Source: Egibacteraceae bacterium (GTDB taxonomy: Bacteria; Actinomycetota; Nitriliruptoria; Euzebyales; Egibacteraceae). From it: 32,000 nt of DNA. This document shows, in pieces, positions 1 to 32,000 of this stretch (positions within the stretch are counted from its first letter, which is position 1; the number at the start of each line of letters is the position of its first letter). Under the pieces are notes generated by a model. The model was not told the DNA's origin. It worked only from the letters and a program-made list of their open reading frames with translations, and did no database searches. The stretch lies in assembly GCA_040905805.1 (NCBI GenBank), contig JBBDQS010000048.1, positions 1 through 32,000 of the forward strand, in the 5' to 3' direction. A program made the position numbers and the translations under genes.

Positions 1-424
1 CCCCCCCACACCCGGCACAGCAGAGAATCGCCCTCGCGGGCTCGGGCGATTCACGAGTCAGCCGGGTGTCGCTCATCAGGCCCGCCTCACCTCCACCGCT
101 TGCTCCGACGCGTGCATCATAACCCGGGGCTCCACCGTGACCGCTTGCCGGTTCCGACGAGATGCCTGGTACGGGCGCTACCGCTGCGCGACGTGGGCGC
201 CTGGGGGCTGAGCTCGGCCGCCGGCAGAATTCCCCCCCTGACACTGGTGTGGAGTTGTATGATGCTGCTCCTTGCAACGTCGCGGTGCCCACCACGGTGG
301 CGTCCGCGGGCTCTGTTCCAAGGGACCGAGGTGTGCGGCGGGCAGGGTCGGGAGGCGAGCGAGCGACCGGGGCGGCTTGGCAGCGTGCCACCGCCGGTCC
401 GGCGCTCGGGCGAGGGGTCGGAGC

Positions 425-1195
425 ATGAAGCTGTCAGGTCGGGTCGCCCTGGTCACCGGGGCATCGCGTGGGATCGGGCGGGCCATCGCGTCGGCGCTCG
501 CGGCGGAGGGTGCGGCGGTGGCGGTCAACTACCGCTCCCGTCAATCCGAGGCCGACGAGGTCGTGCGCGAGATCGAGGATGGCGGAGGCAAGGCGATCGC
601 GGTCGGCGGCGACGTGGCCGACTACGAGGCGGCCGGCCGCATCGTCGAGGAGACCATCGGCGGGCTCGGCGGGTTGCACGTGCTCGTGAACAACGCGGGA
701 ATCGCTCGCGACGCGCTGATCTTCAACATGGAGCCCGAGGACTGGCTCGACGTCATGAAGGTCAACTTCGGCGGCGTGTTCAACTGCACGAAGGCCGTCA
801 TGTCCCACTTCATGGCGCAGCGAGACGGCGTCATCGTCAACATCTCCTCGGTCATGGGCGAACGCGGATGGACCGGCGAGTCGAACTACGCCGCCTCCAA
901 AGCCGCGGTCAACGCTTTCACCCGGTGCGCCTCCCTCGAGCTCGCGCGCTTCGGCATCCGCGTGAACGCGGTCCTGCCCGGCTTCGCCCCCACGGACCTC
1001 GTCGCCGGCCTCGTCGAGCGTGACGGCGGCAAGGGCATCAAGAAGCAGCTGCCGATGCGCGCGCTCGGCAAGGTCGAGGAGATCGCCAACGTCGCGACCT
1101 TCCTCGCCGGACCCGACTCGAGCTACATGACCGGCACCCTGGTCCCCGTCGACGGTGGCGCACAGGCGGTGCTGGGCCTCGGCCGGCCGGACTAG
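425..1195 (+). CDS. fabG: SDR-family 3-oxoacyl-ACP reductase (ketoreductase, FabG-like)
   Basis: ATG at 425 lies in frame inside track ORF 272..1195 and is preceded by GAGGGG..GGAG. Motifs: Rossmann 'VALVTGASRGIGRAIA', 'NNAG', and catalytic 'SNYAASKAAV' (YxxxK). The 51 upstream codons of the ORF are Arg/Gly junk. Confidence 0.9.
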   Translation: MKLSGRVALVTGASRGIGRAIASALAAEGAAVAVNYRSRQSEADEVVREIEDGGGKAIAVGGDVADYEAAGRIVEETIGGLGGLHVLVNNAGIARDALIFNMEPEDWLDVMKVNFGGVFNCTKAVMSHFMAQRDGVIVNISSVMGERGWTGESNYAASKAAVNAFTRCASLELARFGIRVNAVLPGFAPTDLVAGLVERDGGKGIKKQLPMRALGKVEEIANVATFLAGPDSSYMTGTLVPVDGGAQAVLGLGRPD

Positions 1196-1236
1196 GTTCC
1201 TCCGCAGGAGCTCCGCTACAGGAAAGGATCCGAGAA

Positions 1237-1647
1237 ATGACGCAGTTGACGAAAGACAAGATCAGCAGCGAGGTGCAGACGGCCGTGGCCGAGGCGCTCG
1301 CCCTCGAGGACGACGAGGTGACACTGGACGCCACCCTGATGGACGAGCTCGGCGCCGAGTCGATCGACCTGCTCGACATCCTGTTCCGGCTCGAACGGTC
1401 CCTCGGTGTGAAGATCCAGGCCTCGGACCTGGCCGACCACCTCCAGGGCGGCATCCCCGACGAGGAGTTCTCCGACGAGAACGAGATCATCAACGATCGC
1501 GGTCTGGCCCAGCTGAAGACCGCCATGCCGCAGATCGACACCGACGAGCTGTCGGGCAACCTCAAGGCCGAGGACGTCATCAACCTGTTCACGGTCCAGA
1601 ACCTGGTGGACATGGTCGCGGCCCGTGCCGAAACCTCCGCCGGCTGA
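1237..1647 (+). CDS. Acyl carrier protein, unusually long (136 aa)
   Basis: ATG at 1237 with GGAAAGGA 9 nt upstream. The protein is acidic and has the phosphopantetheine-attachment motif 'LGAESIDLLDILFRLE'. A helix-IV-like 'VINLFTVQNLVDMV' appears only after an insert of about 45-50 aa. Confidence 0.85.
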   Translation: MTQLTKDKISSEVQTAVAEALALEDDEVTLDATLMDELGAESIDLLDILFRLERSLGVKIQASDLADHLQGGIPDEEFSDENEIINDRGLAQLKTAMPQIDTDELSGNLKAEDVINLFTVQNLVDMVAARAETSAG

Positions 1648-2041
1648 GGGCGAGCAGGCCAGTCCGACCATTCGGGTCGGCATCGACATCGTCAGCATCG
1701 GTCGGGTCGAGCGCTTGCTGAGCGAGCAGCCCGCCGTCACGCAACGGGTGTTCACCGATCGCGAGCTCGAAGGCCTCGGCGGTCGTCGGCGGGTCCAACG
1801 GTTGGCCGGGCGCTTCGCCGCGAAGGAGGCGGTGCTGAAGGCCTTCGGCACCGGCCTCGGCCCGAGGATGAACTGGACCGACGTGGAGATCACGAGCGAA
1901 CCGGGTGGCCGACCCAGGGTGCGCCTGGGCGGGGCGGTGGCGGCGGCGGCACGACGCGGCGGGCTCGCGTCCGTGGACGTCTCCGTGGCGCACACCGGCG
2001 ATCTCGCCGTCGCCCACGCCATCGCGGTCTACCCGCGCTGA
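1625..2041 (+). CDS. acpS: Holo-ACP synthase (AcpS-type 4'-phosphopantetheinyl transferase)
   Basis: 'IRVGIDIVSIGRVERLL' and 'RFAAKEAVLKAFG' are typical AcpS motifs. GTG 1625 is the only canonical in-frame start upstream of GIDIV, and it overlaps the ACP gene by 23 nt. Confidence 0.8.
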   Translation: MPKPPPAEGEQASPTIRVGIDIVSIGRVERLLSEQPAVTQRVFTDRELEGLGGRRRVQRLAGRFAAKEAVLKAFGTGLGPRMNWTDVEITSEPGGRPRVRLGGAVAAAARRGGLASVDVSVAHTGDLAVAHAIAVYPR

Positions 2042-2057
2042 ATCGGGAGGCAAGAGG

Positions 2058-2510
2058 ATGCGCTTTCATCTCATCGACCGGATCGACAGCTACGAGCCGT
2101 CGACCGTCGTGCGGGCACGCAAGGTGACGTCGGTGAGCGAGTCGTACTGGGAGGACTCGCCGGCGGGCCCGATCATGCCCCCGCCGCTCGTGCTCGAGGC
2201 GCTGTGCCAGGCGGGGACCTGGCTGATCATGATCTCCACCGACACGCGCAAGCGCGCCGCGTTGCTCTCCGTCGCGTCGGTGTCCTTCCTCGCCGACGTG
2301 GAACCCGGAGATGTGATCGACCTCGTCGGCACGGTCGAGTCCATGACCGACGAGATGGCGGTTCTCTCGGGGACGGCCACCGTCGGGGACACCGCGGTGA
2401 TGGAGGCCCGCGACATCATGTGCGCGCTGATCGACGCCGAGGACCTCCAGGGCATCGAGGACACCAACCGCCTGCGCGACACGCTCCTGCGCGACGTGGT
2501 GGCGACATGA
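2058..2510 (+). CDS. Hot-dog fold FabZ/FabA-like dehydratase subunit lacking the catalytic His (Glu retained)
   Basis: ATG 2058 lies inside track ORF 1905..2510, with GGGAGG 8-13 nt upstream. The core 'FHLIDRI...WEDSPAGPIMPPPLVLEALCQAG' aligns to the FabZ motif HFPxxPhMPGVLxxEAxAQ but has no His. Confidence 0.75.
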   Translation: MRFHLIDRIDSYEPSTVVRARKVTSVSESYWEDSPAGPIMPPPLVLEALCQAGTWLIMISTDTRKRAALLSVASVSFLADVEPGDVIDLVGTVESMTDEMAVLSGTATVGDTAVMEARDIMCALIDAEDLQGIEDTNRLRDTLLRDVVAT

Positions 2511-3778
2511 AGCGGGTGGCGATCACCGGGATCGGTGCGGTCACGCCGCTCGGCAACGACGCCAAGACGACCTGGGCGGGGCTGATCGAGGGTCGCAGCG
2601 GCGTCACCCGGATCAGCACGTTCGACCCCGAGGGCTTCCCCGTGCGCATCGCCGGGACCGTGACCGACTTCGAGCTGGACCCGAGCTACGCCGACGAGAG
2701 CATGCGACGCCACCTGTCCCGCTCGGCGTCGTTCGGCCTGGCGGCCGCCGCCGAGGCGCTCGACTCCGCCGGGCTCGCCGACGCCTACCCGCCCGCGAGC
2801 CGCGGCGTGTCGGTCGCCAGCAGCGTGGGCCGACCGGAGCTGCAAGAGGTCAGCGACATCCTCGAGGAGTACGCCCGCACCGAGGGACGGCGGGTCCCGA
2901 GACAGTCGCCGTCCAGCGTCTTGCTGCGCGACCAGAACGTGGGCGCCCTGGCCATCAGCCGCTACGGTGACTGCCAGGGTCCGATGGTGAACATCAGCAC
3001 GGCCTGCGCCGGCGCGGTGCACGCGATCGGCGAGGGCTTCCGCCTGGTCCAGGAGGGCGACGCGAGCATGGTCGTCACCGGTGGGTACGACGCCCTGACG
3101 ACGTGGATGGACGTGTTGGGCTTCGCCCTCCTGGGGGCCCTGACGACCGAGTATGAGGACGAGCCGGAGCGCGCGTCACGGCCCTTCAGCGCCGACCGGG
3201 CCGGCTTCGTGATCGGCGAGGGGTCCGTCATGGTCGTGCTCGAGGACCTCGACGGCGCCCGCGGGCGGGGCGCACCCATCCTCGCCGAGCTCGCCGGATA
3301 CGGCAGCAGCATGAACGCCTACCGGATCACCGACGCGCCGTCGGACGGCAAGGGACCGGACGCCGCCATGGCCGCGGCCCTGCGGGAGTCGGGTCTCGAC
3401 GCCACCGACATCCACTACATCGCCGGTCACGGCACGGGAACCGCGGGCAACGACCTCTGCGAGACCGTCGCGATCAAGACGGTCTTCGGGCCGCACGCGT
3501 ACGACCTGGCGATCAGCTCCACGAAGTCGATGGCGGGCCACCTCACGTCTGGGGCCGGCGGTCTCGGGCTCCTGGCGACGATGGGCGCGGTGCGCGAACA
3601 CGTCGTCCCCCCGACGATCAACCTGGAGACGCCCGACCCGAAGCTGGACCTCGACTACGTCCCGAACACGGCCAGGCCGATGCGCGTCGACGCGGCGCTC
3701 GTCAACGCCTTCGCCTTCGGCGGCACCAACGCGGCGCTGGTCGTCCGCCGGTCCGACCCCGACGACGTGGAAGGTTGA
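2507..3778 (+). CDS. Beta-ketoacyl-ACP synthase (KS, FabF/KAS-II-like), catalytically complete
   Basis: ATG 2507 overlaps the upstream stop (ATGA). N-terminus is 'MKRVAITGIGAVTPLG'. The Cys-His-His triad is present in 'NISTACAGAVHA', 'AGHGTGTAGND' and 'TKSMAGHLTSGAG'; 'FAFGGTNAALVV' is also present. Confidence 0.9.
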   Translation: MKRVAITGIGAVTPLGNDAKTTWAGLIEGRSGVTRISTFDPEGFPVRIAGTVTDFELDPSYADESMRRHLSRSASFGLAAAAEALDSAGLADAYPPASRGVSVASSVGRPELQEVSDILEEYARTEGRRVPRQSPSSVLLRDQNVGALAISRYGDCQGPMVNISTACAGAVHAIGEGFRLVQEGDASMVVTGGYDALTTWMDVLGFALLGALTTEYEDEPERASRPFSADRAGFVIGEGSVMVVLEDLDGARGRGAPILAELAGYGSSMNAYRITDAPSDGKGPDAAMAAALRESGLDATDIHYIAGHGTGTAGNDLCETVAIKTVFGPHAYDLAISSTKSMAGHLTSGAGGLGLLATMGAVREHVVPPTINLETPDPKLDLDYVPNTARPMRVDAALVNAFAFGGTNAALVVRRSDPDDVEG

Positions 3779-4185
3779 GTCCCGTGCCTGCGCCCCTGGT
3801 CGTCCTCGACCGCGTCCTGAGCCTCGAGCGCGGGAAGCGCGGCAGCGCCATCCGCAACGTGCCGAACAGCCTGATTATCTTCGACACCCATTTCCCCCGC
3901 TTCCCGGTCCTGCCCGGCGTGCTGATTCTCGGCAGCATGGGCCTGCTCGCCGCGAAGGTGCTCGACGAGGGGGACGGGTGGTGGCGTCTCGCCCAGGCCG
4001 AGCGCGTGCGCTTCCGCCACTTCGTGCAACCCGGTGACCAGCTCGCCCTGTCCATCGAGGTCAAGGACGCCACGGCGTCCACGGCGACCTGCACGGCGAC
4101 CGCCAGCGTCGACGGCAAACCCGTCACGACGGTCGGCCGGCTGCGGATGGCCCGGGCGGAGCACGCCGAAGGGGGTGCTCGGTGA
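3775..4185 (+). CDS. FabZ-like hot-dog dehydratase subunit with catalytic His but Gly at the Glu position
   Basis: 'LVVLDRVLSLE...FDTHFPRFPVLPGVLILGSMGLLA' matches the E. coli FabZ core 'FLLVDRVL...[20 protein letters not shown]' closely. The start is TTG 3775 (overlapping the KS stop) or GTG 3784. Confidence 0.8.
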   Translation: MSPVPAPLVVLDRVLSLERGKRGSAIRNVPNSLIIFDTHFPRFPVLPGVLILGSMGLLAAKVLDEGDGWWRLAQAERVRFRHFVQPGDQLALSIEVKDATASTATCTATASVDGKPVTTVGRLRMARAEHAEGGAR

Positions 4186-5456
4186 GAGACGTCGTCGTCA
4201 CGGGCGTCGGCGTGCTCACCGCCCTCGGCGTCGGCGCGGAGGCGACGTGGAGCGGTCTCGTGGAGGGGCGCAGCGGGATCGGGCCGCTCGAAGGGTTCGA
4301 CGCGTCGACCCTGCACACGCGCATCGGTGCCGAGATTTCCGACTTCGACCCCACGGCGTTCGCCGAGCGGCGTTCGCTGCGGCTCATGACCCGCAACGAG
4401 CAGTTCGCCACCGCCGCCGCCAAGCTCGCCGTCGCGGACGCGGGGGCCGACCTGACCACCATCGACCCCTTGCGCACGGCGGCCTTCCTCGGTGGCAACA
4501 AGGAGATCTCCAACCCGATGAAGGTCGCCGACGCGATCCTCGCCTCACGCGGCCCCGACGGCGTGGCGACGATGGCCCGGCTGGCAACCGACGGTGTCAA
4601 GCAGTTCCACCCGTTGTTCTACGTCGAGGGCCTGCAGGCAGGGGCGCTGTTCTACGTCTCGGAGGCGTTCGGGATGAAGGGCGCCAACGCCTACTTCCAC
4701 GGCACCGCGGACTCGGGGATGACCGCGATCGGGCGGGCCTTCCGCGCCGTCCGCCGCGGCGAGGCGGACGTCGCCGTCGCCGGGGGGTTCGACGAAGCGG
4801 TCTCCTGGTGGTCGATGGCCAAGATGGACGGGCTCGGGGTGCTTTCCACCCGCAACGACCTCGGCGCCGAGGCCTTCCGGCCCTACGACCGCGACCGCAG
4901 CGGCTCGGTGCTCGGCGAGGGAGCGGCCGTCGTCGTGCTGGAGACCGCCGAGCAGGCCAAGGCCCGCGACGCCAACGTGTACGCCAAGGTCGTGGGCTTC
5001 GGCGGGGGCAACGACGCGGAAGGCCTGCTGACCCCCAATCCCGAAGGCCGTGGTCTGGTCAACGCGGTCCGTGCCGCCCTGCGCGACGCCGGCGACGACC
5101 TCGGCGCGATCGACTACGTGGCCACGCACGGGGCCGCGACCCGGCTGGGCGACCCGAGCGAGACGCTCGCCCTGCGCACGGCCCTCGGTGCGGCCGCAGA
5201 CGACGTGATGGCGAGCAGCATCAAGCCGGCCACCGGCCACCTCGTCGCGGCGGCCGGCGCACTCAACGTCGCCGTGGCGGCGCTGGCGGTCCGCCACGGT
5301 GTGGTGCCGCCGACGCTCAACCTCACGGACCCGGACCGCCACTGCGACCTCGACTGGGTCCCCGGGTCGGCGCGCGAGACCCCGGTCAACGGCGCCCTCG
5401 CGCTCGCGCGCGGCCTCGAGGGCCAGAACGTCGCGCTCGCCTTGCGGGCGGTGTGA
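4182..5456 (+). CDS. KS-like protein without active-site Cys (chain-length-factor-like partner; Asp at the Cys position)
   Basis: GTG 4182 overlaps the upstream stop (GTGA). It has the KS fold ('MRDVVVTGVGVLTALG', 'RPYDRDRSGSVLGEGAAVVVLE'). The nucleophile site reads 'FHGTADSGMTAIG', while both His are kept ('ATHGAAT', 'KPATGHLVAAAG'). Confidence 0.85.
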   Translation: MRDVVVTGVGVLTALGVGAEATWSGLVEGRSGIGPLEGFDASTLHTRIGAEISDFDPTAFAERRSLRLMTRNEQFATAAAKLAVADAGADLTTIDPLRTAAFLGGNKEISNPMKVADAILASRGPDGVATMARLATDGVKQFHPLFYVEGLQAGALFYVSEAFGMKGANAYFHGTADSGMTAIGRAFRAVRRGEADVAVAGGFDEAVSWWSMAKMDGLGVLSTRNDLGAEAFRPYDRDRSGSVLGEGAAVVVLETAEQAKARDANVYAKVVGFGGGNDAEGLLTPNPEGRGLVNAVRAALRDAGDDLGAIDYVATHGAATRLGDPSETLALRTALGAAADDVMASSIKPATGHLVAAAGALNVAVAALAVRHGVVPPTLNLTDPDRHCDLDWVPGSARETPVNGALALARGLEGQNVALALRAV

Positions 5457-5480
5457 CAACCACAGACAGGAGGAGATCCG

Positions 5481-7823
5481 ATGGCGACAGAGACTTCCCA
5501 CCCGGTTCGGGTGATGGTCGCGGGCCTCGGGGCCGTCACGTCCCAGGGCGCGACGCAGGCGTCGTTCTGGGATGGGGTCAAGAACGGGCGGGTGGCGATC
5601 CGTCCCGTCAACCACCTGCCCATGGACGGCTACCGTACGCGGATCGCGGGCGAGGTCGCCGAGGTCCCCACGCCCAAGCACGACTACCTCAGGCCGGGTG
5701 GCTTCTCCGACCGTGCCTACGACTTCGCGCTCACCGCGGCCGAGGAGGCATTCGACGCCGCGGGCATCGACTTCGACGCCGTTGCCCCTGAGCGCTGGGG
5801 GGTGGTCGTCGGCACCTGCAACGCGGGGCTCCTGAGCGGCGCCCACTGGTTCCGCCAGCGCATGAACAACCGGGAACCCGACCCGAGGCTCGTGCTGCTC
5901 GTGCCGCCGCAAGCCATCGCCGAGGCGATCGCCGGGGCGTACGGGTTGCGGGGCCCCGTCCTGTCGGTGGACACCGCCTGCGCCGCCGGGGCGAACGCCA
6001 TCGGCTACGGCGCCGAGCTCATCCGCCGCGGTCAGGCCGACGCCGTCGTGACCGGGGGCACCGACGGACTCTCAGACGTCCTCCTGGCCGGGTTCAACTC
6101 GCTCGAGTCGCTCTCGCCCGAGCCGGCCGCGCCGTACTCGAAGGACCGCCAGGGCCTGTCACTCGGTGAGGGCAGCGGCATGCTGGTGCTCGTCCGCGAC
6201 GACATCGCCGAGCGGCTCGGCGCCCCCATGCTGGCTGAGGTCGCGGGCTACAGCCTGTCGGCGGACGGCTACCACGCGACGGCACCGCATCCGGAGGGCT
6301 TCGGGGCGGCACGGGCCATCCAGGGCGCGCTGCGCGCCGCGGGCGTCTCCACGGCCGACGTGGACTACGTGAACAGCCACGGCACCGGTACGTCGAAGAA
6401 CGACCCTGCGGAGACCAGGGCGACCAAGGTGGGGCTCGGCGAGGAGGACGCCCGGCGGGTCGCGGTGAGCAGCACCAAGTCCATGGTCGGGCACCTCCTC
6501 GGCGCCGCGGGGGCGGTGGAGGGCATCGTGACGGTCCGGGCGATCGAGGAGCAGCTCGCCCCGCCGACCGCCAACTTCACCGAGGCGGACCCGGACTGCG
6601 ACCTCGACTACGTGCCGAACGTGAACCGGGCCATGACCATCGACGTGGCGGTGTCGAACAACTTCGCCTTCGGCGGCGCCAACTGCTCCGTCGTGTTCAG
6701 AGCGCCCGGGGCCGCCGTTGCCGCCCACGCCGTCCCGCCGCCTGATCGGGTGGTGGTGACCGGGATCGGGGCCCTGACTGCGGCCGGGACGACGCTCGAG
6801 GCGCTGTACGAGGCGGCGGCCGGCGGCCGTGACCTCACCGTGTCCGAGGACGGCGTCCCACTCGGCCGGGTCGACGTGCGGCCGGGTGACTTCCTCACCC
6901 CCCGCGAGCGCAAGCGCGTCGATCGGCTCGGGGTCTTCTCGATCATCGCCGCCCGCTCGGCCCTCACCGACGCGGGCATCGAGATCGAGGAGGGCAACCG
7001 CGAGCGTGTCGGTGTGATCCTCGGCACCGGTGTCGGCCCGATGGAGTCGATGGAGGACTTCTCCGCTCCGCTGTTCGCCGAGGGGCCGCGAGCGGCCAAC
7101 CCCGCGATCTTCCCCAACACCGTGTACAACGCCGCGGCGGGACAGGTCGCCATCAAGGTCGGGGTGGTGGGTCCGACGACCACCGTCACGGCCGGCCATG
7201 CGGCAGGCTCGTCCTCGCTTGTCTGTGCCTACGACCTCGCGGCCGCAGACCATGCGGACGTGCTGATCGCGCTCGGGGCAGATGCGCTGACCGACACGGT
7301 CATCGCCGCCTACCGGGGGCTCGGGGTGCTGGGCGACGGCAGCGGGAAGGGCTTCCCGCTGGCGGAGGCCGGCGTGGCGCTGGTGTGCGAGCGCCATGGC
7401 GCCGCGGCGGCCCGGGGACACATCCCCTACGGGGAGATCCTCGGCTACGGGATCGCCTCCGACGGTCTCGGCATCGGACGGTGGGACCCTGAGGGAAACG
7501 GCATGGAGCGGGCGATGCGCCTGGCGTTGGAGCAGGCCGGGCTGGAGGCCGACCGGATCGAGGCGGTGTACGCGAGCGCCGCCGGGTTGGCGGAGGCCGA
7601 CGAGCCGGAGGCCGGCGCCATCCGGCGGGTGTTCGGCGACGGGGCCGAGGTCGTCGAGGTCAAGCGGCGGCTCGGGGAGCCGATGGGCGCCGGCGGCAGC
7701 CTGTGCGCGGCTCTGGCCCTGGAGGCGTTCCGGCGCGGGGACCGTGTGAATCCCGTCGTGGTCAACTCGAGCTCGCTCGGCGGCACGCACTTCGCGGTGG
7801 TGCTCGGCCCCGCCGGTGGATAG
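5481..7823 (+). CDS. Didomain protein: complete KS (aa ~1-410) fused to a fully degenerate KS-like domain (aa ~425-780)
   Basis: RBS AGGAGGAG lies upstream of ATG 5481. The N-terminal half has 'VDTACAAGANAIG', 'NSHGTGTSKND', 'TKSMVGHLLGAAG' and 'FAFGGANCSVVF'. The C-terminal half starts again with 'RVVVTGIGALTAAG' but reads 'TVTAGHAAGSS', 'YASAAGLAEAD' and 'LGEPMGAGG' at the Cys/His/His sites. Confidence 0.85.
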   Translation: MATETSHPVRVMVAGLGAVTSQGATQASFWDGVKNGRVAIRPVNHLPMDGYRTRIAGEVAEVPTPKHDYLRPGGFSDRAYDFALTAAEEAFDAAGIDFDAVAPERWGVVVGTCNAGLLSGAHWFRQRMNNREPDPRLVLLVPPQAIAEAIAGAYGLRGPVLSVDTACAAGANAIGYGAELIRRGQADAVVTGGTDGLSDVLLAGFNSLESLSPEPAAPYSKDRQGLSLGEGSGMLVLVRDDIAERLGAPMLAEVAGYSLSADGYHATAPHPEGFGAARAIQGALRAAGVSTADVDYVNSHGTGTSKNDPAETRATKVGLGEEDARRVAVSSTKSMVGHLLGAAGAVEGIVTVRAIEEQLAPPTANFTEADPDCDLDYVPNVNRAMTIDVAVSNNFAFGGANCSVVFRAPGAAVAAHAVPPPDRVVVTGIGALTAAGTTLEALYEAAAGGRDLTVSEDGVPLGRVDVRPGDFLTPRERKRVDRLGVFSIIAARSALTDAGIEIEEGNRERVGVILGTGVGPMESMEDFSAPLFAEGPRAANPAIFPNTVYNAAAGQVAIKVGVVGPTTTVTAGHAAGSSSLVCAYDLAAADHADVLIALGADALTDTVIAAYRGLGVLGDGSGKGFPLAEAGVALVCERHGAAAARGHIPYGEILGYGIASDGLGIGRWDPEGNGMERAMRLALEQAGLEADRIEAVYASAAGLAEADEPEAGAIRRVFGDGAEVVEVKRRLGEPMGAGGSLCAALALEAFRRGDRVNPVVVNSSSLGGTHFAVVLGPAGG

Positions 7824-7832
7824 ACCTCGGCG

Positions 7833-9380
7833 GTGACGACCACGGATCCCACCGCAGACACCTACGACGTCATCGTCGTGGGCGCGGGGCTCGGCGGGCT
7901 GTCGGCCGCCGCGCTCCTGGCCAAGGCCGGGCAGCACGTGCTCGTCGTCGAGCGCCAGGACGGGCCGGGTGGGTACGCGCATACGTTCCGCCGCGACGGG
8001 CGGGTCTTCGACCCGGCCATCCACGTCCTCGTGGAGGGCAAGGAGGGACGCAGCGTCGACCTGCTGCTGCGCCACCTCGAGGTGCGGGAGCGCTGCGACC
8101 TCGTCCGTCTTCCCGACCTCTACCGGACGGCCTTCCCGGACTTCGAGCTGACGGTCCCCTCCGGTCACGACGCGATCATCGACGCGCACGTCAGCCGCTT
8201 CCCCCACGAGGCGGATGGGATCCGGGCGCTCTACGATCTGCACGCCCGCTTCTTCCAGGACGCCACGCACCTGGCCATGCAGGTCTCCCTGCGCAATCTC
8301 GACGACATGGTCCGGGACTTCCCGACGTTCTTCCGTTACCGCAACGCCACCGTCGCCGACGTCCTCGACGAGTGCCTGCAGGATCCCCGCGCCAAGGCGG
8401 TGTGCTCGGCGATGTGGCCGTACCTGGGGCTGCCGCCGTCACGCCTGTCGTTCTTCGTCTTCTCCCAGGTCACCAGCGTGGTGGTCGACGGGGGCTCCTA
8501 CTACAGCCGCGGTAGCTTCCAGCGCGTGGCGGACGCGCTCGTCGAGGCACTCGCCCGCGACGGCGGGGAGCTCGCCGTCGGCACCGAGGTGACCAGCATC
8601 GTCGTGGAGGGGGGCCAGGCGCGCGGTGTGCGGCTGGCTGACGGCCGGCAGCTGCGTGCCCCCGTCGTCATCTCCAACGCCGACGCACGGCTCACGTTCG
8701 AGCAGCTGGTCGGTCCCGAGCACCTGCCGGCGCGGTTCGTCAGGCGTCTCCAGCGCTTCGAGCCCGCCCTGTCGGCCTACGTGCTCTACGCCGCCACCGA
8801 CATGGACCTGGCCGCCGCCGGCGCGGTGCACGAGACCTTCGTCTACCGCCACTGGGACCACGACGACACCTACCGCGACATCCTTGCCGGCGAGCCGGGT
8901 GGGATGTGGGTGAACGTCCCCACGATCGTGGACCCCTCCCTGGCGCCGCCCGGCGAGCACCTGCTCATCCTCACCGCCCTCGCCCCCTACGAGCTCGAGC
9001 GTCCCTGGGACCAGGAGAAGGATCGCTTCAGCGAGTCGGTGATGGCCGATCTCGACCGTCTCTACCCGGGGGTCTGCGGGCACATCACCTTCGCCGAGTC
9101 CGCGACGCCGGAGACGCTCCAGCGGCGCACCCTGAACCACCGCGGCGCAATCTACGGCTGGGCGGTGACGCCCCAGCAGGTGGGCAGCAAGCGCCTCCAC
9201 CACGACACCCCCATCGACGGGCTCTACCTGTCGGGGCACTGGACCGAGGAGGGTCCGAGCTCCTTCCGCGTCCTGCTGTCGGGGGTCATGACAGCCCGGA
9301 TGGTGGCGGCACACCGGGGGCTTGCCCACGACGCGGTCCCGACCTTCCGTCCCACCGACCTCCCCGACCTGGTCGGGTAG
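7833..9380 (+). CDS. Phytoene-desaturase-family (CrtI-like) FAD/NAD(P)-dependent oxidoreductase
   Basis: GTG start. The N-terminal dinucleotide fold 'YDVIVVGAGLGGLSAAALLAKAGQHVLVVERQDGPGGYA' and a C-terminal 'LYLSGHWTEEGPS' FAD motif match the layout typical of the CrtI/amine-oxidase family. Confidence 0.8.
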   Translation: MTTTDPTADTYDVIVVGAGLGGLSAAALLAKAGQHVLVVERQDGPGGYAHTFRRDGRVFDPAIHVLVEGKEGRSVDLLLRHLEVRERCDLVRLPDLYRTAFPDFELTVPSGHDAIIDAHVSRFPHEADGIRALYDLHARFFQDATHLAMQVSLRNLDDMVRDFPTFFRYRNATVADVLDECLQDPRAKAVCSAMWPYLGLPPSRLSFFVFSQVTSVVVDGGSYYSRGSFQRVADALVEALARDGGELAVGTEVTSIVVEGGQARGVRLADGRQLRAPVVISNADARLTFEQLVGPEHLPARFVRRLQRFEPALSAYVLYAATDMDLAAAGAVHETFVYRHWDHDDTYRDILAGEPGGMWVNVPTIVDPSLAPPGEHLLILTALAPYELERPWDQEKDRFSESVMADLDRLYPGVCGHITFAESATPETLQRRTLNHRGAIYGWAVTPQQVGSKRLHHDTPIDGLYLSGHWTEEGPSSFRVLLSGVMTARMVAAHRGLAHDAVPTFRPTDLPDLVG

Positions 9381-9395
9381 GAAGGAGCGCCCAAC

Positions 9396-9926
9396 GTGAC
9401 CACCGCCGACGAGCACAAGCAGATCGTCCTGCGCTACATCGAGGAGGTCTGGAACAAGAACGACCCCTCGAGGTTCGACGAGTTCGTCGCCCCCGACGCG
9501 GTCTTCCACGACCTCGTCCGGGAGGGCAGCTTCCCGCCCGGCAGGGCCGCCGCGCAGGAGAACATGCGCCGGTTCCAGAAGGCATTCGGGCCGGACATGA
9601 CGATGGAGATCCACGACGTCATCGCGGAGGGCGACCGGGTCGTGTTCCGCTTCACGTCCGACGCCGTGCACCGCGGTGAGTTCCAGGGATTCCCCCCGAC
9701 CTACCGTTCGGGGACGGTGAACGGCCTCGTCGTCGTGCGCATGGAGGACGGGCGCATCGCCGAGGGCTGGGCGGAGCTCGACCAGATGGGCGTGGCGCGC
9801 CAGCTCGGTCTCATGCCCGGGCGGATGCCCCGTCCGCTGGCCCGGGCCATGGTGGCCGGTATCCGCCTCCGCGACCGGCTGGCCCGGCGCCGCTCGTCGG
9901 GGGACCGACCCGAGGCGACCCGGTAG
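9396..9926 (+). CDS. SnoaL-like (NTF2-fold, ester-cyclase-type) protein with a basic C-terminal tail
   Basis: GAAGGAG lies 9 nt upstream of GTG 9396. 'HKQIVLRYIEEVWNKNDPSRFDEFVAPDAVFHD' and 'DVIAEGDRVVFRFT...RMEDGRIAEGW' are typical of SnoaL-like polyketide-cyclase-family proteins. It is a paralog of the 12337-12843 product. Confidence 0.7.
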   Translation: MTTADEHKQIVLRYIEEVWNKNDPSRFDEFVAPDAVFHDLVREGSFPPGRAAAQENMRRFQKAFGPDMTMEIHDVIAEGDRVVFRFTSDAVHRGEFQGFPPTYRSGTVNGLVVVRMEDGRIAEGWAELDQMGVARQLGLMPGRMPRPLARAMVAGIRLRDRLARRRSSGDRPEATR

Positions 9927-9959
9927 CGACGTCAACCGAATCGAGTCGCGGGAGCAGCC

Positions 9960-10403
9960 ATGCCCAGCGCAGCGGACCGTGTCAGGAACGTCTTTCCCTC
10001 GCTCATCCTGCGCTCGCCCCTGCACCCGATCATGAGCGGTCGCTATGCGATCATCGAGTTCACCGGCCGCAAGAGCGGTCGCCGCTACGCCACGCCGATC
10101 GCCTACGTCCGCGACGGCGACCGTGTCCTGCTGTCGACCGACTCGCCGTGGTGGCGCAACGTGGCCGGGGGTGCCCCGGTGCGCCTGCGCTTGCGGGGTC
10201 GCACCGTCGCGGGCACGGCGACGGCGATCACCGACCCCGAGGAGGCCGCGGCCATCATCCGCCGACTGCTCGACGCGATCCCCTCCTATGCCAAACCGGC
10301 GCATCTGGCCCGGGAGGGCGGGCGGGTGAGCGACGCGGAGGTCGCGCGCGGCGTGGCCGCGGGCCGGGTCGGCATCGAGGTCGTCCTCGAGGGGTCGCGG
10401 TGA
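9960..10403 (+). CDS. Deazaflavin (F420)-dependent nitroreductase-family / split-barrel oxidoreductase (DUF385-like)
   Basis: 'FTGRKSGRRYATPIAYVRDGDRVLLSTDSPWWRNV' resembles the GRKSG..tP...W(Y)RN signature of the F420H2-dependent quinone reductase family. GGGAG lies upstream of ATG 9960. Confidence 0.55.
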   Translation: MPSAADRVRNVFPSLILRSPLHPIMSGRYAIIEFTGRKSGRRYATPIAYVRDGDRVLLSTDSPWWRNVAGGAPVRLRLRGRTVAGTATAITDPEEAAAIIRRLLDAIPSYAKPAHLAREGGRVSDAEVARGVAAGRVGIEVVLEGSR

Positions 10404-10855
10404 TGCTCGTCGAGATCGCACTGGTGGCGACGATCGTGCTCGTCGGGGTGGTGGCCGGCAACGAGATCGGGACGCTCGTGGTCATCCACCCCGCCCTGGA
10501 CCGGGTTCCCTACGCGTCCGGGCGGCCCGCCGCCCAAGCGGTCGTCGCGCGCTTCGGGCGGGTCATGCCCGTGCTGATGCCGATCACGATCGCCGTGACG
10601 TTCGTCACGGCGTTGGTCCTCGACGGCACCCCATCCGTGCTGCTGCTCCTCGCCGGCGCGGCGCTGGTCGCGATGCTCATCGTGACCTTCGCCGGTCTCA
10701 TGCCGCTCAACACCAGCCAGCTCGGGGCTGATGAGACCACGCCGGCGGACGAGTGGTACGGCTGGCGTGCACGGTGGCTGCGGCTGCACGCCGTGCGGGT
10801 CGTCTGCGACCTGGCCGCGCTCGTCCTGGTCGCGGTGGCCGCCGTCGTCCGCTGA
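10403..10855 (+). CDS. Small 4-TM membrane protein, DUF1772 / anthrone-oxygenase-like
   Basis: ATG 10403 shares its A with the upstream TGA (TGATG). There are four hydrophobic segments, and the 'GLMPLNTSQL...WRARWLRLHAVRV' tail resembles DUF1772. The track ORF start at 10148 overlaps the previous gene and is rejected. Confidence 0.5.
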   Translation: MLVEIALVATIVLVGVVAGNEIGTLVVIHPALDRVPYASGRPAAQAVVARFGRVMPVLMPITIAVTFVTALVLDGTPSVLLLLAGAALVAMLIVTFAGLMPLNTSQLGADETTPADEWYGWRARWLRLHAVRVVCDLAALVLVAVAAVVR

Positions 10856-10926
10856 CGGTGCCGGCGGGTTAGACTCCAAGGCGCGAGAAGGGCGGTCGGC
10901 GTCGGGTGCCGGCGGGAGGGGGCTCC

Positions 10927-11157
10927 ATGGCAGGGACCAGGGTGCTCGTCGTCGGCGGCGGCCTCGGCGGTGTGGTCGCTGTCATCGCCCTCCGGCAGGC
11001 AGGGCTGGACGCCGTCGTGTTCGAAGCTGCCCGGTCGGTCGAGGACGTGCTGCGCCTGGCAGCCGAGTGCACGGGCTTCGAGGAAGACCGCAAGGGTGTC
11101 ACGGACATGGAGGCAGTGCCGGGCGCTCGTCCGGAAAGGGGTGGTGAGGTGACATGA
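10927..11157 (+). pseudogene. Remnant of an FAD-dependent monooxygenase (N-terminal Rossmann segment plus a short internal piece)
   Basis: 'TRVLVVGGGLGGVVAVIALRQAGLDAVVFE' parallels 'KRVLIIGGGIGGTAAGVALRQAGLDAQVFE' of the adjacent full-length gene. The ORF is only 76 codons. It retains GGGAGGGGG + ATG, and its stop overlaps the ATG at 11154. Confidence 0.6.
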
Positions 11158-12350
11158 CAACCAGCGCAAAGCGCGTGCTGATCATCGGCGGCGGCATCGG
11201 CGGGACCGCGGCAGGGGTGGCGCTGCGGCAGGCCGGGCTCGACGCGCAGGTGTTCGAACGGTCCCCTGATCTTGCCCGGACCCATGTCGGCGGTTGCTAC
11301 GTCCTGTGGTTCGCGGGCGTGATGTCGTTGTCCCAGCTCGGTCTCGCGGACAAGGTCCATGCGCGCGGGCACCCGGTCACGCGCTTCGAGATGTGCGGCG
11401 CGAACGCCCGCGTGCTGAGCGCCGCCGACGTCGGCGAGCACGGACAGTCGCTCGGGGTGATGCCGGTGGCGGTCCGCCGGGCCGACCTCCTCGGTGTGCT
11501 CACCGACGCGCTCGACAAGGACGCGCTGCACCTCGGCGCGACCTTCCGGGATGTGGTGCAGGACTCGGTCACGGTGACCGCCACGTTCACCGACGGACGC
11601 CGGGAGAGCGGCGACGTCCTCGTCGGCTCCGACGGGCTCGACTCGTCCGTGCGCGCCCACCTGCACGGTCTCGAGCCGGCCCGACATCCCGGGTACGCCC
11701 ACTGGTCGGCGATCGCGGACGGCGACGGCGGCGCGCCTCCAGGGGTGTTCCGCGTCCTGCACGGCGACGGCGCCCGGTTCGCGTTCTTCCACATCGGTGA
11801 CGGGCGGGTGTGCTGGTGGTGCGTCCGCAACGCCCCGCCGGGACCGGCAGGTGACCGCTACGGCGACTACGACGAGCTGACCTCGTTCTTCCGCGGGTGG
11901 GACCCGACAGCCGCCGCGCTCCTGGCGGCGACCCCCCCGAAGGCCATCCACCGGCGTGACACGCTCGACCGGCCGCCGCTGCGCCGCTGGGGTCGCGGCA
12001 GGGTCACGTTGCTCGGCGACGCCGCGCACGCCATGACCTTCGACCTCGGCCAGGGCGCCGGCACGTCCCTGACGGACGCGGTCACCCTGGCCGCCCACCT
12101 GTCCGACAAGCCCGTGCTCGCCGGGCTGCGCACCTACGAGGACCTGCGGCGCTGGGTCACCACACCGCTGGTGCGGATGTCGCGGCTGGTCGGCGCCGCC
12201 TCCTCGTGGGACTGGCCGTTGGGCCCCAAGCTGAACGAGGCCTTCGTGGCCGCAGGCCGGCGGGGAGGGACGGTCGGGGCCCTGAAGCGCGACCTGCGGG
12301 GGCACCCGGCGATGCTGACCGAACGAGGAGGCGAACGTGCCGACACCTGA
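11154..12350 (+). CDS. FAD-dependent aromatic-ring monooxygenase (group A flavoprotein hydroxylase, UbiH/salicylate-hydroxylase-like)
   Basis: Motifs present: GxGxxG 'VLIIGGGIGGTAAG', 'VLVGSDGLDSSVR' (DG motif) and 'LLGDAAHAMTFDLGQGAGTSLTDA' (GD motif). Confidence 0.85.
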   Translation: MTTSAKRVLIIGGGIGGTAAGVALRQAGLDAQVFERSPDLARTHVGGCYVLWFAGVMSLSQLGLADKVHARGHPVTRFEMCGANARVLSAADVGEHGQSLGVMPVAVRRADLLGVLTDALDKDALHLGATFRDVVQDSVTVTATFTDGRRESGDVLVGSDGLDSSVRAHLHGLEPARHPGYAHWSAIADGDGGAPPGVFRVLHGDGARFAFFHIGDGRVCWWCVRNAPPGPAGDRYGDYDELTSFFRGWDPTAAALLAATPPKAIHRRDTLDRPPLRRWGRGRVTLLGDAAHAMTFDLGQGAGTSLTDAVTLAAHLSDKPVLAGLRTYEDLRRWVTTPLVRMSRLVGAASSWDWPLGPKLNEAFVAAGRRGGTVGALKRDLRGHPAMLTERGGERADT

Positions 12351-12843
12351 GGAGAACAAGGCGGTCATCCGCCGCTACCTCGAAGAGGCCTGGAACCGGG
12401 GCGACTGGACGGTCGCGGAGGAGGTCGTCGCCGAGGACGCGGTCTTCCACGACCAGGTCCGGGAGGGCGAGCTGCCACCCGGCCGGGAGGGCGTGCGCGT
12501 CGCCATGGAGCGGGTCCGCACCGGGATGCCCGACATGACCATGGACATCCACGAGGTCGTCGCCGAAGGCGACATGGTCGTCGTGCGTTGGAGCGCGACG
12601 GCAACCCAGGCGGGGCCCTTCAACGGCATCCCGCCGACCGACCGTGTCGCCACGCTGCACGCCATCAGCATGGTCCGCATGAAGGACGGACGCATCGTGG
12701 AGGGCTGGCAGGAGGCGGACAGGATGGGGCTGGCCCAACAGCTCGGGCTCATGCCCAAGGGGCAGATGCCCCGCCCGGTGGCCGGTGCGCTGGCCTTCGG
12801 GATCCGCTGCAAGGACCGCCTGGCCCGGCGGCGCCGGCGCTAG
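12337..12843 (+). CDS. SnoaL-like (NTF2-fold) protein with a basic C-terminal tail, paralog of 9396-9926
   Basis: GAGGAGG lies upstream of GTG 12337, which overlaps the monooxygenase gene by 14 nt. 'NKAVIRRYLEEAWNRGDW...AVFHD' and 'VVAEGDMVVVRWS...MKDGRIVEGW' are present. The tail is 'QLGLMPKGQMPRPVAGALAFGIRCKDRLARRRRR'. Confidence 0.7.
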   Translation: MPTPEENKAVIRRYLEEAWNRGDWTVAEEVVAEDAVFHDQVREGELPPGREGVRVAMERVRTGMPDMTMDIHEVVAEGDMVVVRWSATATQAGPFNGIPPTDRVATLHAISMVRMKDGRIVEGWQEADRMGLAQQLGLMPKGQMPRPVAGALAFGIRCKDRLARRRRR

Positions 12844-12844
12844 C

Positions 12845-13927
12845 TCATGCGGGGGTGGCGGCGGTCCAGTCGACGACGACGCCTGCGTAGATCCACTTGG
12901 TCGCCTCCACACCGATGAGCACCACCCGCTGTTCGGGTTGGATCATGCCCCTGCGCCACGCGTGGTCGAGGAACAGCGGCACCGCCGCGGAGCCGCAAGC
13001 CCCGGTCATGGCGAGGTTGTCGAAGATCTTGCCCTCCATCGCCTTCCACTCGTCGGTCAGCAGACCGTGCTCGGCAAGCGAGTCGAGCATCCACCCGACG
13101 TTGCCCTCGGGGATCAGGCACCAGTCGACGCTCTCGGCGGCGATGCCGCTGCGGCCGAGGGTGTCCGCGAGCGAATCCACCACCATCTGCGGGGTGAAGT
13201 CGCCGGCGCCGACCACGTCGACCTGGAGGTCGACCAGGCGCTTCCTGCTCAGCTGCTCGTGGATCGGCGCGTGCGTGCCGCCACCGATCGAGTGGATCCC
13301 CGCCTTCCTGGTGCCACCGATGGCGCACTGCGCCGAGCCGATGATCCCGCCCTGGTCGCTGTCGGTGGCCTGTAGCACGAAGGCTCCGGCCCCGTCCCCG
13401 AACATGTACAGGGGCAGCCGGTCACGCATGCGGATCTTGTTCGGGTCCTTGCCCACGAACACCGGAGCCATGACCGGCGAGATCGCCTCGCTGCCCACGA
13501 CGAGGGCGAACTCGTGGTCACCGCGCTCCAGCATCATCCGCGCGATGTCGAGCCCCTGGACACCGCCCGCGCCCCCGGACCGCAGCTCCATGGTGGCGCA
13601 GCGCTCGAGACCGAGCCGCTCCTGCAGCAGGTTCACACACGCGGGCAGGTGGTACTCGGGGGTCCCGGTGGACTGGATCATCAGGCCGAGCTGACCCGCT
13701 TCGACCCCGGCGGTCTCCAAGGCCCTGACCGTCGCCTTGTAGGCCATGTCGGTGTTGCTCTCGTGGTGCTCGCCGGTCTCGGGGTCGATCATCCAGTACC
13801 GCTGCTGGATCGAGATGCCCTCCTGCACGTCGGGGGAGAGCGACCCGACCAACCGCTCGATCTGGTCGTTGTCGATCGGGTCACCGGGCTGGTAACCCCC
13901 CGTGCCGATGATGTGCACCCTGCCCAT
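12845..13927 (-). CDS. KAS-III (FabH)-fold protein lacking the canonical Cys-His-Asn triad
   Basis: By eye it is collinear with E. coli FabH ('FGDGAGAFVL', 'LVVGSEAIS', 'SAAVPLFLD'). The three catalytic positions read Gly ('ELRSGGAGGVQGL'), Pro/Glu ('DWCLIPEGNVGW') and Ala ('MTGACGSAAVP'). Confidence 0.8.
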   Translation of the reverse strand: MGRVHIIGTGGYQPGDPIDNDQIERLVGSLSPDVQEGISIQQRYWMIDPETGEHHESNTDMAYKATVRALETAGVEAGQLGLMIQSTGTPEYHLPACVNLLQERLGLERCATMELRSGGAGGVQGLDIARMMLERGDHEFALVVGSEAISPVMAPVFVGKDPNKIRMRDRLPLYMFGDGAGAFVLQATDSDQGGIIGSAQCAIGGTRKAGIHSIGGGTHAPIHEQLSRKRLVDLQVDVVGAGDFTPQMVVDSLADTLGRSGIAAESVDWCLIPEGNVGWMLDSLAEHGLLTDEWKAMEGKIFDNLAMTGACGSAAVPLFLDHAWRRGMIQPEQRVVLIGVEATKWIYAGVVVDWTAATPA

Positions 13928-14111
13928 GCTGCCCGCTTTCGCTCAAAGGCCCGGCGGCCATGTTCCCCCTCCGCCTCATGAGGGTCAAGGCCCATCCGTT
14001 CCGTCGCAGCCCGTAGACGGGCGTCGCGGCCGGGTGTAGGTTCCGGTGGTTGGGGCCGGGGGACTGTCGCACGGTGATGGGCGGCCCTGGGGCGAGGGAA
14101 AGGTGGGGCAC

Positions 14112-14600
14112 ATGGCTGTGCAACAGGCGCCAGACTTCACGATCGGCCACCTCGAAGGTCATACGGTGAGCCTGAGCGACCACCCGGGGAAGAAGGTGGT
14201 GATGTTCGCGGCGCGCAACAGCGCTGACCAGGCGAAGCAGGCGACCCAGGCGATCCGCCAGCGCTACGACGCCGAGGAGTTGCCGGTCCTGCTGATCGTC
14301 GACGTCAGCAGCCTCCCGCGGGTGATGCATCGTGTCGCCAAGTCGCAGCTGAAGAAGGGCTACGCCGAGGCCGTCGAGATGGCGAAGGCCGACTACGCGC
14401 AGCAGGGGAAGGCCTTTCCCGCGGATGCGTCCAAGGTCGTGGTCATGCTGCCGGACTACGACGGCTCGGTCACGGCCGGCTTCGACGTGGGCGACGTCGA
14501 CAAGGCGGCGGTCGCGGTGCTCGTGGACGAGGGCGGCAAGGTGCTGGGCAGCGCGTCAGGCCCCGGGGCCGGCGAGCAGATCCTTCAGCTGCTCGGCTGA
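14112..14600 (+). CDS. Thioredoxin-fold (redoxin/AhpC-TSA-like) protein with no cysteine
   Basis: ATG 14112 lies inside track ORF 14046..14600, after GGGAAAGGTGGGG. 'APDFTIGHLEGHTVSLSDHPGKKVVMF' is the usual redoxin N-terminus. The following CxxC/TxxC position reads 'AARNSADQ', and the whole protein has no Cys. Confidence 0.5.
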   Translation: MAVQQAPDFTIGHLEGHTVSLSDHPGKKVVMFAARNSADQAKQATQAIRQRYDAEELPVLLIVDVSSLPRVMHRVAKSQLKKGYAEAVEMAKADYAQQGKAFPADASKVVVMLPDYDGSVTAGFDVGDVDKAAVAVLVDEGGKVLGSASGPGAGEQILQLLG

Positions 14601-14603
14601 CCG

Positions 14604-14645
14604 CCGGTCGCCGTCGACCGAGGTTGTCCCGGTCGCCGTCGACCG
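14604..14645. promoter_or_regulatory. Two perfect copies of CCGGTCGCCGTCGACCG (each an internal CGGTCG-N4-CGACCG palindrome), 25 bp apart
   Basis: The copies at 14604-14620 and 14629-14645 are identical. They lie in the 90-bp gap between the redoxin-fold stop (14600) and the halogenase-like ATG (14691). I propose them as a candidate operator for a dimeric regulator. Confidence 0.35.
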
Positions 14646-14690
14646 GCAGTCCGGGCTCTGGTACCTCCGGCGGACGGGGAGGAGGAAGAC

Positions 14691-16109
14691 ATGCCATCGG
14701 GGGGGAGTGGTGGGGCGGCCGAGGACTCGGCGCGTCTGGTGGATGTGGCCGACGAGGTCGCCGATGTGGTCGTGTTGGGTGGTGGGCTGGCGGGTTTGAG
14801 CCTTGCGTTGCAGCTGCGGCGGGCTGCGCCTGGGCTGTCGGTGGTGGTCGCCGAGCGTCGGGCGTATCGGCCGAGGTCGGCGGCGTTCAAGGTCGGTGAG
14901 TCGACGTCGGAGGTCGGGGCGCACTACTTCGCGAACGTGTTGGGCTTGGGTGAGTATCTGCGGGAGGCGCAGGTCCGCAAGAACGGGTTGCGCTTCTTCT
15001 TCTCTGCGGGGGGCAACCTGGACATCGCCGAGCGTGTCGAGTTCAGCACGCCGTTGCACCCGCAGATTGCGACCTACCAGCTTGACCGGGGCCTGTTGGA
15101 GAACACGTTGTGGGACCGCAACCGGGCGGAAGGCAGCGTGGTGCTGCGCGGTTGCCGGGTCGAGGACGTCGAGCTCTCGGCCGACGGGCATCGGGTCAGC
15201 CTGCTGCAGGGCGCGCCGCTTCGCGACCAACCATCTGGCCGGGCAGGGGTACTGGGTGTGGTTGATCCAGCTGGCGTCGGGGCCGATCAGCATCGGGGTG
15301 TGCGCGGACCCGCGGTTCCACCCGTTCGGGCGGATCGCGTCGCTGGAGGCGTTCGTGGACTGGTTGGGTGAGCACGAGCCGCAGTTGGCCGCGACGCTGG
15401 ACAGCCGCCGCGACGAGGTCATGGATTTCCTCACGGTCGAGGACGTCGCGTACGGCACCGGTCAGATGTACTCGCCCGACCGGTGGTGTCTGACCGGTGA
15501 GGCGGGGTTACCTGAACCCTGAACCTCTACGCCGACCAGTACGCCCTCTACGGCAACACCCAGGTCATGGTCGCCAAGCTGACCTTCGACACGCTGCTGT
15601 ACTGGTCGGTGATGTGCCAGTACTTCCTTCACGACAAGTGGGACGACCTCGAGTGGCTCCCCGCCAACATCCCCGAGGTCGACGTCGCCGCGCTGATGGC
15701 ACGCGTCCAACGGTTCTTCCGGGAGTGGCACGAGCTGGAGCCGCGTCGCTGGCGGGACGCGCTCGTCCCCGTGGCCGACTTCCTGCCGTTGCACGACCGG
15801 CAGGTCGACATGGCCACGCCGCTGGACGACGACGATGCGCTGGCGGGTCGCCTCGCCGAGGGCTTCGACGTGGTGCTGTGCCTGGTGGTGGCGCTCTTCC
15901 ACAAGGCGCTGGAGCTGTTGCCCGACCAGCACATCGACCCGGACACGCGCATTCAGCCGCTGGCCGTGGGCCTCGATCCCGGCGCGTGGGAGGCCGACGG
16001 ACTGTTCGACGACGGCGGCATCTCGCTGGCCGAGGCACTGGAGCGCCTCCCCGGCATCGAGGCGATCTGGCTCGACCGCTACGCCAAACCCGTCGAGGAC
16101 GAGGGGTGA
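14691..16109 (+). pseudogene. Flavin-dependent halogenase-like (Trp_halogenase family) gene, disrupted in at least two places
   Basis: Homology runs through three frames. Frame 0 (14691-~15218) has 'VVVLGGGLAGLS' and 'FKVGESTSEVG'. Frame 1 (~15217-15519) has 'NHLAGQGYWVWLIQL' and 'RWCLTGEAG', then TGA. Frame 0 again (15516-16109) has 'LYADQYALYGNTQVM...'. Confidence 0.65.
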
Positions 16110-16116
16110 TCATCGC

Positions 16117-16968
16117 TCAGCCCTCGACGGCGGCGTCGAGGTGGTTGAGTGCGAAGAACTCGTCGGTGACGAACAGTGCCTCCCGGATCTGCTCCCTCGT
16201 GCTGCGGCTGTGCAGGGCCGTCAGCTCCGCCCGCCCGTCGGGATAGCGCATGATCGCCTTCACGGTCGACGCGTCGACCCGCAGCTCGTTCCAGGACGGG
16301 GGCACGAGACCGCGGAGCCGCGCCGTCGCCGCAGTCGAGCAGTTGGCCACCAGCGTCCCCCCGAGCGACCAGAAGAAGGGGACGTGGCGGTGGCCGGTGA
16401 GGACGATGTCCACCTCGAGGTCGCTGATCAGGGTGAGCACGTCCCCGGCGTCGTTGACGACGCTCATCTCACGACCCGAGCCGGGGATGGGCAGGACGTG
16501 ATGGTGCAGGAGCAGGATCTTGAGATCGTCGGGCCGGTCGAACTGCTCGCGGATCCACACGTACCACTCACGGCCGATATGGCCCTCCTCGAGGTCAGGT
16601 TGCGAGGAGTCGAGCCCCACCACGGTGATGCCGGACAGGCGGAGGCGCTCGCTCCGCAGCGGTTCGAGCTCCAGCCGCCGGCGCAGGAAGCGGCCACCGA
16701 AGTGGCGGAGGAAGTGGACGTAGCCGACGTTGCGTGAATCGTGGTTGCCCGGGACCACCACCGTGGGGGCCGTCAGCTGTGCCAGCCAGGAGACCGCCTC
16801 CTCGTACTCCCATGCGTAGCCGCTGGCCGTGAGGTCGCCGGCGACGAGCACGACGTCGGGTTCACTGCTGTTGACCTGGGCGACGACGTCGGCCAGCAGC
16901 CGGGGGCGGAACGTCGGCTCGCCGCAGTGGATGCTGCCCAGGTGGGCGATCCGCACCGGCTCGATCAT
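16117..16968 (-). CDS. Metallophosphoesterase (calcineurin-like), motif-I Asp replaced by Ser
   Basis: ATG at 16968 lies inside track ORF 16117..17211, with GGAGAGGAG upstream. Motifs: 'HLGSIHCG' (expected DxH), 'VAGDLT', 'VPGNHD', 'LLLHHHV', 'TGHRHVP'. Confidence 0.85.
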   Translation of the reverse strand: MIEPVRIAHLGSIHCGEPTFRPRLLADVVAQVNSSEPDVVLVAGDLTASGYAWEYEEAVSWLAQLTAPTVVVPGNHDSRNVGYVHFLRHFGGRFLRRRLELEPLRSERLRLSGITVVGLDSSQPDLEEGHIGREWYVWIREQFDRPDDLKILLLHHHVLPIPGSGREMSVVNDAGDVLTLISDLEVDIVLTGHRHVPFFWSLGGTLVANCSTAATARLRGLVPPSWNELRVDASTVKAIMRYPDGRAELTALHSRSTREQIREALFVTDEFFALNHLDAAVEG

Positions 16969-16994
16969 TGTGGGCTCCTCTCCCGCACCCGGCG

Positions 16995-17840
16995 TCAGGC
17001 GACCGGATTGGACACGCGGAACGCCTCCGTGAGGTAGAACGCCTCGCGGATCAGCTCCCGGGTGGTGCGGCTGCGGATCACCGACAGGCTGCGATGCCCG
17101 GTCTCGTAGTGCATGAACACCTTGATCGTCGACGCGTCCACCTGGATCTCGTTCCACGACGGTGGGGTCAGCCCGCGCAGCCGGCGGGTCGCCGCCGTCC
17201 CGGAGTTGCACACCAGGAGCCCGTTGAGCGCCCAGAAGAACGGGACGTGCTTGTGGCCGGACAGGACGAGGTCGACGCCGAGGTCCGTGAGCAGCTCCAG
17301 CAGCTCGCCGGCATCGGCGATCGTGTTGCGCTCACGCCCGGTGCCGGGGATCGACACCAGATGGTGGTGCAGGACGAACACCTTGAGGTCGTCGGCGTGA
17401 TGGAACTGGTCGCGTATCCAGTCGTAATGCGGGGCGCCGACCTCTCCCTGGTTGACGTCGGCCTGGGACGAGTCCACGGCGACGACCGTGAGGCCGCCGG
17501 CCCGGATGCGCTCCGCTCGCTCCGGCGACAGCGGCAGCCGCAGGGCGCTGAACCGCGCGCCGAAGTGCCGTTCGAAGTGCACGTTGCCGAGGTTGCGCGC
17601 GTCGTGGTTGCCGGGCACGACGACGACCGGCGCCTCCAAGCGACCGATCCATCCGGCGGCCTCCGCGAACTCCTCGCCGTAGCCGGCGGCCGTGAGGTCA
17701 CCCACCACGGCGACGGCGTCTGGGCGCAGGGCGTTGATCCGCTCCACGGCCTGCTCCAACAGGGAGGCTTCGAACGTCGGGGTGCCGCAGTGGATATCGC
17801 CAAGCTGAGCTATGCGCAGTGGATGGTCGGTCACTGCCAT
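16995..17840 (-). CDS. Metallophosphoesterase (calcineurin-like), all five motifs intact; candidate class-III-type phosphodiesterase
   Basis: ATG at 17840 lies inside track ORF 16995..18407. Motifs: 'LGDIHCG', 'VVGDLT', 'VPGNHD', 'FVLHHHL', 'SGHKHVP'. It is collinear with the 16117-16968 product, with roughly half the residues identical by eye. Confidence 0.85.
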   Translation of the reverse strand: MAVTDHPLRIAQLGDIHCGTPTFEASLLEQAVERINALRPDAVAVVGDLTAAGYGEEFAEAAGWIGRLEAPVVVVPGNHDARNLGNVHFERHFGARFSALRLPLSPERAERIRAGGLTVVAVDSSQADVNQGEVGAPHYDWIRDQFHHADDLKVFVLHHHLVSIPGTGRERNTIADAGELLELLTDLGVDLVLSGHKHVPFFWALNGLLVCNSGTAATRRLRGLTPPSWNEIQVDASTIKVFMHYETGHRSLSVIRSRTTRELIREAFYLTEAFRVSNPVA

Positions 17841-17924
17841 GTGGCCCTGCCCGCGCGCTCCGTCGGTGTGGGGCATGCACCCCGGATGATCCCGTATTCT
17901 CGCACCGAGAGGGAGGTGGAGGCC

Positions 17925-18383
17925 GTGGTGCGTCGTATCACGCACAGTCTGGTCAAGGCGCTCCGTCAGGTCCGGGAGTTCGCGGGGCTGTCGGATGCCG
18001 CTCTCCTCGAGGTCGTCGGGGCATCGGTGAACCTCTTCTTCCCGGCTGGTGCGGTGGTCTTCCGCAAGGGCGCCACATCCGATGGCCTGTACGTCGTCCT
18101 GTCCGGGCGGGTGATCGTCGCCGACGAGCCCGGTGGGCCGGAGGTTGCCCAGATCGGCCCGGGAGACTACTTCGGTGAGCAGTCCCTCCTCCTGGAGACC
18201 ACGCGGTCGCACAGCGTCGCGGCTGTGCAGGACGCTGAGATCCTCGTGCTGCCGGCGAGCTCGTTCCAGCGGCTGCTCGAGGGCAACCCGGTCCTGGCGG
18301 GCCAGGTCGAGGACAAGCTCCGAGCCCGCCTTGCGGCCACGGACGGTCCGGGCAGCGCGGGACAGGGTCCTGCAGCCGGATGA
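17925..18383 (+). CDS. Stand-alone cyclic-nucleotide-binding (CNB) domain protein, no DNA-binding domain
   Basis: This is the 3' third of track ORF 16968..18383. 'FPAGAVVFRKGATSDGLYVVLSGRV...IGPGDYFGEQSLLLETTRSHSVAAV' has the CNB beta-roll and phosphate-binding cassette. GGGAGGTGGAGG precedes GTG 17925; ATG 17886 is an alternative start. Confidence 0.8.
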   Translation: MVRRITHSLVKALRQVREFAGLSDAALLEVVGASVNLFFPAGAVVFRKGATSDGLYVVLSGRVIVADEPGGPEVAQIGPGDYFGEQSLLLETTRSHSVAAVQDAEILVLPASSFQRLLEGNPVLAGQVEDKLRARLAATDGPGSAGQGPAAG

Positions 18384-18410
18384 CCGCCGGTGGGGAGTCC
18401 TGCCCACGCC

Positions 18411-18929
18411 CTAGTCCCGCAGGTACCCGTACCGGCCCCGGTGGAAGATCAAGGGCCGGGGCGCATCCGCATCGGCGCCGATGGCGAGCACCTCACCGAC
18501 GAAGATCTCATGGTCTCCGCCCGGATGCTGGTCCGCCACCCTGCAGTCCATGAACGCGGCCACCCCATCGATGACCGGCGAGCCTGTGACCACCTCGCGG
18601 TGGGGGATCCCGCGGAAGGCGGCGGTGCCCCTGGGGCGATCACGAGACGCGAAGTAGTTGGACAGGACCTCCTGCTCGGCGGTCAGGATGTTGACCGCGA
18701 ACACCCCATTGCGCTCGAGAGCCTCGCTGCCCTGCGTGCCGCTGATGACGCACACGAGGATGAGGGGCGGGTCGAGGGACAGCGACGAGAAGGCATTGGC
18801 GGTCATCCCGTACGGCTCGTCCTGACCCTGCGTGGTGATGACCGTCACGCCGGTTGCGAAGGCCCCCATGACCGCCCGGAACTCCTTGACGCCGAAGGGC
18901 TCCACGGCCAGCTGCTGCAGCCTCTGCAT
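18411..18929 (-). CDS. NAD(P)H-flavin reductase (flavin_reduct domain, HpaC-like)
   Basis: 'FRAVMGAFATGVTVITT...PYGMTANAFSSLSLDPPLILVCV' and 'GDHEIFVGEVL' are typical of small flavin reductase components. The ATG shares one base with the upstream stop (TGATG at 18927-18931). Confidence 0.85.
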   Translation of the reverse strand: MQRLQQLAVEPFGVKEFRAVMGAFATGVTVITTQGQDEPYGMTANAFSSLSLDPPLILVCVISGTQGSEALERNGVFAVNILTAEQEVLSNYFASRDRPRGTAAFRGIPHREVVTGSPVIDGVAAFMDCRVADQHPGGDHEIFVGEVLAIGADADAPRPLIFHRGRYGYLRD

Positions 18930-19819
18930 CAGGCATCTGCCCCAGCGTGCGACGGCCCCCCGCCGAGCTCCCCGAGGCGGCGCTGGATGACGTCGTCGAG
19001 GTTTTGCGTGGTGGACAGCGACTGGGCGACCAGCGACCGGAATGCCTCCCGCGGCATCGCCAAGAGCGTCGTTGGGGCCACTGCCCGAACCGTGGCGGTG
19101 CGGGGGATGTCGCGCAGGATCGCCACCTCGCCGAAGAACTGCCCCGGCCCGAGGGTGGCCACCGTCTGTTGCGAACCGCCGTTCTCGCGGACGACCTCGA
19201 CCTCGCCTTCGACGATGATGAAGAACTTGTCGGCCGGCCCCCCCTGCCGGACGATGACCTCCCCGGACTCCACCTGCACGGTCTGCAGCCGGGCCTGGAG
19301 GCCGGCGATCTCGGCCGGCGGCAGGTCCCGGAGGACGTTGAAGACCTCGGTGCGCTGGAACACCGACCCGAGACCCCTCGCGTTCTCCGGCGCCGCGCTC
19401 GTGTTGTCGATGAACTGCACCCGGGTGGGCGCGATGCGGAAGAACGCGATGTGGCTGTTCTCGGTCCCCGCCACCTCGGGGAACTTCACGCCGAACCGCT
19501 GCACGGCGTGCTCGATCTGCGCGGCGTCGAGGATCTGGCGGGCCTCGCCCTCGCCCTGGATGCCCTTGGTCTGCGTCCAGTCAGCGGTGTACTGGTCGAC
19601 CGTGAAGGACACGGCCGGGTTCTGGTCGATGTGCTGGGCGGTGACGGAGTCCGGCCGGGTCCACACGTACAGCGTCAACCCGTCGCTCGCGTACAGCAGC
19701 GTCGCGGCGTGCGGCAGACCGCCCGACGATGCCGTGGCCAGGGTCAAGGTCTGCTGGGACTCCAGGTATGCCAGCGCCTTGGGCGAGACCTCGGGTGCGG
19801 CATCCTCCGGATCGGTCAT
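18929..19819 (-). CDS. Fusion protein: PNPOx-like FMN-binding split-barrel domain + C-terminal cNMP-binding domain
   Basis: The N-terminal half has 'TLTLATASSGGLPHAATLLYASDGLTLYVWTRPDSVTAQHIDQNPAVSFTV' (pyridoxamine-5'-phosphate-oxidase-like). The C-terminal half has 'VESGEVIVRQGGPADKFFIIVEGEV...LGPGQFFGEVAILRDIPRTATVRA' (CNB). GGAGGGGG lies upstream of the ATG at 19819. Confidence 0.8.
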   Translation of the reverse strand: MTDPEDAAPEVSPKALAYLESQQTLTLATASSGGLPHAATLLYASDGLTLYVWTRPDSVTAQHIDQNPAVSFTVDQYTADWTQTKGIQGEGEARQILDAAQIEHAVQRFGVKFPEVAGTENSHIAFFRIAPTRVQFIDNTSAAPENARGLGSVFQRTEVFNVLRDLPPAEIAGLQARLQTVQVESGEVIVRQGGPADKFFIIVEGEVEVVRENGGSQQTVATLGPGQFFGEVAILRDIPRTATVRAVAPTTLLAMPREAFRSLVAQSLSTTQNLDDVIQRRLGELGGGPSHAGADA

Positions 19820-19865
19820 GGCGTCCCCCTCCAGGAGCGTCGTGCTCGTACCCTATCGCAGCACC

Positions 19866-22343
19866 TCAGATGGCCGTACGGCGCCGCAGCACCAGCCAGG
19901 TGATGGCGGTGAAGGCCACGATGAAGGCACCCATGATGAGCCAGTTCTGCCAGATGGCGCGGGAGAAGCTGTCGCTGTACTGCAGCGCCAACGCCGCTCC
20001 CACGGGGTTCTGGGACTCCTCGAAGAGGTCGAGGAGGTTGGCTGCCCTGCCGAGAGCCTCGAACCCCCACCGCAGTGCGATGATATTGGAGAGCTCGCGA
20101 CCGACGGTGTTCATCTCGGACACCGCGACGATCGCTCCCGACAGCAGCACCTGCGGCAGGATCCACGCCGACAGCAGGTCGGTCGCCACCTGCGACGTGG
20201 GCGCGATGGCCGACGTAAACAGCGAGAAGGCCAGTCCGACCAGGGCGATGACGAAGAGCGTGATCATCAGGGGGGCGTACACGTTCAAGCCCTCGTCGGG
20301 CAGGCGGTCGGTCACCCACATCATCGCCACCATGACCGTGACCGCCAGGGCGAGCACGGGCGCGAGGAACGTGGTCTTCGACAAGAGGTAGGGGAAGACG
20401 GCGAGATTCACCAGCCGCTCTCGTCGGAAGATGGCGAACTCCTTCACGATCTCCTGCACGCCGTACAGCAGGCCGAAGAGGAAGGCGGTCATCGACAGGA
20501 AGAAGAGCAGCTGGAACGCCGACGTGGGGTTGTTGGGCCCCGGTTCGAAGAGGTCCGTGCGGAACAGCGCGATCAGCAGGGCGGCGAAGATCACCGGCTG
20601 GGCGAAGAGCGGGATCATCCGGGGTGGGTTGCGCACGTACAGCTCGGCGGTGCGACGGCTCAGCACGGCGAACTGGCGGACCCACAAGCCCAAGCCGCGA
20701 GCGGGCCGCGCGATCGAGGCCCCCGCCGCGGCCTGCGCGGGCGTCGAATCGGCCGGTCGCTGTTGGTCGGCCTTCATCGCACGGTACTCGGGGGATTCCC
20801 GGAAGCGCGCCGCCCACTCCTCCGGCGTGCCCTCGTTCTCCAGCTTCACGTAGATCTCGTCGAAGACCTCCACGCCGAAGTACTCCAACGCCCGCTTGGG
20901 GGGACCGGCGAATGCCAGGTGGCCGCCGCCTGCGAGGAACACGATCTTGTCGCACAGGCCGACGTTGCTCGTCGCGTGCGTGGTGAGGAGCACGGTGCTG
21001 CCCGCTCGTGCCAGGTCGCGCATCAGCGTCATCATCGAGGCGTCGGTGGCGGGGTCCAGACCTGAAGTGGGCTCGTCGAGGTAGAAGACCCGGGGTCGGG
21101 TCAACAGCTCCACCCCGATGCTGGCCCGCTTGCGCTGCCCGCCGCTCAGCTTGTCGACGCGAAGACCGGCCTGCTCGGTCAGCGAGAGCTCTTCCAGAGC
21201 CCGGTCGACGGCTTTGCCCCGCTCCTCGGGCGTGGTGTCGCCCGGCAGGCGCAGACGCGCGGCGAAGTCCAGCGTGACCCGCAGGGGTAGCTCGGTGTGG
21301 ATGATGTCGTCCTGCGGCACGTACCCGAGCGTCGTGCGGTACAGGGCCCGCTGCGCGTAGTAGTCGCCGCCGTTGTACAGCACCTGCCCGCCGGTGGCGG
21401 GGCGCACGCCCGAGAGGGCGTCCATGAGGGTGCTCTTTCCCGCCCCGCTGCCACCGACGATCGCCACGAGCTCGCCGGGCAGCACCGTCAGCGAGACATT
21501 CTGGAGGAGGTTCTTGCCCTTCGTGACCACCTTGCGCAGCCCGGACGCGTCGATGCGGATCCCGCGTGGTTCCGTGACCCGTTGCAGCTCGCGCCGGTCG
21601 AACAGCAGACGCTGGTCCGCCAACCAGATCTGGTCCCCGTCCTTGAGCTCGGCACGTCGGACCTCCGCGCCGTTCAGGAAGGTGCCGTTCGCGCTGCCGA
21701 GGTCGGCCAGCTCGTAGCTGTCGCCGAAGCGGCGCACCACCGCGTGACGGGCCGACACGACGGTGGAGTCCAGCACGACGTCGTTGTCAGGATGGCGCCC
21801 GATCCGCAGCTCCTGGCGATCCGCGAGCATGGCCGCGAGGTTCAGGTGCTCGATCGCGTACTCCTGCGAGGTGCGGCTCCGAAGCTCGGCCGCCTGCTGG
21901 ACGGCTTCCGCGAGCGCAGGTTGCTGCTCCAGCAGCTGCCGGAAGTCGTTCGCGCCGATCATCCACAGCCGAGCAGCAGTCTCCGCACGCACCGTGGCGC
22001 TGCGGGGCTGGCCGCTGGTCAGGGACATCTCGCCGAAGAACTCCCGGGGCCCCAAGCGAGCGATCGTCTTCGGTGGATCGCCGGAGCCGGCCTGGACCAG
22101 GAGCGTCCCGAGCTCGATCAGGTAGGCCGCGTCGCCGGCGTCACCCTCGCGGACCACGACGTCTCCTGCCGCGACGTCAACGGGCCGCAGCAGCTTCGCG
22201 ACGTCGGGCAGCGACAGGGGGGACAGCAGCTGGAAGATGCCGATCCTGCTCAGCATGTCGATGCGACGGCTGTCGCTTGCCGCCGCCCTGGTCGGGATGG
22301 AAGTCGTGGCGTGGAATGGTGGTTTGTGTTCCTGCCCGACCAT
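19866..22343 (-). CDS. ABC half-transporter (NBD + ABC-2-type TMD) with an N-terminal cNMP-binding + FHA module
   Basis: ATG 22343 has GGAGG 6 nt upstream; the track uses TTG 22349. CNB: 'FFGEMSLTSGQPRSATVRA'. FHA: 'RIGRHPDNDVVLDSTVVSARHAVV...LGSANGTFLNG'. Walker A 'GGSGAGKST', signature 'LSGGQRKR', Walker B 'VFYLDEPTSGLD', followed by about 6 TM helices. Confidence 0.9.
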   Translation of the reverse strand: MVGQEHKPPFHATTSIPTRAAASDSRRIDMLSRIGIFQLLSPLSLPDVAKLLRPVDVAAGDVVVREGDAGDAAYLIELGTLLVQAGSGDPPKTIARLGPREFFGEMSLTSGQPRSATVRAETAARLWMIGANDFRQLLEQQPALAEAVQQAAELRSRTSQEYAIEHLNLAAMLADRQELRIGRHPDNDVVLDSTVVSARHAVVRRFGDSYELADLGSANGTFLNGAEVRRAELKDGDQIWLADQRLLFDRRELQRVTEPRGIRIDASGLRKVVTKGKNLLQNVSLTVLPGELVAIVGGSGAGKSTLMDALSGVRPATGGQVLYNGGDYYAQRALYRTTLGYVPQDDIIHTELPLRVTLDFAARLRLPGDTTPEERGKAVDRALEELSLTEQAGLRVDKLSGGQRKRASIGVELLTRPRVFYLDEPTSGLDPATDASMMTLMRDLARAGSTVLLTTHATSNVGLCDKIVFLAGGGHLAFAGPPKRALEYFGVEVFDEIYVKLENEGTPEEWAARFRESPEYRAMKADQQRPADSTPAQAAAGASIARPARGLGLWVRQFAVLSRRTAELYVRNPPRMIPLFAQPVIFAALLIALFRTDLFEPGPNNPTSAFQLLFFLSMTAFLFGLLYGVQEIVKEFAIFRRERLVNLAVFPYLLSKTTFLAPVLALAVTVMVAMMWVTDRLPDEGLNVYAPLMITLFVIALVGLAFSLFTSAIAPTSQVATDLLSAWILPQVLLSGAIVAVSEMNTVGRELSNIIALRWGFEALGRAANLLDLFEESQNPVGAALALQYSDSFSRAIWQNWLIMGAFIVAFTAITWLVLRRRTAI
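21597..22256 (-). repeat. Copy A of a ~0.66-kb dispersed direct repeat encoding the CNB+FHA module (in the ABC gene)
   Basis: It is collinear at DNA level with 25329-25994. For example, 21611-21654 'gctggtccgccaaccagatctggtccccgtccttgagctcggca' matches 25342-25385 'gctggtccgccagccggatctggtcaccgtccttgagctcggcc'. Confidence 0.7.
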
Positions 22344-22493
22344 GCTCAACCTCCATCAAACGACCCTGATGGCGGACCTCCGTTTGCGGACAGGAACCGC
22401 CCTGAGTTCCCCGACAGGCTTGCCCCGCGTGCAGGTCGGATCGTAGCGCCTCGGAGCCGTCAGGCACAGGTCTGATCCGTTCCTATCCGTGCG

Positions 22494-25400
22494 TCAGCCC
22501 GGGGCAACGGGATCACGGCTCACCAGCGCCAGCAGGGATGGCAGGACCAGCAGCGAGGCTGCCAGCGCCAAGAAGATCATCACCGCCGTGAGCAGGCCAT
22601 ACGAGGCAAAAAGGGGCATGGGCGCGAGGGCGAGGATGCCGAAGCCGAGCATGCTCGAGAGCGCCGACGCCCCGAGCGCCAGGCCGGTGCTGGCCCCGGT
22701 CGCCCGCAGCGCCGCCTCGCGGGTGGAGAACTGGGCGATCTCCTCCCGGTAGCGCATGGTGATGTGGATGGCGAAGTCGATGCCGATGCCGATGGAGATG
22801 GCCCCGATGGTCGCGGTGACGAGGTTGATCGTGAACCCGAACGCGTACATGAACGCGTATAGCCACGCGACGACGAGCAGGATCGGCACGATGCTCACGA
22901 CCGCGTAGCGCAGGCTGCGCATGAAGATCGCGGCGACGAGCAAACAGAGCACGATCGCGATCGGCAGGGAGATCTGCAACGCCCGGGCGATGGCGTCGAG
23001 GCTGGCCTGCCGCGCGAACGGCGCACCGGTCAGCACCGCTGTCGCGGCGGGGTCGATGGCCTGCAGGCGATCCTCCAGGTCGGCCACGAGCGGCTCGAGC
23101 TGGGTCCGGGCCGCCTCGACGCCCTCCTGCCCGCGGGTACCCGTGATCGGGAAGTCGACCCTGCTTGCCTGCGTCTCCCCATCCGGCGACTGGTACAGCA
23201 CCTCCCCGACGGCGTCGGGGGTCCGTGCCAGCCGCGCCTCGTCGGCGGCCACACCGGCCTCGAGCACGGTCGTGTAGACGGCCGCCAGCTGCTCGGCGGT
23301 GTCGGGAAGGCCATCCCCGTCGTCGTCGGTCAGCTCCACACCAGCCGATGCGGCGACGGCCGCGGCGGCGGCAGGGGCCTCGGCGACATCCCGGACGACG
23401 CCGAGGACGCCGTCCTCGAGCTGCACCCTGCCGTCGTCGTCGCGGGCCAGGGCCGGGCTGTCGGCGGCGTGGATCGCATCGACGAACTCCTGCACGGCCG
23501 TGAGCGCGCGAGGATCGGTGAGGTCGCCCTCGAGATACACGATCCCCGGCTCCCCGACGGACCCGGCGAAGTGCTCGTCGATCTTGTCCAGCCCCACGAC
23601 GAAGTCGCTGTCCGGCGTGAAGAAGTCGTTGACGTCGAACTCGGCCGGGACCTGCACCGCGAAGAAGGCACATCCCACCGTGATGCCCAACACGACCGGC
23701 AGCAGCGCCACCCGGTAGCGTGCCAGGCCGGCGACGACGCCACCGAGCGTGGTGGCCAAACGCCCGGGGTCGCTGGCGCGCGGCTCGGACGTCGCCGGCT
23801 CGGTGACCGCACCGTCGGCGGTCACCGGCTGCGGCGATGCGGCCGCGCGACCCGCGATGACGCAGGGGGCGACCAGGAAGGCCACGATGTACAGGCCCAG
23901 CAGGGCGACACCCGCGGCGGGCAGGACGAAGGCGCTCAGCACGACCGACCCCATCGCGGCCCCGGATGCCAGCACCGACCCGACGACGGCCAGCAGCCGC
24001 CGGCGCGGAGACCGCGGTGCCGGCCCGACACGCTCCTCGACGCGCATGAGCACGACCGGGGCCACGATGCCGAGGACCAGGAACGCGGAGAGCAGCCCGA
24101 GCGATGCGGCGATGCCGAACTGCACGATCGACTGGATCCCCGACGACACGTTGGCGAGGAAGGCCGCCGCGTCGGAGCTGAGCGCGAGGACCAGTGCACC
24201 CATCACCCCGCTCATGCCCAGGAGCAGCCCCACCCTCGGGGTCGTGCCGGCTGCCCGCACCTCCTTGTAGCGGCCGAACGCATGGAAGGCGAAGTCCACC
24301 CCGAACGAGATCATCGCGATCGGCACGATGGTGCTGAGGATCTGGTCGGCCTCCATGCCGAGCAGATTGGACAGGCCGTTCAGCCAGACGATCAGCGTCG
24401 CGAGCCCGCCGCCGACGATGGCGACCGGCCAGTAGGACCGGTAGGTCAACCCCACGATGAACAGGACGCCGAGGATCGCGAAGCCGATGAAGGGCCCGGC
24501 TGCCTGCCCCTGCTCCGCGCTGGTGAGGTTCACGTCGATCGCGATGCCCCACGTGCGGCTGTGGGCCTCGCCGCCTTCGAGCACCTCGACGACGTCGCGG
24601 GCGAACTCCTCCTTGGTCGTGTCGTCCACGCCGATCGTGGCCCCGGCCGGCGGCCCCCCGACGGCGTCGTCGTCGGCGAGCACGACGAAGCTGGTGGCCG
24701 GCACCAGCCAGTCGCCGGTGTCCGGGTCGCGCGTCGACTGTGCCGACAGCCCCAGCTCGGCGATCCCCGCGTCCTCGATCAGCCGGCTTGCCGCCGACCG
24801 GACGTCCGCGTCGTTGGCTGCGGCCAAGCCGCCGATGCCGGTCTGCCGGAGCTCGGCGTCCACCATGTCGGCGATCGTGTGGAGGCCGTCCACCTCCATG
24901 TCGGCCTGCGGATCGAAGAAGGACCACAGCTTGGGGCCGATGTCGGGATCGTCGCGCAGGGCCTGGCCGTTGGCGAGCAGTTCCGCAAGGGGTTCGGCGC
25001 GCAGCAGGTCGCCGTCACGGGCCTCCACCACGAATGGGATGAGGAACGTGGGCGACGCGAACCGCTCGTTGACGAAATCGCGGGCCGTGAACACCTCCCC
25101 GGCGGGCTCCTGCGACGCGAAGCCGTCCGGGGGCAGCGCGAGGAACGGGACGGCGAGCAGGGCGGTGGCCGCCAACGCCAGCGCGATGACGATCCCCGAG
25201 CGGCGGGCCATCCAGCGCACGAGCCGCGACGGCTCGTCGGGGTCCCGCTTCGGGACGACCGGCTCGGGGCCAGCCGGCTCCGGCGAAGGGGTCTCACGGC
25301 GCTGATCGCCTCGCTTGAGCCCGCGGACGTCGAAGACGAGGCGCTGGTCCGCCAGCCGGATCTGGTCACCGTCCTTGAGCTCGGCCACGCGCACGGGTGC

Positions 25401-26084
25401 GCCGTTCACGAACGTCCCGTGGGCGCTGCCGAGGTCCGACAGCTGGTAGCCGTCCCCGAACTGACGGACGACCGCATGCTGGGCGGAGACGGCCGGCGCG
25501 TCGAGCACGAGGTCGTTGTCGGGATGGCGGCCGATGCGCAGCTCGTCGCGTTCGGCCACATCGGAGGCCAGGTTGCGGGGGCCCTCCGCGGGCTTCCCCT
25601 GCTCGCTGGAGCTGGCGCGTAGTGCCGCCGTCTGACGCAGGCCGCGCGCCAACCCCGGCTCGCGTTCGAGGAGACGCTGGACGTCCGTGGCACCGATGGC
25701 CCACAGGCGCGCGGCGGTCTCCGCCCGCACGGTGGCGCTGCGCGGCTGGTCGTTCACGAGGGCCATCTCCCCGAAGAACTCCCCGGGGCCCAGCCGGGCG
25801 ATGGGCTCCCGCTGCTCGCCGGCTTCGGGCTCGACCAGCACGGTGCCCTGCTCGATCAGGTAGAGGGCGTCACCGGTGTCGCCCTCCCGCACCACGACCC
25901 GACCGGCGGTCACCTCGATGGGTCGCAGGAGCTCGGCGACGTCGGTCTGCGACAGCGGCGACAGCAGCTGGAAGACCGCCACCCGACTGAGCATCTGCAC
26001 CCGTCGCGGCAGGTCCGTGGCCTCCGGCGTCAGCGGGATGGCACTCGTGGCCTTCTCCGGGCGCTGCTCCTCCCGTCCGACCAT
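22494..26084 (-). CDS. MMPL/RND-superfamily transporter (12 TM, two large extracytoplasmic loops) with an N-terminal cNMP-binding + FHA module
   Basis: ATG 26084 has GGAGGG about 6 nt upstream; the track start at 26171 adds an Arg-rich leader. CNB: 'FFGEMALVNDQPRSATVRA'. FHA: 'RIGRHPDNDLVLDAPAVSAQHAVV...LGSAHGTFVNG'. Two 1+5 TM bundles follow ('ISFGVDFAFHAFGRYKE', 'GIGIDFAIHITMRYREE'). Confidence 0.85.
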   Translation of the reverse strand: MVGREEQRPEKATSAIPLTPEATDLPRRVQMLSRVAVFQLLSPLSQTDVAELLRPIEVTAGRVVVREGDTGDALYLIEQGTVLVEPEAGEQREPIARLGPGEFFGEMALVNDQPRSATVRAETAARLWAIGATDVQRLLEREPGLARGLRQTAALRASSSEQGKPAEGPRNLASDVAERDELRIGRHPDNDLVLDAPAVSAQHAVVRQFGDGYQLSDLGSAHGTFVNGAPVRVAELKDGDQIRLADQRLVFDVRGLKRGDQRRETPSPEPAGPEPVVPKRDPDEPSRLVRWMARRSGIVIALALAATALLAVPFLALPPDGFASQEPAGEVFTARDFVNERFASPTFLIPFVVEARDGDLLRAEPLAELLANGQALRDDPDIGPKLWSFFDPQADMEVDGLHTIADMVDAELRQTGIGGLAAANDADVRSAASRLIEDAGIAELGLSAQSTRDPDTGDWLVPATSFVVLADDDAVGGPPAGATIGVDDTTKEEFARDVVEVLEGGEAHSRTWGIAIDVNLTSAEQGQAAGPFIGFAILGVLFIVGLTYRSYWPVAIVGGGLATLIVWLNGLSNLLGMEADQILSTIVPIAMISFGVDFAFHAFGRYKEVRAAGTTPRVGLLLGMSGVMGALVLALSSDAAAFLANVSSGIQSIVQFGIAASLGLLSAFLVLGIVAPVVLMRVEERVGPAPRSPRRRLLAVVGSVLASGAAMGSVVLSAFVLPAAGVALLGLYIVAFLVAPCVIAGRAAASPQPVTADGAVTEPATSEPRASDPGRLATTLGGVVAGLARYRVALLPVVLGITVGCAFFAVQVPAEFDVNDFFTPDSDFVVGLDKIDEHFAGSVGEPGIVYLEGDLTDPRALTAVQEFVDAIHAADSPALARDDDGRVQLEDGVLGVVRDVAEAPAAAAAVAASAGVELTDDDGDGLPDTAEQLAAVYTTVLEAGVAADEARLARTPDAVGEVLYQSPDGETQASRVDFPITGTRGQEGVEAARTQLEPLVADLEDRLQAIDPAATAVLTGAPFARQASLDAIARALQISLPIAIVLCLLVAAIFMRSLRYAVVSIVPILLVVAWLYAFMYAFGFTINLVTATIGAISIGIGIDFAIHITMRYREEIAQFSTREAALRATGASTGLALGASALSSMLGFGILALAPMPLFASYGLLTAVMIFLALAASLLVLPSLLALVSRDPVAPG
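25329..25994 (-). repeat. Copy B of the CNB+FHA-encoding dispersed direct repeat (in the MMPL gene)
   Basis: Same orientation as copy A, about 3.7 kb away. By hand count, about 70 of the first 100 encoded residues are identical, with a single 1-aa offset across the module. Confidence 0.7.
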
Positions 26085-26200
26085 GCCGCACCCTCCGGTC
26101 CGCGGACTCGGGCGCCAGGTGAGGGAGCTCGCCCCTCGCCTTGCTCGACCACGCCGTTCAACGCGTCCCACACGCGCCGGGTCATCCTAGCAGCGAGGCA

Positions 26201-26230
26201 GGCCCGGACGGCCGCTGTGGGCCGTGGGCC
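26201..26230 (-). terminator. GC-rich hairpin just downstream of the lactate permease stop (possible U-tail-less intrinsic terminator)
   Basis: GGCCC(26201-05)/GGGCC(26226-30) and ACGGCC(26208-13)/GGCCGT(26220-25) pair, with a 2-nt bulge and a 6-nt loop. The hairpin starts 8 nt after the stop at 26238. There is no T-run, so this is weak. Confidence 0.3.
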
Positions 26231-26237
26231 CCCGCGT

Positions 26238-27812
26238 CTAGGCGAACCACCAGGCGAGCACCCCGGCCGCCAGTGCGTAGGCGAGCGCGATCCATGCGGT
26301 TCGGCGCAGCACGTCGCCCTCCTGGCCGCTGAGGCCGACCGTTGCGCCGGCCGCCACGATGTTGTGGGGGCAGACGATGTTGCCGATCGCGGCGCCCGCA
26401 CCCTGCGCCCCGGCCATGGCGGGCACGGGCAGGGCCAGCGACTCCGCGGTGGCGACCTGGAAGTCGGTGAACAGGATGTTCGAGGCCGTCGCCGAGCCGG
26501 TCACGAAGGTGCCGAGCGCCCCCACCAGCGGCGCCACCAGGGGCCAGCCCCCGCCCGCAGCGGCGGTGGCCGCCACCGCGAGGCTGTCCGTCATGCCCGC
26601 ATGGACCATGAGCCGGGAGATCGCGAGCATCGCCACCAGGGCGACCGCGACGGGCCCCAGCCGGCCGACCGTGGTCCGCACCGCCCTCCACACCGCCCCA
26701 GCCGACGTGCCCTGCAGCAAGGCCCCGATGGCGAAACCCACGACGAGCATCGTCCCGGGGTGGTACAAGGGCGCGATGCTGCCGGTGAAGCGCCCGCCGA
26801 GCTCCCAGTCGAGGGTGACGGCGGTCAGCGTGTCGCGGACGACGGGCACGAGCCGGGTCGTGAGCACGGCCGCGACCAGCACCAGGTAGGGCGCGGCGGC
26901 GCGGGCGGCGGCGCGCGCCCCGCCGGTTGGCGGGCCGCCCTCCGTCTCCAGGGCCGCGCCGGTCGGGGTGGCGGATCCGGCGGTGGTCCGCGCGGCGGTC
27001 CGGCGTGCGACGAGCAGCGCGCCGGCGAACACCGCACCGCCCGCCAGGGCGCCGCCGAGCGTCGGCAGCTCCGGACCGACGTGGCGGGAGAGCAGGTGGT
27101 AGGGCAGGAGGAACGACGCCCCGGCGAGGACCCCCCACGGCCAGAGGCGCCCGTGCTCCTGGCCCGCCGCGGGCAGGGCCCGTCGAACCAGGAGCAGGAC
27201 GACCGTCAGCAACAGCCCGCCGAGCAGGACGTGGTAGATGCCCGTGGCACGCGACAGCTCGAGGCCGGACAGCCCCGTGGCGGCGACCTGCGGGATGATC
27301 GGTGTGCCCACCGCGCCGAACGACACCCCGATGGCGTGGCCGACCATGGGGATCGCCACCGCGTCGACCCGGGGGAACCCGGAGCTGACCAGGAACGGCG
27401 CGGCCAGCGCGACGGACGCCCCGAACCCGGCGGCGCCCTCGACGAACAGGGCGAAGAACCAGGCGATGAGCACGGCCAGCAACCGCGGGTCGGCGGTGAG
27501 GCGACCGAGCGCGAGGCGCAGCACCTCGGTGGCGCCGGTCGCGTTCTGCAGGTGGTGGATGGCCAGCGCCGGCACGATGATCCAGAGGATCGTTGCGGCG
27601 GTGAAGGCCGACTCGGCGACGACGCCGCCGAATGCGGTGCCGGCAGCCAGCTGGCCGTCAACACCCCGTCCGAATCCGAACGCCGCGAGGGCGACCACCG
27701 CGGTCGCCGCGACCCCGGCCAGCCCGGCGCGTGCAGCCGACCAGCGCAGCGCGACCATGAGCACCAGGATCAGCACGACCGGCGTGCCGGCCAGCAGCGC
27801 GTCGACGGCCAT
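26238..27812 (-). CDS. lctP: Lactate permease (LctP/LldP family)
   Basis: 524-aa polytopic protein. 'PLVGALGTFVTGSATASNILFTDFQ' matches the LldP 'GxxGxFxTGSxTxSNxLF' signature. AGGAGGG lies 5-6 nt upstream of the ATG at 27812. Confidence 0.85.
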   Translation of the reverse strand: MAVDALLAGTPVVLILVLMVALRWSAARAGLAGVAATAVVALAAFGFGRGVDGQLAAGTAFGGVVAESAFTAATILWIIVPALAIHHLQNATGATEVLRLALGRLTADPRLLAVLIAWFFALFVEGAAGFGASVALAAPFLVSSGFPRVDAVAIPMVGHAIGVSFGAVGTPIIPQVAATGLSGLELSRATGIYHVLLGGLLLTVVLLLVRRALPAAGQEHGRLWPWGVLAGASFLLPYHLLSRHVGPELPTLGGALAGGAVFAGALLVARRTAARTTAGSATPTGAALETEGGPPTGGARAAARAAAPYLVLVAAVLTTRLVPVVRDTLTAVTLDWELGGRFTGSIAPLYHPGTMLVVGFAIGALLQGTSAGAVWRAVRTTVGRLGPVAVALVAMLAISRLMVHAGMTDSLAVAATAAAGGGWPLVAPLVGALGTFVTGSATASNILFTDFQVATAESLALPVPAMAGAQGAGAAIGNIVCPHNIVAAGATVGLSGQEGDVLRRTAWIALAYALAAGVLAWWFA

Positions 27813-27845
27813 GGATACCCTCCTGCGCCAGCCGGGTTCCGGGAG

Positions 27846-28850
27846 CTAGTTGAGCCGCTCGGCCGTCACCACGTGCAGCCCGCCGTCGCCACGTTCGAAC
27901 GCGCTGATGTTGCCCAGGGTGGTCTCGGCGATGTGCGCGAGCGCCTCGGCCGTGAAGAACGCCTGGTGGCCGGTGATGACCACGTTGGGGAAGGTCTGCA
28001 GCCGGGCGAACACGTCGTCGGTGATCACCCGGTCGGACAGGTCCTGGAAGAACAGCGCCTCCTCCTCCTCGTACACGTCCAGGCCGAGGGCGCCGAGCTT
28101 GCCGGACTTCAGGCCGTCGACGACCGCGCCGGTGTCGACCAGTGCGCCCCGGCTGGTGTTGATCAGCATGGCGCCGTCGCGCATCAGCCCCAGGGCGTCG
28201 GCGTCGATGAGGTGATGGGTCTCGGGGGTCAGCGGACAGTGCAGCGAGACGATGTCGGCCTCGGCCAGCAGCTGCGGCTGGGGCACATACTGGACGCCGA
28301 CCGCCAGGCACTCGTCGCTGGGGGAGGGGTCGAAGGCGAGCAGCCGGCAGCCGAACCCGGCCATGATGCGGGCGAAGACCCGGCCGATGGCCCCGGTCCC
28401 GACGATGCCCACCGTCTTGCCGCACAGGTCGAAGCCGAGCAGGCCGACGAGGGAGAAGTTGCCCTCCCGCACCCGGGCGTGCGCCCGATGGATCTTGCGG
28501 TTGAGCGTGAGGATCAGCGCGACGGTGTGCTCCGCGACCGCGTGGGGCGAGTACGCCGGGACCCGTGCCACCGTGGTGCCCAGCTCGGCGGCGCGGGCGA
28601 GGTCCACGTGGTTGAACCCGGCGGAGCGCAGCGCGACGAGCCGGACGGACTGCTCGGCGAGGGCGGCCAGGACCTCCGCCCCGAGATCGTCGTTGACGAA
28701 GGCGCACACGGCGTCGAAGCCGGACGCCAGGGGTGCGGTCTCCACGGTCAGGCGGGGCTCCAGGAACACCAGGTCGTGCCCGTGGTCCCCGTTGGCCCGG
28801 TCAAGGTACTGCCGGTCGTACGCTTTGGTGCTGAACACCCCGACCTTCAC
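27846..28850 (-). CDS. ldhA: D-lactate dehydrogenase (D-isomer-specific 2-hydroxyacid dehydrogenase)
   Basis: This is the 3' 334 codons of track ORF 27846..29996. It is collinear with E. coli LdhA as recalled ('VFSTKAYDRQYL', 'RVPAYSPHAVAEH', 'GIVGTGAIGRVFA', 'LHCPLTPETHHL', 'NTSRGALVD', 'LDVYEEE', 'ITGHQAFFTAEAL'). GTG 28850 overlaps the upstream stop (GTGA). Confidence 0.9.
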   Translation of the reverse strand: MKVGVFSTKAYDRQYLDRANGDHGHDLVFLEPRLTVETAPLASGFDAVCAFVNDDLGAEVLAALAEQSVRLVALRSAGFNHVDLARAAELGTTVARVPAYSPHAVAEHTVALILTLNRKIHRAHARVREGNFSLVGLLGFDLCGKTVGIVGTGAIGRVFARIMAGFGCRLLAFDPSPSDECLAVGVQYVPQPQLLAEADIVSLHCPLTPETHHLIDADALGLMRDGAMLINTSRGALVDTGAVVDGLKSGKLGALGLDVYEEEEALFFQDLSDRVITDDVFARLQTFPNVVITGHQAFFTAEALAHIAETTLGNISAFERGDGGLHVVTAERLN

Positions 28851-30094
28851 GCTTGGTCCTCTCTCGTGGTGGGCGTCGCCACCGTTGCGCGGCGAGCCGG
28901 CTGTGACCGGGCCGTGAGCACCGCCTGGGAGCCGACCACGGCCACCACGAGCAGCCAGCCGCTGCGAGCGGCCACGGCGCCGAGCATGCCACCCGACGCC
29001 CCGAGCATCGCAGCAACCACGATCAGCGCCACTCCGAGGTTCAGGGCCAGCGGGCGCAGCCGCCCGAACGTCTCCAGACGCCGGCGGATCGCGGTGCGCG
29101 ACGCCGGGTCCGTCCCGCGCACCATCGGGGCGAGGTAGCCGAGCGCACCGAGGATCGCCTGGCCCAGCACGCCGAGCAGCAGGAGGACCCCGAGCGCGTC
29201 GAGCATGGACAGTTGTCCGGTGGCGACCACGAGCACGTCGGCCCACACGGCCAGCACGAGCCACCCGCAGGCGGCCTGCAGCAGCCGGGCGTGCGCGGAC
29301 GGATGCGACCGCTTCCCGGCGCGCAGCACACCCAGGCACACCACGGTCGCGCCGGCCGCATACACCGCCAGGCCGCCGGCGGCGAGCAGCTGCGCCGCCA
29401 GGGCGCCGGCTCCGCCGACGCCGGTCAGCAGCAGCGCCACCGTGGCGACGGTGAGCCCCGTCGCCGCATGGCGCAGGGCGGGCACGGCGGCATCGTCCGC
29501 GCCCTCCTCGATCCTCGTGCGCATCACGGTGGGCCCAAAGAACACCACCGTCGCGAGCAGCGTCAACCCGCCCCAGCCGAGGACGTTGACGTGCAGGTGC
29601 GCGATGCGCCCCGCGCCGTACCAGGCACCGGAGAGCACGCCCGCGCCCAGGAGCCCGCCGAGCAGCGCGCCGTGGAGGAACGCCCCGCAGGCCCGTTCGT
29701 AGCCGCGGACGACGAAGGCGAACCGCGCGGCGAGCGCCTGCCGCCGGGCCCGGCGCAGATCGACGTACAGCCAGCACACCGCGGCGGTGAGCGCCACCGC
29801 GCCGGCGAGGAACACCCCGGTCAGACCGGTGGGAAGCCCAGCAACGAGGAGCACCACACCGGCGTTGAGCAGCAGGAAGCGACCGTGGCGGGCGGATCGT
29901 GCGGGTGTGTGCAGGACCGTCTGGGCGAAGTGGTGGGTGAGGGCGACGACCAGGTTGGAGACCACCCCCAGGGTGAACAGGTGCACGGCAGCCCACCGCC
30001 CGCCGGGCAGCGCGTCACCGACGCCGACCCACACGATCGCCGCGAGCGCGTAGACCGCGCTCGCGACGACGGCGGGCAGCAGCGTGCGTCGCAC
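28847..30094 (-). CDS. Polytopic integral membrane protein of unknown function with repeated His motifs
   Basis: 415 aa with about 10-12 hydrophobic helices. 'AAVHLFTLGVVSNLVVALTHHFAQ' and 'RIAHLHVNVLGWGG' carry conserved-looking His residues. GTG 30094 lies 1 nt after the MCO stop. I recognise no family. Confidence 0.6.
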   Translation of the reverse strand: MRRTLLPAVVASAVYALAAIVWVGVGDALPGGRWAAVHLFTLGVVSNLVVALTHHFAQTVLHTPARSARHGRFLLLNAGVVLLVAGLPTGLTGVFLAGAVALTAAVCWLYVDLRRARRQALAARFAFVVRGYERACGAFLHGALLGGLLGAGVLSGAWYGAGRIAHLHVNVLGWGGLTLLATVVFFGPTVMRTRIEEGADDAAVPALRHAATGLTVATVALLLTGVGGAGALAAQLLAAGGLAVYAAGATVVCLGVLRAGKRSHPSAHARLLQAACGWLVLAVWADVLVVATGQLSMLDALGVLLLLGVLGQAILGALGYLAPMVRGTDPASRTAIRRRLETFGRLRPLALNLGVALIVVAAMLGASGGMLGAVAARSGWLLVVAVVGSQAVLTARSQPARRATVATPTTREDQA

Positions 30095-30095
30095 G

Positions 30096-31424
30096 TCACT
30101 CCTCGACGATCAATGCGGTGACCATCCCGAACATCCCGTCGGGGCCTTCGGCGTGGGTCAGGATGTGGCAGTGCCAGGCCCAGCTGCCGGGCTCGGTCGC
30201 GTCCACGATGACGTCCACCCGGTCCCCGGGTGACACGAGGATGTTGTCGGCGGTGTACGGCGCGTCGAGCGGATAGCCGTCCTTGGCGACGACGCGCTGG
30301 GGCATGCCGTGCAGGTGCATCGGGTGGATCTCGAGTCCCTCGTTCATGTAGCGCACCCGCACCCGTTGGCCCCGCTCGACCACCACCGGCTCCGTGGCCG
30401 GGAAGCCCTTGCCGTTCAGGGTGTACCCGAGGGGCCCGTCGTTCAGGATCATCACGTAGTCGACATCGACCTCGGGGTCGTCGGGGTCGTGGACGATCAA
30501 GGCGCCGAGCAACCCGGATGGCACCTGGCGGGCCGAGTCGAAGTGCGAGTGGTACATGTGCGAGCCGGCGTTGCGGGCGGTGAACTCGTAGGTGAACGAG
30601 TCGCCGGGCAGGACCGAGTCCTGGGTGAGGCCGGGCACCCCGTCCATCTCGTTGGGCAGGACCAGCCCGTGCAGGTGCAGGGAGGTCGGCACCGTCATCT
30701 CGTTGTGCAGCACGATGCGCACGTCGTCGCCGAGGTCGATGTCGAGGCGCGGTCCGGGGACCTGGCCGTTGAACGCCATGCCGGCCTTCGTGACGCCGGG
30801 CTCGGTCTCCCACTCGATCTCCTCGGCGGTCAGGTCGAACACCAGCGTGCCGTCGTCGTCCACCTCGGGCTCCAGCGGCTGGTTGCCGCGGCCCTCGGTG
30901 TCGGCCGGAAAGGCCGACAGGTCGTCGTGCTTGGCGGCCATCTCCTCGGCGGTCATCTCCTCGGCGGTCGCGCCGTGCGCCTCGTGCGCCTCGGGGCTGC
31001 CTGGGTCCCCGTCGTCGGCCACGGTGAGCGTGGCGTGCATCCCCGCGCCCTCGTGGCCGGCGACGGTGCACAGGACCGCGTAGTCCCCGGCCGCAAGCGG
31101 CCCGGTCTCCAGCGTCGCGGTCTCCCCGGACTGCAGCAGGGGCGTCTCCCCCACCCCGTCGATCGCGAAGTCGTGGGGCACCCCTCCCTCGTTGGTGACC
31201 TCCACGACCAGCGGGACGCCCGCGGGGGCGGTCAGCGTCTCAGGCTCGATGGCGAACTCCGTGAGGGTGACCGCCAGGGCCGCCGGCGCGTCCCCTTCCG
31301 CCGGCGGACTCGCGGAGTCCGCATAGCCGCCGGTGAACAGCAGCCAGACCGTGACGGTGAGCACCAGCGTCAGCACCCCGGCGATCGCTGCCCACACCCT
31401 GGCGAATCCGCTGACACCGCTCAT
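30096..31424 (-). CDS. Membrane-anchored cupredoxin domain fused to a two-domain multicopper oxidase (SLAC-like)
   Basis: ATG 31424 lies inside track ORF 30096..31712, with GAAGGGGTGG upstream and the TM anchor 'VWAAIAGVLTLVLTVTVWLLF'. Cupredoxin T1 site: 'PHDF...CTVAGHEGAGM'. MCO motifs: 'HLHGL', 'MYHSHFD', 'HPMHLHG', 'WHCHILTHAEGPDGMFGM'. Confidence 0.85.
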   Translation of the reverse strand: MSGVSGFARVWAAIAGVLTLVLTVTVWLLFTGGYADSASPPAEGDAPAALAVTLTEFAIEPETLTAPAGVPLVVEVTNEGGVPHDFAIDGVGETPLLQSGETATLETGPLAAGDYAVLCTVAGHEGAGMHATLTVADDGDPGSPEAHEAHGATAEEMTAEEMAAKHDDLSAFPADTEGRGNQPLEPEVDDDGTLVFDLTAEEIEWETEPGVTKAGMAFNGQVPGPRLDIDLGDDVRIVLHNEMTVPTSLHLHGLVLPNEMDGVPGLTQDSVLPGDSFTYEFTARNAGSHMYHSHFDSARQVPSGLLGALIVHDPDDPEVDVDYVMILNDGPLGYTLNGKGFPATEPVVVERGQRVRVRYMNEGLEIHPMHLHGMPQRVVAKDGYPLDAPYTADNILVSPGDRVDVIVDATEPGSWAWHCHILTHAEGPDGMFGMVTALIVEE

Positions 31425-31662
31425 GTCCACCCCTTCGTCGTCGGGCATGGCCCGTGGCCTGCCCGCCATGCGTCCCAGAATCCCGCGCCGCGCTCGGGCG
31501 CGAGAAGGCCGCCGGACCCGGTGCGGAAGGGACCTTCGGCCACCCCGGCCAGGGTCCTTCGGCAGCACCTCGACCGGCCCGGTGGGCGCTAGGCTCTCCC
31601 GTGCGGGCCGCCCTGCGACGCGTCGGCCCGACGACACGACCACGCAACGGAAAGGGCTTGCG

Positions 31663-32000
31663 GTGATCCGGGTGATGCTGGTCGACGACCACGAGGTGGT
31701 CCGCACGGGCATCCGGGCTTTGATCGAGTCCCACGAGGACCTGACGGTCGTCGCCGAGGCCGCGAGCGCCGACGAGGCCGTCCTGCGGGCCCGCAGCTAC
31801 GCCCCCGACGTGGTGGTGATGGACGTGCGCCTGCCCGACCGCTCCGGCGTGTTGGCGTGCCGGGACATCCGCGCCGAGCATCCCGAGATCGCGGTGCTCA
31901 TGCTCACCAGCTTCTCCGACGACCAGGCCCTGTTCGACTCGATCATGGCCGGTGCCGCCGGCTACATCCTGAAGCAGATCCGTGGCAGCGACCTCGTCGA
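31663..32000 (+). CDS. NarL/LuxR-family response regulator, receiver domain (3' end outside the window)
   Basis: GTG 31663 (or ATG 31675) follows GGAAAGGG. My own translation gives 'VIRVMLVDDHEVVRTGIRALIE...PDVVVMDVRLPDRSG...VLMLTSFSDD...ILKQ'. It is not in the ORF track because no stop falls before 32000. Confidence 0.8.
   Translation, partial: MIRVMLVDDHEVVRTGIRALIESHEDLTVVAEAASADEAVLRARSYAPDVVVMDVRLPDRSGVLACRDIRAEHPEIAVLMLTSFSDDQALFDSIMAGAAGYILKQIRGSDLV

Follow-up and report, generated by a model that had tools for sequence, protein, structure and literature searches.

The window, a 32,000-nt stretch of DNA from an Egibacteraceae MAG, carries a gene cluster for carrier-bound chain assembly by a machinery that resembles a fatty acid synthase but is without its last reductive step. 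GC3 frame analysis and ORF calling recovered 15 co-directional plus-strand reading frames between 425 and 12843, as the sequence-only reading had proposed, and Pfam searches returned the gene content it had assigned: ketoreductase (KR), acyl carrier protein (ACP), AcpS, a pair of dehydratase-like (DH) proteins, ketosynthase (KS) domains, CrtI-like, paired SnoaL-like, F420-type and DUF1772 proteins, FAD monooxygenase and a KASIII-like protein. The features are as follows.

1–424, no strand: non-coding leader, forming the right end of a ~515-bp intergenic region between divergent genes
425–1195, +: KR, FabG-like SDR, 256 aa (Pfam adh_short_C2 2e-62, KR 1e-18)
1237–1647, +: ACP, 136 aa (Pfam PP-binding)
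1625–2041, +: dedicated AcpS-type phosphopantetheinyl transferase (Pfam ACPS 3e-19; NCBIfam holo-ACP synthase models)
2058–2510, +: hot-dog DH subunit a (g4), FabZ-like (Pfam FabA 6e-8)
2507–3778, +: stand-alone catalytic KS (g5; Pfam ketoacyl-synt N and C domains)
3775–4185, +: hot-dog DH subunit b (g6), FabZ-like (Pfam FabA 2.5e-15); the start could instead be GTG 3784
4182–5456, +: Cys-less, CLF-like KS partner (g7; Pfam KS N and C domains)
5481–7823, +: KS-CLF fusion, 780 aa (g8; two Pfam KS N+C domain pairs)
7833–9380, +: CrtI/carotenoid-isomerase-like flavoprotein, 515 aa (Pfam Amino_oxidase 3e-24)
9396–9926, +: SnoaL/NTF2-like protein 1 (Pfam SnoaL 5.5e-31)
9960–10403, +: deazaflavin (F420)-dependent nitroreductase/quinone-reductase-like protein (Pfam F420H2_quin_red 2e-9)
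10403–10855, +: DUF1772/anthrone-oxygenase-like membrane protein (Pfam Anthrone_oxy 2.5e-10)
10906–11157, +: remnant of a second FAD monooxygenase (ORF 13; Rossmann N-terminus only)
11154–12350, +: class A flavoprotein monooxygenase, aromatic-hydroxylase type, 398 aa (Pfam FAD_binding_3 9e-19)
12337–12843, +: SnoaL/NTF2-like protein 2 (Pfam SnoaL 3.5e-35)
12845–13927, −: KASIII-like protein (Pfam ACP_syn_III N and C domains)
14691–16109, +: flavin-dependent halogenase-like gene with two frameshifts (frame switches in the GC3 profile)
16117–16980 and 16995–17840, −: two paralogous calcineurin-like metallophosphoesterases (Pfam Metallophos 1e-19 each)
17886–18383, +: stand-alone cyclic-nucleotide-binding protein, 165 aa (Pfam cNMP_binding 2e-21)
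18411–18929, −: flavin reductase, HpaC/StyB-type (Pfam Flavin_Reduct 1e-43)
18929–19819, −: PNPOx-like flavoprotein fused to a cNMP-binding domain (Pfam PNPOx_N and cNMP_binding)
19866–22340, −: cNMP-FHA-ABC exporter, ATPase plus ABC-2 membrane domain (Pfam)
22494–26084, −: cNMP-FHA-MMPL (RND-type) exporter, 1196 aa (Pfam)

The 15 genes are chained by the start/stop overlaps described earlier (ATGA at 2507, GTGA at 4182, TGATG at 10403, ATGA at 11154 and 14 nt at 12337), to which we add a previously unlisted TTGA at 3775, and a single base (12844) separates the last stop codon from that of the convergent KASIII-like gene, again as reported. The ~420-bp non-coding leader is likewise upheld, with no convincing coding signal across positions 1–424; we found neither an Rfam family nor a consensus promoter- or terminator-like site in it. 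A sister MAG (L165), 99.75% identical to the window, has a divergent alpha/beta-hydrolase gene that stops ~92 nt short of window position 1. None of the called genes of the window encodes an enoyl reductase (ER), malonyl transacylase, thioesterase or ARO/CYC protein; the earlier statement to this effect therefore holds within the window, but its thioesterase part is an artefact of the window edge, as the hydrolase of the sister MAG lies just outside.

The locus belongs to a conserved, widespread and uncharacterised actinobacterial gene-cluster family. Its core consists of KR, long ACP, AcpS, DH, KS, DH, Cys-less KS and KS-CLF fusion, accompanied by a KASIII-like gene at another place in the locus. 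More than 20 independent loci share this gene order, a recurrence that rules out chance; they come from Solirubrobacterales, Streptosporangiaceae, Streptomyces, Kutzneria and soil metagenomes. Synteny of KR, ACP, (AcpS), DH, KS, DH, CLF, KS-CLF and KASIII extends over 61 loci, 19 of which are 12 kb or longer, counts that cover Solirubrobacterales, Streptosporangiaceae and soil metagenomes and to which the Streptomyces and Kutzneria loci (L168–L170) are additional. Our literature search found no described product or characterised match for the family, in agreement with the earlier failure to match the gene order to any characterised cluster.

Among the proteins that would carry and process the chain, the KR scores below the FabG equivalog cutoff (255 versus 298 bits) and is 68–82% identical to its family counterparts. 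The ACP, whose orthologues measure 131–137 aa, carries a ~45-residue insertion ahead of its last helix; its PP-binding match is confined to residues 12–68 (model positions 2–57 of 67), and the Ser42 motif E-S-I/L is present in 26/26 orthologues. The AcpS, encoded in 13 family loci, is predicted to be able to activate this unusually long carrier. Alignment to the His54 and Glu68 columns of E. coli FabZ places Asp33 at the catalytic His position of g4, which keeps Glu47, and Gly53 at the Glu position of g6, which keeps the catalytic His39. Orthologues follow the same pattern, with D, E, G, R, T or Y at the His position of g4 in 22/23 and Glu in 23/23, and with His in 32/32 g6 sequences and Gly at the Glu position in 28/32 (Asp in Streptomyces and Kutzneria). 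From these residues, g4 and g6 carry complementary FabZ active-site halves, with His39 contributed by g6 and Glu47 by g4, and a g4/g6 heterodimer would contain one complete site only.

The earlier count of two catalytic and two Cys-less KS domains is borne out, as Cys-His-Lys-His is kept in two domains and the Cys is absent from the other two. Stand-alone g5 carries Cys167, His308, Lys340 and His345, a CHKH set present in 23/23 orthologues; it passes the KAS II subfamily model and scores 413.7 bits against the fabF equivalog (cutoff 493.75). Its Cys-less partner g7 reads G-T-A-D-S-G where T-A-C-A-S-G is expected, with E or D at or beside the Cys position in 40/41 orthologues, and retains His316, Lys348 and His353. 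The g8 fusion, whose invariant residues were read from a 30-sequence alignment, combines a catalytic N-terminal half (Cys167, His300, Lys333, His338) with a degenerate C-terminal half (His573 at the Cys column, Ser699, Lys728, Glu733). AlphaFold predicts g8 with high confidence (pLDDT 90, pTM 0.93) to be an intramolecular KS-CLF pair, and the model has the PfaC KS-CLF didomain 6RIW as its best and only whole-chain PDB match (TMq 0.82), a predicted PfaC-like fold. By sequence, the cluster has two elongation units, one formed by g5 and the Cys-less g7 and the other by the covalently fused g8.

The KASIII-like protein has lost the whole Cys-His-Asn triad: residue-level alignment to FabH 4RYB and 5BY7 places Gly119, Pro273 and Ala310 at these positions. 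In the family, His is replaced by Pro in all loci where the column was read, Asn is lost in most and retained in three distant loci, and Cys is kept in most, with Gly in a sub-clade including Streptomyces L169. Devoid of the residues for decarboxylative condensation, the window's protein cannot prime by condensation.

The tailoring genes had been described as an unusual set; the core is repeatedly accompanied by CrtI-like, SnoaL-like and oxygenase genes, however, and the set is therefore typical of the family. Among the larger family loci, about half carry a CrtI-like gene (46–53% identity, up to three copies, in L098/L099). The Kutzneria locus combines it with two SnoaL-like, two oxygenase and a KASIII-like gene, and Streptomyces with SnoaL-like, P450 and MMPL exporter genes. 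Solirubrobacterales-type loci L001 and L082 carry neither CrtI-like nor SnoaL-like genes, which makes these accessory rather than core. Carotenoid (polyene) metabolism is represented repeatedly beside the core, also by an RPE65 carotenoid-cleavage-type oxygenase (406 bits) in L098 and L100. The window's CrtI-like protein scores 188 bits with crtI_fam (cutoff 238), 184 bits with a carotenoid isomerase model and 102 bits with CrtI 4DGK. The SnoaL-like proteins are 54% identical to each other; protein 1 reaches 29 bits with the SnoaL methyl-ester-cyclase model (cutoff 200), and protein 2 finds its closest solved relatives in 8YSB (80 bits), which is labelled ester cyclase, and in 6HNN (73 bits), the IdmH protein of indanomycin biosynthesis and a proposed cyclase of a polyene. 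The deazaflavin-type reductase, at 41.8 bits under the 46.35-bit TIGR00026 cutoff, has a 63%-identical homologue in the family locus L144. No homologue of the DUF1772 protein was found among the 61 family loci searched. The flavoprotein monooxygenase, with homologues in nine family loci (37–41% identity), has HpxO and 3-hydroxybenzoate 6-monooxygenase as its best, sub-threshold model matches. ORF 13 has a weak coding signal and holds a 34-residue Rossmann remnant that matches the N-terminus of the adjoining monooxygenase at 21/34 BLASTP identities (62%), and L001 and L082 carry two FAD_binding_3 genes in tandem.

The borders previously drawn at 425–13927 are too narrow, as other family loci contain homologues of both the upstream hydrolase, which is conserved in the family, and the downstream genes; the cluster probably extends to about 26186. 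This adds the flavin reductase, the PNPOx-cNMP protein, two phosphoesterases and the cNMP-FHA-ABC and cNMP-FHA-MMPL exporters; relatives, too, repeatedly carry exporter and cNMP genes. The flavin reductase, whose best, sub-threshold model matches are flavin-reductase subunits, is common to six family loci and Streptomyces L169, and PNPOx-cNMP homologues occur in eight (39–52% identity). Metallophosphoesterase homologues (54–60% identical) adjoin core genes in L098/L099, and the window's pair match cyclic-nucleotide phosphodiesterase models weakly, at 35–37 bits. The 165-aa call of the cyclic-nucleotide-binding protein, its ATG start checked, is also found in L171. The ABC exporter has a 66–67% identical homologue in the closest related cluster (L083/L084) and shares its N-terminal module with the MMPL exporter at 63% identity; MMPL genes in Streptomyces clusters L168 and L169 are without the cNMP module. 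The halogenase-like gene, which contains the motif GYWVWLIQL and matches the N-terminal part of Trp_halogenase weakly, is probably a pseudogene: it is split identically in the independent assembly L171, and an intact 573-aa homologue exists in the family locus L105. Together with the monooxygenase remnant, it shows accessory genes decaying in the window's copy.

Judged by its gene content, the locus probably directs synthesis of a polyunsaturated chain, with cyclisation, oxygenation and export as later steps; both polyene and cyclisation are deduced from that content. In our model, chains would start by malonyl-ACP decarboxylation at a KS/CLF pair, with malonyl-ACP loaded by a transacylase whose gene lies elsewhere in the genome. 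Extension without enoyl reduction would proceed in two chain-length stages, governed by the two KS/CLF units, and yield a conjugated polyenoyl-ACP. The CrtI/CrtISO-like flavoprotein would isomerise and/or dehydrogenate the polyene, the NTF2/SnoaL-like pair may close a carbocycle, and the flavin monooxygenase would oxygenate the product; the flavin reductase, DUF1772 protein and deazaflavin-type reductase may contribute to this redox chemistry. Release would fall to the upstream hydrolase, and export to the two cNMP-FHA transporters under cyclic-nucleotide control. An ER could nevertheless act in trans, for example the housekeeping enzyme; the anammox ladderane cluster likewise has none in a preprint's gene list (bioRxiv 10.64898/2026.05.19.726425). 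No related locus with family-typed genes contains an ER, and no ER-like family is among those recurring in 33 family loci. Taken as a whole, an ER-less family member building a polyenoyl-ACP in stages, followed by tailoring, release and export, is the best explanation, to which we give slightly better than even credence.

Highly reducing (HR) type II PKSs are defined by KS-CLF, KR and DH without ER (PMC10698177), and the earlier assignment to this architecture stands insofar as ER is missing here and in family-typed relatives. It is qualified by the ketosynthases: all four KS domains are closer to FabF than to ishigamide, aryl-polyene or actinorhodin KS (g5, for example, 318 bits with FabF versus <176 bits with Iga11), so that membership in the known HR clade is not established. 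Deep nodes of the neighbour-joining tree are weak. Cinnamoyl-lipid systems use two or three KS/CLF pairs in successive stages (PMC9381841). The hallmark isomerase of the cinnamoyl type is absent here. FabF-derived KS/CLF-like heterodimers start chains by malonyl-ACP decarboxylation, and, unlike Iga12 and actinorhodin CLFs, g7 keeps His-Lys-His (bioRxiv 10.64898/2026.05.19.726425); it may not serve as a passive chain-length factor. The locus is best read as an uncharacterised branch of the highly reducing type II PKSs.

The biosynthetic locus of the window belongs to a family of the highly reducing (HR) type II polyketide synthase (PKS) kind and forms a real, well-delimited biosynthetic cluster; that its architecture is HR-type-II-like and free of an enoyl reductase (ER) we regard as highly probable. 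Genes were called from third-position GC and frame profiles and then translated (window G+C approximately 70%), and the calls bear out both the 15 co-directional open reading frames at 425-12843 and the convergent gene at 12845-13927 described in the sequence-only reading, whose start/stop overlaps read exactly as it listed them, with one further overlap, TTGA at 3775. The proteins carry the consecutive accessions MEX2619667 to MEX2619682 and are also encoded by a second MAG of the same species; the host family, Egibacteraceae, belongs to the class Nitriliruptoria of Actinomycetota. The genes are listed below, with g1 to g15 numbering the co-directional series and g16 denoting the convergent gene.

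Genes of the cluster, with Pfam-based assignments for g1 to g16
g1, + strand: ketoreductase (KR)
g2, 1237-1647, + strand: acyl carrier protein (ACP)
g3, + strand: AcpS
g4 and g6, + strand: FabA/FabZ-like dehydratases (DH)
g5, + strand: ketosynthase (KS)
g7, + strand: KS-like protein
g8, + strand: double KS, 780 aa
g9, + strand: CrtI/amine-oxidase-like protein
g10 and g15, + strand: SnoaL-like proteins
g11, + strand: F420H2_quin_red-like protein
g12, + strand: Anthrone_oxy/DUF1772 protein
ORF 13, 10906-11157, + strand: 83 codons
g14, + strand: FAD_binding_3 protein
g16, 12845-13927, - strand: KASIII-like protein
Downstream of g16: AhpC/TSA-like protein
14691-16109, + strand: halogenase-like gene with two frameshifts, a GxGxxG start and a GYWVWLIQL motif
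Downstream of g16, within the 16117-26084 module: two paralogous metallophosphoesterases
Downstream of g16: stand-alone cNMP-binding protein
Downstream of g16: flavin reductase
Downstream of g16: PNPOx-cNMP fusion
Downstream of g16: cNMP-FHA-ABC exporter
Downstream of g16: cNMP-FHA-MMPL exporter, the module ending at 26084

As previously proposed, Pfam typing of the called genes of the 32-kb window reveals no ER, malonyl transacylase or ARO/CYC domain. The claim that a thioesterase is likewise missing holds for the window genes as typed by Pfam but reflects an edge effect: in a sister MAG (99.75% identity over 11.2 kb) the gene for an alpha/beta-hydrolase, transcribed divergently, ends approximately 92 nt before window position 1, and its product shares 77% and 54% identity with the hydrolase encoded after the KASIII-like gene in two related clusters. 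The leader at 1-424, taken to be non-coding, indeed has no coding signal and, given the divergent hydrolase, is part of a 515-bp divergent intergenic region. Positions 1-424 match no Rfam family and contain no consensus promoter or terminator, and a riboswitch or other RNA element in the leader was rejected on the lack of an Rfam match and of a promoter- or terminator-like site. The right border had been drawn too tightly at 13927. Homologues of several downstream genes lie inside other family clusters, namely those of the PNPOx-cNMP fusion (eight family loci), the flavin reductase (six family loci and Streptomyces), the cNMP-FHA-ABC exporter (the closest relative cluster, 66-67% identity), the metallophosphoesterases (the soil metagenome loci L098 and L099) and the halogenase-like gene, itself probably a pseudogene of an accessory tailoring enzyme (family locus L105), which places the border near 26186. 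Beyond it, genes on the - strand at 26238-31460 encode an L-lactate permease, a D-2-hydroxyacid (lactate) dehydrogenase (27846 to approximately 28850), a membrane protein of 415-420 aa and a multicopper oxidase with a cupredoxin domain. None of these has a homologue in the family loci, and they look unconnected with the cluster, marking its right-hand border.

Within the co-directional series, ORF 13 matches the N-terminus of the monooxygenase g14 over only about 34 residues corresponding to the FAD-binding Rossmann start (62% identity), and family relatives carry two intact tandem FAD_binding_3 genes at its place, which together point to ORF 13 being the leftover of a second FAD monooxygenase rather than a functional gene of its own. 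Judged by the consecutive accession numbers, it has apparently been annotated by PGAP; a second ACP was considered at this position and discarded in view of the Rossmann-fold remnant. The split of the halogenase-like gene recurs in an independent Logan assembly (L171), and an intact 573-aa homologue adjoins the family cluster in L105 (5830-7551).

The stretch at 16117-26084 encodes four proteins that bear cNMP-binding domains: the stand-alone protein, the PNPOx fusion, and the ABC and MMPL exporters, each with a cNMP-FHA module. Over 257 aa the modules of the two exporters are 63% identical. The metallophosphoesterases lie beside the cNMP genes and resemble cAMP phosphodiesterases weakly (35-37 bits against cNMP phosphodiesterase models); that they act as cNMP phosphodiesterases is speculation. 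In the related locus L082 a Guanylate_cyc protein is encoded directly upstream of the KS-CLF gene. The dense cNMP module, the phosphoesterases and this Guanylate_cyc neighbor suggest that export of the product is gated by cNMP. An NRPS-linked cinnamoyl peptide cluster was also considered and dropped, as the large downstream genes encode the cNMP-FHA-ABC and cNMP-FHA-MMPL transporters.

At the core of the cluster, residue alignments confirm two catalytic KS domains (the stand-alone KS g5 and the N-terminal half of the double KS g8) and two Cys-less KS-like domains (g7 and the g8 C-terminal half). Cys-His-Lys-His is found in all orthologues of both g5 and the g8 N-half (23/23 and 52/52, respectively). 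In the g8 C-half, the Cys column of the MAFFT alignment is occupied by an invariant His (His573), the first catalytic His is replaced by Ser, Asn or Ala, and the second mostly by Glu and in a few cases by Asp. g7 is devoid of the Cys and keeps His316, Lys348 and His353, with an acidic residue at or next to the Cys position, which is Asp here and Glu in most orthologues, the register of this column being ambiguous by one residue (Ala176 or Asp177). The retained His-Lys-His of g7 contrasts with the mutated anammox FabF and the Iga12 and actinorhodin CLFs, all of which lack the triad as described in a recent preprint (bioRxiv 10.64898/2026.05.19.726425).

The g8 model (pLDDT 90, pTM 0.93) features two thiolase-fold halves. 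Among PDB entries, 6RIW, the PfaC KS-CLF didomain of a PUFA synthase, is the only solved structure covering both (TMq 0.82 over 894 columns, 18% identity), the remaining top matches each being a single FabF over one half, and fused g8 is predicted from the model to form an intramolecular KS-CLF pair. All four KS domains score best against FabF, above Iga11, ApeO-type and actinorhodin KS sequences. In PDB sequence searches, FabF, the actinorhodin KS and Iga11 reach 318, 246 and below 176 bits with g5, 306, 211 and 208 bits with whole g8 (the matches lying in its N-half), and 263, 216 and 172 bits with g7. Furthermore, g5 passes the KAS II subfamily model and scores 413.7 bits against a FabF equivalog cutoff of 493.75 bits. 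The anammox amxFabF2 chain (9S5H_B; entry 9S5H, judged by molecule name and subject, is probably the FabF heterodimer of the above preprint) scores 270-292 bits with g5 and g8, no higher than ordinary FabF. In a neighbor-joining tree of 137 sequences, which held no HR type II KS references, each domain type forms its own clade, albeit with weak deep nodes, and the KS clades lie apart from 52 FabF-like sequences of the other fetched loci, which form a clade of their own. The g8 N-half family has 100% bootstrap; strict monophyly of the g5 family was not retained (14/100), as KS genes of more distant fused-KS-CLF loci nest nearby.

The two dehydratases were aligned to E. coli FabZ, whose sequence was checked against the established His54/Glu68 numbering. 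A FabZ active site combines a His and a Glu contributed by different subunits. In g4-type subunits the His is lost and the Glu is kept (23/23), whereas g6-type subunits keep the His (32/32) and show Gly in place of the Glu in 28 of the 32 loci, with Asp in Streptomyces and Kutzneria. Considering the two-subunit nature of the FabZ site, this complementarity would leave a putative g4/g6 heterodimer with exactly one complete site. The ACP is unusually built as well: of its 136 aa the PP-binding model covers residues 12-68 only, and approximately 45 residues are inserted after the helix II/III region and before the last helix, with orthologues spanning 131-137 aa.

Residue alignments of the KASIII-like protein g16 place Gly119, Pro273 and Ala310 at the FabH Cys, His and Asn, respectively. 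Across the family the His is replaced by Pro wherever the column could be read and the Asn by Ala in all but a few loci, while the Cys is kept in most loci and replaced by Gly in a sub-clade (63-67% identity) that includes the window and the Streptomyces cluster. On these substitutions, no KASIII-like member of the family is capable of decarboxylative condensation, and the Gly subtype of the window is unable even to form an acyl-enzyme. The subtype observation covers the window and the family loci L098-L101, L108, L114, L123, L144 and L169. The KASIII-like protein of the window is 67% identical to its Streptomyces counterpart and 51% identical to the one from the cluster whose KS-CLF is closest, a mismatch of closest relatives that suggests mosaic evolution of the cluster.

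Among the tailoring proteins, g9 is a CrtI-family flavoprotein that scores about equally, and below cutoff, against phytoene-desaturase and carotenoid-isomerase models, with 102 bits to CrtI in entry 4DGK. The two SnoaL-like proteins share 54% identity with each other, reach 29 bits against the SnoaL methyl-ester-cyclase model (cutoff 200 bits) and find their closest solved relatives in a protein labelled ester cyclase and in IdmH of indanomycin biosynthesis. g14 is a class A monooxygenase of the aromatic-hydroxylase type.

The cluster is widespread. At the 90% level, g8 has more than 120 clusters of full-length homologues (765-812 aa, 62-72% identity), mostly from soil metagenomes, Solirubrobacteraceae and Thermoleophilaceae MAGs and one Streptosporangiaceae isolate. 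These relatives were recovered better by an alignment-based metagenome scan and protein searches than by an exact-peptide scan of species-representative genomes with the fusion protein, whose matches are saturated by FabF and do not amount to a census; L001 is the only close relative among the matches listed there. Inspection of gene neighborhoods together with a census of 61 family loci, of which 19 span at least 12 kb, defines a syntenic core of KR, ACP, (AcpS), DH, KS, DH, Cys-less KS and KS-CLF with the KASIII-like gene. Malonyl transacylase occurs in six family loci, and no ER-like family is present among the recurrent gene families or in the family-typed related loci. g5-type KS proteins are encoded by cultured Streptomyces, Kutzneria viridogrisea, Jiangella, Haloactinopolyspora, Phytoactinopolyspora, Amycolatopsis and Nakamurella, and neighborhoods were inspected for one Streptomyces and one Kutzneria genome. 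In Kutzneria the order is ACP, DH, KS, DH, CLF, KS-CLF, KR, CrtI-like, SnoaL, SnoaL, P450, P450 and KASIII-like. In Streptomyces sp. FXJ1.4098 (L169), CrtI-like, P450, P450, SnoaL, unknown and MMPL genes are followed by regulators and then by AcpS, DH, KS, DH, CLF, KS and CLF as two genes, KR, ACP, flavin reductase and AT, with core proteins 49-70% identical to those of the window. The tailoring set, earlier called unusual, is on these gene orders and across the 61 loci a recurrent family feature, and only the DUF1772 gene of the window has no counterpart in the 61 loci. No paper describing this gene ensemble was retrieved in full-text literature searches, in agreement with the earlier failure to match the gene order to a characterized cluster, and the subscription literature may contain a characterized relative.

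Several family records add detail. The KS-CLF unit of L169 (13177-15484) is split between two genes (444 aa and 289 aa), so that fusion is either a variable trait in the family or subject to a frameshift in this record. In L001 (10001-12357) the KS-CLF gene matches in four pieces in different frames, probably through assembly or sequencing frameshifts, which makes the record unusable for residue-level conclusions. An RPE65-family carotenoid-cleavage-type dioxygenase (Pfam, 406 bits) is encoded in L098 (15108-16550) and in L100, and CrtI-like paralogues lie in up to three copies beside the synthase core in L098 and L099.

We propose the following route. Malonyl would be loaded onto the ACP by a transacylase encoded elsewhere, and decarboxylation of malonyl-ACP at a KS/CLF unit would start the chain as in the anammox FabF heterodimer, the KASIII-like protein being unable to prime. 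A polyenoyl-ACP would then grow by repeated rounds of condensation, ketoreduction and dehydration, the last of these carried out by the single-site DH heterodimer, with the two KS/CLF units setting two chain-length stages as in youssoufene-type systems. Isomerization and/or dehydrogenation of the polyene may be the work of the CrtI-like enzyme, and ring closure that of the NTF2-like proteins, after which the flavin monooxygenase would oxygenate the product, possibly joined in redox chemistry by the flavin reductase, the DUF1772 protein and the deazaflavin-type reductase. Release would fall to the upstream alpha/beta-hydrolase and export to the cNMP-FHA-ABC and cNMP-FHA-MMPL transporters. The main argument for a conjugated polyene chain is the recurrence of carotenoid-type enzymes (CrtI-like, RPE65) together with the absence of an ER, and a trans-acting ER for the cluster is possible. 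We hold the polyene-cyclization chemistry to be tentative, and architecture and chemistry taken as one statement to have slightly better than even prospects. A bolder and rather doubtful extension is that Actinomycetota with this family make carotenoid-like or ring-bearing polyene lipids by a polyketide route not described so far, which would be the Gram-positive equivalent of aryl polyenes. In such a route a FabF-derived, ER-less synthase, equipped with the KS-CLF fusion, an acidic Cys-less partner that keeps its His and the split-site dehydratase, would make a conjugated polyene, CrtI/CrtISO-like and NTF2/SnoaL-like proteins would isomerize it and cyclize it pericyclically, and export would be cNMP-gated via the cNMP-FHA modules fused to the ABC and MMPL transporters. 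If such a route holds, its enzymology would not be homologous to the known cinnamoyl isomerase and cyclases.

The same core enzymology could instead serve an envelope-lipid pathway, an explanation that differs from the polyene proposal in biological role and in a trans ER: an unusual fatty acyl chain would be assembled by FabF/FabZ/FabG-like enzymes with the special ACP and reduced in part with the aid of the housekeeping ER, the CrtI-like and NTF2-like proteins would modify it, and the MMPL and ABC transporters would insert it in the envelope. The FabF-like KS domains, the unusually conserved core proteins (52-72% identical across classes) and the linked MMPL-type and ABC exporters are consistent with such a role. 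An analogue is the anammox ladderane Cluster I, which also has a special ACP, a homologue of FabZ, two paired FabF proteins of which one is mutated, and a homologue of phytoene dehydrogenase (bioRxiv 10.64898/2026.05.19.726425). However, the variability of the tailoring sets (P450s, SnoaL-like proteins, FAD monooxygenases, halogenase-like and RPE65 proteins), the LuxR/TetR regulators and the patchy taxonomic distribution have the look of secondary metabolism, and we consider an envelope lipid unlikely. Membership in the cinnamoyl-lipid/o-dialkylbenzene branch of HR type II PKSs (youssoufene, globisporamic acid, the skyllamycin-type cinnamoyl moiety), where isomerization, 6-pi electrocyclization and dehydrogenation yield a benzene ring, is improbable. 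The two KS/CLF units, KR, two DH and missing ER do correspond to the descriptions in PMC9381841 and PMC12532209, the CrtI-like flavoprotein could supply the dehydrogenation, and the aromatic-hydroxylase-type and quinone-related tailoring enzymes fit a benzenoid product. Nevertheless, the universal HCCA isomerase/GST-kappa isomerase (IPR014440), with its PRxYFSLRSPYSW and FGVPxF motifs (PMC12532209), is absent: no DSBA-like domain is found in the called genes, neither motif in the six-frame translations of the window, and no DsbA-like gene in the Pfam tables of related loci. There is also neither an NRPS nor an adjacent LuxR pair, and judged by its gene complement the cluster is not a member of this branch.

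Two further readings carry far less weight. SnoaL, Anthrone_oxy and FAD_binding_3 proteins are typical tailoring families of the anthracycline and angucycline type and could decorate a polycyclic aromatic polyketide made by a non-reducing type II PKS, a possibility we rate as very slight. No ARO/CYC (SRPBCC/TcmN-type) or other SRPBCC/cyclase domain was found in the window, and the Gln expected of an aromatic CLF is missing at or next to the Cys position, occupied by Ala/Asp in g7 and by His in the g8 C-half. Moreover, two FabZ-like DH and a FabG-like KR lie inside the core, the catalytic KS proteins score 306-318 bits with FabF and 211-246 bits with the actinorhodin KS, the SnoaL-like proteins fall far short of the methyl-ester-cyclase model, and the anthrone-oxygenase-like DUF1772 gene is unique to the window within the census. 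That the locus is the housekeeping type II FAS operon of the organism we give practically no credence, even though the best family matches of its KS, KR, DH, ACP and AcpS proteins are Fab/Acp models. An active FabH, FabD, an ER (FabI/K/L/V) and an equivalog FabF were not found in the window, where g5 lies below the FabF equivalog cutoff and the KASIII-like triad reads G/P/A; the absence of FabD and ER from the cluster, together with the inactive KASIII-like protein and the two dead domains among the four KS domains, excludes a housekeeping role. The insertion in the 136-aa ACP, the KS clades outside the FabF-like clade (deep nodes weak) and the occurrence of the same cluster in Streptomyces also stand against it. 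Streptomyces has a separate fabD-fabH-acpP-fabF operon.

The preferred assignment to the HR type II PKSs places the locus in a young class with few characterized types: ishigamide, the aryl polyenes (APE), the cinnamoyl/o-dialkylbenzene compounds and the related cispentacin system. The locus defines a further type, well conserved and widespread, and offers for study a Cys-less partner with both catalytic His kept, a dehydratase of two subunits each with half a FabZ active site, a KASIII-like protein unable to condense, and enzymes that may stand in, without being homologous, for the cinnamoyl isomerase and cyclase. With orthologous clusters in cultured Streptomyces and Kutzneria, the product question is directly approachable without culturing the MAG organism.

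The gene content of HR type II PKSs comprises a KS with a Cys-less partner, discrete ACP, KR and DH, and no ER (PMC10698177). Here we find a Cys-His-His KS and a Cys-less partner, with pairing predicted for fused g8, and discrete ACP, KR and DH without an ER in the window or the family-typed loci; the earlier HR type II assignment thus stands in gene content. Ishigamide biosynthesis is alike in its discrete KS and Cys-less partner (Iga11-Iga12), discrete ACP, FabG-like KR, hot-dog DH and missing ER (PMC10698177). The window differs in its pair of elongation units, one of which is fused into a single polypeptide, in a partner that keeps His-Lys-His, in its split-site DH pair, in KS proteins that are more FabF-like than Iga11-like (318/306 bits versus below 176/208 bits) and in tailoring enzymes of the carotenoid and NTF2 type. 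With the cinnamoyl and youssoufene clusters (ysf, gla, sky, kcn) it shares several staged KS/CLF pairs, KR, two DH, the lack of ER and a logic of post-polyene isomerization, cyclization and dehydrogenation (PMC9381841, PMC12532209, PMC9321520); the two or more KS/CLF pairs of PMC9381841 have their counterparts in g5 with g7 and in the g8 fusion. It has neither their HCCA-isomerase/GST-kappa isomerase nor an NRPS, and the tasks of isomerase, cyclase and dehydrogenase may fall to the CrtI-like and SnoaL-like proteins. The benzene-forming cyclases named in PMC9321520 are the Kcn17-18-19 complex and YssX.

The cluster is not an APE, aromatic type II PKS, PUFA synthase or ladderane cluster. APE systems, whose gene list is taken in part from PMC8358021, are likewise widespread, ER-less type II systems with a KS/CLF heterodimer and a further KS-family protein, paired DH, KR, a thioesterase/hydrolase and an MMPL/RND-type exporter. 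In contrast to these, the window has an actinobacterial host and exporters with cNMP-FHA modules; an aryl-starter adenylating enzyme, glycosyl- or acyltransferases, ApeI/ApeP-type DH and an APE-type KR were not found in it, the ApeI-like Pfam model reaching 18.9 bits (cutoff 28.5) and the flexirubin FlxB KR model 212 bits (cutoff 340). Ladderane Cluster I, also ER-less, resembles the locus in the atypical amxACP, in amxFabZ, in amxFabF2/amxFabFmut as a FabF-derived, KS/CLF-like pair and in a phytoene dehydrogenase homologue, four parts that all have window counterparts; the radical SAM domain of its cobalamin-dependent enzyme was not detected by Pfam in the window genes, which in turn encode a KR, SnoaL-like proteins, oxygenases and a second KS/CLF unit. 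Finally, the PfaC didomain (6RIW) shares with g8 the KS and CLF on one polypeptide as an intramolecular pseudo-dimer. PfaC, however, belongs to a multidomain megasynthase that has DH domains of its own and, in PfaD, a separate ER, and a PUFA synthase (PfaA-D, tandem ACPs, PfaD ER) was not found in the window, where the PfaA model reaches 87 bits against a cutoff of 1010. The didomain of the window is instead a free-standing 780-aa protein within a type II cluster, and two genes in L169, so that an arrangement otherwise known from PUFA megasynthases becomes open to enzymological study in free-standing form.

Follow-up and report, generated by a model that had tools for sequence, protein, structure and literature searches.

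FabZ and FabA dehydratases form dimers whose active sites lie at the subunit interface, with a His supplied by one chain and a Glu or Asp carried on the central helix of the other. Canonical FabZ, a homodimer or hexamer, has both residues in each chain and two sites per dimer. In the mycobacterial HadAB, HadBC and HadBD dehydratases there is one catalytic site per heterodimer, and the second subunit shapes chain binding (PMC10949391). The aryl polyene synthesis pair ApeI/ApeP, too, is described as a heterodimer that has one active site (PMC8041823). Of these two proteins (E. coli CFT073; PDB 6QSR, Xenorhabdus doucetiae), ApeI has the His (GHF..PLLPGV), while ApeP lacks it and keeps the Glu (ALELMAQ). 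Two FabZ-like proteins also occur in the highly reducing PKSs of actinobacteria, as AsuC8/C9 and as the adjacent DH pairs Lim8/Lim9 and SapF/SapG of polyene PKS clusters, which we compared by description and size only; the asukamycin pair AsuC8/C9 has been called a ‘heterodimeric dehydratase’ (bioRxiv 10.64898/2026.04.15.718676).

The stretch of DNA analysed here, 32,000 nucleotides in full (the window), encodes two small FabZ-fold proteins, DH1 and DH2, between which the His/Glu dyad is divided. This split-dyad arrangement is real and conserved, yet already known from other bacterial polyene synthases, and DH1/DH2 is neither a new kind of enzyme nor a new enzymatic principle. DH1 (2058..2510, + strand; 150 aa; translation containing ...SYWEDSPAGPIMPPPLVLEALCQ...) is the proposed Glu-donor subunit. 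Its Asp33 (codon gac, 2154..2156, + strand) takes the place of the FabZ catalytic His, and its Glu47 (codon gag, 2196..2198, + strand), within an LEALCQ motif, corresponds to the FabZ catalytic Glu. The protein carries an extra C-terminal helix: residues ~127-150 (2436..2507, + strand) extend past the FabZ core, with a helix predicted by AF2 at 133-144 and conserved positions at L130, T136, R138 and L143. DH2 (3784..4185, + strand; 133 aa; translation containing ...THFPRFPVLPGVLILGSMGL...) is the proposed His-donor subunit. The GTG at 3784 is more likely its start than the TTG at 3775, which would give 136 aa, because the former matches both the NCBI gene call on the source contig (133 aa) and the length of the nearest homologue. 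In the 136-aa numbering, His39 (codon cat, 3889..3891, + strand) is the FabZ catalytic His in an HFPRFP motif, and Gly53 (codon ggc, 3931..3933, + strand) occupies the place that the catalytic Glu has in FabZ.

The sequence-only reading had assigned exactly these residues to these codons, with DH1 lacking the His and keeping the Glu and DH2 keeping the His with Gly in place of the Glu. Proper alignment to FabZ, the check put forward with it, gave the same placement: residues were located by phmmer against the PDB, in profile and pairwise alignments with solved FabZ structures, and by MAFFT with the genuine E. coli FabZ. Neither protein therefore has a His and a Glu in one chain as FabZ does, DH1 having Asp33/Glu47 and DH2 His39/Gly53. 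Both exceed the gathering threshold of the Pfam FabA-like family PF07977 (DH1, 32.8 bits; DH2, 56.8 bits; cutoff, 23), and both fall below the cutoffs of the NCBIfam FabZ equivalogs NF000582 (62.7 and 81.0 versus 113) and TIGR01750 (58.6 and 78.5 versus 155). Against the Pfam MaoC_dehydratas family, DH2 scored below the cutoff (17.9 bits versus 27) and DH1 had no match. In the AF2 models (pLDDT 91.1 for DH1 and 86.5 for DH2) the fold is that of FabZ, which provides the best Foldseek PDB matches of each (TM ~0.75 and ~0.8, respectively); with both monomers, the top 50 matches were all FabZ-type (TM 0.7-0.85). A relocated catalytic His in DH1 was considered at His4 (MRFHLIDR) and rejected: a Chloroflexota orthologue and two of the fusion proteins described below (P0318 and P0314) have Tyr instead, and the FabZ residue aligned with it, in the first strand, is hydrophobic. 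Precomputed Pfam annotations place a weak 4HBT thioesterase match on some DH1 homologues. The window DH1 itself gave no 4HBT match at E<=0.01 in a Pfam search, and we rejected its assignment as a 4HBT thioesterase.

The closest parallel in residue layout is ApeI:ApeP, where the His likewise lies on one subunit (ApeI, comparable to DH2) and the Glu on a His-less partner (ApeP, comparable to DH1), and where two small hot-dog proteins are likewise encoded with KS/CLF, KR and ACP and without an ER. Unlike DH2 with its Gly, ApeI has Asp at the Glu position in all three sequences seen. DH2 is weakly ApeI-like (PF22818, 18.9 bits versus a cutoff of 28.5, E 0.0019; hhalign of the DH2 family against ApeI, probability 86%, E 5e-6), but both window proteins are much nearer to FabZ (hhalign probability 98-99%) than to ApeI/ApeP. 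Precomputed Pfam annotations assign PF22818 to DH2 homologues. DH1 as an ApeP orthologue was rejected, blastp between the two being not significant and the hhalign probability 0.3%, with ApeP represented by a single sequence that limits sensitivity. The DH genes of the window are also interleaved with KS genes; in the CFT073 APE cluster, by contrast, ~7 kb separates apeI from apeP. The Had enzymes share with the window pair their heteromeric hot-dog build; they belong, however, to the hydratase-2 (MaoC) subfamily with Asp and His both on HadB, whereas the window pair is FabZ-type with the dyad split between chains. It had been suggested that the reciprocal loss of dyad halves is sharper than the usual arrangement, and this is true relative to HadAB and HadBC, in which HadB keeps the whole dyad, but not relative to ApeI:ApeP, which has the same His/Glu split. 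Lim8 and Lim9 (137 and 158 aa), known here by size and description rather than sequence, are near DH2 and DH1 in size; the limocrocin genes are consecutively numbered, whereas a KS gene stands between the two DH genes of the window. With canonical FabZ itself the window pair has in common the fold (TM 0.75-0.85), the motifs and the interface-built His/Glu site.

Conservation of the two catalytic positions is reciprocal. In alignments of 180 sequences per family, DH1 Glu47 (Glu in 180/180) and DH2 His39 (His in 180/180) both have zero entropy. The His-equivalent column of DH1 has an entropy of 2.21 bits, ranking 129th of 150, and is hypervariable (D/E/Q/S/P/T/A/V and others); position 33 is never His in the 180 aligned sequences, nor in the 62 genome orthologues described below, and His is present there in 2/4 Streptomyces plasmid orthologues and in two fusion proteins. 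No His is invariant at any position of the 180-sequence DH1 alignment, and the invariant cysteines of DH1 are C50 and C122. In the 180-sequence DH2 alignment just two acids are invariant, D12 in an LDR motif and D88 in a PGD motif; their counterparts in E. coli FabZ are the VDR and PGD motifs. At DH2 position 53, close relatives have predominantly Gly (G171/D7/A2, n=180), the Streptomyces plasmid orthologues have Glu, and a wider set of 57 representatives (single-domain proteins from 50%-identity clusters with an HF[PA]R motif present) is mixed (G18/D16/E14/A5/Q2/K1/H1), with the His invariant throughout by hmmalign. The Glu position of DH2 is thus simply vestigial and without constraint family-wide, and since it can be E, D, G, A, Q, K or H, the Gly of the window protein is one decay state rather than a designed one. 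Judging from these alignments, the split of residues between DH1 and DH2 is not chance. Site 1, formed of the DH2 His and the DH1 Glu, is complete in all pairs seen, and site 2 is broken in various ways, with no His opposite E, D, G or A, or with a His opposite Q or H. In the Streptomyces plasmid orthologues DH2 has both His and Glu, and DH1 has a His at canonical spacing in 2/4; the pair thus need not have a single site in every lineage, and in these orthologues a DH2 homodimer could itself be active.

Both genes lie in a cassette encoded entirely on the + strand. Pfam and NCBIfam identify a FabG-type KR (422..1195, + strand) and an AcpS-type phosphopantetheinyl transferase (1625..2041, + strand), and between them is an ACP of 136 aa (1237..1647, + strand) with a long C-terminal extension, its PP-binding domain spanning residues 12-68 only. 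Between the DH genes lies KS1 (2507..3778, + strand), a ketosynthase by Pfam and NCBIfam, whose Cys-His-His triad is intact by active-site alignment. DH2 is followed by a KS-like partner, KS(Asp) (4182..5456, + strand), which has Asp instead of the active-site Cys (GTADSG) and retains both His, and by a 780-aa KS::CLF-like fusion (5481..7823, + strand) with Cys-His-His in its N-half and, in its C-half, Gly for Cys and no His. KS(Asp) likely has a CLF-type role, and its Asp is also found in Streptomyces orthologues. A Pfam/NCBIfam scan of the cassette found no enoyl reductase, no obvious thioesterase is encoded in it, and no further hot-dog protein was seen, either in the cassette or in the remaining scanned ORFs of the window. 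The reading frames agree with the earlier claim that the DH genes bracket the KS gene and are translationally coupled to it: the DH1 stop and KS1 start overlap (ATGA, 2507-2510), and the KS1 stop (3776-3778) is 5 nt upstream of the GTG at 3784 or overlaps the TTG at 3775. The DH2 stop in turn overlaps the start of the next KS gene (GTGA, 4182-4185). Also encoded in the window cluster are a CrtI/carotenoid-isomerase-like protein and SnoaL-like cyclases. The idea that DH1-KS1 and DH2-KS2 are recent tandem copies of one DH-KS unit is unsupported: each DH is nearer to FabZ than to the other DH, and KS1 shares 39% identity with the N-half of the KS::CLF fusion but 35% with KS2.

The order DH1-KS-DH2-KS(Cys→Asp) recurs in 62 of 65 genome loci seeded with DH2; of the remaining three, one is cut by a contig end and two, from NC10, are outgroups. 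The 62 genomes belong to Thermoleophilia, Chloroflexota, Nocardia, Streptomyces and Rokubacteria. Each of the two NC10 outgroup loci encodes a single FabZ-like protein that has the His as well as the Glu. Two look-ups seeded with DH1 homologues, covering three places, showed DH2 adjacent in each, as it is on the source contig of the window. We also found natural single-chain fusions of DH1-like and DH2-like domains (P0318, P0314 and P0287; 298-303 aa). Their N-halves are 32-36% identical to DH1 over nearly all of its length, including most of the C-terminal extension, and their C-halves are 35-37% identical to DH2; the DH1-like C-terminal segment precedes the linker to the DH2-like domain. The N-half retains the Glu, and the C-half retains the His with Q, Q or H at the Glu position. 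As single chains, these fusions resemble the double hot-dog dehydratases (single-chain pseudo-dimers), and they carry one complete dyad; in the window, by contrast, the halves are encoded apart, on either side of a KS gene. Two of the fusions could be placed on contigs (L078 and L079), where they lie immediately downstream of AcpS, as DH1 does in the window; the L079 contig additionally carries an ACP gene.

We regard it as quite probable that DH1 and DH2 together are one heteromeric FabZ-fold 3-hydroxyacyl-ACP dehydratase with a single composite site, serving a polyene-type cassette. DH2 His39 and DH1 Glu47 would meet across a FabZ-type interface to form the sole working site, and the symmetry-related site, composed of DH1 Asp33 and DH2 Gly53, would be dead. 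Neither homodimer has a complete dyad in this organism, and the pair would therefore be obligate. The central proposal of the sequence-only reading was just this, an obligate heterodimer of DH1 and DH2 sharing one composite site, and the reciprocal conservation, the strict co-occurrence, the fusions and the lack of another dehydratase support it at the level of sequence. That reading further suggested that the dead site may serve as a putative pocket in which substrate or ACP docks. The dehydratase would serve a type II PKS-like, highly reducing cassette made up of KR, ACP, AcpS, KS with its KS-like partner, and KS::CLF, without an ER. From these data we infer a physical heterodimer, dehydratase chemistry and a polyene product for the cassette.

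A different assignment of labor is conceivable in which DH2 alone is the dehydratase, as a His-only homodimer with water or a nearby residue replacing the acid, and DH1 acts separately, either as a hot-dog thioesterase that releases the chain via its invariant Glu or as a non-catalytic chain-binding partner like HadA/HadC. This would fit the lack of an obvious thioesterase in the cassette and the weak precomputed 4HBT match on some DH1 homologues, and there is a precedent in the Had system, whose non-catalytic partner binds the chain (PMC10949391). We nonetheless consider it improbable. The window DH1 has no 4HBT match at E<=0.01, and its Glu sits within an intact FabZ helix motif (P-x-M-P...LEALCQ); in most lineages DH2 has no other acid at its disposal. 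The family-wide freedom of the DH2 Glu position fits an acid supplied in trans, and the occurrence of DH1::DH2 fusions speaks for a single physical unit. Even less probable is that neither protein is catalytic, both being scaffolds or pseudoenzymes, with dehydration left to the housekeeping FabZ. Although neither chain alone has a full dyad, exactly two complementary catalytic residues are absolutely conserved in 180 sequences per family, which would be unexpected for dead proteins, and this complementary conservation holds across phyla; we therefore consider this explanation highly implausible.

It may instead be that the heterodimer exists and its single site has a role beyond dehydration, either introducing Z double bonds in the manner of the dehydratase/isomerase FabA or helping to fold the polyene for ring closure. 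FabA isomerises with the same His/acid dyad. In related actinomycete polyene systems E/Z isomerisation is required before 6-pi electrocyclisation (PMC6510318, PMC12532209), and the SnoaL-like cyclases and CrtI/carotenoid-isomerase-like protein of the window cluster would suit such a pathway. DH1 and DH2 also weakly match the model of the cispentacin ‘cyclizing decarboxylase’ AmcE (35 bits versus a cutoff of 140), but these matches are far under the cutoff and are explained by general FabZ similarity. FabA models score far under FabZ models for DH2 and gave no match to DH1 at E<=0.01, and the separate CrtI-like protein is itself available for isomerisation or desaturation, so we consider an additional activity quite improbable.

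Returning to the single-site heteromeric dehydratase, an unlikely extension is that DH1/DH2 arose from FabZ independently of ApeI/ApeP, as a convergent split dyad, and that the vestigial pocket, the conserved DH1-specific C-terminal helix and C50/C122 were recruited to a new role. An independent origin would fit the far greater closeness of both subunits to FabZ than to ApeI/ApeP, with no relation of DH1 to ApeP being detectable. The recruited role may be holding of the growing polyene, ACP docking, or docking of the KS:KS(Asp) pair, whose genes alternate with those of DH1 and DH2, and the fixed DH-KS-DH-KS order may then reflect co-translational assembly of a DH:KS super-complex.

The states of the DH2 position (Glu, Asp, Gly, Ala), together with the fusions, provide a clean natural series showing how one of two symmetric active sites decays once a homodimer becomes a heterodimer. 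For in vitro reconstitution of such polyene-type type II PKS pathways, co-expression of both DH genes would be needed. From the split also follows an easily applied sequence rule for annotation: in a very large and uncharacterised group of ‘FabZ-like’ genes, DH1 and DH2 homologues are to be read as obligate two-subunit dehydratases and not as two redundant copies of FabZ. Homologues of each subunit number >1000 and come from soil metagenomes, Thermoleophilia, Chloroflexota and Streptomyces plasmids.

The two small FabZ-like dehydratase paralogues, DH1 (2058-2510) and DH2 (3784/3775-4185), lie in a single tightly packed plus-strand operon at 422-9380, in a region with a G+C content of 70%. The window sequence is identical to the NCBI MAG contig JBBDOK010000007.1 (assembly GCA_040877135.1). 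In the operon, a FabG-type ketoreductase (KR, 422-1195), an ACP (1237-1647) and AcpS (1625-2041) are followed by DH1, KS1 (2507-3778), DH2, a KS-like protein (4182-5456), a fused KS::CLF-like protein of 780 aa (5481-7823) and, directly after the KS genes, a CrtI/carotenoid-isomerase-like flavoprotein (7833-9380), all on the plus strand. The ACP is 136 aa long with a PP-binding domain at residues 12-68 only, carries a C-terminal extension of ~65 aa, and its gene shares 23 nt with the start of AcpS. Downstream of the operon are two SnoaL-like cyclases, F420H2-reductase-like and DUF1772/anthrone-oxygenase-like proteins and an FAD monooxygenase; a FabH-like KSIII gene is on the strand opposite to the operon. 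The window ORFs scanned included neither an enoyl reductase (ER) nor a third hot-dog protein. The genes present fit a type II PKS of the highly reducing, polyene type.

The tight coupling of both dehydratase genes to the flanking KS genes, proposed in the sequence-only reading, is borne out by stop/start overlaps of ATGA (2507-2510) and GTGA (4182-4185). For DH2 we prefer the GTG start at 3784, which has a GGAAGG Shine-Dalgarno sequence ahead of it at 3768-3773, because the resulting length of 133 aa is also that of P0121, the closest homologue, and agrees with the NCBI gene call.

The active site of FabZ and FabA is formed at the dimer interface, where one chain contributes the His and the other a Glu/Asp from its central helix. 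The sequence-only reading had DH1 lacking the His and DH2 lacking the Glu, and it placed every codon exactly: gac 2154-2156 (Asp33) and gag 2196-2198 (Glu47) in DH1, cat 3889-3891 (His39) and ggc 3931-3933 (Gly53, 136-aa numbering) in DH2. Alignment with phmmer to solved FabZ structures, among them 7qv0 (aghFPdfaIMPGVLIVEALAQA) and 5bux, confirmed the register for both proteins; MAFFT alignment to E. coli FabZ (public record) gave the same assignment, and in profile alignments the catalytic positions hold no His in DH1 and no acid in DH2.

For either protein, a large protein collection contains more than 1000 homologues (E<=1e-3). In alignments of 180 sequences per family, comprising the top 120 matches and genome orthologues, DH1 Glu47 and DH2 His39 do not vary at all. 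The His-equivalent column of DH1 ranks 129 of 150 with an entropy of 2.21 bits and never contains His, and DH1 has no invariant His anywhere in its alignment. Position 53 of DH2 is Gly in 171 sequences, Asp in 7 and Ala in 2; the sole invariant acids of that family, D12 and D88, correspond in alignment to the E. coli FabZ motifs VDR and PGD. Also invariant in the DH1 alignment are Cys50 (2205-2207, LEALCQ) and Cys122 (2421-2423, IMCAL), where E. coli FabZ has Ala and Cys (MMCA), respectively; these residues may line a tunnel or form a disulfide.

On the FabZ interface, a DH1:DH2 dimer would contain one complete dyad, DH2 His39 with DH1 Glu47, and either homodimer would contain none. With a KR but no ER, the cassette needs a dehydratase, and it has no candidate other than DH1 and DH2; we therefore favor the earlier proposal that the two form an obligate heteromer, a 3-hydroxyacyl-ACP dehydratase with a single composite site, a predicted assembly that we consider likely on the indirect but convergent evidence of conservation, gene co-occurrence and natural fusions. 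The idea that both proteins are dead scaffolds is very improbable.

Scanning one genome per species with the DH2-family alignment returned 65 loci, spanning Solirubrobacterales, Gaiellales, other Thermoleophilia, Thermomicrobiales, Chloroflexota (Tengunoibacter), Nocardia, Actinomadura, Streptomyces, Rokubacteria and NC10. In tblastn comparisons, 62 of them share the arrangement KR-ACP-(AcpS)-DH1-KS-DH2-KS(Asp), in which KS(Asp) is the KS-like protein; one is interrupted by a contig end, and two, from NC10, have a different, FAS-like context. Searching from DH1 instead, two look-ups covering three places, together with the window's source contig, had DH2 two genes 3' of the DH1 homologue. The NC10/Methylomirabilis loci (L062 and L063, ~10001-10390) are the most distant of those returned, with a KR-ACP-DH-KR-KS context, and form a natural outgroup because His and Glu are both present in their single FabZ-like protein; this may resemble an undivided ancestral state. 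The DH1-KS-DH2-KS(Asp) cassette also occurs on Streptomyces linear plasmids, under generic annotation names only. On one of these, Streptomyces sp. NBC_00708 plasmid CP108998.1 (L067; 10901-19177 and 22479-25661), the cassette is followed by a 'thermostable hemolysin'/AMP-binding/TauD-TfdA trio resembling an isonitrile-lipopeptide gene set.

Across the 62 loci, position 53 of DH2 is Gly in 56, the window included, and Asp in 5, including Streptomyces L048, Tengunoibacter L057 and L059. All four Streptomyces plasmid orthologues examined have Glu there and keep the His; their DH1 His position, which is without constraint everywhere, is His in two and Ala in two. With DH2 as the query, HMMER was run exhaustively against 1.84 billion cluster representatives and yielded 2588 matches; among the best 150, 57 single-domain HF[PA]R proteins have an invariant His and, at the Glu position, G18/D16/E14/A5/Q2/K1/H1. 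Judging from these sequences, DH2 evidently does not need an acid of its own.

The same search recovered single-chain DH1-like::DH2-like fusions (P0318, P0314 and P0287; 298-303 aa). Their N-terminal halves align at 32-36% identity (E 2e-21 to 5e-23) over almost the full length of DH1, most of the C-terminal extension included, and keep the Glu; their C-terminal halves match DH2 (35-37% identity, E 1e-19 to 1e-22) and keep the His, whereas the Glu position is Gln in two fusions and His in one. We could place two of them on metagenome contigs (L078 702-1598; L079 3472-4383), each directly after AcpS, and L079 also has an ACP gene, as with DH1 in the window. No KS gene separates the two halves. 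The same polarity is seen in some didomain proteins that are more distant: the N-domain has Glu but no His, and the His is in the C-domain. In others the domain order is reversed.

Every pair and every fusion has a complete site built from a DH2-type His and a DH1-type Glu. The symmetry-related site is disrupted in a wide variety of ways, and both sites are possible in principle in only two Streptomyces plasmid pairs. We regard it as unlikely that DH2 acts alone, with DH1 as a thioesterase or chain binder; that the single site adds FabA-like isomerase or cyclisation chemistry seems slightly less likely again.

Confident AlphaFold2 monomer models of DH1 and DH2 (pLDDT 91.1 and 86.5) are each a single hot dog, with an extra C-terminal helix at residues 133-144 in DH1. 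The top 50 Foldseek PDB matches of either are FabZ-type entries (TM ~0.7-0.85), and 6QSR, the aryl-polyene dehydratase ApeI:ApeP, is absent from both sets. The top match for DH2, 9a6k, is an integrative model of the Bacillus subtilis YcsD-FabZ heterocomplex, which suggests that FabZ paralogues can form heteromers outside PKS clusters.

For ApeI and ApeP we used the aryl-polyene cluster of E. coli CFT073 and the 6QSR chain alignments. ApeI has the His (GHF..PLLPGV), as does DH2, but Asp rather than Gly at the Glu position; ApeP, like DH1, retains the Glu (ALELMAQ/AIEMMAQ) but has no His at FabZ spacing. ApeI/ApeP has been described as a heterodimer that has one active site (PMC8041823). In the asukamycin polyene PKS, AsuC8/C9 has been named a heterodimeric dehydratase (bioRxiv 10.64898/2026.04.15.718676), and DH pairs of 137 and 158 aa are listed for limocrocin and related clusters. 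Given the ApeI:ApeP and AsuC8/C9 precedents, the working principle is already known. In HadAB/BC/BD, unlike DH1/DH2, the entire dyad is on HadB (PMC10949391); the claim that the reciprocal loss is sharper than usual thus stands against HadAB/BC and is overstated against ApeI:ApeP, which has the same split. Both DH1 and DH2 pass the Pfam FabA-like model and fail the NCBIfam FabZ equivalog cutoffs; DH2 is no more than marginally ApeI-like, and sequence comparison detects no relation of DH1 to ApeP. By this analogy DH1/DH2 would work like ApeI:ApeP, yet at the sequence level they are outside those two families. They are best filed as a very widespread, uncharacterised group within the known split-dyad heterodimeric dehydratases of polyene-type type II PKSs.

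The KS-like protein (4182-5456) has Asp for the active-site Cys (GTADSG) and retains both catalytic His residues; the four Streptomyces plasmid orthologues have this Asp too. In classical chain-length factors the residue here is Gln, and the protein may be a distinct CLF type. In the 780-aa protein, a complete KS with Cys-His-His is followed by a degenerate KS-like half in which Gly replaces Cys and His is missing, a covalent KS::CLF pair retained in most related loci. The CrtI-like flavoprotein, which matches the carot_isom model below cutoff (E 5e-54) and whose position varies among the many related loci that have it, could act on the polyene as a desaturase or isomerase. Three adjoining minus-strand genes at 18929-26171 carry cyclic-nucleotide-binding (cNMP) domains in unusual fusions: with PNPOx (18929-19819), with FHA, an ABC ATPase and an ABC-2 permease (19866-22349), and with FHA and an MMPL transporter (22494-26171).

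Follow-up and report, generated by a model that had tools for sequence, protein, structure and literature searches.

Highly reducing type II polyketide synthases (PKSs) with several KS/CLF pairs have been described for youssoufene (YsfB-C/D-E/J-K), a cinnamoyl peptide (KS1-CLF1/KS2-CLF2) and globisporamic acid (Gla); the youssoufene and cinnamoyl systems use 2-3 pairs, each for different stages. In PUFA synthases, the work is divided between KS_A and KS-CLF. In anammox bacteria, the amxFabF2/amxFabFmut heterodimer of 'cluster I' (9S5H/9S5I) decarboxylates malonyl-ACP, starting synthesis. Aromatic type II KS-alpha/CLF (actinorhodin, 1TQY) and KS^Q loading domains pair a catalytic thiolase fold with one that lacks the Cys, and a Cys-less site reportedly primes via malonyl decarboxylation. 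Further, aryl-polyene (ApeO-ApeC with ApeR, ApeI/ApeP) and triacsin (Tri6/7 with Tri13, Tri11/12) clusters contain, besides a KS/CLF pair, one more KS homolog and a pair of hot-dog dehydratase genes whose products are thought to dimerise.

The window analysed here is a 32,000 nt stretch from an Egibacteraceae bacterium. Its locus is a real, widely conserved and uncharacterised gene cassette that encodes a polyketide synthase of the fatty-acid-like kind, best read as a type II PKS that is dissociated, highly reducing and equipped with two elongation units. Of its four KS-type units, two are catalytic and two lack the Cys; one catalytic/Cys-less pair is covalently fused. By their described features, the youssoufene, cinnamoyl and Gla systems are similar in having discrete ACP, KR and DH proteins, no ER, 2-3 KS units that each serve one stage of polyene elongation, an isomerase during elongation and in-cluster cyclases; however, each KS/CLF pair there is two proteins, the isomerase YsfG is reported to be glutathione-dependent and not CrtI-like, and the window contains no NRPS. 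The anammox cluster likewise combines a FabF-derived KS and a dead FabF partner with a special ACP (amxACP), amxFabZ and a CrtI-family enzyme (a phytoene-dehydrogenase homolog), but the dead partner there retains neither His and carries Val or Thr in place of the Cys, the two proteins are unfused, and the cluster's B12-radical SAM enzyme is absent here. Unlike the aromatic systems, neither dead domain carries the defining Gln, with Ala-Asp/Glu and His found instead, and all four KS-type halves score highest with models of FabF rather than of PKS KSs (NCBIfam). In contrast to the aryl-polyene and triacsin clusters, for which no fusion and no partner with an acidic +1 residue have been described, the CLF is fused here; ApeC is moreover a half-size CLF.

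The best match in overall fold is the KS-CLF didomain of PfaC from the Moritella marina PUFA synthase (6RIW), in which a catalytic KS is followed on a single chain by a Cys-less CLF, as here. PUFA synthases also use FabA/FabZ-type dehydratases and a second KS elsewhere that takes a share of elongation by chain length. However, PfaC heads a KS-CLF-DH-DH megasynthase, whereas the protein here is free-standing, with ACP, KR and DH as separate genes; the two share 18% sequence identity, the nearest sequence relatives here being FabF, and the CLF half has an invariant His at the Cys position. Moreover, no ER domain or enoyl reductase was found among the window ORFs scanned with Pfam. Because the PfaC didomain has been solved by crystallography, a fused KS-CLF is already characterised, though only inside a megasynthase, contrary to the original remark that no characterised example was known; our literature search found no dissociated system in which KS::CLF is described as a protein standing on its own.

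Gene content and conservation of the cassette

The cassette comprises the ACP, PPTase, DHa, KS1, DHb, KS(A-D/E), KS::CLF, KR and CrtI-like enzyme (Table 1), and is present across many Actinobacteria. The gene order DHa, KS1, DHb, KS(A-D/E), KS::CLF is the same in the window and in five compared loci (L081-L085: Streptosporangiaceae, Kribbella, two Streptomyces and one Dehalococcoidia MAG). The first four of these genes are joined by 4-nt overlaps (ATGA, where the DHa stop overlaps the KS1 start, TTGA and GTGA), indicating translational coupling; the fused gene is preceded by an AGGAGG ribosome-binding site of its own. In addition, at least 12 pairs of fused and KS(A-D/E) homologs lie on contigs equal in size, indicating co-occurrence.

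Table 1. Features of the cassette and its surroundings, with positions in the window.
Feature	Position	Strand	Remarks
Ketoreductase (KR), SDR/FabG-like	263..1195	+	stop-to-stop ORF, true start not fixed; Pfam adh_short_C2 4e-62, KR 2e-18; high GC3 frame
Acyl carrier protein (ACP), 136 aa	1237..1647	+	NCBIfam ACP models; motif GAESIDLLD
AcpS-type phosphopantetheinyl transferase (PPTase)	1625..2041	+	start codon uncertain; GIDIVSI...FAAKEAVLKA pattern in translation
DHa, FabZ-like hot-dog dehydratase subunit	2058..2510	+	Pfam FabA 6e-08, NCBIfam FabZ 2.5e-17
KS1, discrete FabF-like ketosynthase	2507..3778	+	Cys167, His308, Lys340, His345; FAFGG gating loop intact
DHb, FabZ/ApeI-like dehydratase subunit	3775..4185	+	Pfam FabA 2.5e-15, weak ApeI-like match; TTGA and GTGA overlaps with neighbours
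KS(A-D/E), full-length FabF paralog without nucleophile	4182..5456	+	Ala176 at Cys position; His316, Lys348, His353 kept
KS::CLF, N half, residues 1-409	5481..6707	+	catalytic KS; Cys167 (TGC 5979-5981), His300, Lys333, His338
KS::CLF, linker of ~14 residues (APGAAVAAHAVPPP) between halves	6708..6749	+	without stop codon
KS::CLF, C half, residues 424-780	6750..7823	+	CLF-like thiolase fold
CrtI/carotenoid-isomerase-family FAD enzyme	7833..9380	+	Pfam Amino_oxidase 2.6e-24; NCBIfam crtI_fam 3e-55, carot_isom 5e-54, both below cut-off
KSIII (FabH)-like protein	12845..13927	-	degenerate triad: Cys112 to Gly, His244 to Glu, Asn274 to Ala

The ACP core spans residues 5-66 and is followed by a C-terminal extension of ~70 aa without a match; phmmer alignments to solved ACPs covered only residues 4-70. 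Homologous PP-binding genes (132-140 aa) occur in L081, L082, L083 and L085, and the syntenic PPTase genes in L082, L083 and L084 match PF01648 (ACPS). In alignments of 5-6 loci, DHa lacks the catalytic His and keeps the Glu (LVLEALCQA), whereas DHb keeps the His (DTHFPRFP) and has Gly at the Glu position; because these defects complement each other, the two subunits are predicted to form a heterodimer. The CrtI-like enzyme has CrtI (4dgk) as its best solved relative, and its gene is conserved at varying positions in L081, L082 and L085. The gene for the KSIII-like protein comes right after KS::CLF in L081 and L085; KR lies between the two in L082, and KR and ACP do in L083. As this protein is without its triad, malonyl decarboxylation is a likely primer source.

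Active sites and predicted folds of the KS-type proteins

KS1 carries the full Cys-His-His triad that had been predicted for it (nucleophile codon TGC 3005-3007) and scores above the NF005589 FabF subfamily cut-off (NCBIfam); it holds everything a homodimeric FabF requires.

ORF 5481-7823 is a single unbroken frame of 780 codons, and the Pfam profiles place two ketoacyl-synt N+C pairs within its 780-aa product. The predicted didomain is thereby confirmed, with a complete KS in its N half and a C half without any of the three catalytic residues: in the alignment to FabF, His573 (CAT 7197-7199, within TAGHAAGSS at 7188-7214) replaces the Cys, Ser699 the first His and Glu733 the second His, Lys728 is kept, and a ~26-residue PPTxN...DLDYVP segment is deleted. 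The fused protein has over 2,100 homologous matches, of which the 120 listed come from independent contigs or genomes (including isolate Streptomyces and a Streptosporangiaceae bacterium), are 765-812 aa long and are 62-72% identical. Among these 120, C167, H300, K333, H338 and H573 are each invariant (120/120), and E733 is found in 118. The conserved Lys728-Glu733 pair appears to plug the dead pocket.

The AF2 model of the fused protein (pTM 0.93) has a pLDDT dip at block 411-420 (mean 66). Its best whole-chain PDB fold match is PfaC KS-CLF (TMq 0.82, 893 columns), whereas single FabF chains cover only half of it (TMq ~0.47), supporting the view that the protein acts, in the model, as a KS/CLF pseudo-heterodimer within one chain; the AF2 models speak to fold and not to activity. 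Among solved structures, the anammox chain 9s5h_B ranks with the N half's best relatives (7e-86). Across 1.84 billion representatives, the nearest relatives of the CLF half are mostly didomain proteins of 750-860 aa, in which C-H-K-H is always located in the N half. In an NJ tree, the clades of the N halves mirror those of the C halves; because these also include discrete KS and CLF genes from other phyla (L006 and L003), the fusion derives from a KS/CLF gene pair.

For the product of 4182-5456, an Asp had been read at the nucleophile position. Instead, mafft, hmmalign and phmmer against solved FabF structures all place Ala176 at this position and Asp177 (GAC 4710-4712) at +1; the alignment is without gaps from Gly167 (-9) through Ala182-Ile183-Gly184 (+6 to +8), and equating T-A-D with T-A-C requires a one-residue register shift on both sides. 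Among 120 homologs, the +1 residue is acidic in all (E68/D52); the nucleophile position itself is A100/G11/S5/T4, and a Cys occurs within ±5 residues in 0/120. Both His are retained as originally noted, with His316 in 107/120, Lys348 in 114/120 and His353 in 110/120 homologs (89-95%), and the gating loop reads G-L-E-G instead of GFGG, with the new Glu413 present in 97/120. With Ala at the nucleophile position, this partner cannot be acylated; as Asp and Glu are both tolerated at 177, the geometry at the site is not strict.

The AF2 model of KS(A-D/E) (pLDDT 90.6) has a complete FabF fold according to Foldseek, with a TM of ~0.9 to FabF, including its C164A and C164Q mutants, and no CLF chains are found in its top 50 matches. 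As modelled, KS(A-D/E) resembles FabF much more closely than any known CLF does. The original count of two catalytic KSs and two degenerate partners, with one pair fused, stands, but not the description of KS(A-D/E) as CLF-like, which fits neither its fold nor its active site. The tree groups it with CLF-type sequences at a weak bootstrap of 50-61%, which may reflect long-branch attraction.

A proposed two-unit synthase and its alternatives

From the domain content, active-site residues, conservation, synteny and predicted folds, we infer how KS1 and KS(A-D/E) pair, which protein decarboxylates, how labour is divided and what is made. The best explanation of the whole, which we consider moderately probable, is a dissociated, highly reducing PKS/FAS-like synthase with two condensing units that would build an unsaturated, probably polyene, acyl chain on the dedicated 136-aa ACP. 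The second unit, KS::CLF, is well supported: its two thiolase-fold halves pack together like KS dimer subunits, giving a single polypeptide with a single active site (Cys167/His300/His338), and the dead C-terminal half (His573/Ser699/Glu733) closes and shapes the acyl tunnel, CLF-style. Gene order, 4-nt coupling and co-occurrence are what point to KS1 and the adjacent KS(A-D/E) as the first unit. KS(A-D/E) would be the non-condensing partner, keeping the His/His/Lys set for malonyl-ACP binding and decarboxylation and having gained two conserved acids, one beside the former Cys (Asp/Glu177) and one in the gating loop (Glu413). It may decarboxylate malonyl-ACP to an acetyl primer, with the acid as proton donor, and/or fix the chain length in early cycles; counting against decarboxylation, the two extra active-site carboxylates could repel the malonyl carboxylate. 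The loose geometry at position 177, the ability of KS1 to serve as a homodimeric FabF and the strongly FabF-like character of KS(A-D/E) also weigh against this reading of the first unit. Elongation cycles may be divided between the units by chain length, and the ACP, the KR and the DHa/DHb heterodimer, with a single composite His+Glu site, would be common to both. As precedent, the youssoufene and cinnamoyl KS/CLF pairs and the PUFA synthases offer direct analogies for the predicted two elongation modules for different phases; triacsin Tri6/7 and Tri11/12 and the anammox heterodimer are further precedents for the synthase.

The same proteins could instead form three independent units, where elongation of the KS/CLF type falls to KS::CLF alone, KS1 acts as a homodimeric FabF/ApeR-like helper for some chain lengths, and KS(A-D/E) is a homodimeric malonyl-ACP decarboxylase making only the acetyl-ACP primer. 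KS1's subfamily score, intact triad and gating loop agree with this arrangement, as do the complete FabF fold of KS(A-D/E), its resemblance to C164A/C164Q FabF and its retained His/Lys/His; in aryl-polyene clusters, similarly, the homodimeric KS ApeR accompanies the KS/CLF heterodimer ApeO-ApeC, and a dedicated primer source would be needed because the KSIII-like protein is catalytically degenerate. We nevertheless judge it unlikely, though a serious contender: two catalytic and two dead halves make a balanced 2+2, the tight coupling from DHa to KS(A-D/E) points to equimolar complexes, the DH genes that alternate with the two KS genes have complementary defects, making at least that pair heterodimeric, and KS(A-D/E) carries a 25-30 residue insertion at ~105-145, where in FabF dimers each subunit lines the tunnel of the other.

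More doubtful still is that KS(A-D/E) performs other chemistry on the ACP-bound chain through Asp/Glu177, Glu413 and its two His, such as acyl translocation between carriers, cyclisation, double-bond isomerisation or hydrolytic release. The absolute conservation of the acid at 177 and the frequent gating-loop Glu argue for a selected function rather than decay, and non-condensing KS homologs are known: Tri13 moves an acyl group from ACP to ACP, and AmcF-AmcG reportedly carries out elongation and cyclisation. However, KS(A-D/E) matches no specific family, its best matches all being FabF and its AmcF similarity (NCBIfam) far under the cut-off (177 vs 325 bits), and its charged network may simply plug a dead pocket, as Lys728-Glu733 appears to in the CLF half. 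Finally, a sequencing error might have joined two genes into the 780-aa ORF, or the Cys-less domains might be neutrally drifting pseudogenes. Such assembly errors do occur, as in a related long-read MAG locus (L001) whose fused gene is split over several frames; but the one-frame length of the 120 listed homologs across many independent assemblies, the invariant or near-invariant His573, Glu733 and Asp/Glu177, the GC3 of 0.91-0.92 over both ORFs and the two confident AF2 models refute this reading for practical purposes, and the fusion stands as originally described.

In the two-unit synthase, the CrtI-like flavoenzyme may isomerise or desaturate the chain, which SnoaL-like proteins and flavin monooxygenases would then tailor. 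The neighbouring genes encode SnoaL-like, anthrone-oxygenase-like and quinone-reductase-like proteins as well as flavin monooxygenases; given the first three, the chain could be partly unreduced and aromatised.

Organization and conservation of the gene cluster

The window (GC content ~70%) carries a compact operon on its + strand made up of the genes from KR to the CrtI-like enzyme together with tailoring genes. 4-nt overlaps (ATGA, TTGA and GTGA) couple the genes for the dehydratase DHa, the ketosynthase KS1, the second dehydratase DHb and KS(A-D/E), a Cys-less FabF paralog; the gene for the fused protein KS::CLF has its own AGGAGG site and begins 24 nt past the preceding stop. As in highly reducing type II PKSs, the window ORFs scanned with Pfam and NCBIfam include discrete KS, KR, DH and ACP genes and no enoyl reductase; no tandem ACPs were found among the ORFs scanned, and Rfam and tRNA scans of the window returned no matches.

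Features of the window, with family assignments and coordinates
Feature	Position	Strand	Remark
KR	263-1195	+	Pfam/NCBIfam assignments
ACP	1237-1647	+	136 aa
AcpS-type PPTase	about 1625-2041	+	dedicated, 3′ of the ACP gene
DHa	2058-2510	+	FabZ-like dehydratase
KS1	2507-3778	+	
DHb	3775-4185	+	second dehydratase, FabZ/ApeI-like
KS(A-D/E)	4182-5456	+	KS-like protein
KS::CLF	5481-7823	+	780 aa, two KS domains
CrtI-like	7833-9380	+	CrtI/carotenoid-isomerase-family flavoenzyme
Tailoring genes			two SnoaL-like, F420H2-quinone-reductase-like, anthrone-oxygenase-like, FAD monooxygenase
KSIII-like	12845-13927	-	
Cyclic-nucleotide-binding + PNPOx-like	18929-19852	-	
Cyclic-nucleotide-binding + FHA + ABC ATPase + ABC-2 permease	19866-22355	-	
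Cyclic-nucleotide-binding + FHA + MMPL/RND transporter	22494-26186	-	

Six loci have the order DHa, KS1, DHb, KS(A-D/E), KS::CLF: that of the window and five related ones, from a Streptosporangiaceae genome (L081), Kribbella (L082), Streptomyces sp. B1866 (L083), a Dehalococcoidia MAG (L084) and Streptomyces sp. col6 (L085). Near this conserved order lie genes for an ACP, a PPTase or MAT, a KR, a KSIII-like protein, SnoaL proteins and a CrtI-like enzyme. Because the tailoring genes vary between loci, the core of six genes resembles a portable module for chain building. Moreover, at least 12 pairs of fused and KS(A-D/E) homologs fall on equal-sized contigs across the two match lists, and KS::CLF homologs number in the thousands, in Streptomyces, Kribbella, Jiangella, Solirubrobacterales, Firmicutes and other groups. 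Source annotations of the cassette's KS genes give only a generic 'beta-ketoacyl-ACP synthase', so that a common actinobacterial lipid or pigment pathway is still unnamed.

In the Kribbella locus, genes for acetyl-CoA carboxylase subunits (carboxyltransferase, BCCP and biotin carboxylase) and a MAT lie directly downstream of the cluster (17117-21290), and upstream of it are genes for an MMPL transporter and a sigma factor; this gene content suggests a self-sufficient malonyl supply and the export of a lipid-like product.

The free-standing KS::CLF protein

The original prediction described the 780-aa product as a didomain whose first half is a complete KS and whose second half has lost all three catalytic residues, and both descriptions hold. 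Pfam places two ketoacyl-synt N and C pairs inside the ORF. The N half has the Cys-His-His triad of a type II PKS catalytic subunit (Cys167, encoded by TGC at 5979-5981, His300 and His338) together with Lys333; in an alignment of the C half to Thermus FabF, His573 occupies the Cys position, Ser699 that of the first His and Glu733 that of the second, making the C half a Cys-less homologous partner. Among 120 listed fused homologs, C167, H300, K333, H338 and H573 are invariant (120/120) and E733 is kept in 118. The Gln that aromatic-type CLFs carry at the Cys position is therefore absent from the C half, which has His in all 120 homologs, and the C half also departs from the pattern of malonyl-decarboxylating KS variants (KSQ-type, or chain initiation factors), where the nucleophile is replaced and both His and the Lys are kept. 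None of the four KS halves has a specific NCBIfam model; every NCBIfam match is FabF-like. An exact look-up of the window's own KS::CLF protein returned no record.

Such an ORF could in principle result from an assembly error that merged two genes. The reading frame is uninterrupted, however, and the existence of 120 homologs of 765-812 aa with invariant catalytic-site residues excludes the assembly error. The feature is real and under selection.

An AlphaFold2 model of the whole chain, calculated from a 42-sequence alignment, has a mean pLDDT of 88.5 and a pTM of 0.93. Its best Foldseek match in the PDB is the KS-CLF didomain of PfaC (6RIW; E 6e-49, TMq 0.82, 893 columns, 18% identity), whereas single FabF chains span only one half of the model (TMq about 0.47). 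The two halves are thus predicted to pack like a KS dimer, as a pseudo-dimer within one polypeptide, which is the architecture solved for PfaC. As in PfaC, a KS precedes a CLF on one chain. In the PUFA synthase, however, the KS-CLF is embedded in a multidomain KS-CLF-DH-DH protein alongside PfaA, which carries tandem ACPs and an ER, whereas the window protein ends at residue 780 and the DHs, ACP and KR are encoded by separate genes. By sequence, the protein falls outside the Pfa family, with a weak match to the PfaA model TIGR02813 (79 bits, against a cut-off of 1010).

When 1.84 billion cluster representatives were searched by phmmer with the C half as query, the matches were mostly proteins of 750-860 aa with two KS-like stretches each. 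The N half is C-H-K-H in every match analysed; the C halves differ from one another at the Cys position (H, G, A, Q, E, S, F and others) but often retain the Lys and, in place of the second His, an Asp or Glu. Named members include many Streptomyces, Paenibacillus, Moorella and a Helarchaeota MAG, all with generic names. In a neighbour-joining tree (405 columns, 100 bootstraps), N halves and C halves form mirrored clades, within which the discrete KS and CLF genes of Syntrophaceae and Fibrobacterota loci nest. This topology is as would be expected if the didomain derived from an adjacent KS/CLF gene pair.

A scan of genome contigs relied on back-translated patterns that amounted to generic FabF motifs, so that it was swamped; its only true fused homolog was L001, a locus in a long-read Solirubrobacterales MAG. 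There, the fused gene (10001-12357) is broken into several reading frames, probably by indel errors, and the genes for KS1 and KS(A-D/E) are found some 5.5-9 kb downstream, on the opposite strand. Five further candidates (L002, L003, L006, L034 and L079) were rejected as fusions, their single tblastn matches each spanning adjacent discrete KS and KS-like genes, and were kept as outgroups.

Two other contigs show the didomain in different settings. A Logan contig (SRR6824398, 237-5514) holds a minimal Paenibacillus-type operon of ACP, KS::CLF (812 aa), KR, FabA/ApeI-like DH and radical SAM genes, which shows a free-standing didomain as the sole KS of a small pathway. An ENA contig (ERZ27247713, 1-13521) has two KS-like genes, with Ser and Gly at the Cys column, directly upstream of a KS::CLF gene (824 aa, with Arg at the CLF Cys position), in a multi-KS cluster that also includes an aromatase/cyclase (Polyketide_cyc2), a KR, two ACPs and a MAT.

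KS1, its Cys-less neighbor and the reading of the cluster

KS1 has the full Cys-His-His triad that had been predicted (Cys167, His308 and His345), together with Lys340 and a normal FAFGG gating loop. For its neighbor KS(A-D/E), the original prediction placed an Asp at the nucleophile position and both His in their usual places. The codon GAC at 4710-4712 does encode an Asp (Asp177), but the register was off by one: mafft, hmmalign and phmmer alignments to solved FabFs all put Ala176 opposite the FabF Cys and Asp177 one residue later, and the alignment is gap-free from Gly167 (-9) to Ala-Ile-Gly 182-184 (+6 to +8). Across the 120 listed homologs, position 176 is Ala in 100, Gly in 11, Ser in five and Thr in four, and position 177 is Glu in 68 and Asp in 52, with neither a Cys near the nucleophile site nor a Gln at the Cys position. 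As predicted, the two His are retained (His316 in 107 of the 120 and His353 in 110), as are Lys348 (114) and Glu413 (97).

The AlphaFold2 model of KS(A-D/E) (pLDDT 90.6, pTM 0.91) has a complete FabF fold and reaches a TM of about 0.9 against FabFs, C164A and C164Q mutants among them; its top 50 structural matches contain no CLF chain. The gating loop reads G-L-E-G, as opposed to G-F-G-G. The protein shares 35% of its residues with KS1 and 31% with the fused N half, and its clade has 100% bootstrap support in the neighbour-joining tree, where it joins the CLF clade and the discrete partners of two Planctomycete loci weakly (50-61%); in these partners, an Asp or Glu occupies the Cys column or a position beside it. 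In the Planctomycete loci (L034, 9974-12638; L079, 9989-12800), a FabF-like KS adjoins a KS-like partner that aligns a Glu or Asp with the Cys column, keeps the first His and has Asn at the second. The L079 pair lies near a MAT gene and the housekeeping genes nusA and infB, and may therefore be part of primary lipid synthesis. KS(A-D/E) contains an insertion (~25-30 residues, at ~105-145; window 4494-4616) that FabF, KS1 and the fused N half lack, where model confidence is lowest (pLDDT < 50 at residues 144-150). The corresponding FabF region forms part of the dimer interface and of the partner's acyl tunnel.

With a replaced nucleophile and mostly conserved His316, Lys348 and His353, KS(A-D/E) matches the KSQ-type variants in its residues except at the nucleophile position itself, which is Ala followed by Asp or Glu, not Gln. 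KAS mutants with Ala, Ser or Gln in place of the Cys reportedly lose condensation and keep or gain malonyl decarboxylation (McGuire et al. 2001; Witkowski et al. 1999), and, judged from its residues, the natural Ala176 and His/His/Lys site fits this pattern. A literature search of partial coverage found no described precedent for the invariant acid beside the former Cys; Asp113 of Iga11 was considered and rejected, as it is a tunnel residue of a catalytic KS and lies off the nucleophile site. The discrete heterodimer of KS1 and KS(A-D/E) in the original prediction is an inference, suggested by synteny and translational coupling.

Several known systems resemble parts of the cluster. The KS-CLF didomain is a known and structurally solved part of PUFA synthases, where it divides elongation with a second KS by chain length, so the earlier impression that no fused KS-CLF had been characterised does not stand. 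CylH/I of the GBS cyl operon may be a further known didomain KS, a lead for which the papers examined give no domain structure. In the highly reducing type II PKSs that make youssoufenes and cinnamoyl peptides, successive stages are each handled by their own KS/CLF pair, two or three in total, and the triacsin pathway has the KS/CLF Tri6/7, the two DHs Tri11/12 and one additional KS homolog. In anammox bacteria, FabF2/FabFmut is a KS/CLF-like heterodimer that decarboxylates malonyl-ACP and adjoins a phytoene-dehydrogenase homolog. A role of the CrtI-like gene as a cinnamoyl isomerase is unsupported, that isomerase being described as glutathione-dependent. Within the partial coverage of the literature search, only PUFA-synthase papers were returned for a free-standing KS::CLF protein, and no description of an Ala-Asp/Glu KS partner was found, an absence that is not proof of novelty.

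Overall, the best reading is of two elongation units, one of them fused, in a cluster that fits best among the highly reducing type II PKSs or, equivalently, among dissociated PUFA-synthase-like systems. By analogy, the product could be a polyene and each KS unit could act at a defined stage of elongation. A broader joint reading is tentative and rather unlikely: KS(A-D/E) would be a new class of chain-initiation subunit, a dedicated malonyl-ACP decarboxylase and obligate partner of KS1 whose conserved carboxylate beside the former Cys protonates the enolate; the free-standing KS::CLF would be an ancestral-type, portable form of the PUFA-synthase KS-CLF; and together they would make up a widespread actinobacterial synthase, not noticed until now, whose product would be a polyene lipid or pigment. 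KS/CLF pairs determine how long the chains of type II polyketides and related lipids become, but as two proteins they are difficult to express and study. Structural and engineering work on chain-length control could become easier with a natural single-chain KS::CLF, and a Cys-less partner that keeps both His and carries an invariant acid bears directly on whether the 'dead' subunit of a KS pair primes by decarboxylation.

Dehydratases and other proteins of the window

In DHa, the catalytic His is gone (SYWEDSP instead of GHFP) and the Glu is kept (LVLEALCQA); in DHb, the His is kept (DTHFPRFP) and Gly stands at the Glu position. The same complementary defects occur in L081-L085. Because the FabZ active site combines a His from one subunit with a Glu from the other, a DHa/DHb heterodimer would carry exactly one complete active site. 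Further, the KSIII-like protein of the window lacks the Cys-His-Asn triad of FabH, with Gly, Glu and Ala replacing Cys112, His244 and Asn274; in the five loci compared, the His and Asn are lost in all five and the Cys is kept in two. This loss makes a primer-condensing role unlikely, and the protein is the third non-canonical thiolase-fold protein in the cluster.

The window ACP has a normal core (residues 5-66) followed by a ~70-residue extension without a match to solved ACPs, and the ACPs of related loci measure 132-140 aa. Three adjoining genes farther along the window (18929-26186, - strand) each contain a cyclic-nucleotide-binding domain in an unusual fusion, and may encode a cNMP-regulated export system.

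Follow-up and report, generated by a model that had tools for sequence, protein, structure and literature searches.

A mosaic of cyclic-nucleotide-binding modules beside a type II PKS-like cluster in an uncultured soil actinobacterium

What are four cyclic-nucleotide-binding (CNB) domains, none of them carried by a transcription factor, doing within 10 kb of one another beside a PKS block? The question was raised by an earlier note on a 32,000-nucleotide stretch of DNA, here called the window, from an Egibacteraceae MAG that represents an uncultured soil actinobacterium. Positions 16117-26084 of the window code for exactly four cNMP_binding domains, as the note had counted, each above the Pfam gathering score (PF00027, 27.5 bits): one in a stand-alone CNB protein (75.9 bits), one in a PNPOx-CNB protein (93.5 bits) and one in each of two transporters, a CNB-FHA-ABC protein (71.0 bits) and a CNB-FHA-MMPL protein (78.1 bits). 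The phosphate-binding-cassette (PBC) strings quoted for the four domains were found verbatim in the translations, and a profile made from the four returned just those four when it was searched against the 32 kb window. The other domains assigned to these proteins and their neighbours likewise exceed their Pfam thresholds. Pfam places no HTH domain on any of the four CNB proteins, again in agreement with the note, and within 16117-26084 there is neither an HTH nor a cyclase or Ser/Thr kinase. The reported lack of cyclases, Ser/Thr kinases and phosphatases extends to the whole window: Pfam detects no Guanylate_cyc, Pkinase or PP2C domain in any GC3-supported gene of the 32 kb, and an independent set of gene calls, made on the public contig and covering window positions 8929-29819, gives the same result.

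The density of CNB domains in the window exceeds chance. As background we took 38 related genome loci, all centred on a PNPOx-CNB gene, which together span 712 kb and hold about 21 extra CNB domains, or about 0.3 per 10 kb. The Poisson probability of three extra CNB domains within 10 kb is about 0.005. The maximum in any of the 38 loci was 3 CNB domains per 20 kb, compared with four in 10 kb in the window. Clustering of this kind recurs, as indicated by a second CNB-rich island (L082), in which six CNB proteins lie in 19 kb around a homologue of the CNB-FHA-ABC gene.

The region adjoins a type II PKS-like biosynthetic cluster (272-16109). Its genes encode a KR, an ACP, a PPTase, two FabA/ApeI-like dehydratases, KS1, KS2 and a KS-KS fusion; an amine oxidase, two SnoaL proteins, an F420H2-quinone-reductase-like and an anthrone-oxygenase-like protein; and an FAD monooxygenase, a KAS III, an AhpC-like protein and a halogenase-like protein. 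The halogenase-like gene (14793-16061) is frameshifted, as revealed by tblastn with a 585-aa homologue. A scan for promoters and terminators across 15500-30500 yielded nothing above shuffles, and operon structure was therefore judged from gene spacing only.

A pair of genes that we call module B is found in such clusters in other genomes. The first encodes a PNPOx-like split barrel with a C-terminal CNB domain (18929-19819, minus strand, 296 aa; CNB domain at 18965-19339). Its PNPOx_N score (PF01243, 57.5 bits) is a match to the fold, of a kind that does not discriminate among FMN, FAD, F420 and haem. In an AF2 model the N-terminal domain is nearest to the split barrels Rv2991, HutZ, BH0577 and alr5027; its C-terminal counterpart is similar to PKG CNB-B (35% identity). 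The architecture is common to at least 1740 homologue clusters, and the PBC residues G230-E231 and P239-R240 are invariant in 26 homologues. The PNPOx-CNB stop is overlapped by 1 nt by the start of a 172-aa short-chain NAD(P)H:flavin reductase of the HpaC/StyB/ActVB type (18411-18929, minus strand; Flavin_Reduct, PF01613, 149 bits over profile positions 1-152 of 153), a separate gene that the earlier note had under-reported. NCBIfam matches of the reductase include FerA, HsaB, HpaC and StyB, none reaching an equivalog cut-off, and its relatives in the PDB are reductase components of two-component monooxygenases. The reductase lies directly downstream of PNPOx-CNB in 36 of the 38 genome loci, which come from Actinomycetota and Chloroflexota, and halogenase-like or FAD-monooxygenase genes are found 10 kb away or less in 14 of them. 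Orthologues of the PKS and halogenase-like genes flank the pair in L011, L013, L016, L028, L030, L032 and L036; where identities are high (L013, L028, L030 and L032) they reach 63-65% for KS-KS, 67-69% for KAS III, 69% for SnoaL2 and 67-68% for the F420H2-quinone-reductase-like protein.

The two transporters, modules C and D, both begin with a CNB-FHA cassette, the FHA domain being the second feature that the note had under-reported. Module C is a half-transporter of the ABCG/DrrA type with the order CNB-FHA-NBD-ABC2_membrane (19866-22343, minus strand, 825 aa; CNB at 21867-22241, FHA at about 21621-21806). Its Pfam scores are 71 bits for cNMP_binding, 70.2 for FHA, 97.7 for ABC_tran and 72.4 for ABC2_membrane; it matches NCBIfam TIGR00955 and, in the PDB, the NBDs of ABCG2/ABCA. 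The architecture is that of a putative exporter and is common to a small, rare family. The PKS cluster of the Euzebyaceae MAG L030 contains a full-length orthologue (57%, tblastn), divergent from ACP-PPTase-KS-KS, with PNPOx-CNB and the flavin reductase following KS-KS. The proposal that the island is tied to the PKS block is thus borne out, in that PNPOx-CNB/flavin reductase and, in Euzebyaceae, CNB-FHA-ABC sit in orthologous PKS clusters.

Module D joins the cassette to an MMPL/RND (HAE3) transporter (22494-26084, minus strand, 1196 aa; CNB at 25605-25979, 78.1 bits; FHA at about 25353-25538, 68.1 bits). Pfam matches MMPL (PF03176) in two stretches at 89.4 bits, and NCBIfam matches the actII MMPL family and TIGR00921 HAE3, the latter at 155.5 bits against a cut-off of 351.9. 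Over its N-terminal 260 aa the protein shares 63-66% identity with the cassette of the neighbouring ABC protein, and in a tree the MMPL cassette is the sister of that neighbour, nested in the ABC clade. Judged by identity and tree, the MMPL cassette is a lineage-specific copy of the one next to it. A word-indexed protein search with the 258-aa cassette gave partial, CNB-only or FHA-only matches, and an exhaustive HMMER search was needed; among its best 150 matches there was no other MMPL protein bearing a CNB-FHA cassette. Of 19 CNB-FHA modules, 18 retain the PBC Arg, and the FHA residues GR, SxxH and NG are present and kept across the close clade. The occurrence of sister cassettes on two adjoining exporters that are mechanistically unrelated argues for a shared input.

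Module A lies at the other end of the region. Two metallophosphoesterases, MPE1 (16117-16968, minus strand, 283 aa; Pfam Metallophos 72.2 bits) and the Icc/CpdA-like, class III-type MPE2 (16995-17876, minus strand; 66.8 bits), are divergent from the stand-alone CNB gene (17886-18383, plus strand), an arrangement the note had described and with which Pfam and the coordinates concur. A start at 17876 gives MPE2 a length of 293 aa, and the start called by NCBI, 17840, a length of 281 aa; the intergenic gap of 45 or 84 bp given in the note holds for the 17840 start. The CNB protein has 165 aa from 17886 or 152 aa from 17925, with a CNB domain at 17973-18341 and no other Pfam domain, and its nearest PDB matches are the CNB domains of PKG, PKA-R and MlotiK1. 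Of 17 informative metagenome loci, 15 have an Icc/CpdA-like MPE gene divergent from a small CNB gene, as do three of three long contigs (L168-L170) and L085, the CNB orthologues beside the MPE orthologue being 44-54% identical; the divergent pair is absent from the 59 loci of a more distant MPE clade. When 20 of the MPE/CNB intergenic regions were scanned for a shared operator, only a TATCCT-like, probable -10 element recurred, and no palindrome was common to them. The flanks of the pair are unrelated and housekeeping-like elsewhere (L090, L095, L168-L170). The MPE/CNB pair is thus a self-contained unit that occurs in unrelated settings, which makes "local" degradation of a cNMP doubtful, and the pair may serve the whole cell.

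When the modules are compared across genomes, 16117-26084 proves to be a mosaic of separately conserved modules A-D, not one conserved island. The complete set was found in the Egibacteraceae source organism only. MPE/CNB adjoins PNPOx-CNB in just one of the 38 genome loci, the Gaiellales MAG L085, with a different relative orientation, and module B occurs in none of the MPE-centred loci. This comparison does not support the 10 kb as a single conserved unit. The exceptional locus, L085, has the order Pkinase, FHA-Guanylate_cyc-AAA_16, YfcE-like MPE, MPE orthologue, small CNB, PNPOx-CNB, flavin reductase, and it supplies the parts that are missing from the window, a Ser/Thr kinase, which adjoins the modules in this locus only, and an FHA-cyclase. 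The YfcE-like MPE is unrelated to the MPE orthologue. In L092 a DUF5939-Guanylate_cyc gene lies 1.7 kb from the MPE/CNB pair.

A mosaic could mean that there is no dedicated circuit, and that a lineage with many CNB fusions has brought independent modules side by side, each of which reads a cell-wide cNMP pool. The same explanation holds that MPE/CNB is a general housekeeping unit of the genome and that the exporters may be unconnected to the polyketide. The unrelated flanks of MPE/CNB, the adjacency of modules A and B in only 2 genomes and in differing orientations, the lack of a PKS beside the ABC homologue in L082, and the background rate in related loci (about 0.3 further CNB domains per 10 kb) speak for it. 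Against it stand a CNB density above that of all 38 comparison loci, an A/B adjacency that recurs in two classes and, in L085, lies beside a cyclase and a kinase, the embedding of the L030 ABC and PNPOx-CNB genes in an orthologous PKS cluster, and the copying of the cassette onto the adjoining MMPL transporter. We regard the absence of any dedicated circuit as somewhat unlikely.

The metallophosphoesterases raise a separate doubt. MPE2 keeps all five metallophosphoesterase motifs (GDIH, GDLT, GNHD, HHH and GHKH, tested against the class III PDE set D-x-H, GD, GNH[DE], H and GHxH). Its closest PDB sequences are GpdQ (3e-9) and Rv0805 (3e-7); its AF2 model (pLDDT 80, pTM 0.82) has GpdQ, purple acid phosphatase and Rv0805 as top folds; and its homologues, in at least 2659 clusters, carry the automatic JGI names CpdA/Icc. 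MPE1 is 57% identical to MPE2 and is a divergent tandem paralogue, of a sort found in none of 80 metagenome loci. Its motif I reads GSIH where the family has [SG]D[ILM]H, the remaining four motifs being kept; the motif I Asp was found in 111 of 120 family members, the motif pattern going undetected in the remaining 9. MPE1 has Ser in its place and lacks this metal-ligand Asp. The CpdA equivalog (NCBIfam PRK11148, cut-off 225 bits) was not reached by MPE2 (36.6 bits) or MPE1 (35.3 bits), and by these scores the two proteins are related to CpdA and are not its orthologues. An NCBIfam match of 58-60 bits to "anti-phage phosphoesterase DS9_1" (cut-off 420) was partial and generic for Metallophos, and a defence role was rejected.

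We consider MPE2 a candidate cNMP phosphodiesterase. GpdQ and purple acid phosphatase match it as well as Rv0805 does, in sequence and in fold, so that the matches do not fix the substrate, and the enzymes might instead be GpdQ-like glycerophosphodiesterases, or others, acting on lipids or on the cluster product with the small CNB protein as a regulator. The scores far below the CpdA cut-off and the altered metal site of MPE1 would fit such a role. Against it stand a pairing with a CNB-fold protein that is tight and specific to this subfamily and the cyclases near the pair in two loci (L085 and L092), and Rv0805 and GpdQ in any case form one class III-like clade; we think this alternative unlikely.

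That some or all of the CNB-fold domains sense a nucleoside, a 2',3'-cNMP, or a product or intermediate of the cluster, as metabolite feedback rather than as a second-messenger response, appears very unlikely: although in 13 of 15 members of the stand-alone CNB family His takes the place of the PBC Arg (accompanied by a compensating basic residue two positions further along; the window protein itself has Arg), although part of the literature on trypanosome PKA describes CNB domains with altered cassettes that bind nucleosides (PMC10959531), and although MPE2 scores an equally weak 36.6 bits to the 3',5'-cAMP PDE and the 2',3'-cNMP PDE SpdA models of NCBIfam, three of the four domains have textbook, family-conserved G-E...P-R-[ST]-A-T-V cassettes, identity to PKG CNB-B is as high as 35%, and cyclase genes are nearby in L085 and L092.

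Our preferred reading, to which we give roughly even chances, is that the region serves the type II PKS-like cluster as its arm for regulation, export and flavin supply and was built from CNB-bearing modules. A post-translational control layer on the biosynthetic cluster, operated by a cNMP and by phosphothreonine, is plausible. In the scheme we propose, the ligand would be a cNMP, most likely cAMP, made by one or more class III cyclases encoded outside the window. It would bind directly to the N-terminal CNB-FHA cassettes of the ABCG-type and MMPL/RND exporters, and export, presumably of the cluster product, would need, or integrate, two inputs: the CNB domain would read the cNMP, and the FHA domain a phosphothreonine placed by a Ser/Thr kinase, much as PknF controls Rv1747. 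The nucleotide would also bind the C-terminal CNB domain of the PNPOx-like protein, which is translationally coupled to the HpaC/ActVB-type flavin reductase, and would thereby tune, in a direction that the model presumes, the delivery of reduced flavin to the halogenase-like and monooxygenase enzymes of the cluster. The small stand-alone CNB protein, with its conserved MPE partner, is possibly a third receiver, and the Icc/CpdA-like metallophosphoesterase is expected to hydrolyse the nucleotide and reset the signal. The earlier idea of a post-translational cNMP circuit is retained in part: three canonical, family-conserved PBCs, the MPE/CNB pairing and the cyclase and kinase neighbours speak for it, while the lack of a conserved unit, the His of the stand-alone CNB family and the lost Asp of MPE1 speak against it.

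Discussions of how natural-product clusters are controlled almost always concern transcription. Sensors placed on exporters and on a flavin-supply protein would allow tailoring and secretion to be switched quickly, at the level of proteins. A more ambitious and rather unlikely joint claim is that a family of type II PKS/halogenase clusters found across Actinomycetota and Chloroflexota possesses a conserved, post-translational, cNMP-gated reduced-flavin checkpoint and that the CNB-FHA cassette is a portable dual-input gate. If the gate is real, a module that reads a cNMP and phosphothreonine can be transplanted between an ATP-driven ABC and a proton-driven MMPL transporter. The cassette also offers a natural experiment on whether a single regulatory module is able to control transport by two unrelated mechanisms. 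If both devices operate together with the phosphodiesterase/CNB pair, tailoring and export would depend on a second messenger without a transcription factor. The PNPOx-CNB/flavin reductase pair is abundant and tightly conserved, and searches of the literature on CNB with PNPOx and flavin reductase found no description of such a fusion or pair, making it a cheap and well-defined biochemical target. The MPE/CNB pair offers a candidate general cNMP phosphodiesterase for the poorly studied soil Actinomycetota.

Set against known systems, the window appears to hold a variant: CNB-ABC fusions and FHA-regulated exporters are already known, and for the CNB-FHA, CNB-MMPL and PNPOx-CNB fusions no description was found, including in literature on CNB with FHA and ABC and on cNMP with MMPL and FHA. 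The earlier statement that no described system with this composition was known is overstated as regards its elements, CNB-ABC/AAA proteins (PMC2246266) and FHA-ABC exporters (PMC3138270). The closest exporter is the ABC protein Rv1747 of Mycobacterium tuberculosis, which is regulated through FHA and is under PknF control (PMC3138270, PMC8339232). Rv1747 and CNB-FHA-ABC have the same order on a single chain, N-terminal cytosolic regulatory domains, an NBD and an ABC-2-type membrane domain, and the Rv1747 FHA structure 6CAH matches the window FHA at 2.4e-10, with canonical pThr-binding residues. Rv1747 has two FHA domains and an adjoining kinase gene, whereas the window ABC has a CNB domain followed by one FHA domain, no kinase in the window, and a cassette that is additionally fused to an MMPL transporter.

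Pat/Rv0998 is a mycobacterial cAMP-regulated acetyltransferase and a CNB fusion. CNB domains fused to ABC/AAA ATPases make up family 16, "AAA_ATPase/ABC", of Kannan et al. 2007 (PMC2246266). In Pat and family 16 a PKA-type CNB domain allosterically controls the attached enzyme or transporter without transcription, as is predicted for the window. The Kannan catalogue contains no occurrence of FHA or pyridox(amine) (PMC2246266), and the CNB-FHA, CNB-MMPL and PNPOx-CNB fusions are thus not described there; the PBC Arg, variable in family 16 (PMC2246266), is conserved in the PNPOx-CNB and CNB-FHA families. MPE2 shares with Rv0805, CpdA, Icc and GpdQ the calcineurin-like fold and all five metal/catalytic motifs, but its identity to them is only about 20% and its scores are below equivalog cut-offs; its family differs further in a conserved 60-residue C-terminal extension and an obligate small-CNB gene partner.

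ActVB and SgcE6 belong to the short-chain flavin reductases that act with two-component flavoenzymes encoded in biosynthetic clusters. The window reductase has the Flavin_Reduct fold and size of HpaC, StyB and BorF (PMC12363795) and is likewise clustered with a flavin-dependent halogenase-like gene, but it is translationally coupled to a PNPOx-like cNMP-sensor protein, and none has been described for those enzymes. NCBIfam matches of window proteins to Pat and to family 2B encapsulins were discounted, since they cover the CNB domain only, the encapsulin matches being far under the cut-off. CNB proteins without an HTH do occur inside natural-product clusters, as EshA/family 2B encapsulin and as cnbA/cnbB of 2-methylisoborneol clusters (PMC11550324, PMC12159092). 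They resemble the window proteins in being CNB proteins conserved within such clusters and acting at the protein level; EshA, cnbA and cnbB are encapsulin shell proteins, whereas the CNB domains of the window are fused to exporters and a flavoprotein.

The window has a G+C content of 70%, and its genes were called by third-position G+C and cross-checked with the gene calls of the public contig; public copies are GCA_040877135.1 (contig JBBDOK010000007.1) and two Logan assemblies. Pfam re-found every domain listed in the earlier note, which had placed four cNMP-binding (CNB) domains and two phosphoesterases between 16117 and 26084, and a CNB profile search of the whole 32 kb matched these four domains and no others. 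The Metallophos proteins MPE1 (16117-16968, minus strand) and MPE2 (16995-17876, minus strand) are encoded in tandem, divergently from a small gene (17886 or 17925 to 18383, plus strand) whose product has CNB as its sole domain. The remaining genes lie on the minus strand: an HpaC/StyB-type flavin reductase that had not been listed separately (18411-18929), a PNPOx_N-CNB fusion (18929-19819) whose stop overlaps the reductase start by one base, a protein with cNMP_binding, FHA, ABC_tran and ABC2_membrane domains (19866-22343) and a protein with cNMP_binding, FHA and MMPL domains (22494-26084). Consistent with the earlier claim that the window holds no nucleotide cyclase and no Ser/Thr kinase or phosphatase, HTH, Guanylate_cyc, Pkinase and PP2C domains were all absent from the Pfam results for its plausible genes. 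A stretch of 10 kb with four CNB domains stands out from 38 related genome loci, which average about 0.3 extra domains per 10 kb and never exceed three in 20 kb.

These genes had been interpreted as a single island encoding a post-translational circuit in which a cyclic nucleotide gates export and flavin chemistry. The comparative loci support the cyclic-nucleotide theme and a real link to the polyketide synthase (PKS) genes, but not a conserved 10-kb system; comparison of each gene family across loci points instead to a mosaic, a lineage-specific assembly of modules.

Homologues of the PNPOx-CNB fusion form at least 1740 clusters at 55-60% identity. The 38 genome loci examined around this gene come from Gaiellales, Solirubrobacterales, Thermoleophilia, Acidimicrobiia, Euzebyaceae and Chloroflexota; the flavin reductase follows it directly in 36, and in 14 a halogenase-like gene or FAD monooxygenase lies within 10 kb. 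Several loci carry high-identity orthologues of the window PKS genes (KS-KS, 63-65% identity; KAS III, 67-69%; SnoaL, 69%; the F420H2-quinone-reductase-like gene, 67-68%), and at L028 an entire KR-DH-KS-KS-KSKS set lies immediately upstream. Because PKS orthologues recur beside it, the PNPOx-CNB/flavin reductase pair is part of the PKS cluster and not a separate signalling island. The G-E...P-R of its phosphate-binding cassette (PBC) is invariant across 26 homologues, the CNB domain in the predicted model has 35% identity to PKG CNB-B, and the PNPOx-like domain shows equal likeness to flavin-, F420- and haem-binding split barrels.

Variants of this arrangement were seen at several loci. In the Solirubrobacterales loci L023-L027 a CNB-less PNPOx paralogue (43-51% identical; about 11400-11940, minus strand) lies convergently right after the flavin reductase, which suggests that the split-barrel domain and the reductase cooperate irrespective of the sensor. 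L016 has two PNPOx-CNB/flavin reductase modules (10001-11343 and 15693-17035), 5.7 kb apart and with essentially identical scores; this could be a genuine tandem duplication or could have arisen in assembly. Several loci of Gaiellales and uncultured Actinomycetes (L002, L010, L012, L019, L020 and L037) share one more CNB ORF, located upstream of PNPOx-CNB at a constant spacing of about 2.4-2.8 kb.

The PKS block itself (272-16109) looks like an aryl-polyene-like or highly reducing type II PKS with SnoaL/anthrone-oxygenase tailoring. It includes an ACP (1237-1647, plus strand), a PPTase (1625-2041, plus), a second FabA/ApeI-like dehydratase (3775-4185, plus), an unusual KS-KS fusion (5481-7823) and a flavin-dependent halogenase-like gene with two frameshifts (14793-16061, plus). 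A 585-aa homologue aligns to this last gene in frame 3, then 1, then 3. In the full-length homologue of the gene, GxGxxG, a variant of the WxWxIQ motif and a match to Trp_halogenase are present. The window gene is split into two or three calls in all three public assemblies, which points either to a pseudogene or to an assembly error common to them.

The N-terminal CNB-FHA cassette (258 aa) shared by the two exporters was searched exhaustively with HMMER against 1.84 billion representatives. Among the best 150 matches, about 16 proteins matched the whole cassette in one stretch. Ten of these were scanned and proved to be full CNB-FHA-ABC-ABC2_membrane chains (two of them beginning with RCC1 repeats), truncated chains (RCC1-CNB-FHA, or CNB-FHA-ABC_tran lacking the membrane part) or short CNB-FHA proteins; MMPL was on none of the ten. 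In the Euzebyaceae locus L030 a full-length CNB-FHA-ABC orthologue (57% identical) has an AhpC-like gene on one side and, on the other, a divergent ACP-PPTase-KS-KS operon, the KS-KS gene being followed by PNPOx-CNB and flavin reductase. Residues 1-260 of the MMPL protein are 63-66% identical to the cassette of the adjoining ABC protein, nearer to it than is the cassette of the Euzebyaceae orthologue (62%), and in a tree the two neighbours are sisters inside the ABC clade. This sister position and identity indicate that the cassette was copied onto the MMPL gene in the window lineage. The PBC Arg is kept in 18 of 19 CNB-FHA members, and the pThr-binding residues of FHA are kept in the close clade of the family.

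A metagenome scan with an alignment of the phosphoesterases yielded 80 loci, 21 in a close clade (at least 55% identity) and 59 in a more distant one. The small CNB gene (44-54% identical) lies divergently upstream of the phosphoesterase in 15 of the 17 close-clade loci with enough upstream sequence, and beside it in none of the 59 distant loci. Three long contigs (L168-L170) keep the pair, with a gap of 59-61 bp, among unrelated flanks, and the flanks of L090 and L095 are likewise unrelated; because the flanks are unrelated between loci, the pair is an autonomous two-gene unit. In the intergenic regions (L090-L107 and L168-L170) a recurring TATCCT-like hexamer (variants TATGGT, TATCGT and TATGCT), probably a -10 box, precedes the start of the phosphoesterase gene by 40-60 nt, and no palindromic operator was seen.

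MPE1 is the sole tandem duplicate seen in its subfamily, the second copy being unique to the window organism. Its motif I reads GSIH, versus [SG]D[ILM]H, placing Ser at an Asp that is present in 111 of 120 family members by motif search and is nearly invariant in a 30-sequence alignment. MPE1 may therefore be impaired, perhaps a pseudo-enzyme with a regulatory role. In MPE2 the five metallophosphoesterase motifs are all intact, and NCBI assigns a protein 100% identical to it to an Egibacteraceae MAG (class Nitriliruptoria). MPE2 is nearest by sequence to GpdQ (3e-9) and Rv0805 (3e-7), and the top fold matches of its predicted model are GpdQ, purple acid phosphatase and Rv0805. Its score falls far under the CpdA equivalog cut-off, so it is a candidate cNMP phosphodiesterase. 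The proposed local degradation of the nucleotide by these phosphoesterases is doubtful. The small CNB protein matches PKG, PKA-R and MlotiK1 domains. Its PBC (about 18220-18240) reads T-T-R-S-H-S, while in 13 of 15 family members (L085 and L090-L107 compared) the Arg is His, with a basic residue two positions on (T-x-H-[ST]-[KR]); the two positions seem to compensate for each other. Because the Arg/His arrangement is reversed and His is typical of the family, the ligand of this protein is less certain.

The missing cyclase and kinase are supplied by the comparative context. In the Gaiellales locus L085 (MAG GCA_038237235.1), positions 2116-6364 encode a Ser/Thr kinase and then an 830-aa FHA-Guanylate_cyc-AAA_16 protein, a candidate kinase-controlled cyclase. 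Next come an unrelated YfcE-like phosphoesterase, the MPE orthologue with the small CNB gene, PNPOx-CNB, flavin reductase, acetyl-CoA carboxylase, an amine oxidase and an acyltransferase. CBS, ADH and DUF5939-Guanylate_cyc genes come after the MPE/CNB pair in L092. Through these neighbourhoods the MPE/CNB and PNPOx-CNB/flavin reductase modules are tied to signalling by nucleotide cyclases and phosphothreonine, which accounts for the FHA domains. A second CNB-rich island (L082; Logan SRR22405823, 1-19259), with six CNB-domain proteins in 19 kb, indicates that clustering of CNB fusions recurs, with outputs differing each time. Its ABC homologue, with a cassette 60% identical to that of the window ABC protein, neighbours a CNB-aldehyde dehydrogenase, Pyr_redox_2-CNB, CNB-patatin, DUF5995-CNB and a protein of 859 aa that ends in a CNB domain. 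A reverse-transcriptase gene adjoins the CNB genes there.

Beyond domain content and gene neighbourhood, we infer the following mechanism. A cNMP made elsewhere would bind the CNB domains of the two exporters and the flavoprotein, and a kinase would act in addition through the FHA domains, on the pattern of Rv1747/PknF (PMC3138270). The nucleotide would be cleared by the Icc-like enzyme, which has the small CNB protein as its conserved partner. Flavin reductases are the usual source of reduced flavin for two-component enzymes, and the obligate coupling of the reductase to a CNB-bearing split-barrel protein suggests that the nucleotide would gate flavin delivery.

The actinorhodin cluster also encodes a flavin reductase (ActVB) and an MMPL exporter (ActII-ORF3). 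Our literature search did not turn up any account of the CNB-FHA cassette or its occurrence on MMPL, nor of the PNPOx-CNB/flavin reductase and MPE/CNB pairs. Several related systems are known: fusions of CNB domains to effectors that do not bind DNA are well established and include the CNB-AAA/ABC family of Kannan et al. (PMC2246266), CNB proteins embedded in clusters are represented by EshA and cnbA/B (PMC11550324, PMC12159092), Rv1747 is a known FHA-regulated ABC exporter, and Rv0805 is a known class III phosphodiesterase.

Follow-up and report, generated by a model that had tools for sequence, protein, structure and literature searches.

Two neighboring genes in tandem on the minus strand of the analyzed window (the whole stretch of 32,000 nt of DNA from an uncultured Egibacteraceae actinobacterium) encode an ABCG-type half-transporter (19866–22343) and an MMPL/RND transporter (22494–26084), and the 5′ ends of both encode paralogous heads. 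The question raised by this locus is how one regulatory head came to stand on two unrelated transporters. Both ORFs were recovered on the minus strand at the coordinates given in the original prediction and with an MVG start, and Pfam and BLASTP searches agreed that a head with a cyclic-nucleotide-binding (CNB) and an FHA domain is common to these mechanistically unrelated exporters. In each protein, a short tail is followed by the cNMP-binding domain and then by the FHA domain (~258 aa altogether). The N-terminal similarity held in a proper alignment, with 164/258 identities (64%) and an E value of 1e-95 (BLASTP, MMPL vs. ABC protein); it was limited to the N-terminal 255/258 residues, and significant similarity between the transporter bodies was absent. 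DNA of the heads was 73.7% identical over 653 nt and was also detected as direct repeats D2/D3. The module was longer than the ~220 aa first proposed (~258 aa including a 27-aa tail), and the number of identities in its first 100 residues was 60, not ~70. Domain calls above the Pfam gathering thresholds were cNMP_binding (56–140, 71 bits), FHA (180–241, 70 bits), ABC_tran (280–427), and ABC2_membrane (556–764) in the ABC protein of 825 aa, and cNMP_binding (57–141, 78 bits), FHA (183–244, 68 bits), and MMPL (89 bits) in the MMPL protein of 1196 aa.

The MMPL protein matched exactly MEX2619693.1 (P0121), labeled ‘MMPL family transporter’ in an Egibacteraceae MAG. Its N-terminal tail (aa 1–27, 26004–26084) was predicted to be disordered, with AF2 pLDDT of 55–63 across aa 1–20, and contained the motif A-T-S-A-I-P (aa 12–17, 26034–26051), which has a counterpart at the matching position of the ABC protein. 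The CNB domain (aa 28–161, 25602–26003; PF00027, 4.8e-22; pLDDT >90) included the phosphate-binding cassette FFGEMALVNDQPRSATVRA (25722–25778). A connector (aa 162–177, 25554–25601; pLDDT 67 for aa 161–170) led to the FHA domain (aa 178–258, 25311–25553; PF00498, 9e-19) with the motifs GR (25512–25535), SxxH (25467–25490), and GSAHGTFVNG (25401–25430). Homology to the ABC head stopped at aa 258 (BLASTP). The following Pro/Glu-rich junction linker GDQRRETPSPEPAGPEPVVPKRDPDEPSRL (aa 259–288, 25221–25310) had a homologue neither in the ABC body nor in the N-termini of 13 aligned headless orthologues. The MMPL/RND body (aa 289–1196, 22494–25220), delimited by the junction alignment, codons, hydropathy, and motifs, opened with VRWMARRSG at the start point of the orthologues (MRWLARRSG in P0122). 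According to hydropathy, TM1 occupied residues 294–320, and two large extracytoplasmic loops were present; the Asp sites lay within GVDFAFH (24282–24302) and GIDFAIH (22764–22784). The body was distant to HpnN, MmpL3, and the HAE3 family, every score being below the family cut-offs.

The ABC protein consisted of a head (aa 1–255, 21579–22343) and a body with an NBD followed by a six-helix ABC-2 membrane domain (19866–21578), as determined by Pfam, hydropathy, and motifs, with BLASTP also used for the head. The head carried the tail motif A-T-T-S-I-P (22293–22310), the CNB phosphate-binding cassette (21984–22040), and the FHA motif GSANGTFLNG (21669–21698); Walker A (21429–21455), the signature LSGGQRKR (21126–21149), and Walker B (21054–21089) were found in the NBD. 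The combination of CNB and FHA was unfamiliar as a unit to the original prediction; in fact, it is the standard N-terminus of this family. Of the 120 top-ranking ABC homologues (at least 48% identity), ~117 carry it; they belong to Egibacteraceae, Euzebya, Thermomicrobiales, Thermoleophilaceae, and Acidimicrobiia. All other ABC matches from the protein-database search (22/22) contained PF00027, PF00498, PF00005, and PF01061, and additional members were found in genomes of Thermomicrobiales and Dehalococcoidia. The window ABC protein is a full-length member of the family, with 48–68% identity to the others and the same four domains in identical order, as in P0157 from Euzebya pacifica (‘ATP-binding cassette domain-containing protein’); the JGI label of the family is ‘ABC-type multidrug transport system ATPase subunit/CRP-like cAMP-binding protein’. 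A full-text literature search found no publication on it. Within this large, annotated yet uncharacterized family, the window ABC gene is unremarkable. The CNB–FHA pair also occurred behind RCC1 repeats and in stand-alone proteins of about 250 aa (P0314, 252 aa; P0316, 257 aa).

In the window MMPL protein, the NBD and ABC-2 body of this family is exchanged for a 12-TM RND/MMPL body. Orthologues of the MMPL protein lacked the head: all 13 found in the protein database (882–966 aa, 45–65% identity) started at the position equivalent to window residue 289, and at ~19 genome loci, some truncated by contig ends, the match started past query residue ~257, mostly from 270–295 on. No trace of a head remnant was found upstream of the MMPL orthologues. 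Searches of 5.8 billion protein clusters and of 185,579 species genomes found no other MMPL/RND protein with a cytoplasmic CNB–FHA head, a type unfamiliar to the original prediction. The architecture search separated the two fusions: CNB–FHA–ABC is widespread though uncharacterized, while CNB–FHA–MMPL was found in no other lineage among the organisms searched.

The source sequences are metagenome-assembled genomes, in which the ABC 5′ end could have been joined to the MMPL gene by an assembly or binning error; we regard such an artefact as extremely improbable. The fusion was assembled three times: two NCBI MAGs contain the 1196-aa ORF (P0388 from the second one differs by 1 aa), and it was recovered once more in an independent assembly, Logan contig L091; the heads, 74% identical in DNA, are too divergent for repeat-mediated mis-joining, and codon statistics were uniform across the head–body junction.

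A Shine–Dalgarno sequence GGAGG was located 7–8 nt before each ATG (GGAGGG for the MMPL gene). The NCBI call for the ABC gene is shorter (796 aa, start MLSRIG) and is probably too short, although both domains are still inside it. The MMPL codon aligned to the start of the orthologues remained GTG, with an ATG three codons downstream (aa 293). The transporter might therefore be made from GTG (aa 289) or ATG (aa 293), leaving the head as an untranslated or functionless relic. This reading is very unlikely: the 288-codon ORF was uninterrupted in both MAGs despite dS of ~0.9, the internal start lacked a Shine–Dalgarno sequence comparable to that of the upstream ATG, and 51 of the 52 positions with ≥90% conservation across the family were kept in the MMPL head, a count equal to that of true ABC orthologues. 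The dN/dS of the heads (0.27/0.90, ~0.3) and the GC3 of 0.91 and GC2 of 0.47 in the MMPL head likewise indicate that this head is under purifying selection. Because the ancestral GTG start and the nearby ATG persist within the fusion, a headless isoform is possible in addition to the complete protein.

The head passed from an ABC to the MMPL protein. In the module phylogeny, the MMPL head nested among ABC heads and paired with that of the window ABC protein (NJ bootstrap 69%). The neighbor was its best non-self match among 125 full-length heads (296 vs. 258 bits) with 65.9% identity, the next best being 59%, and both heads share the MVG start and the (A)T[ST]xIP motif at aa 12–17, which is not family-wide. 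The proposed duplication of the head is supported in that the two heads are closest or near-closest relatives, the bootstrap being 69%. Most probably, a segment of ~0.78 kb from the 5′ end of the ABC gene, with the start codon, tail, CNB, and FHA, was duplicated in the lineage of this MAG and joined in frame to the original start of the MMPL gene via a new 30-residue Pro/Glu-rich linker; the simplest route would be a local tandem duplication whose junction made the fusion. To this account as a whole, including the regulatory consequences proposed below, we assign a probability of roughly 0.7.

It is unlikely that the MMPL head came from elsewhere, i.e., from a stand-alone CNB–FHA gene that lost its stop codon or from an ABC gene of another organism. 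Stand-alone proteins do exist, but they were just 40–41% identical to the head, and if such a stand-alone gene had itself arisen from the ABC gene, the account would be equivalent; against either source stand the best match to the neighbor and the common MVG start and TSxIP motif. In favor of an origin elsewhere, the bootstrap value is only 69%, the window ABC head is equally close to the MMPL head and to its orthologue P0138 (66.5%), and non-coding DNA upstream of the two genes showed no detectable homology beyond the RBS and start. Given the bootstrap value and the equal proximity to P0138, either the duplication from the neighboring gene is old (dS ~0.9) or a different ABC gene may have been the donor. 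The gene order is MMPL then ABC in the window and ABC then MMPL in loci L001 and L092; a single rearrangement is therefore insufficient, and an intermediate was not found.

Two other genes of the locus encode CNB proteins. The ABC gene is followed after 46 nt by a gene (18929–19819, minus strand) for a protein in which Pfam recognized a PNPOx-like (F420/FMN) domain and a CNB domain, the third CNB protein of a probable operon; the CNB of this protein was 40% identical to that of the head and is therefore not a recent copy of it. This gene is abutted by a flavin reductase gene (18411–18929, minus strand; Pfam 1.3e-43). A stand-alone CNB protein of 165 aa, the fourth at the locus, was encoded on the plus strand (17886–18383; Pfam 2.5e-21); both of the latter genes were also called in L091. 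Next to them, two tandem paralogous metallophosphoesterase genes (16995–17876 and 16117–16968, together 16117–17876, minus strand) were identified by Pfam, with 71% DNA identity (direct repeat D1), a further case of the local habit of duplication. They matched CpdA/SpdA-like NCBIfam models with E values of 1e-8, far under the cut-offs, and are tentative candidates for cyclic-nucleotide phosphodiesterases.

A polyketide-like biosynthetic gene cluster (263–13942) was found by Pfam in the same window. It encodes a KR, a FabA-like protein, three KS genes including a KS–KS fusion, an amine oxidase, two SnoaL proteins, an F420H2 quinone reductase, an FAD mono-oxygenase, and a KAS III. The same cluster adjoined ABC and/or MMPL orthologues at six other loci (L001–L003, L006, L087, and L092); ABC family members away from the cluster were found at L089, L094, and L096.

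The cNMP phosphate-binding cassette was canonical in both window heads (F-G-E-...-P-R-S-A-T-V-R-A). In the MMPL copy, Gly105 and Glu106, invariant in 61/61 family members, and Arg115 were present. The AF2 model of the MMPL head had pLDDT of 89.6 and pTM of 0.70; the best structural match of its CNB was that of MloK1 (TM 0.86), and the closest solved relatives were the cNMP sensors PKA-R, PKG, and MloK1. The nearest solved relative of the FHA was GarA/Rv1827 (E ~4e-13), and pThr-binding residues were mostly kept in both heads. His222 of the MMPL copy stands at the canonical Asn of the S-x-N-G-T loop; Asn was found here in 44/61 family members, and His in no other of the 61 heads. Since the connector region (MMPL aa 148–169) is just 25% identical between the window heads by sliding identity and the MMPL copy has this His, the two heads may respond non-identically.

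We propose that the MMPL head is cytoplasmic, tethered to TM1, and kept by purifying selection. Binding of a cNMP to the CNB and of phosphothreonine made by a Ser/Thr kinase to the FHA would change the conformation or self-association of the head, and the altered head would gate or cluster the transporter, as has been demonstrated for the FHA module of Rv1747. Since the duplication, both exporters, one driven by ATP and the other by PMF, would receive the two inputs that formerly reached the ABC exporter alone and would come under joint cNMP and Ser/Thr-kinase control. This logic would be wrong, and the shared head still real, if the CNB were purely structural or sensed another ligand such as ppGpp, which the N-terminal CNB-like domain of HetC binds in vitro (PMC10986499). 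The phosphate-binding Arg was substituted in 15/61 family members, and no nucleotide cyclase or Ser/Thr kinase gene was identified among ~30 ORFs scanned in the 32-kb window. We nevertheless consider this alternative unlikely: the cassette is complete in both window copies, the solved proteins nearest to them are true sensors of cNMPs, and, besides the heads, the locus encodes two further CNB proteins and a pair of CpdA-like phosphoesterases.

Among known systems, Rv1747 of Mycobacterium tuberculosis (FHA-1, disordered linker, FHA-2, NBD, ABC-2 TMD) is under positive control by PknF, acting by Ser/Thr phosphorylation and through the FHA domains (PMC3138270), and its clustering depends on phosphorylation (PMC9312465). 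The window ABC protein resembles it by architecture in having an N-terminal cytoplasmic FHA module on an NBD-then-TMD ABC-2 exporter. In contrast to Rv1747, the window head has one FHA, with a CNB in place of FHA-1, and no long Thr-bearing disordered interdomain linker, and no kinase gene was found in its probable operon or among the ORFs scanned in the window. PDIM export in M. tuberculosis needs both DrrABC and MmpL7 (PMC6463170, PMC11539658), and the ABC-2 and MMPL genes there lie beside polyketide synthase genes, much as those of the window are grouped next to or within a PKS-like cluster. Drr, however, is encoded by three genes and has no sensor domains, MmpL7 lacks a CNB–FHA head, and the window MMPL body is only distantly related to MmpLs (E ~1e-6). 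By this analogy, the two window transporters would share a substrate, and both probably export the product of the polyketide-like cluster.

Fusions of an RND-superfamily transporter with a cNMP-binding domain were also found in P0164 (922 aa) and P0206 (668 aa), but their CNB is C-terminal, FHA is absent, and their origin is independent (27–28% identity to the window MMPL protein over less than a fifth of the query). HetC of Nostoc PCC 7120, whose N-terminal CNB-like domain is required for function (PMC10986499), and cyanobacterial CNB–peptidase–ABC exporters (similar architectures among the database matches were P0166 and P0237) resemble the window ABC protein in having such a domain at the N-terminus of an ABC exporter; unlike it, HetC belongs to the type-I (ABC_membrane) PCAT exporters, contains a C39 peptidase, and lacks FHA. 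MloK1 and SthK, which the head CNB matched best in both structure and sequence (36–39% identity), are cyclic-nucleotide-gated K+ channels, i.e., membrane transport proteins directly gated by a fused CNB; in contrast to the window exporters, they are channels with a C-terminal CNB and no FHA. The window FHA is nearer in sequence to GarA/OdhI than to any other solved FHA, although these are soluble stand-alone metabolic regulators of actinobacteria. The N-terminal Thr motif of GarA binds its own FHA once phosphorylated, and the TSxIP tail motif is possibly analogous to it. Regulatory domains have been described as ‘plug and play’ on transporters (PMC10710835); the present locus provides a natural example of a single regulatory head shifted between two unrelated transport machines.

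The MMPL and ABC proteins were encoded by ORFs of 1196 aa (26084→22494) and 825 aa (22343→19866), respectively, lying head to tail on the reverse strand of the window (G+C content ~70%) with 150 nt between them. The former corresponds exactly to the NCBI protein MEX2619693.1 ("MAG: MMPL family transporter [Egibacteraceae bacterium]"). By Pfam, both proteins carried cNMP_binding and FHA domains, in that order, followed by ABC_tran and ABC2_membrane in the ABC protein and by MMPL in the MMPL protein. BLASTP aligned residues 1–255 of one protein with residues 1–258 of the other (64% identity, E 1e-95) and found no similarity outside these heads, confirming the claim of the original prediction that one cNMP-binding (CNB) and FHA head is attached to two unrelated exporters in tandem; the N-terminal similarity thus held in a proper alignment. 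The figures required correction: the module is ~258 aa long rather than ~220 aa, and 60, not ~70, of its first 100 residues are identical. At the DNA level the heads were 73.7% identical across 653 nt. Both began with MVG and had (A)T[ST]xIP as a common motif, spanning residues 12–17.

A GGAGG sequence was found 7–8 nt before the ATG of both genes. NCBI/PGAP calls the ABC gene from an internal Met as a 796-aa product, while the Logan gene caller gives 825 aa, the two differing at 22257–22343. The 825-aa start is the more likely one, because the upstream ATG has a GGAGG Shine–Dalgarno sequence and the 29 added residues are homologous to the tail of the MMPL head. Comparison of the regions upstream of the two genes for a duplicated promoter revealed no homology except for the ribosome-binding site and start codon, and neither promoter and terminator scans nor Rfam gave matches over the locus.

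The ABC protein scored 97.7 bits with PF00005 and 72.4 bits with PF01061, and the nucleotide-binding domain (NBD) preceded ABC2_membrane in one chain, as in ABC-2/ABCG-type half-transporters. The NBD contained Walker A (GGSGAGKST), signature (LSGGQRKR), and Walker B (VFYLDEPTSGLD) motifs, and its best solved relatives were ABCA and ABCG transporters. The order CNB, FHA, NBD, and ABC-2 transmembrane domain was present in all 22 other ABC proteins retrieved via the head and in essentially all of the best 120 full-length ABC homologues (at least 48% identity). Since the window gene matched more than 100 clusters with 48–68% identity over 96–100% of its length, it is no oddity: it adds a member to a family that is annotated but uncharacterised. 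Named sources of the family included Egibacteraceae, Euzebya pacifica, Thermomicrobiales, Thermoleophilaceae, and Acidimicrobiia; further copies turned up in genomes of Thermomicrobiales and Dehalococcoidia. The MMPL protein lies outside this family, having only the head in common with it. Full-text literature searches found no paper on the CNB-FHA-ABC architecture.

The original prediction also held that the CNB-FHA combination was not known as a unit. This is contradicted by its conservation in these ABC homologues and by free-standing heads (database proteins P0314 and P0316). Stand-alone and RCC1-linked heads came from a phmmer search of 1.84 billion representatives of 50% identity clusters, whose matches were mostly multi-CNB repeat proteins and in which the fusion was masked by another representative owing to the clustering. 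In some variants (P0291 and others), ~490 aa of RCC1 repeats were located ahead of CNB-FHA-ABC; seven proteins (P0291, P0399, P0406, P0410, P0415, P0422, P0424) form a ~1300-aa sub-family with seven-bladed RCC1-repeat propellers at this position. P0305 (732 aa), possibly truncated, combined RCC1, CNB, and FHA without a transporter. The 358-aa protein P0001 was rejected as a stand-alone CNB-FHA protein: its sequence reaches the beginning of the NBD and from there turns into Arg-rich out-of-frame text, indicating a frameshifted CNB-FHA-ABC gene.

Regarding the MMPL body, PF03176 was matched with 89 bits against a cut-off of 20.5, which places it in the MMPL/RND superfamily. Hydropathy indicated 12 TM segments, TM1 and TM7 each being followed by a large extracytoplasmic loop (TM1 at 294–320, loops at 321–525 and 817–1028, TM bundles at 526–684 and 1029–1190). 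Asp residues were present within GVDFAFH and GIDFAIH, which we read by eye, and not from the output of a tool, as the TM4 and TM10 motifs. NCBIfam cut-offs were not reached (HAE3 TIGR00921, 155 vs. 352 bits; actII MMPL, 94 vs. 875; HpnN, 71 vs. 752), and HpnN and MmpL3 were matched in the PDB at E 1e-6 to 1e-7 only. Judged by its sequence, the body is an RND/MMPL protein beyond the curated subfamilies (mycobacterial MmpL clade, HpnN, HAE3).

All 13 MMPL orthologues (45–65% identity, 882–966 aa) contained MMPL domains only, and a GTDB scan with one genome per species gave ~19 loci, in Acidimicrobiia, Chloroflexota, Dehalococcoidia, and Thermoplasmatota, matching only past query residue ~257, mostly from 270–295, some of them cut by contig ends. 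Two other CNB-bearing MMPL proteins, P0164 and P0206, had the CNB domain at the C-terminus and no FHA domain. The expectation that an MMPL/RND protein with a cytoplasmic CNB-FHA head is not otherwise known was therefore borne out: the CNB-FHA-ABC fusion proved widespread though uncharacterised, whereas CNB-FHA-MMPL did not turn up elsewhere in the searches and is apparently a new variant in a single lineage, one uncultured species. An assembly artefact was rejected, as the fusion recurred in a second MAG, the one with protein MEX0657566.1, where it differed by one residue, and in identical form in an independent Logan assembly; a mis-join mediated by the heads is ruled out by their DNA identity of only 74%.

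The start of the nearest orthologue, MRWLARRSG, aligned to VRWMARRSG, which in the fusion protein begins at residue 289, still encoded by GTG. This residue and the FHA domain were separated by a Pro/Glu-rich linker of 30 residues that has no homologue; no ABC-body remnants were found in it, nor any head remnants upstream of the headless orthologues. The ancestral MMPL start thus persists within the fusion ORF (25209–25220): the GTG at aa 289 is in frame, an ATG follows three codons on, and a headless MMPL isoform might be made by internal initiation.

Neighbour joining of 27 heads (Kimura distances, own bootstrap) nested the MMPL head among ABC heads as sister to the window ABC head with 69% bootstrap; against 125 heads, this neighbour was its best non-self match (296 vs. 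258 bits). The dS value between the two heads of ~0.9 indicates that the duplication is old. The dN/dS value was 0.30 overall, 0.28 for CNB, and 0.26 for FHA, and the MMPL head kept 51 of the 52 positions at least 90% conserved in other ABC heads (46–52 in true orthologues), having diverged at two places, the CNB-FHA connector and His222. The simplest history would be local duplication, a junction joining the head to the MMPL start, and subsequent loss of redundant copies; tandem metallophosphoesterase paralogues nearby indicate that local duplications do occur at this locus. Only one other lineage had the two genes side by side (loci L001–L003 and L092), and there the order was ABC→MMPL.

The CNB domains scored 78.2 and 71 bits (PF00027 cut-off 27.5). 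In the MMPL head, the domain was modelled by AF2 with pLDDT >90 and had the beta-roll fold with flanking helices, with a Foldseek TM of 0.86 to the MloK1 cNMP-binding domain. The phosphate-binding cassette, G-E-x-A/S-L ... R-[ST]-A, was represented by FFGEMALVNDQPRSATVRA and FFGEMSLTSGQPRSATVRA in the window heads; its Glu contacts the ribose 2'-OH and its Arg the phosphate. Among 61 family members, G and E were conserved in 61 and R in 46. The cassette is complete in both window heads, and binding of cAMP/cGMP is predicted; such CNB domains are able to bind other ligands, as in HetC (PMC10986499).

The FHA domains scored 68.1 and 70.2 bits (PF00498 cut-off 20.7), and the copy in the MMPL head was modelled with pLDDT >90. 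We take the canonical pThr-peptide residues to be G-R, S-x-x-H, and the Asn of the S-x-N-G-T loop (equivalent to Rad53 N107). All were present in the ABC head; the MMPL head kept G185-R186, S200, and H203 and had His222 instead of the Asn, a position occupied by N in 44 of 61 heads and by H in the MMPL head only. The AF2 model of the MMPL head alone (pLDDT 89.6, pTM 0.70) showed a disordered tail (aa 1–20) and a softer connector (aa 161–170). The CNB-FHA connector was only 25% identical between the window heads, the family QEYxVEHxNLA having become KPAEGPRNLA in the MMPL head. Among solved structures, the FHA half was nearest to GarA, and no PDB chain spanned both CNB and FHA.

A polyketide-like cluster was located at 263–13942 (KR, FabA-like, KS, KS, KS-KS fusion, amine oxidase, two SnoaL, F420H2 quinone reductase, FAD mono-oxygenase, and KAS III). 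The same cluster surrounded or abutted ABC and/or MMPL orthologues in L001–L003, L092, L006, and L087; other ABC family members were located away from it. It is conserved in several uncultured lineages (L001, L006, L087, L092), its recurring content being a KS-KS fusion of ~788 aa, more KS, FabA/ApeI-like, KR, KAS III, SnoaL, FAD mono-oxygenases, and a phytoene-desaturase-like oxidase; relatives additionally contained AfsA, anthrone oxygenase, and HAD-thioesterase.

The gene next to the ABC gene on its downstream side encoded a fusion of a PNPOx-like/F420-type domain with CNB (18929–19819, reverse strand), followed by a flavin reductase (18411–18929, reverse strand) and a stand-alone CNB protein of 165 aa (17886–18383, forward strand), so that four CNB proteins were encoded within 8 kb. 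The CNB of the PNPOx fusion was rejected as another recent copy of the head, being only 40% identical. An island of CNB-fused genes (aldehyde dehydrogenase, pyridine-nucleotide disulphide oxidoreductase, patatin, DUF5995, and an 859-aa CNB protein) surrounded the ABC orthologue P0141 at 750–18340 of another locus, L089, which suggests rampant shuffling of CNB domains in this actinobacterial group. The tandem metallophosphoesterase genes (16117–16968 and 16995–17876, reverse strand; 71% DNA identity over 300 nt) could represent the cNMP-degrading arm of the locus. They were rejected as proven cAMP phosphodiesterases and kept as a lead, since their similarity to CpdA/SpdA was weak (E ~1e-8) and far under cut-offs. 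We failed to find a kinase or cyclase gene in the window. Lactate permease and D-lactate dehydrogenase-like genes were located upstream of the MMPL gene (26238–29996, reverse strand); the 716-aa ORF at 27846–29996 matched D-LDH in its C-terminal half only and overlapped a high-GC3 ORF without hits (28847–30094). The multicopper oxidase encoded at 30096–31796 (reverse strand), which has an additional cupredoxin domain at its N-terminus, is unrelated to the fusion.

Since the N-termini of RND proteins and the NBDs of ABC proteins are cytoplasmic, both heads lie on the cytoplasmic side of the membrane. The original prediction stood as an observation and only in part as an interpretation, the function of the fused heads being what we infer from sequence. 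With Rv1747 as a model, the head probably acts by translating cNMP levels and the activity of a Ser/Thr kinase into altered transporter activity or clustering; in the ancestor the ABC step alone would have been under sensor control, and in the window lineage both ABC and MMPL would be. Survival of the head after transfer to an unrelated body points to a mode of action that does not depend on the body, for instance regulated self-association. It is also conceivable, though very improbable in our estimation, that the two transporters dock on each other: a Ser/Thr kinase would phosphorylate the conserved Thr of T-[ST]-x-I-P (pT+3 = Ile; residues 12–17) in both tails, and the FHA domain of one exporter would bind the other's phosphorylated tail in a manner allosterically controlled by cNMP binding. 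The ATP-driven ABC and PMF-driven MMPL proteins would then form one signal-dependent cluster exporting the polyketide product, a two-pump counterpart of the phosphorylation-driven nanoclustering of Rv1747.

Transporter-fused regulatory domains are already a recognised theme. Little is understood of how bacterial exporters are controlled post-translationally, and what is known for RND/MMPL pumps hardly goes beyond phosphoproteomic hints (PMC6463170). The fusion represents a natural domain-swap experiment, in which the sensor head of an ABC exporter was transferred to an RND-type exporter and has since been maintained by selection; the head would therefore need no specific contacts with the ABC nucleotide-binding domain, acting, e.g., by oligomerisation or clustering, and this independence constrains models for the CNB-FHA-ABC family and for Rv1747. 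The analysis also draws attention to a large unstudied transporter family (more than 100 sequence clusters, cultured Euzebya pacifica included), in which cyclic-nucleotide and Ser/Thr-kinase signalling appear to meet on export, sometimes of a secondary metabolite.

Of the known systems, Rv1747 is up-regulated in function and driven to cluster by its FHA module and PknF (PMC3138270, PMC9312465). It has two FHA domains and a disordered phospho-acceptor linker, whereas the window ABC protein has one FHA domain, with CNB in the place of FHA-1; the cognate kinase gene pknF lies in the Rv1747 operon, whereas no Pkinase domain was found in the ~30 ORFs scanned over the 32-kb window. CNB-gated channels (such as MloK1) provide a second analogy for the mechanism. 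In DrrABC/MmpL7, ABC-2 and MMPL pumps are encoded beside PKS genes (PMC6463170, PMC11539658), as are the window pair (19866–26084) and its cluster (263–13942), and in L001–L003 and L092 the ABC/MMPL pair lies inside the cluster. This arrangement recalls a DrrABC/MmpL7-like dual export route for one PKS product.
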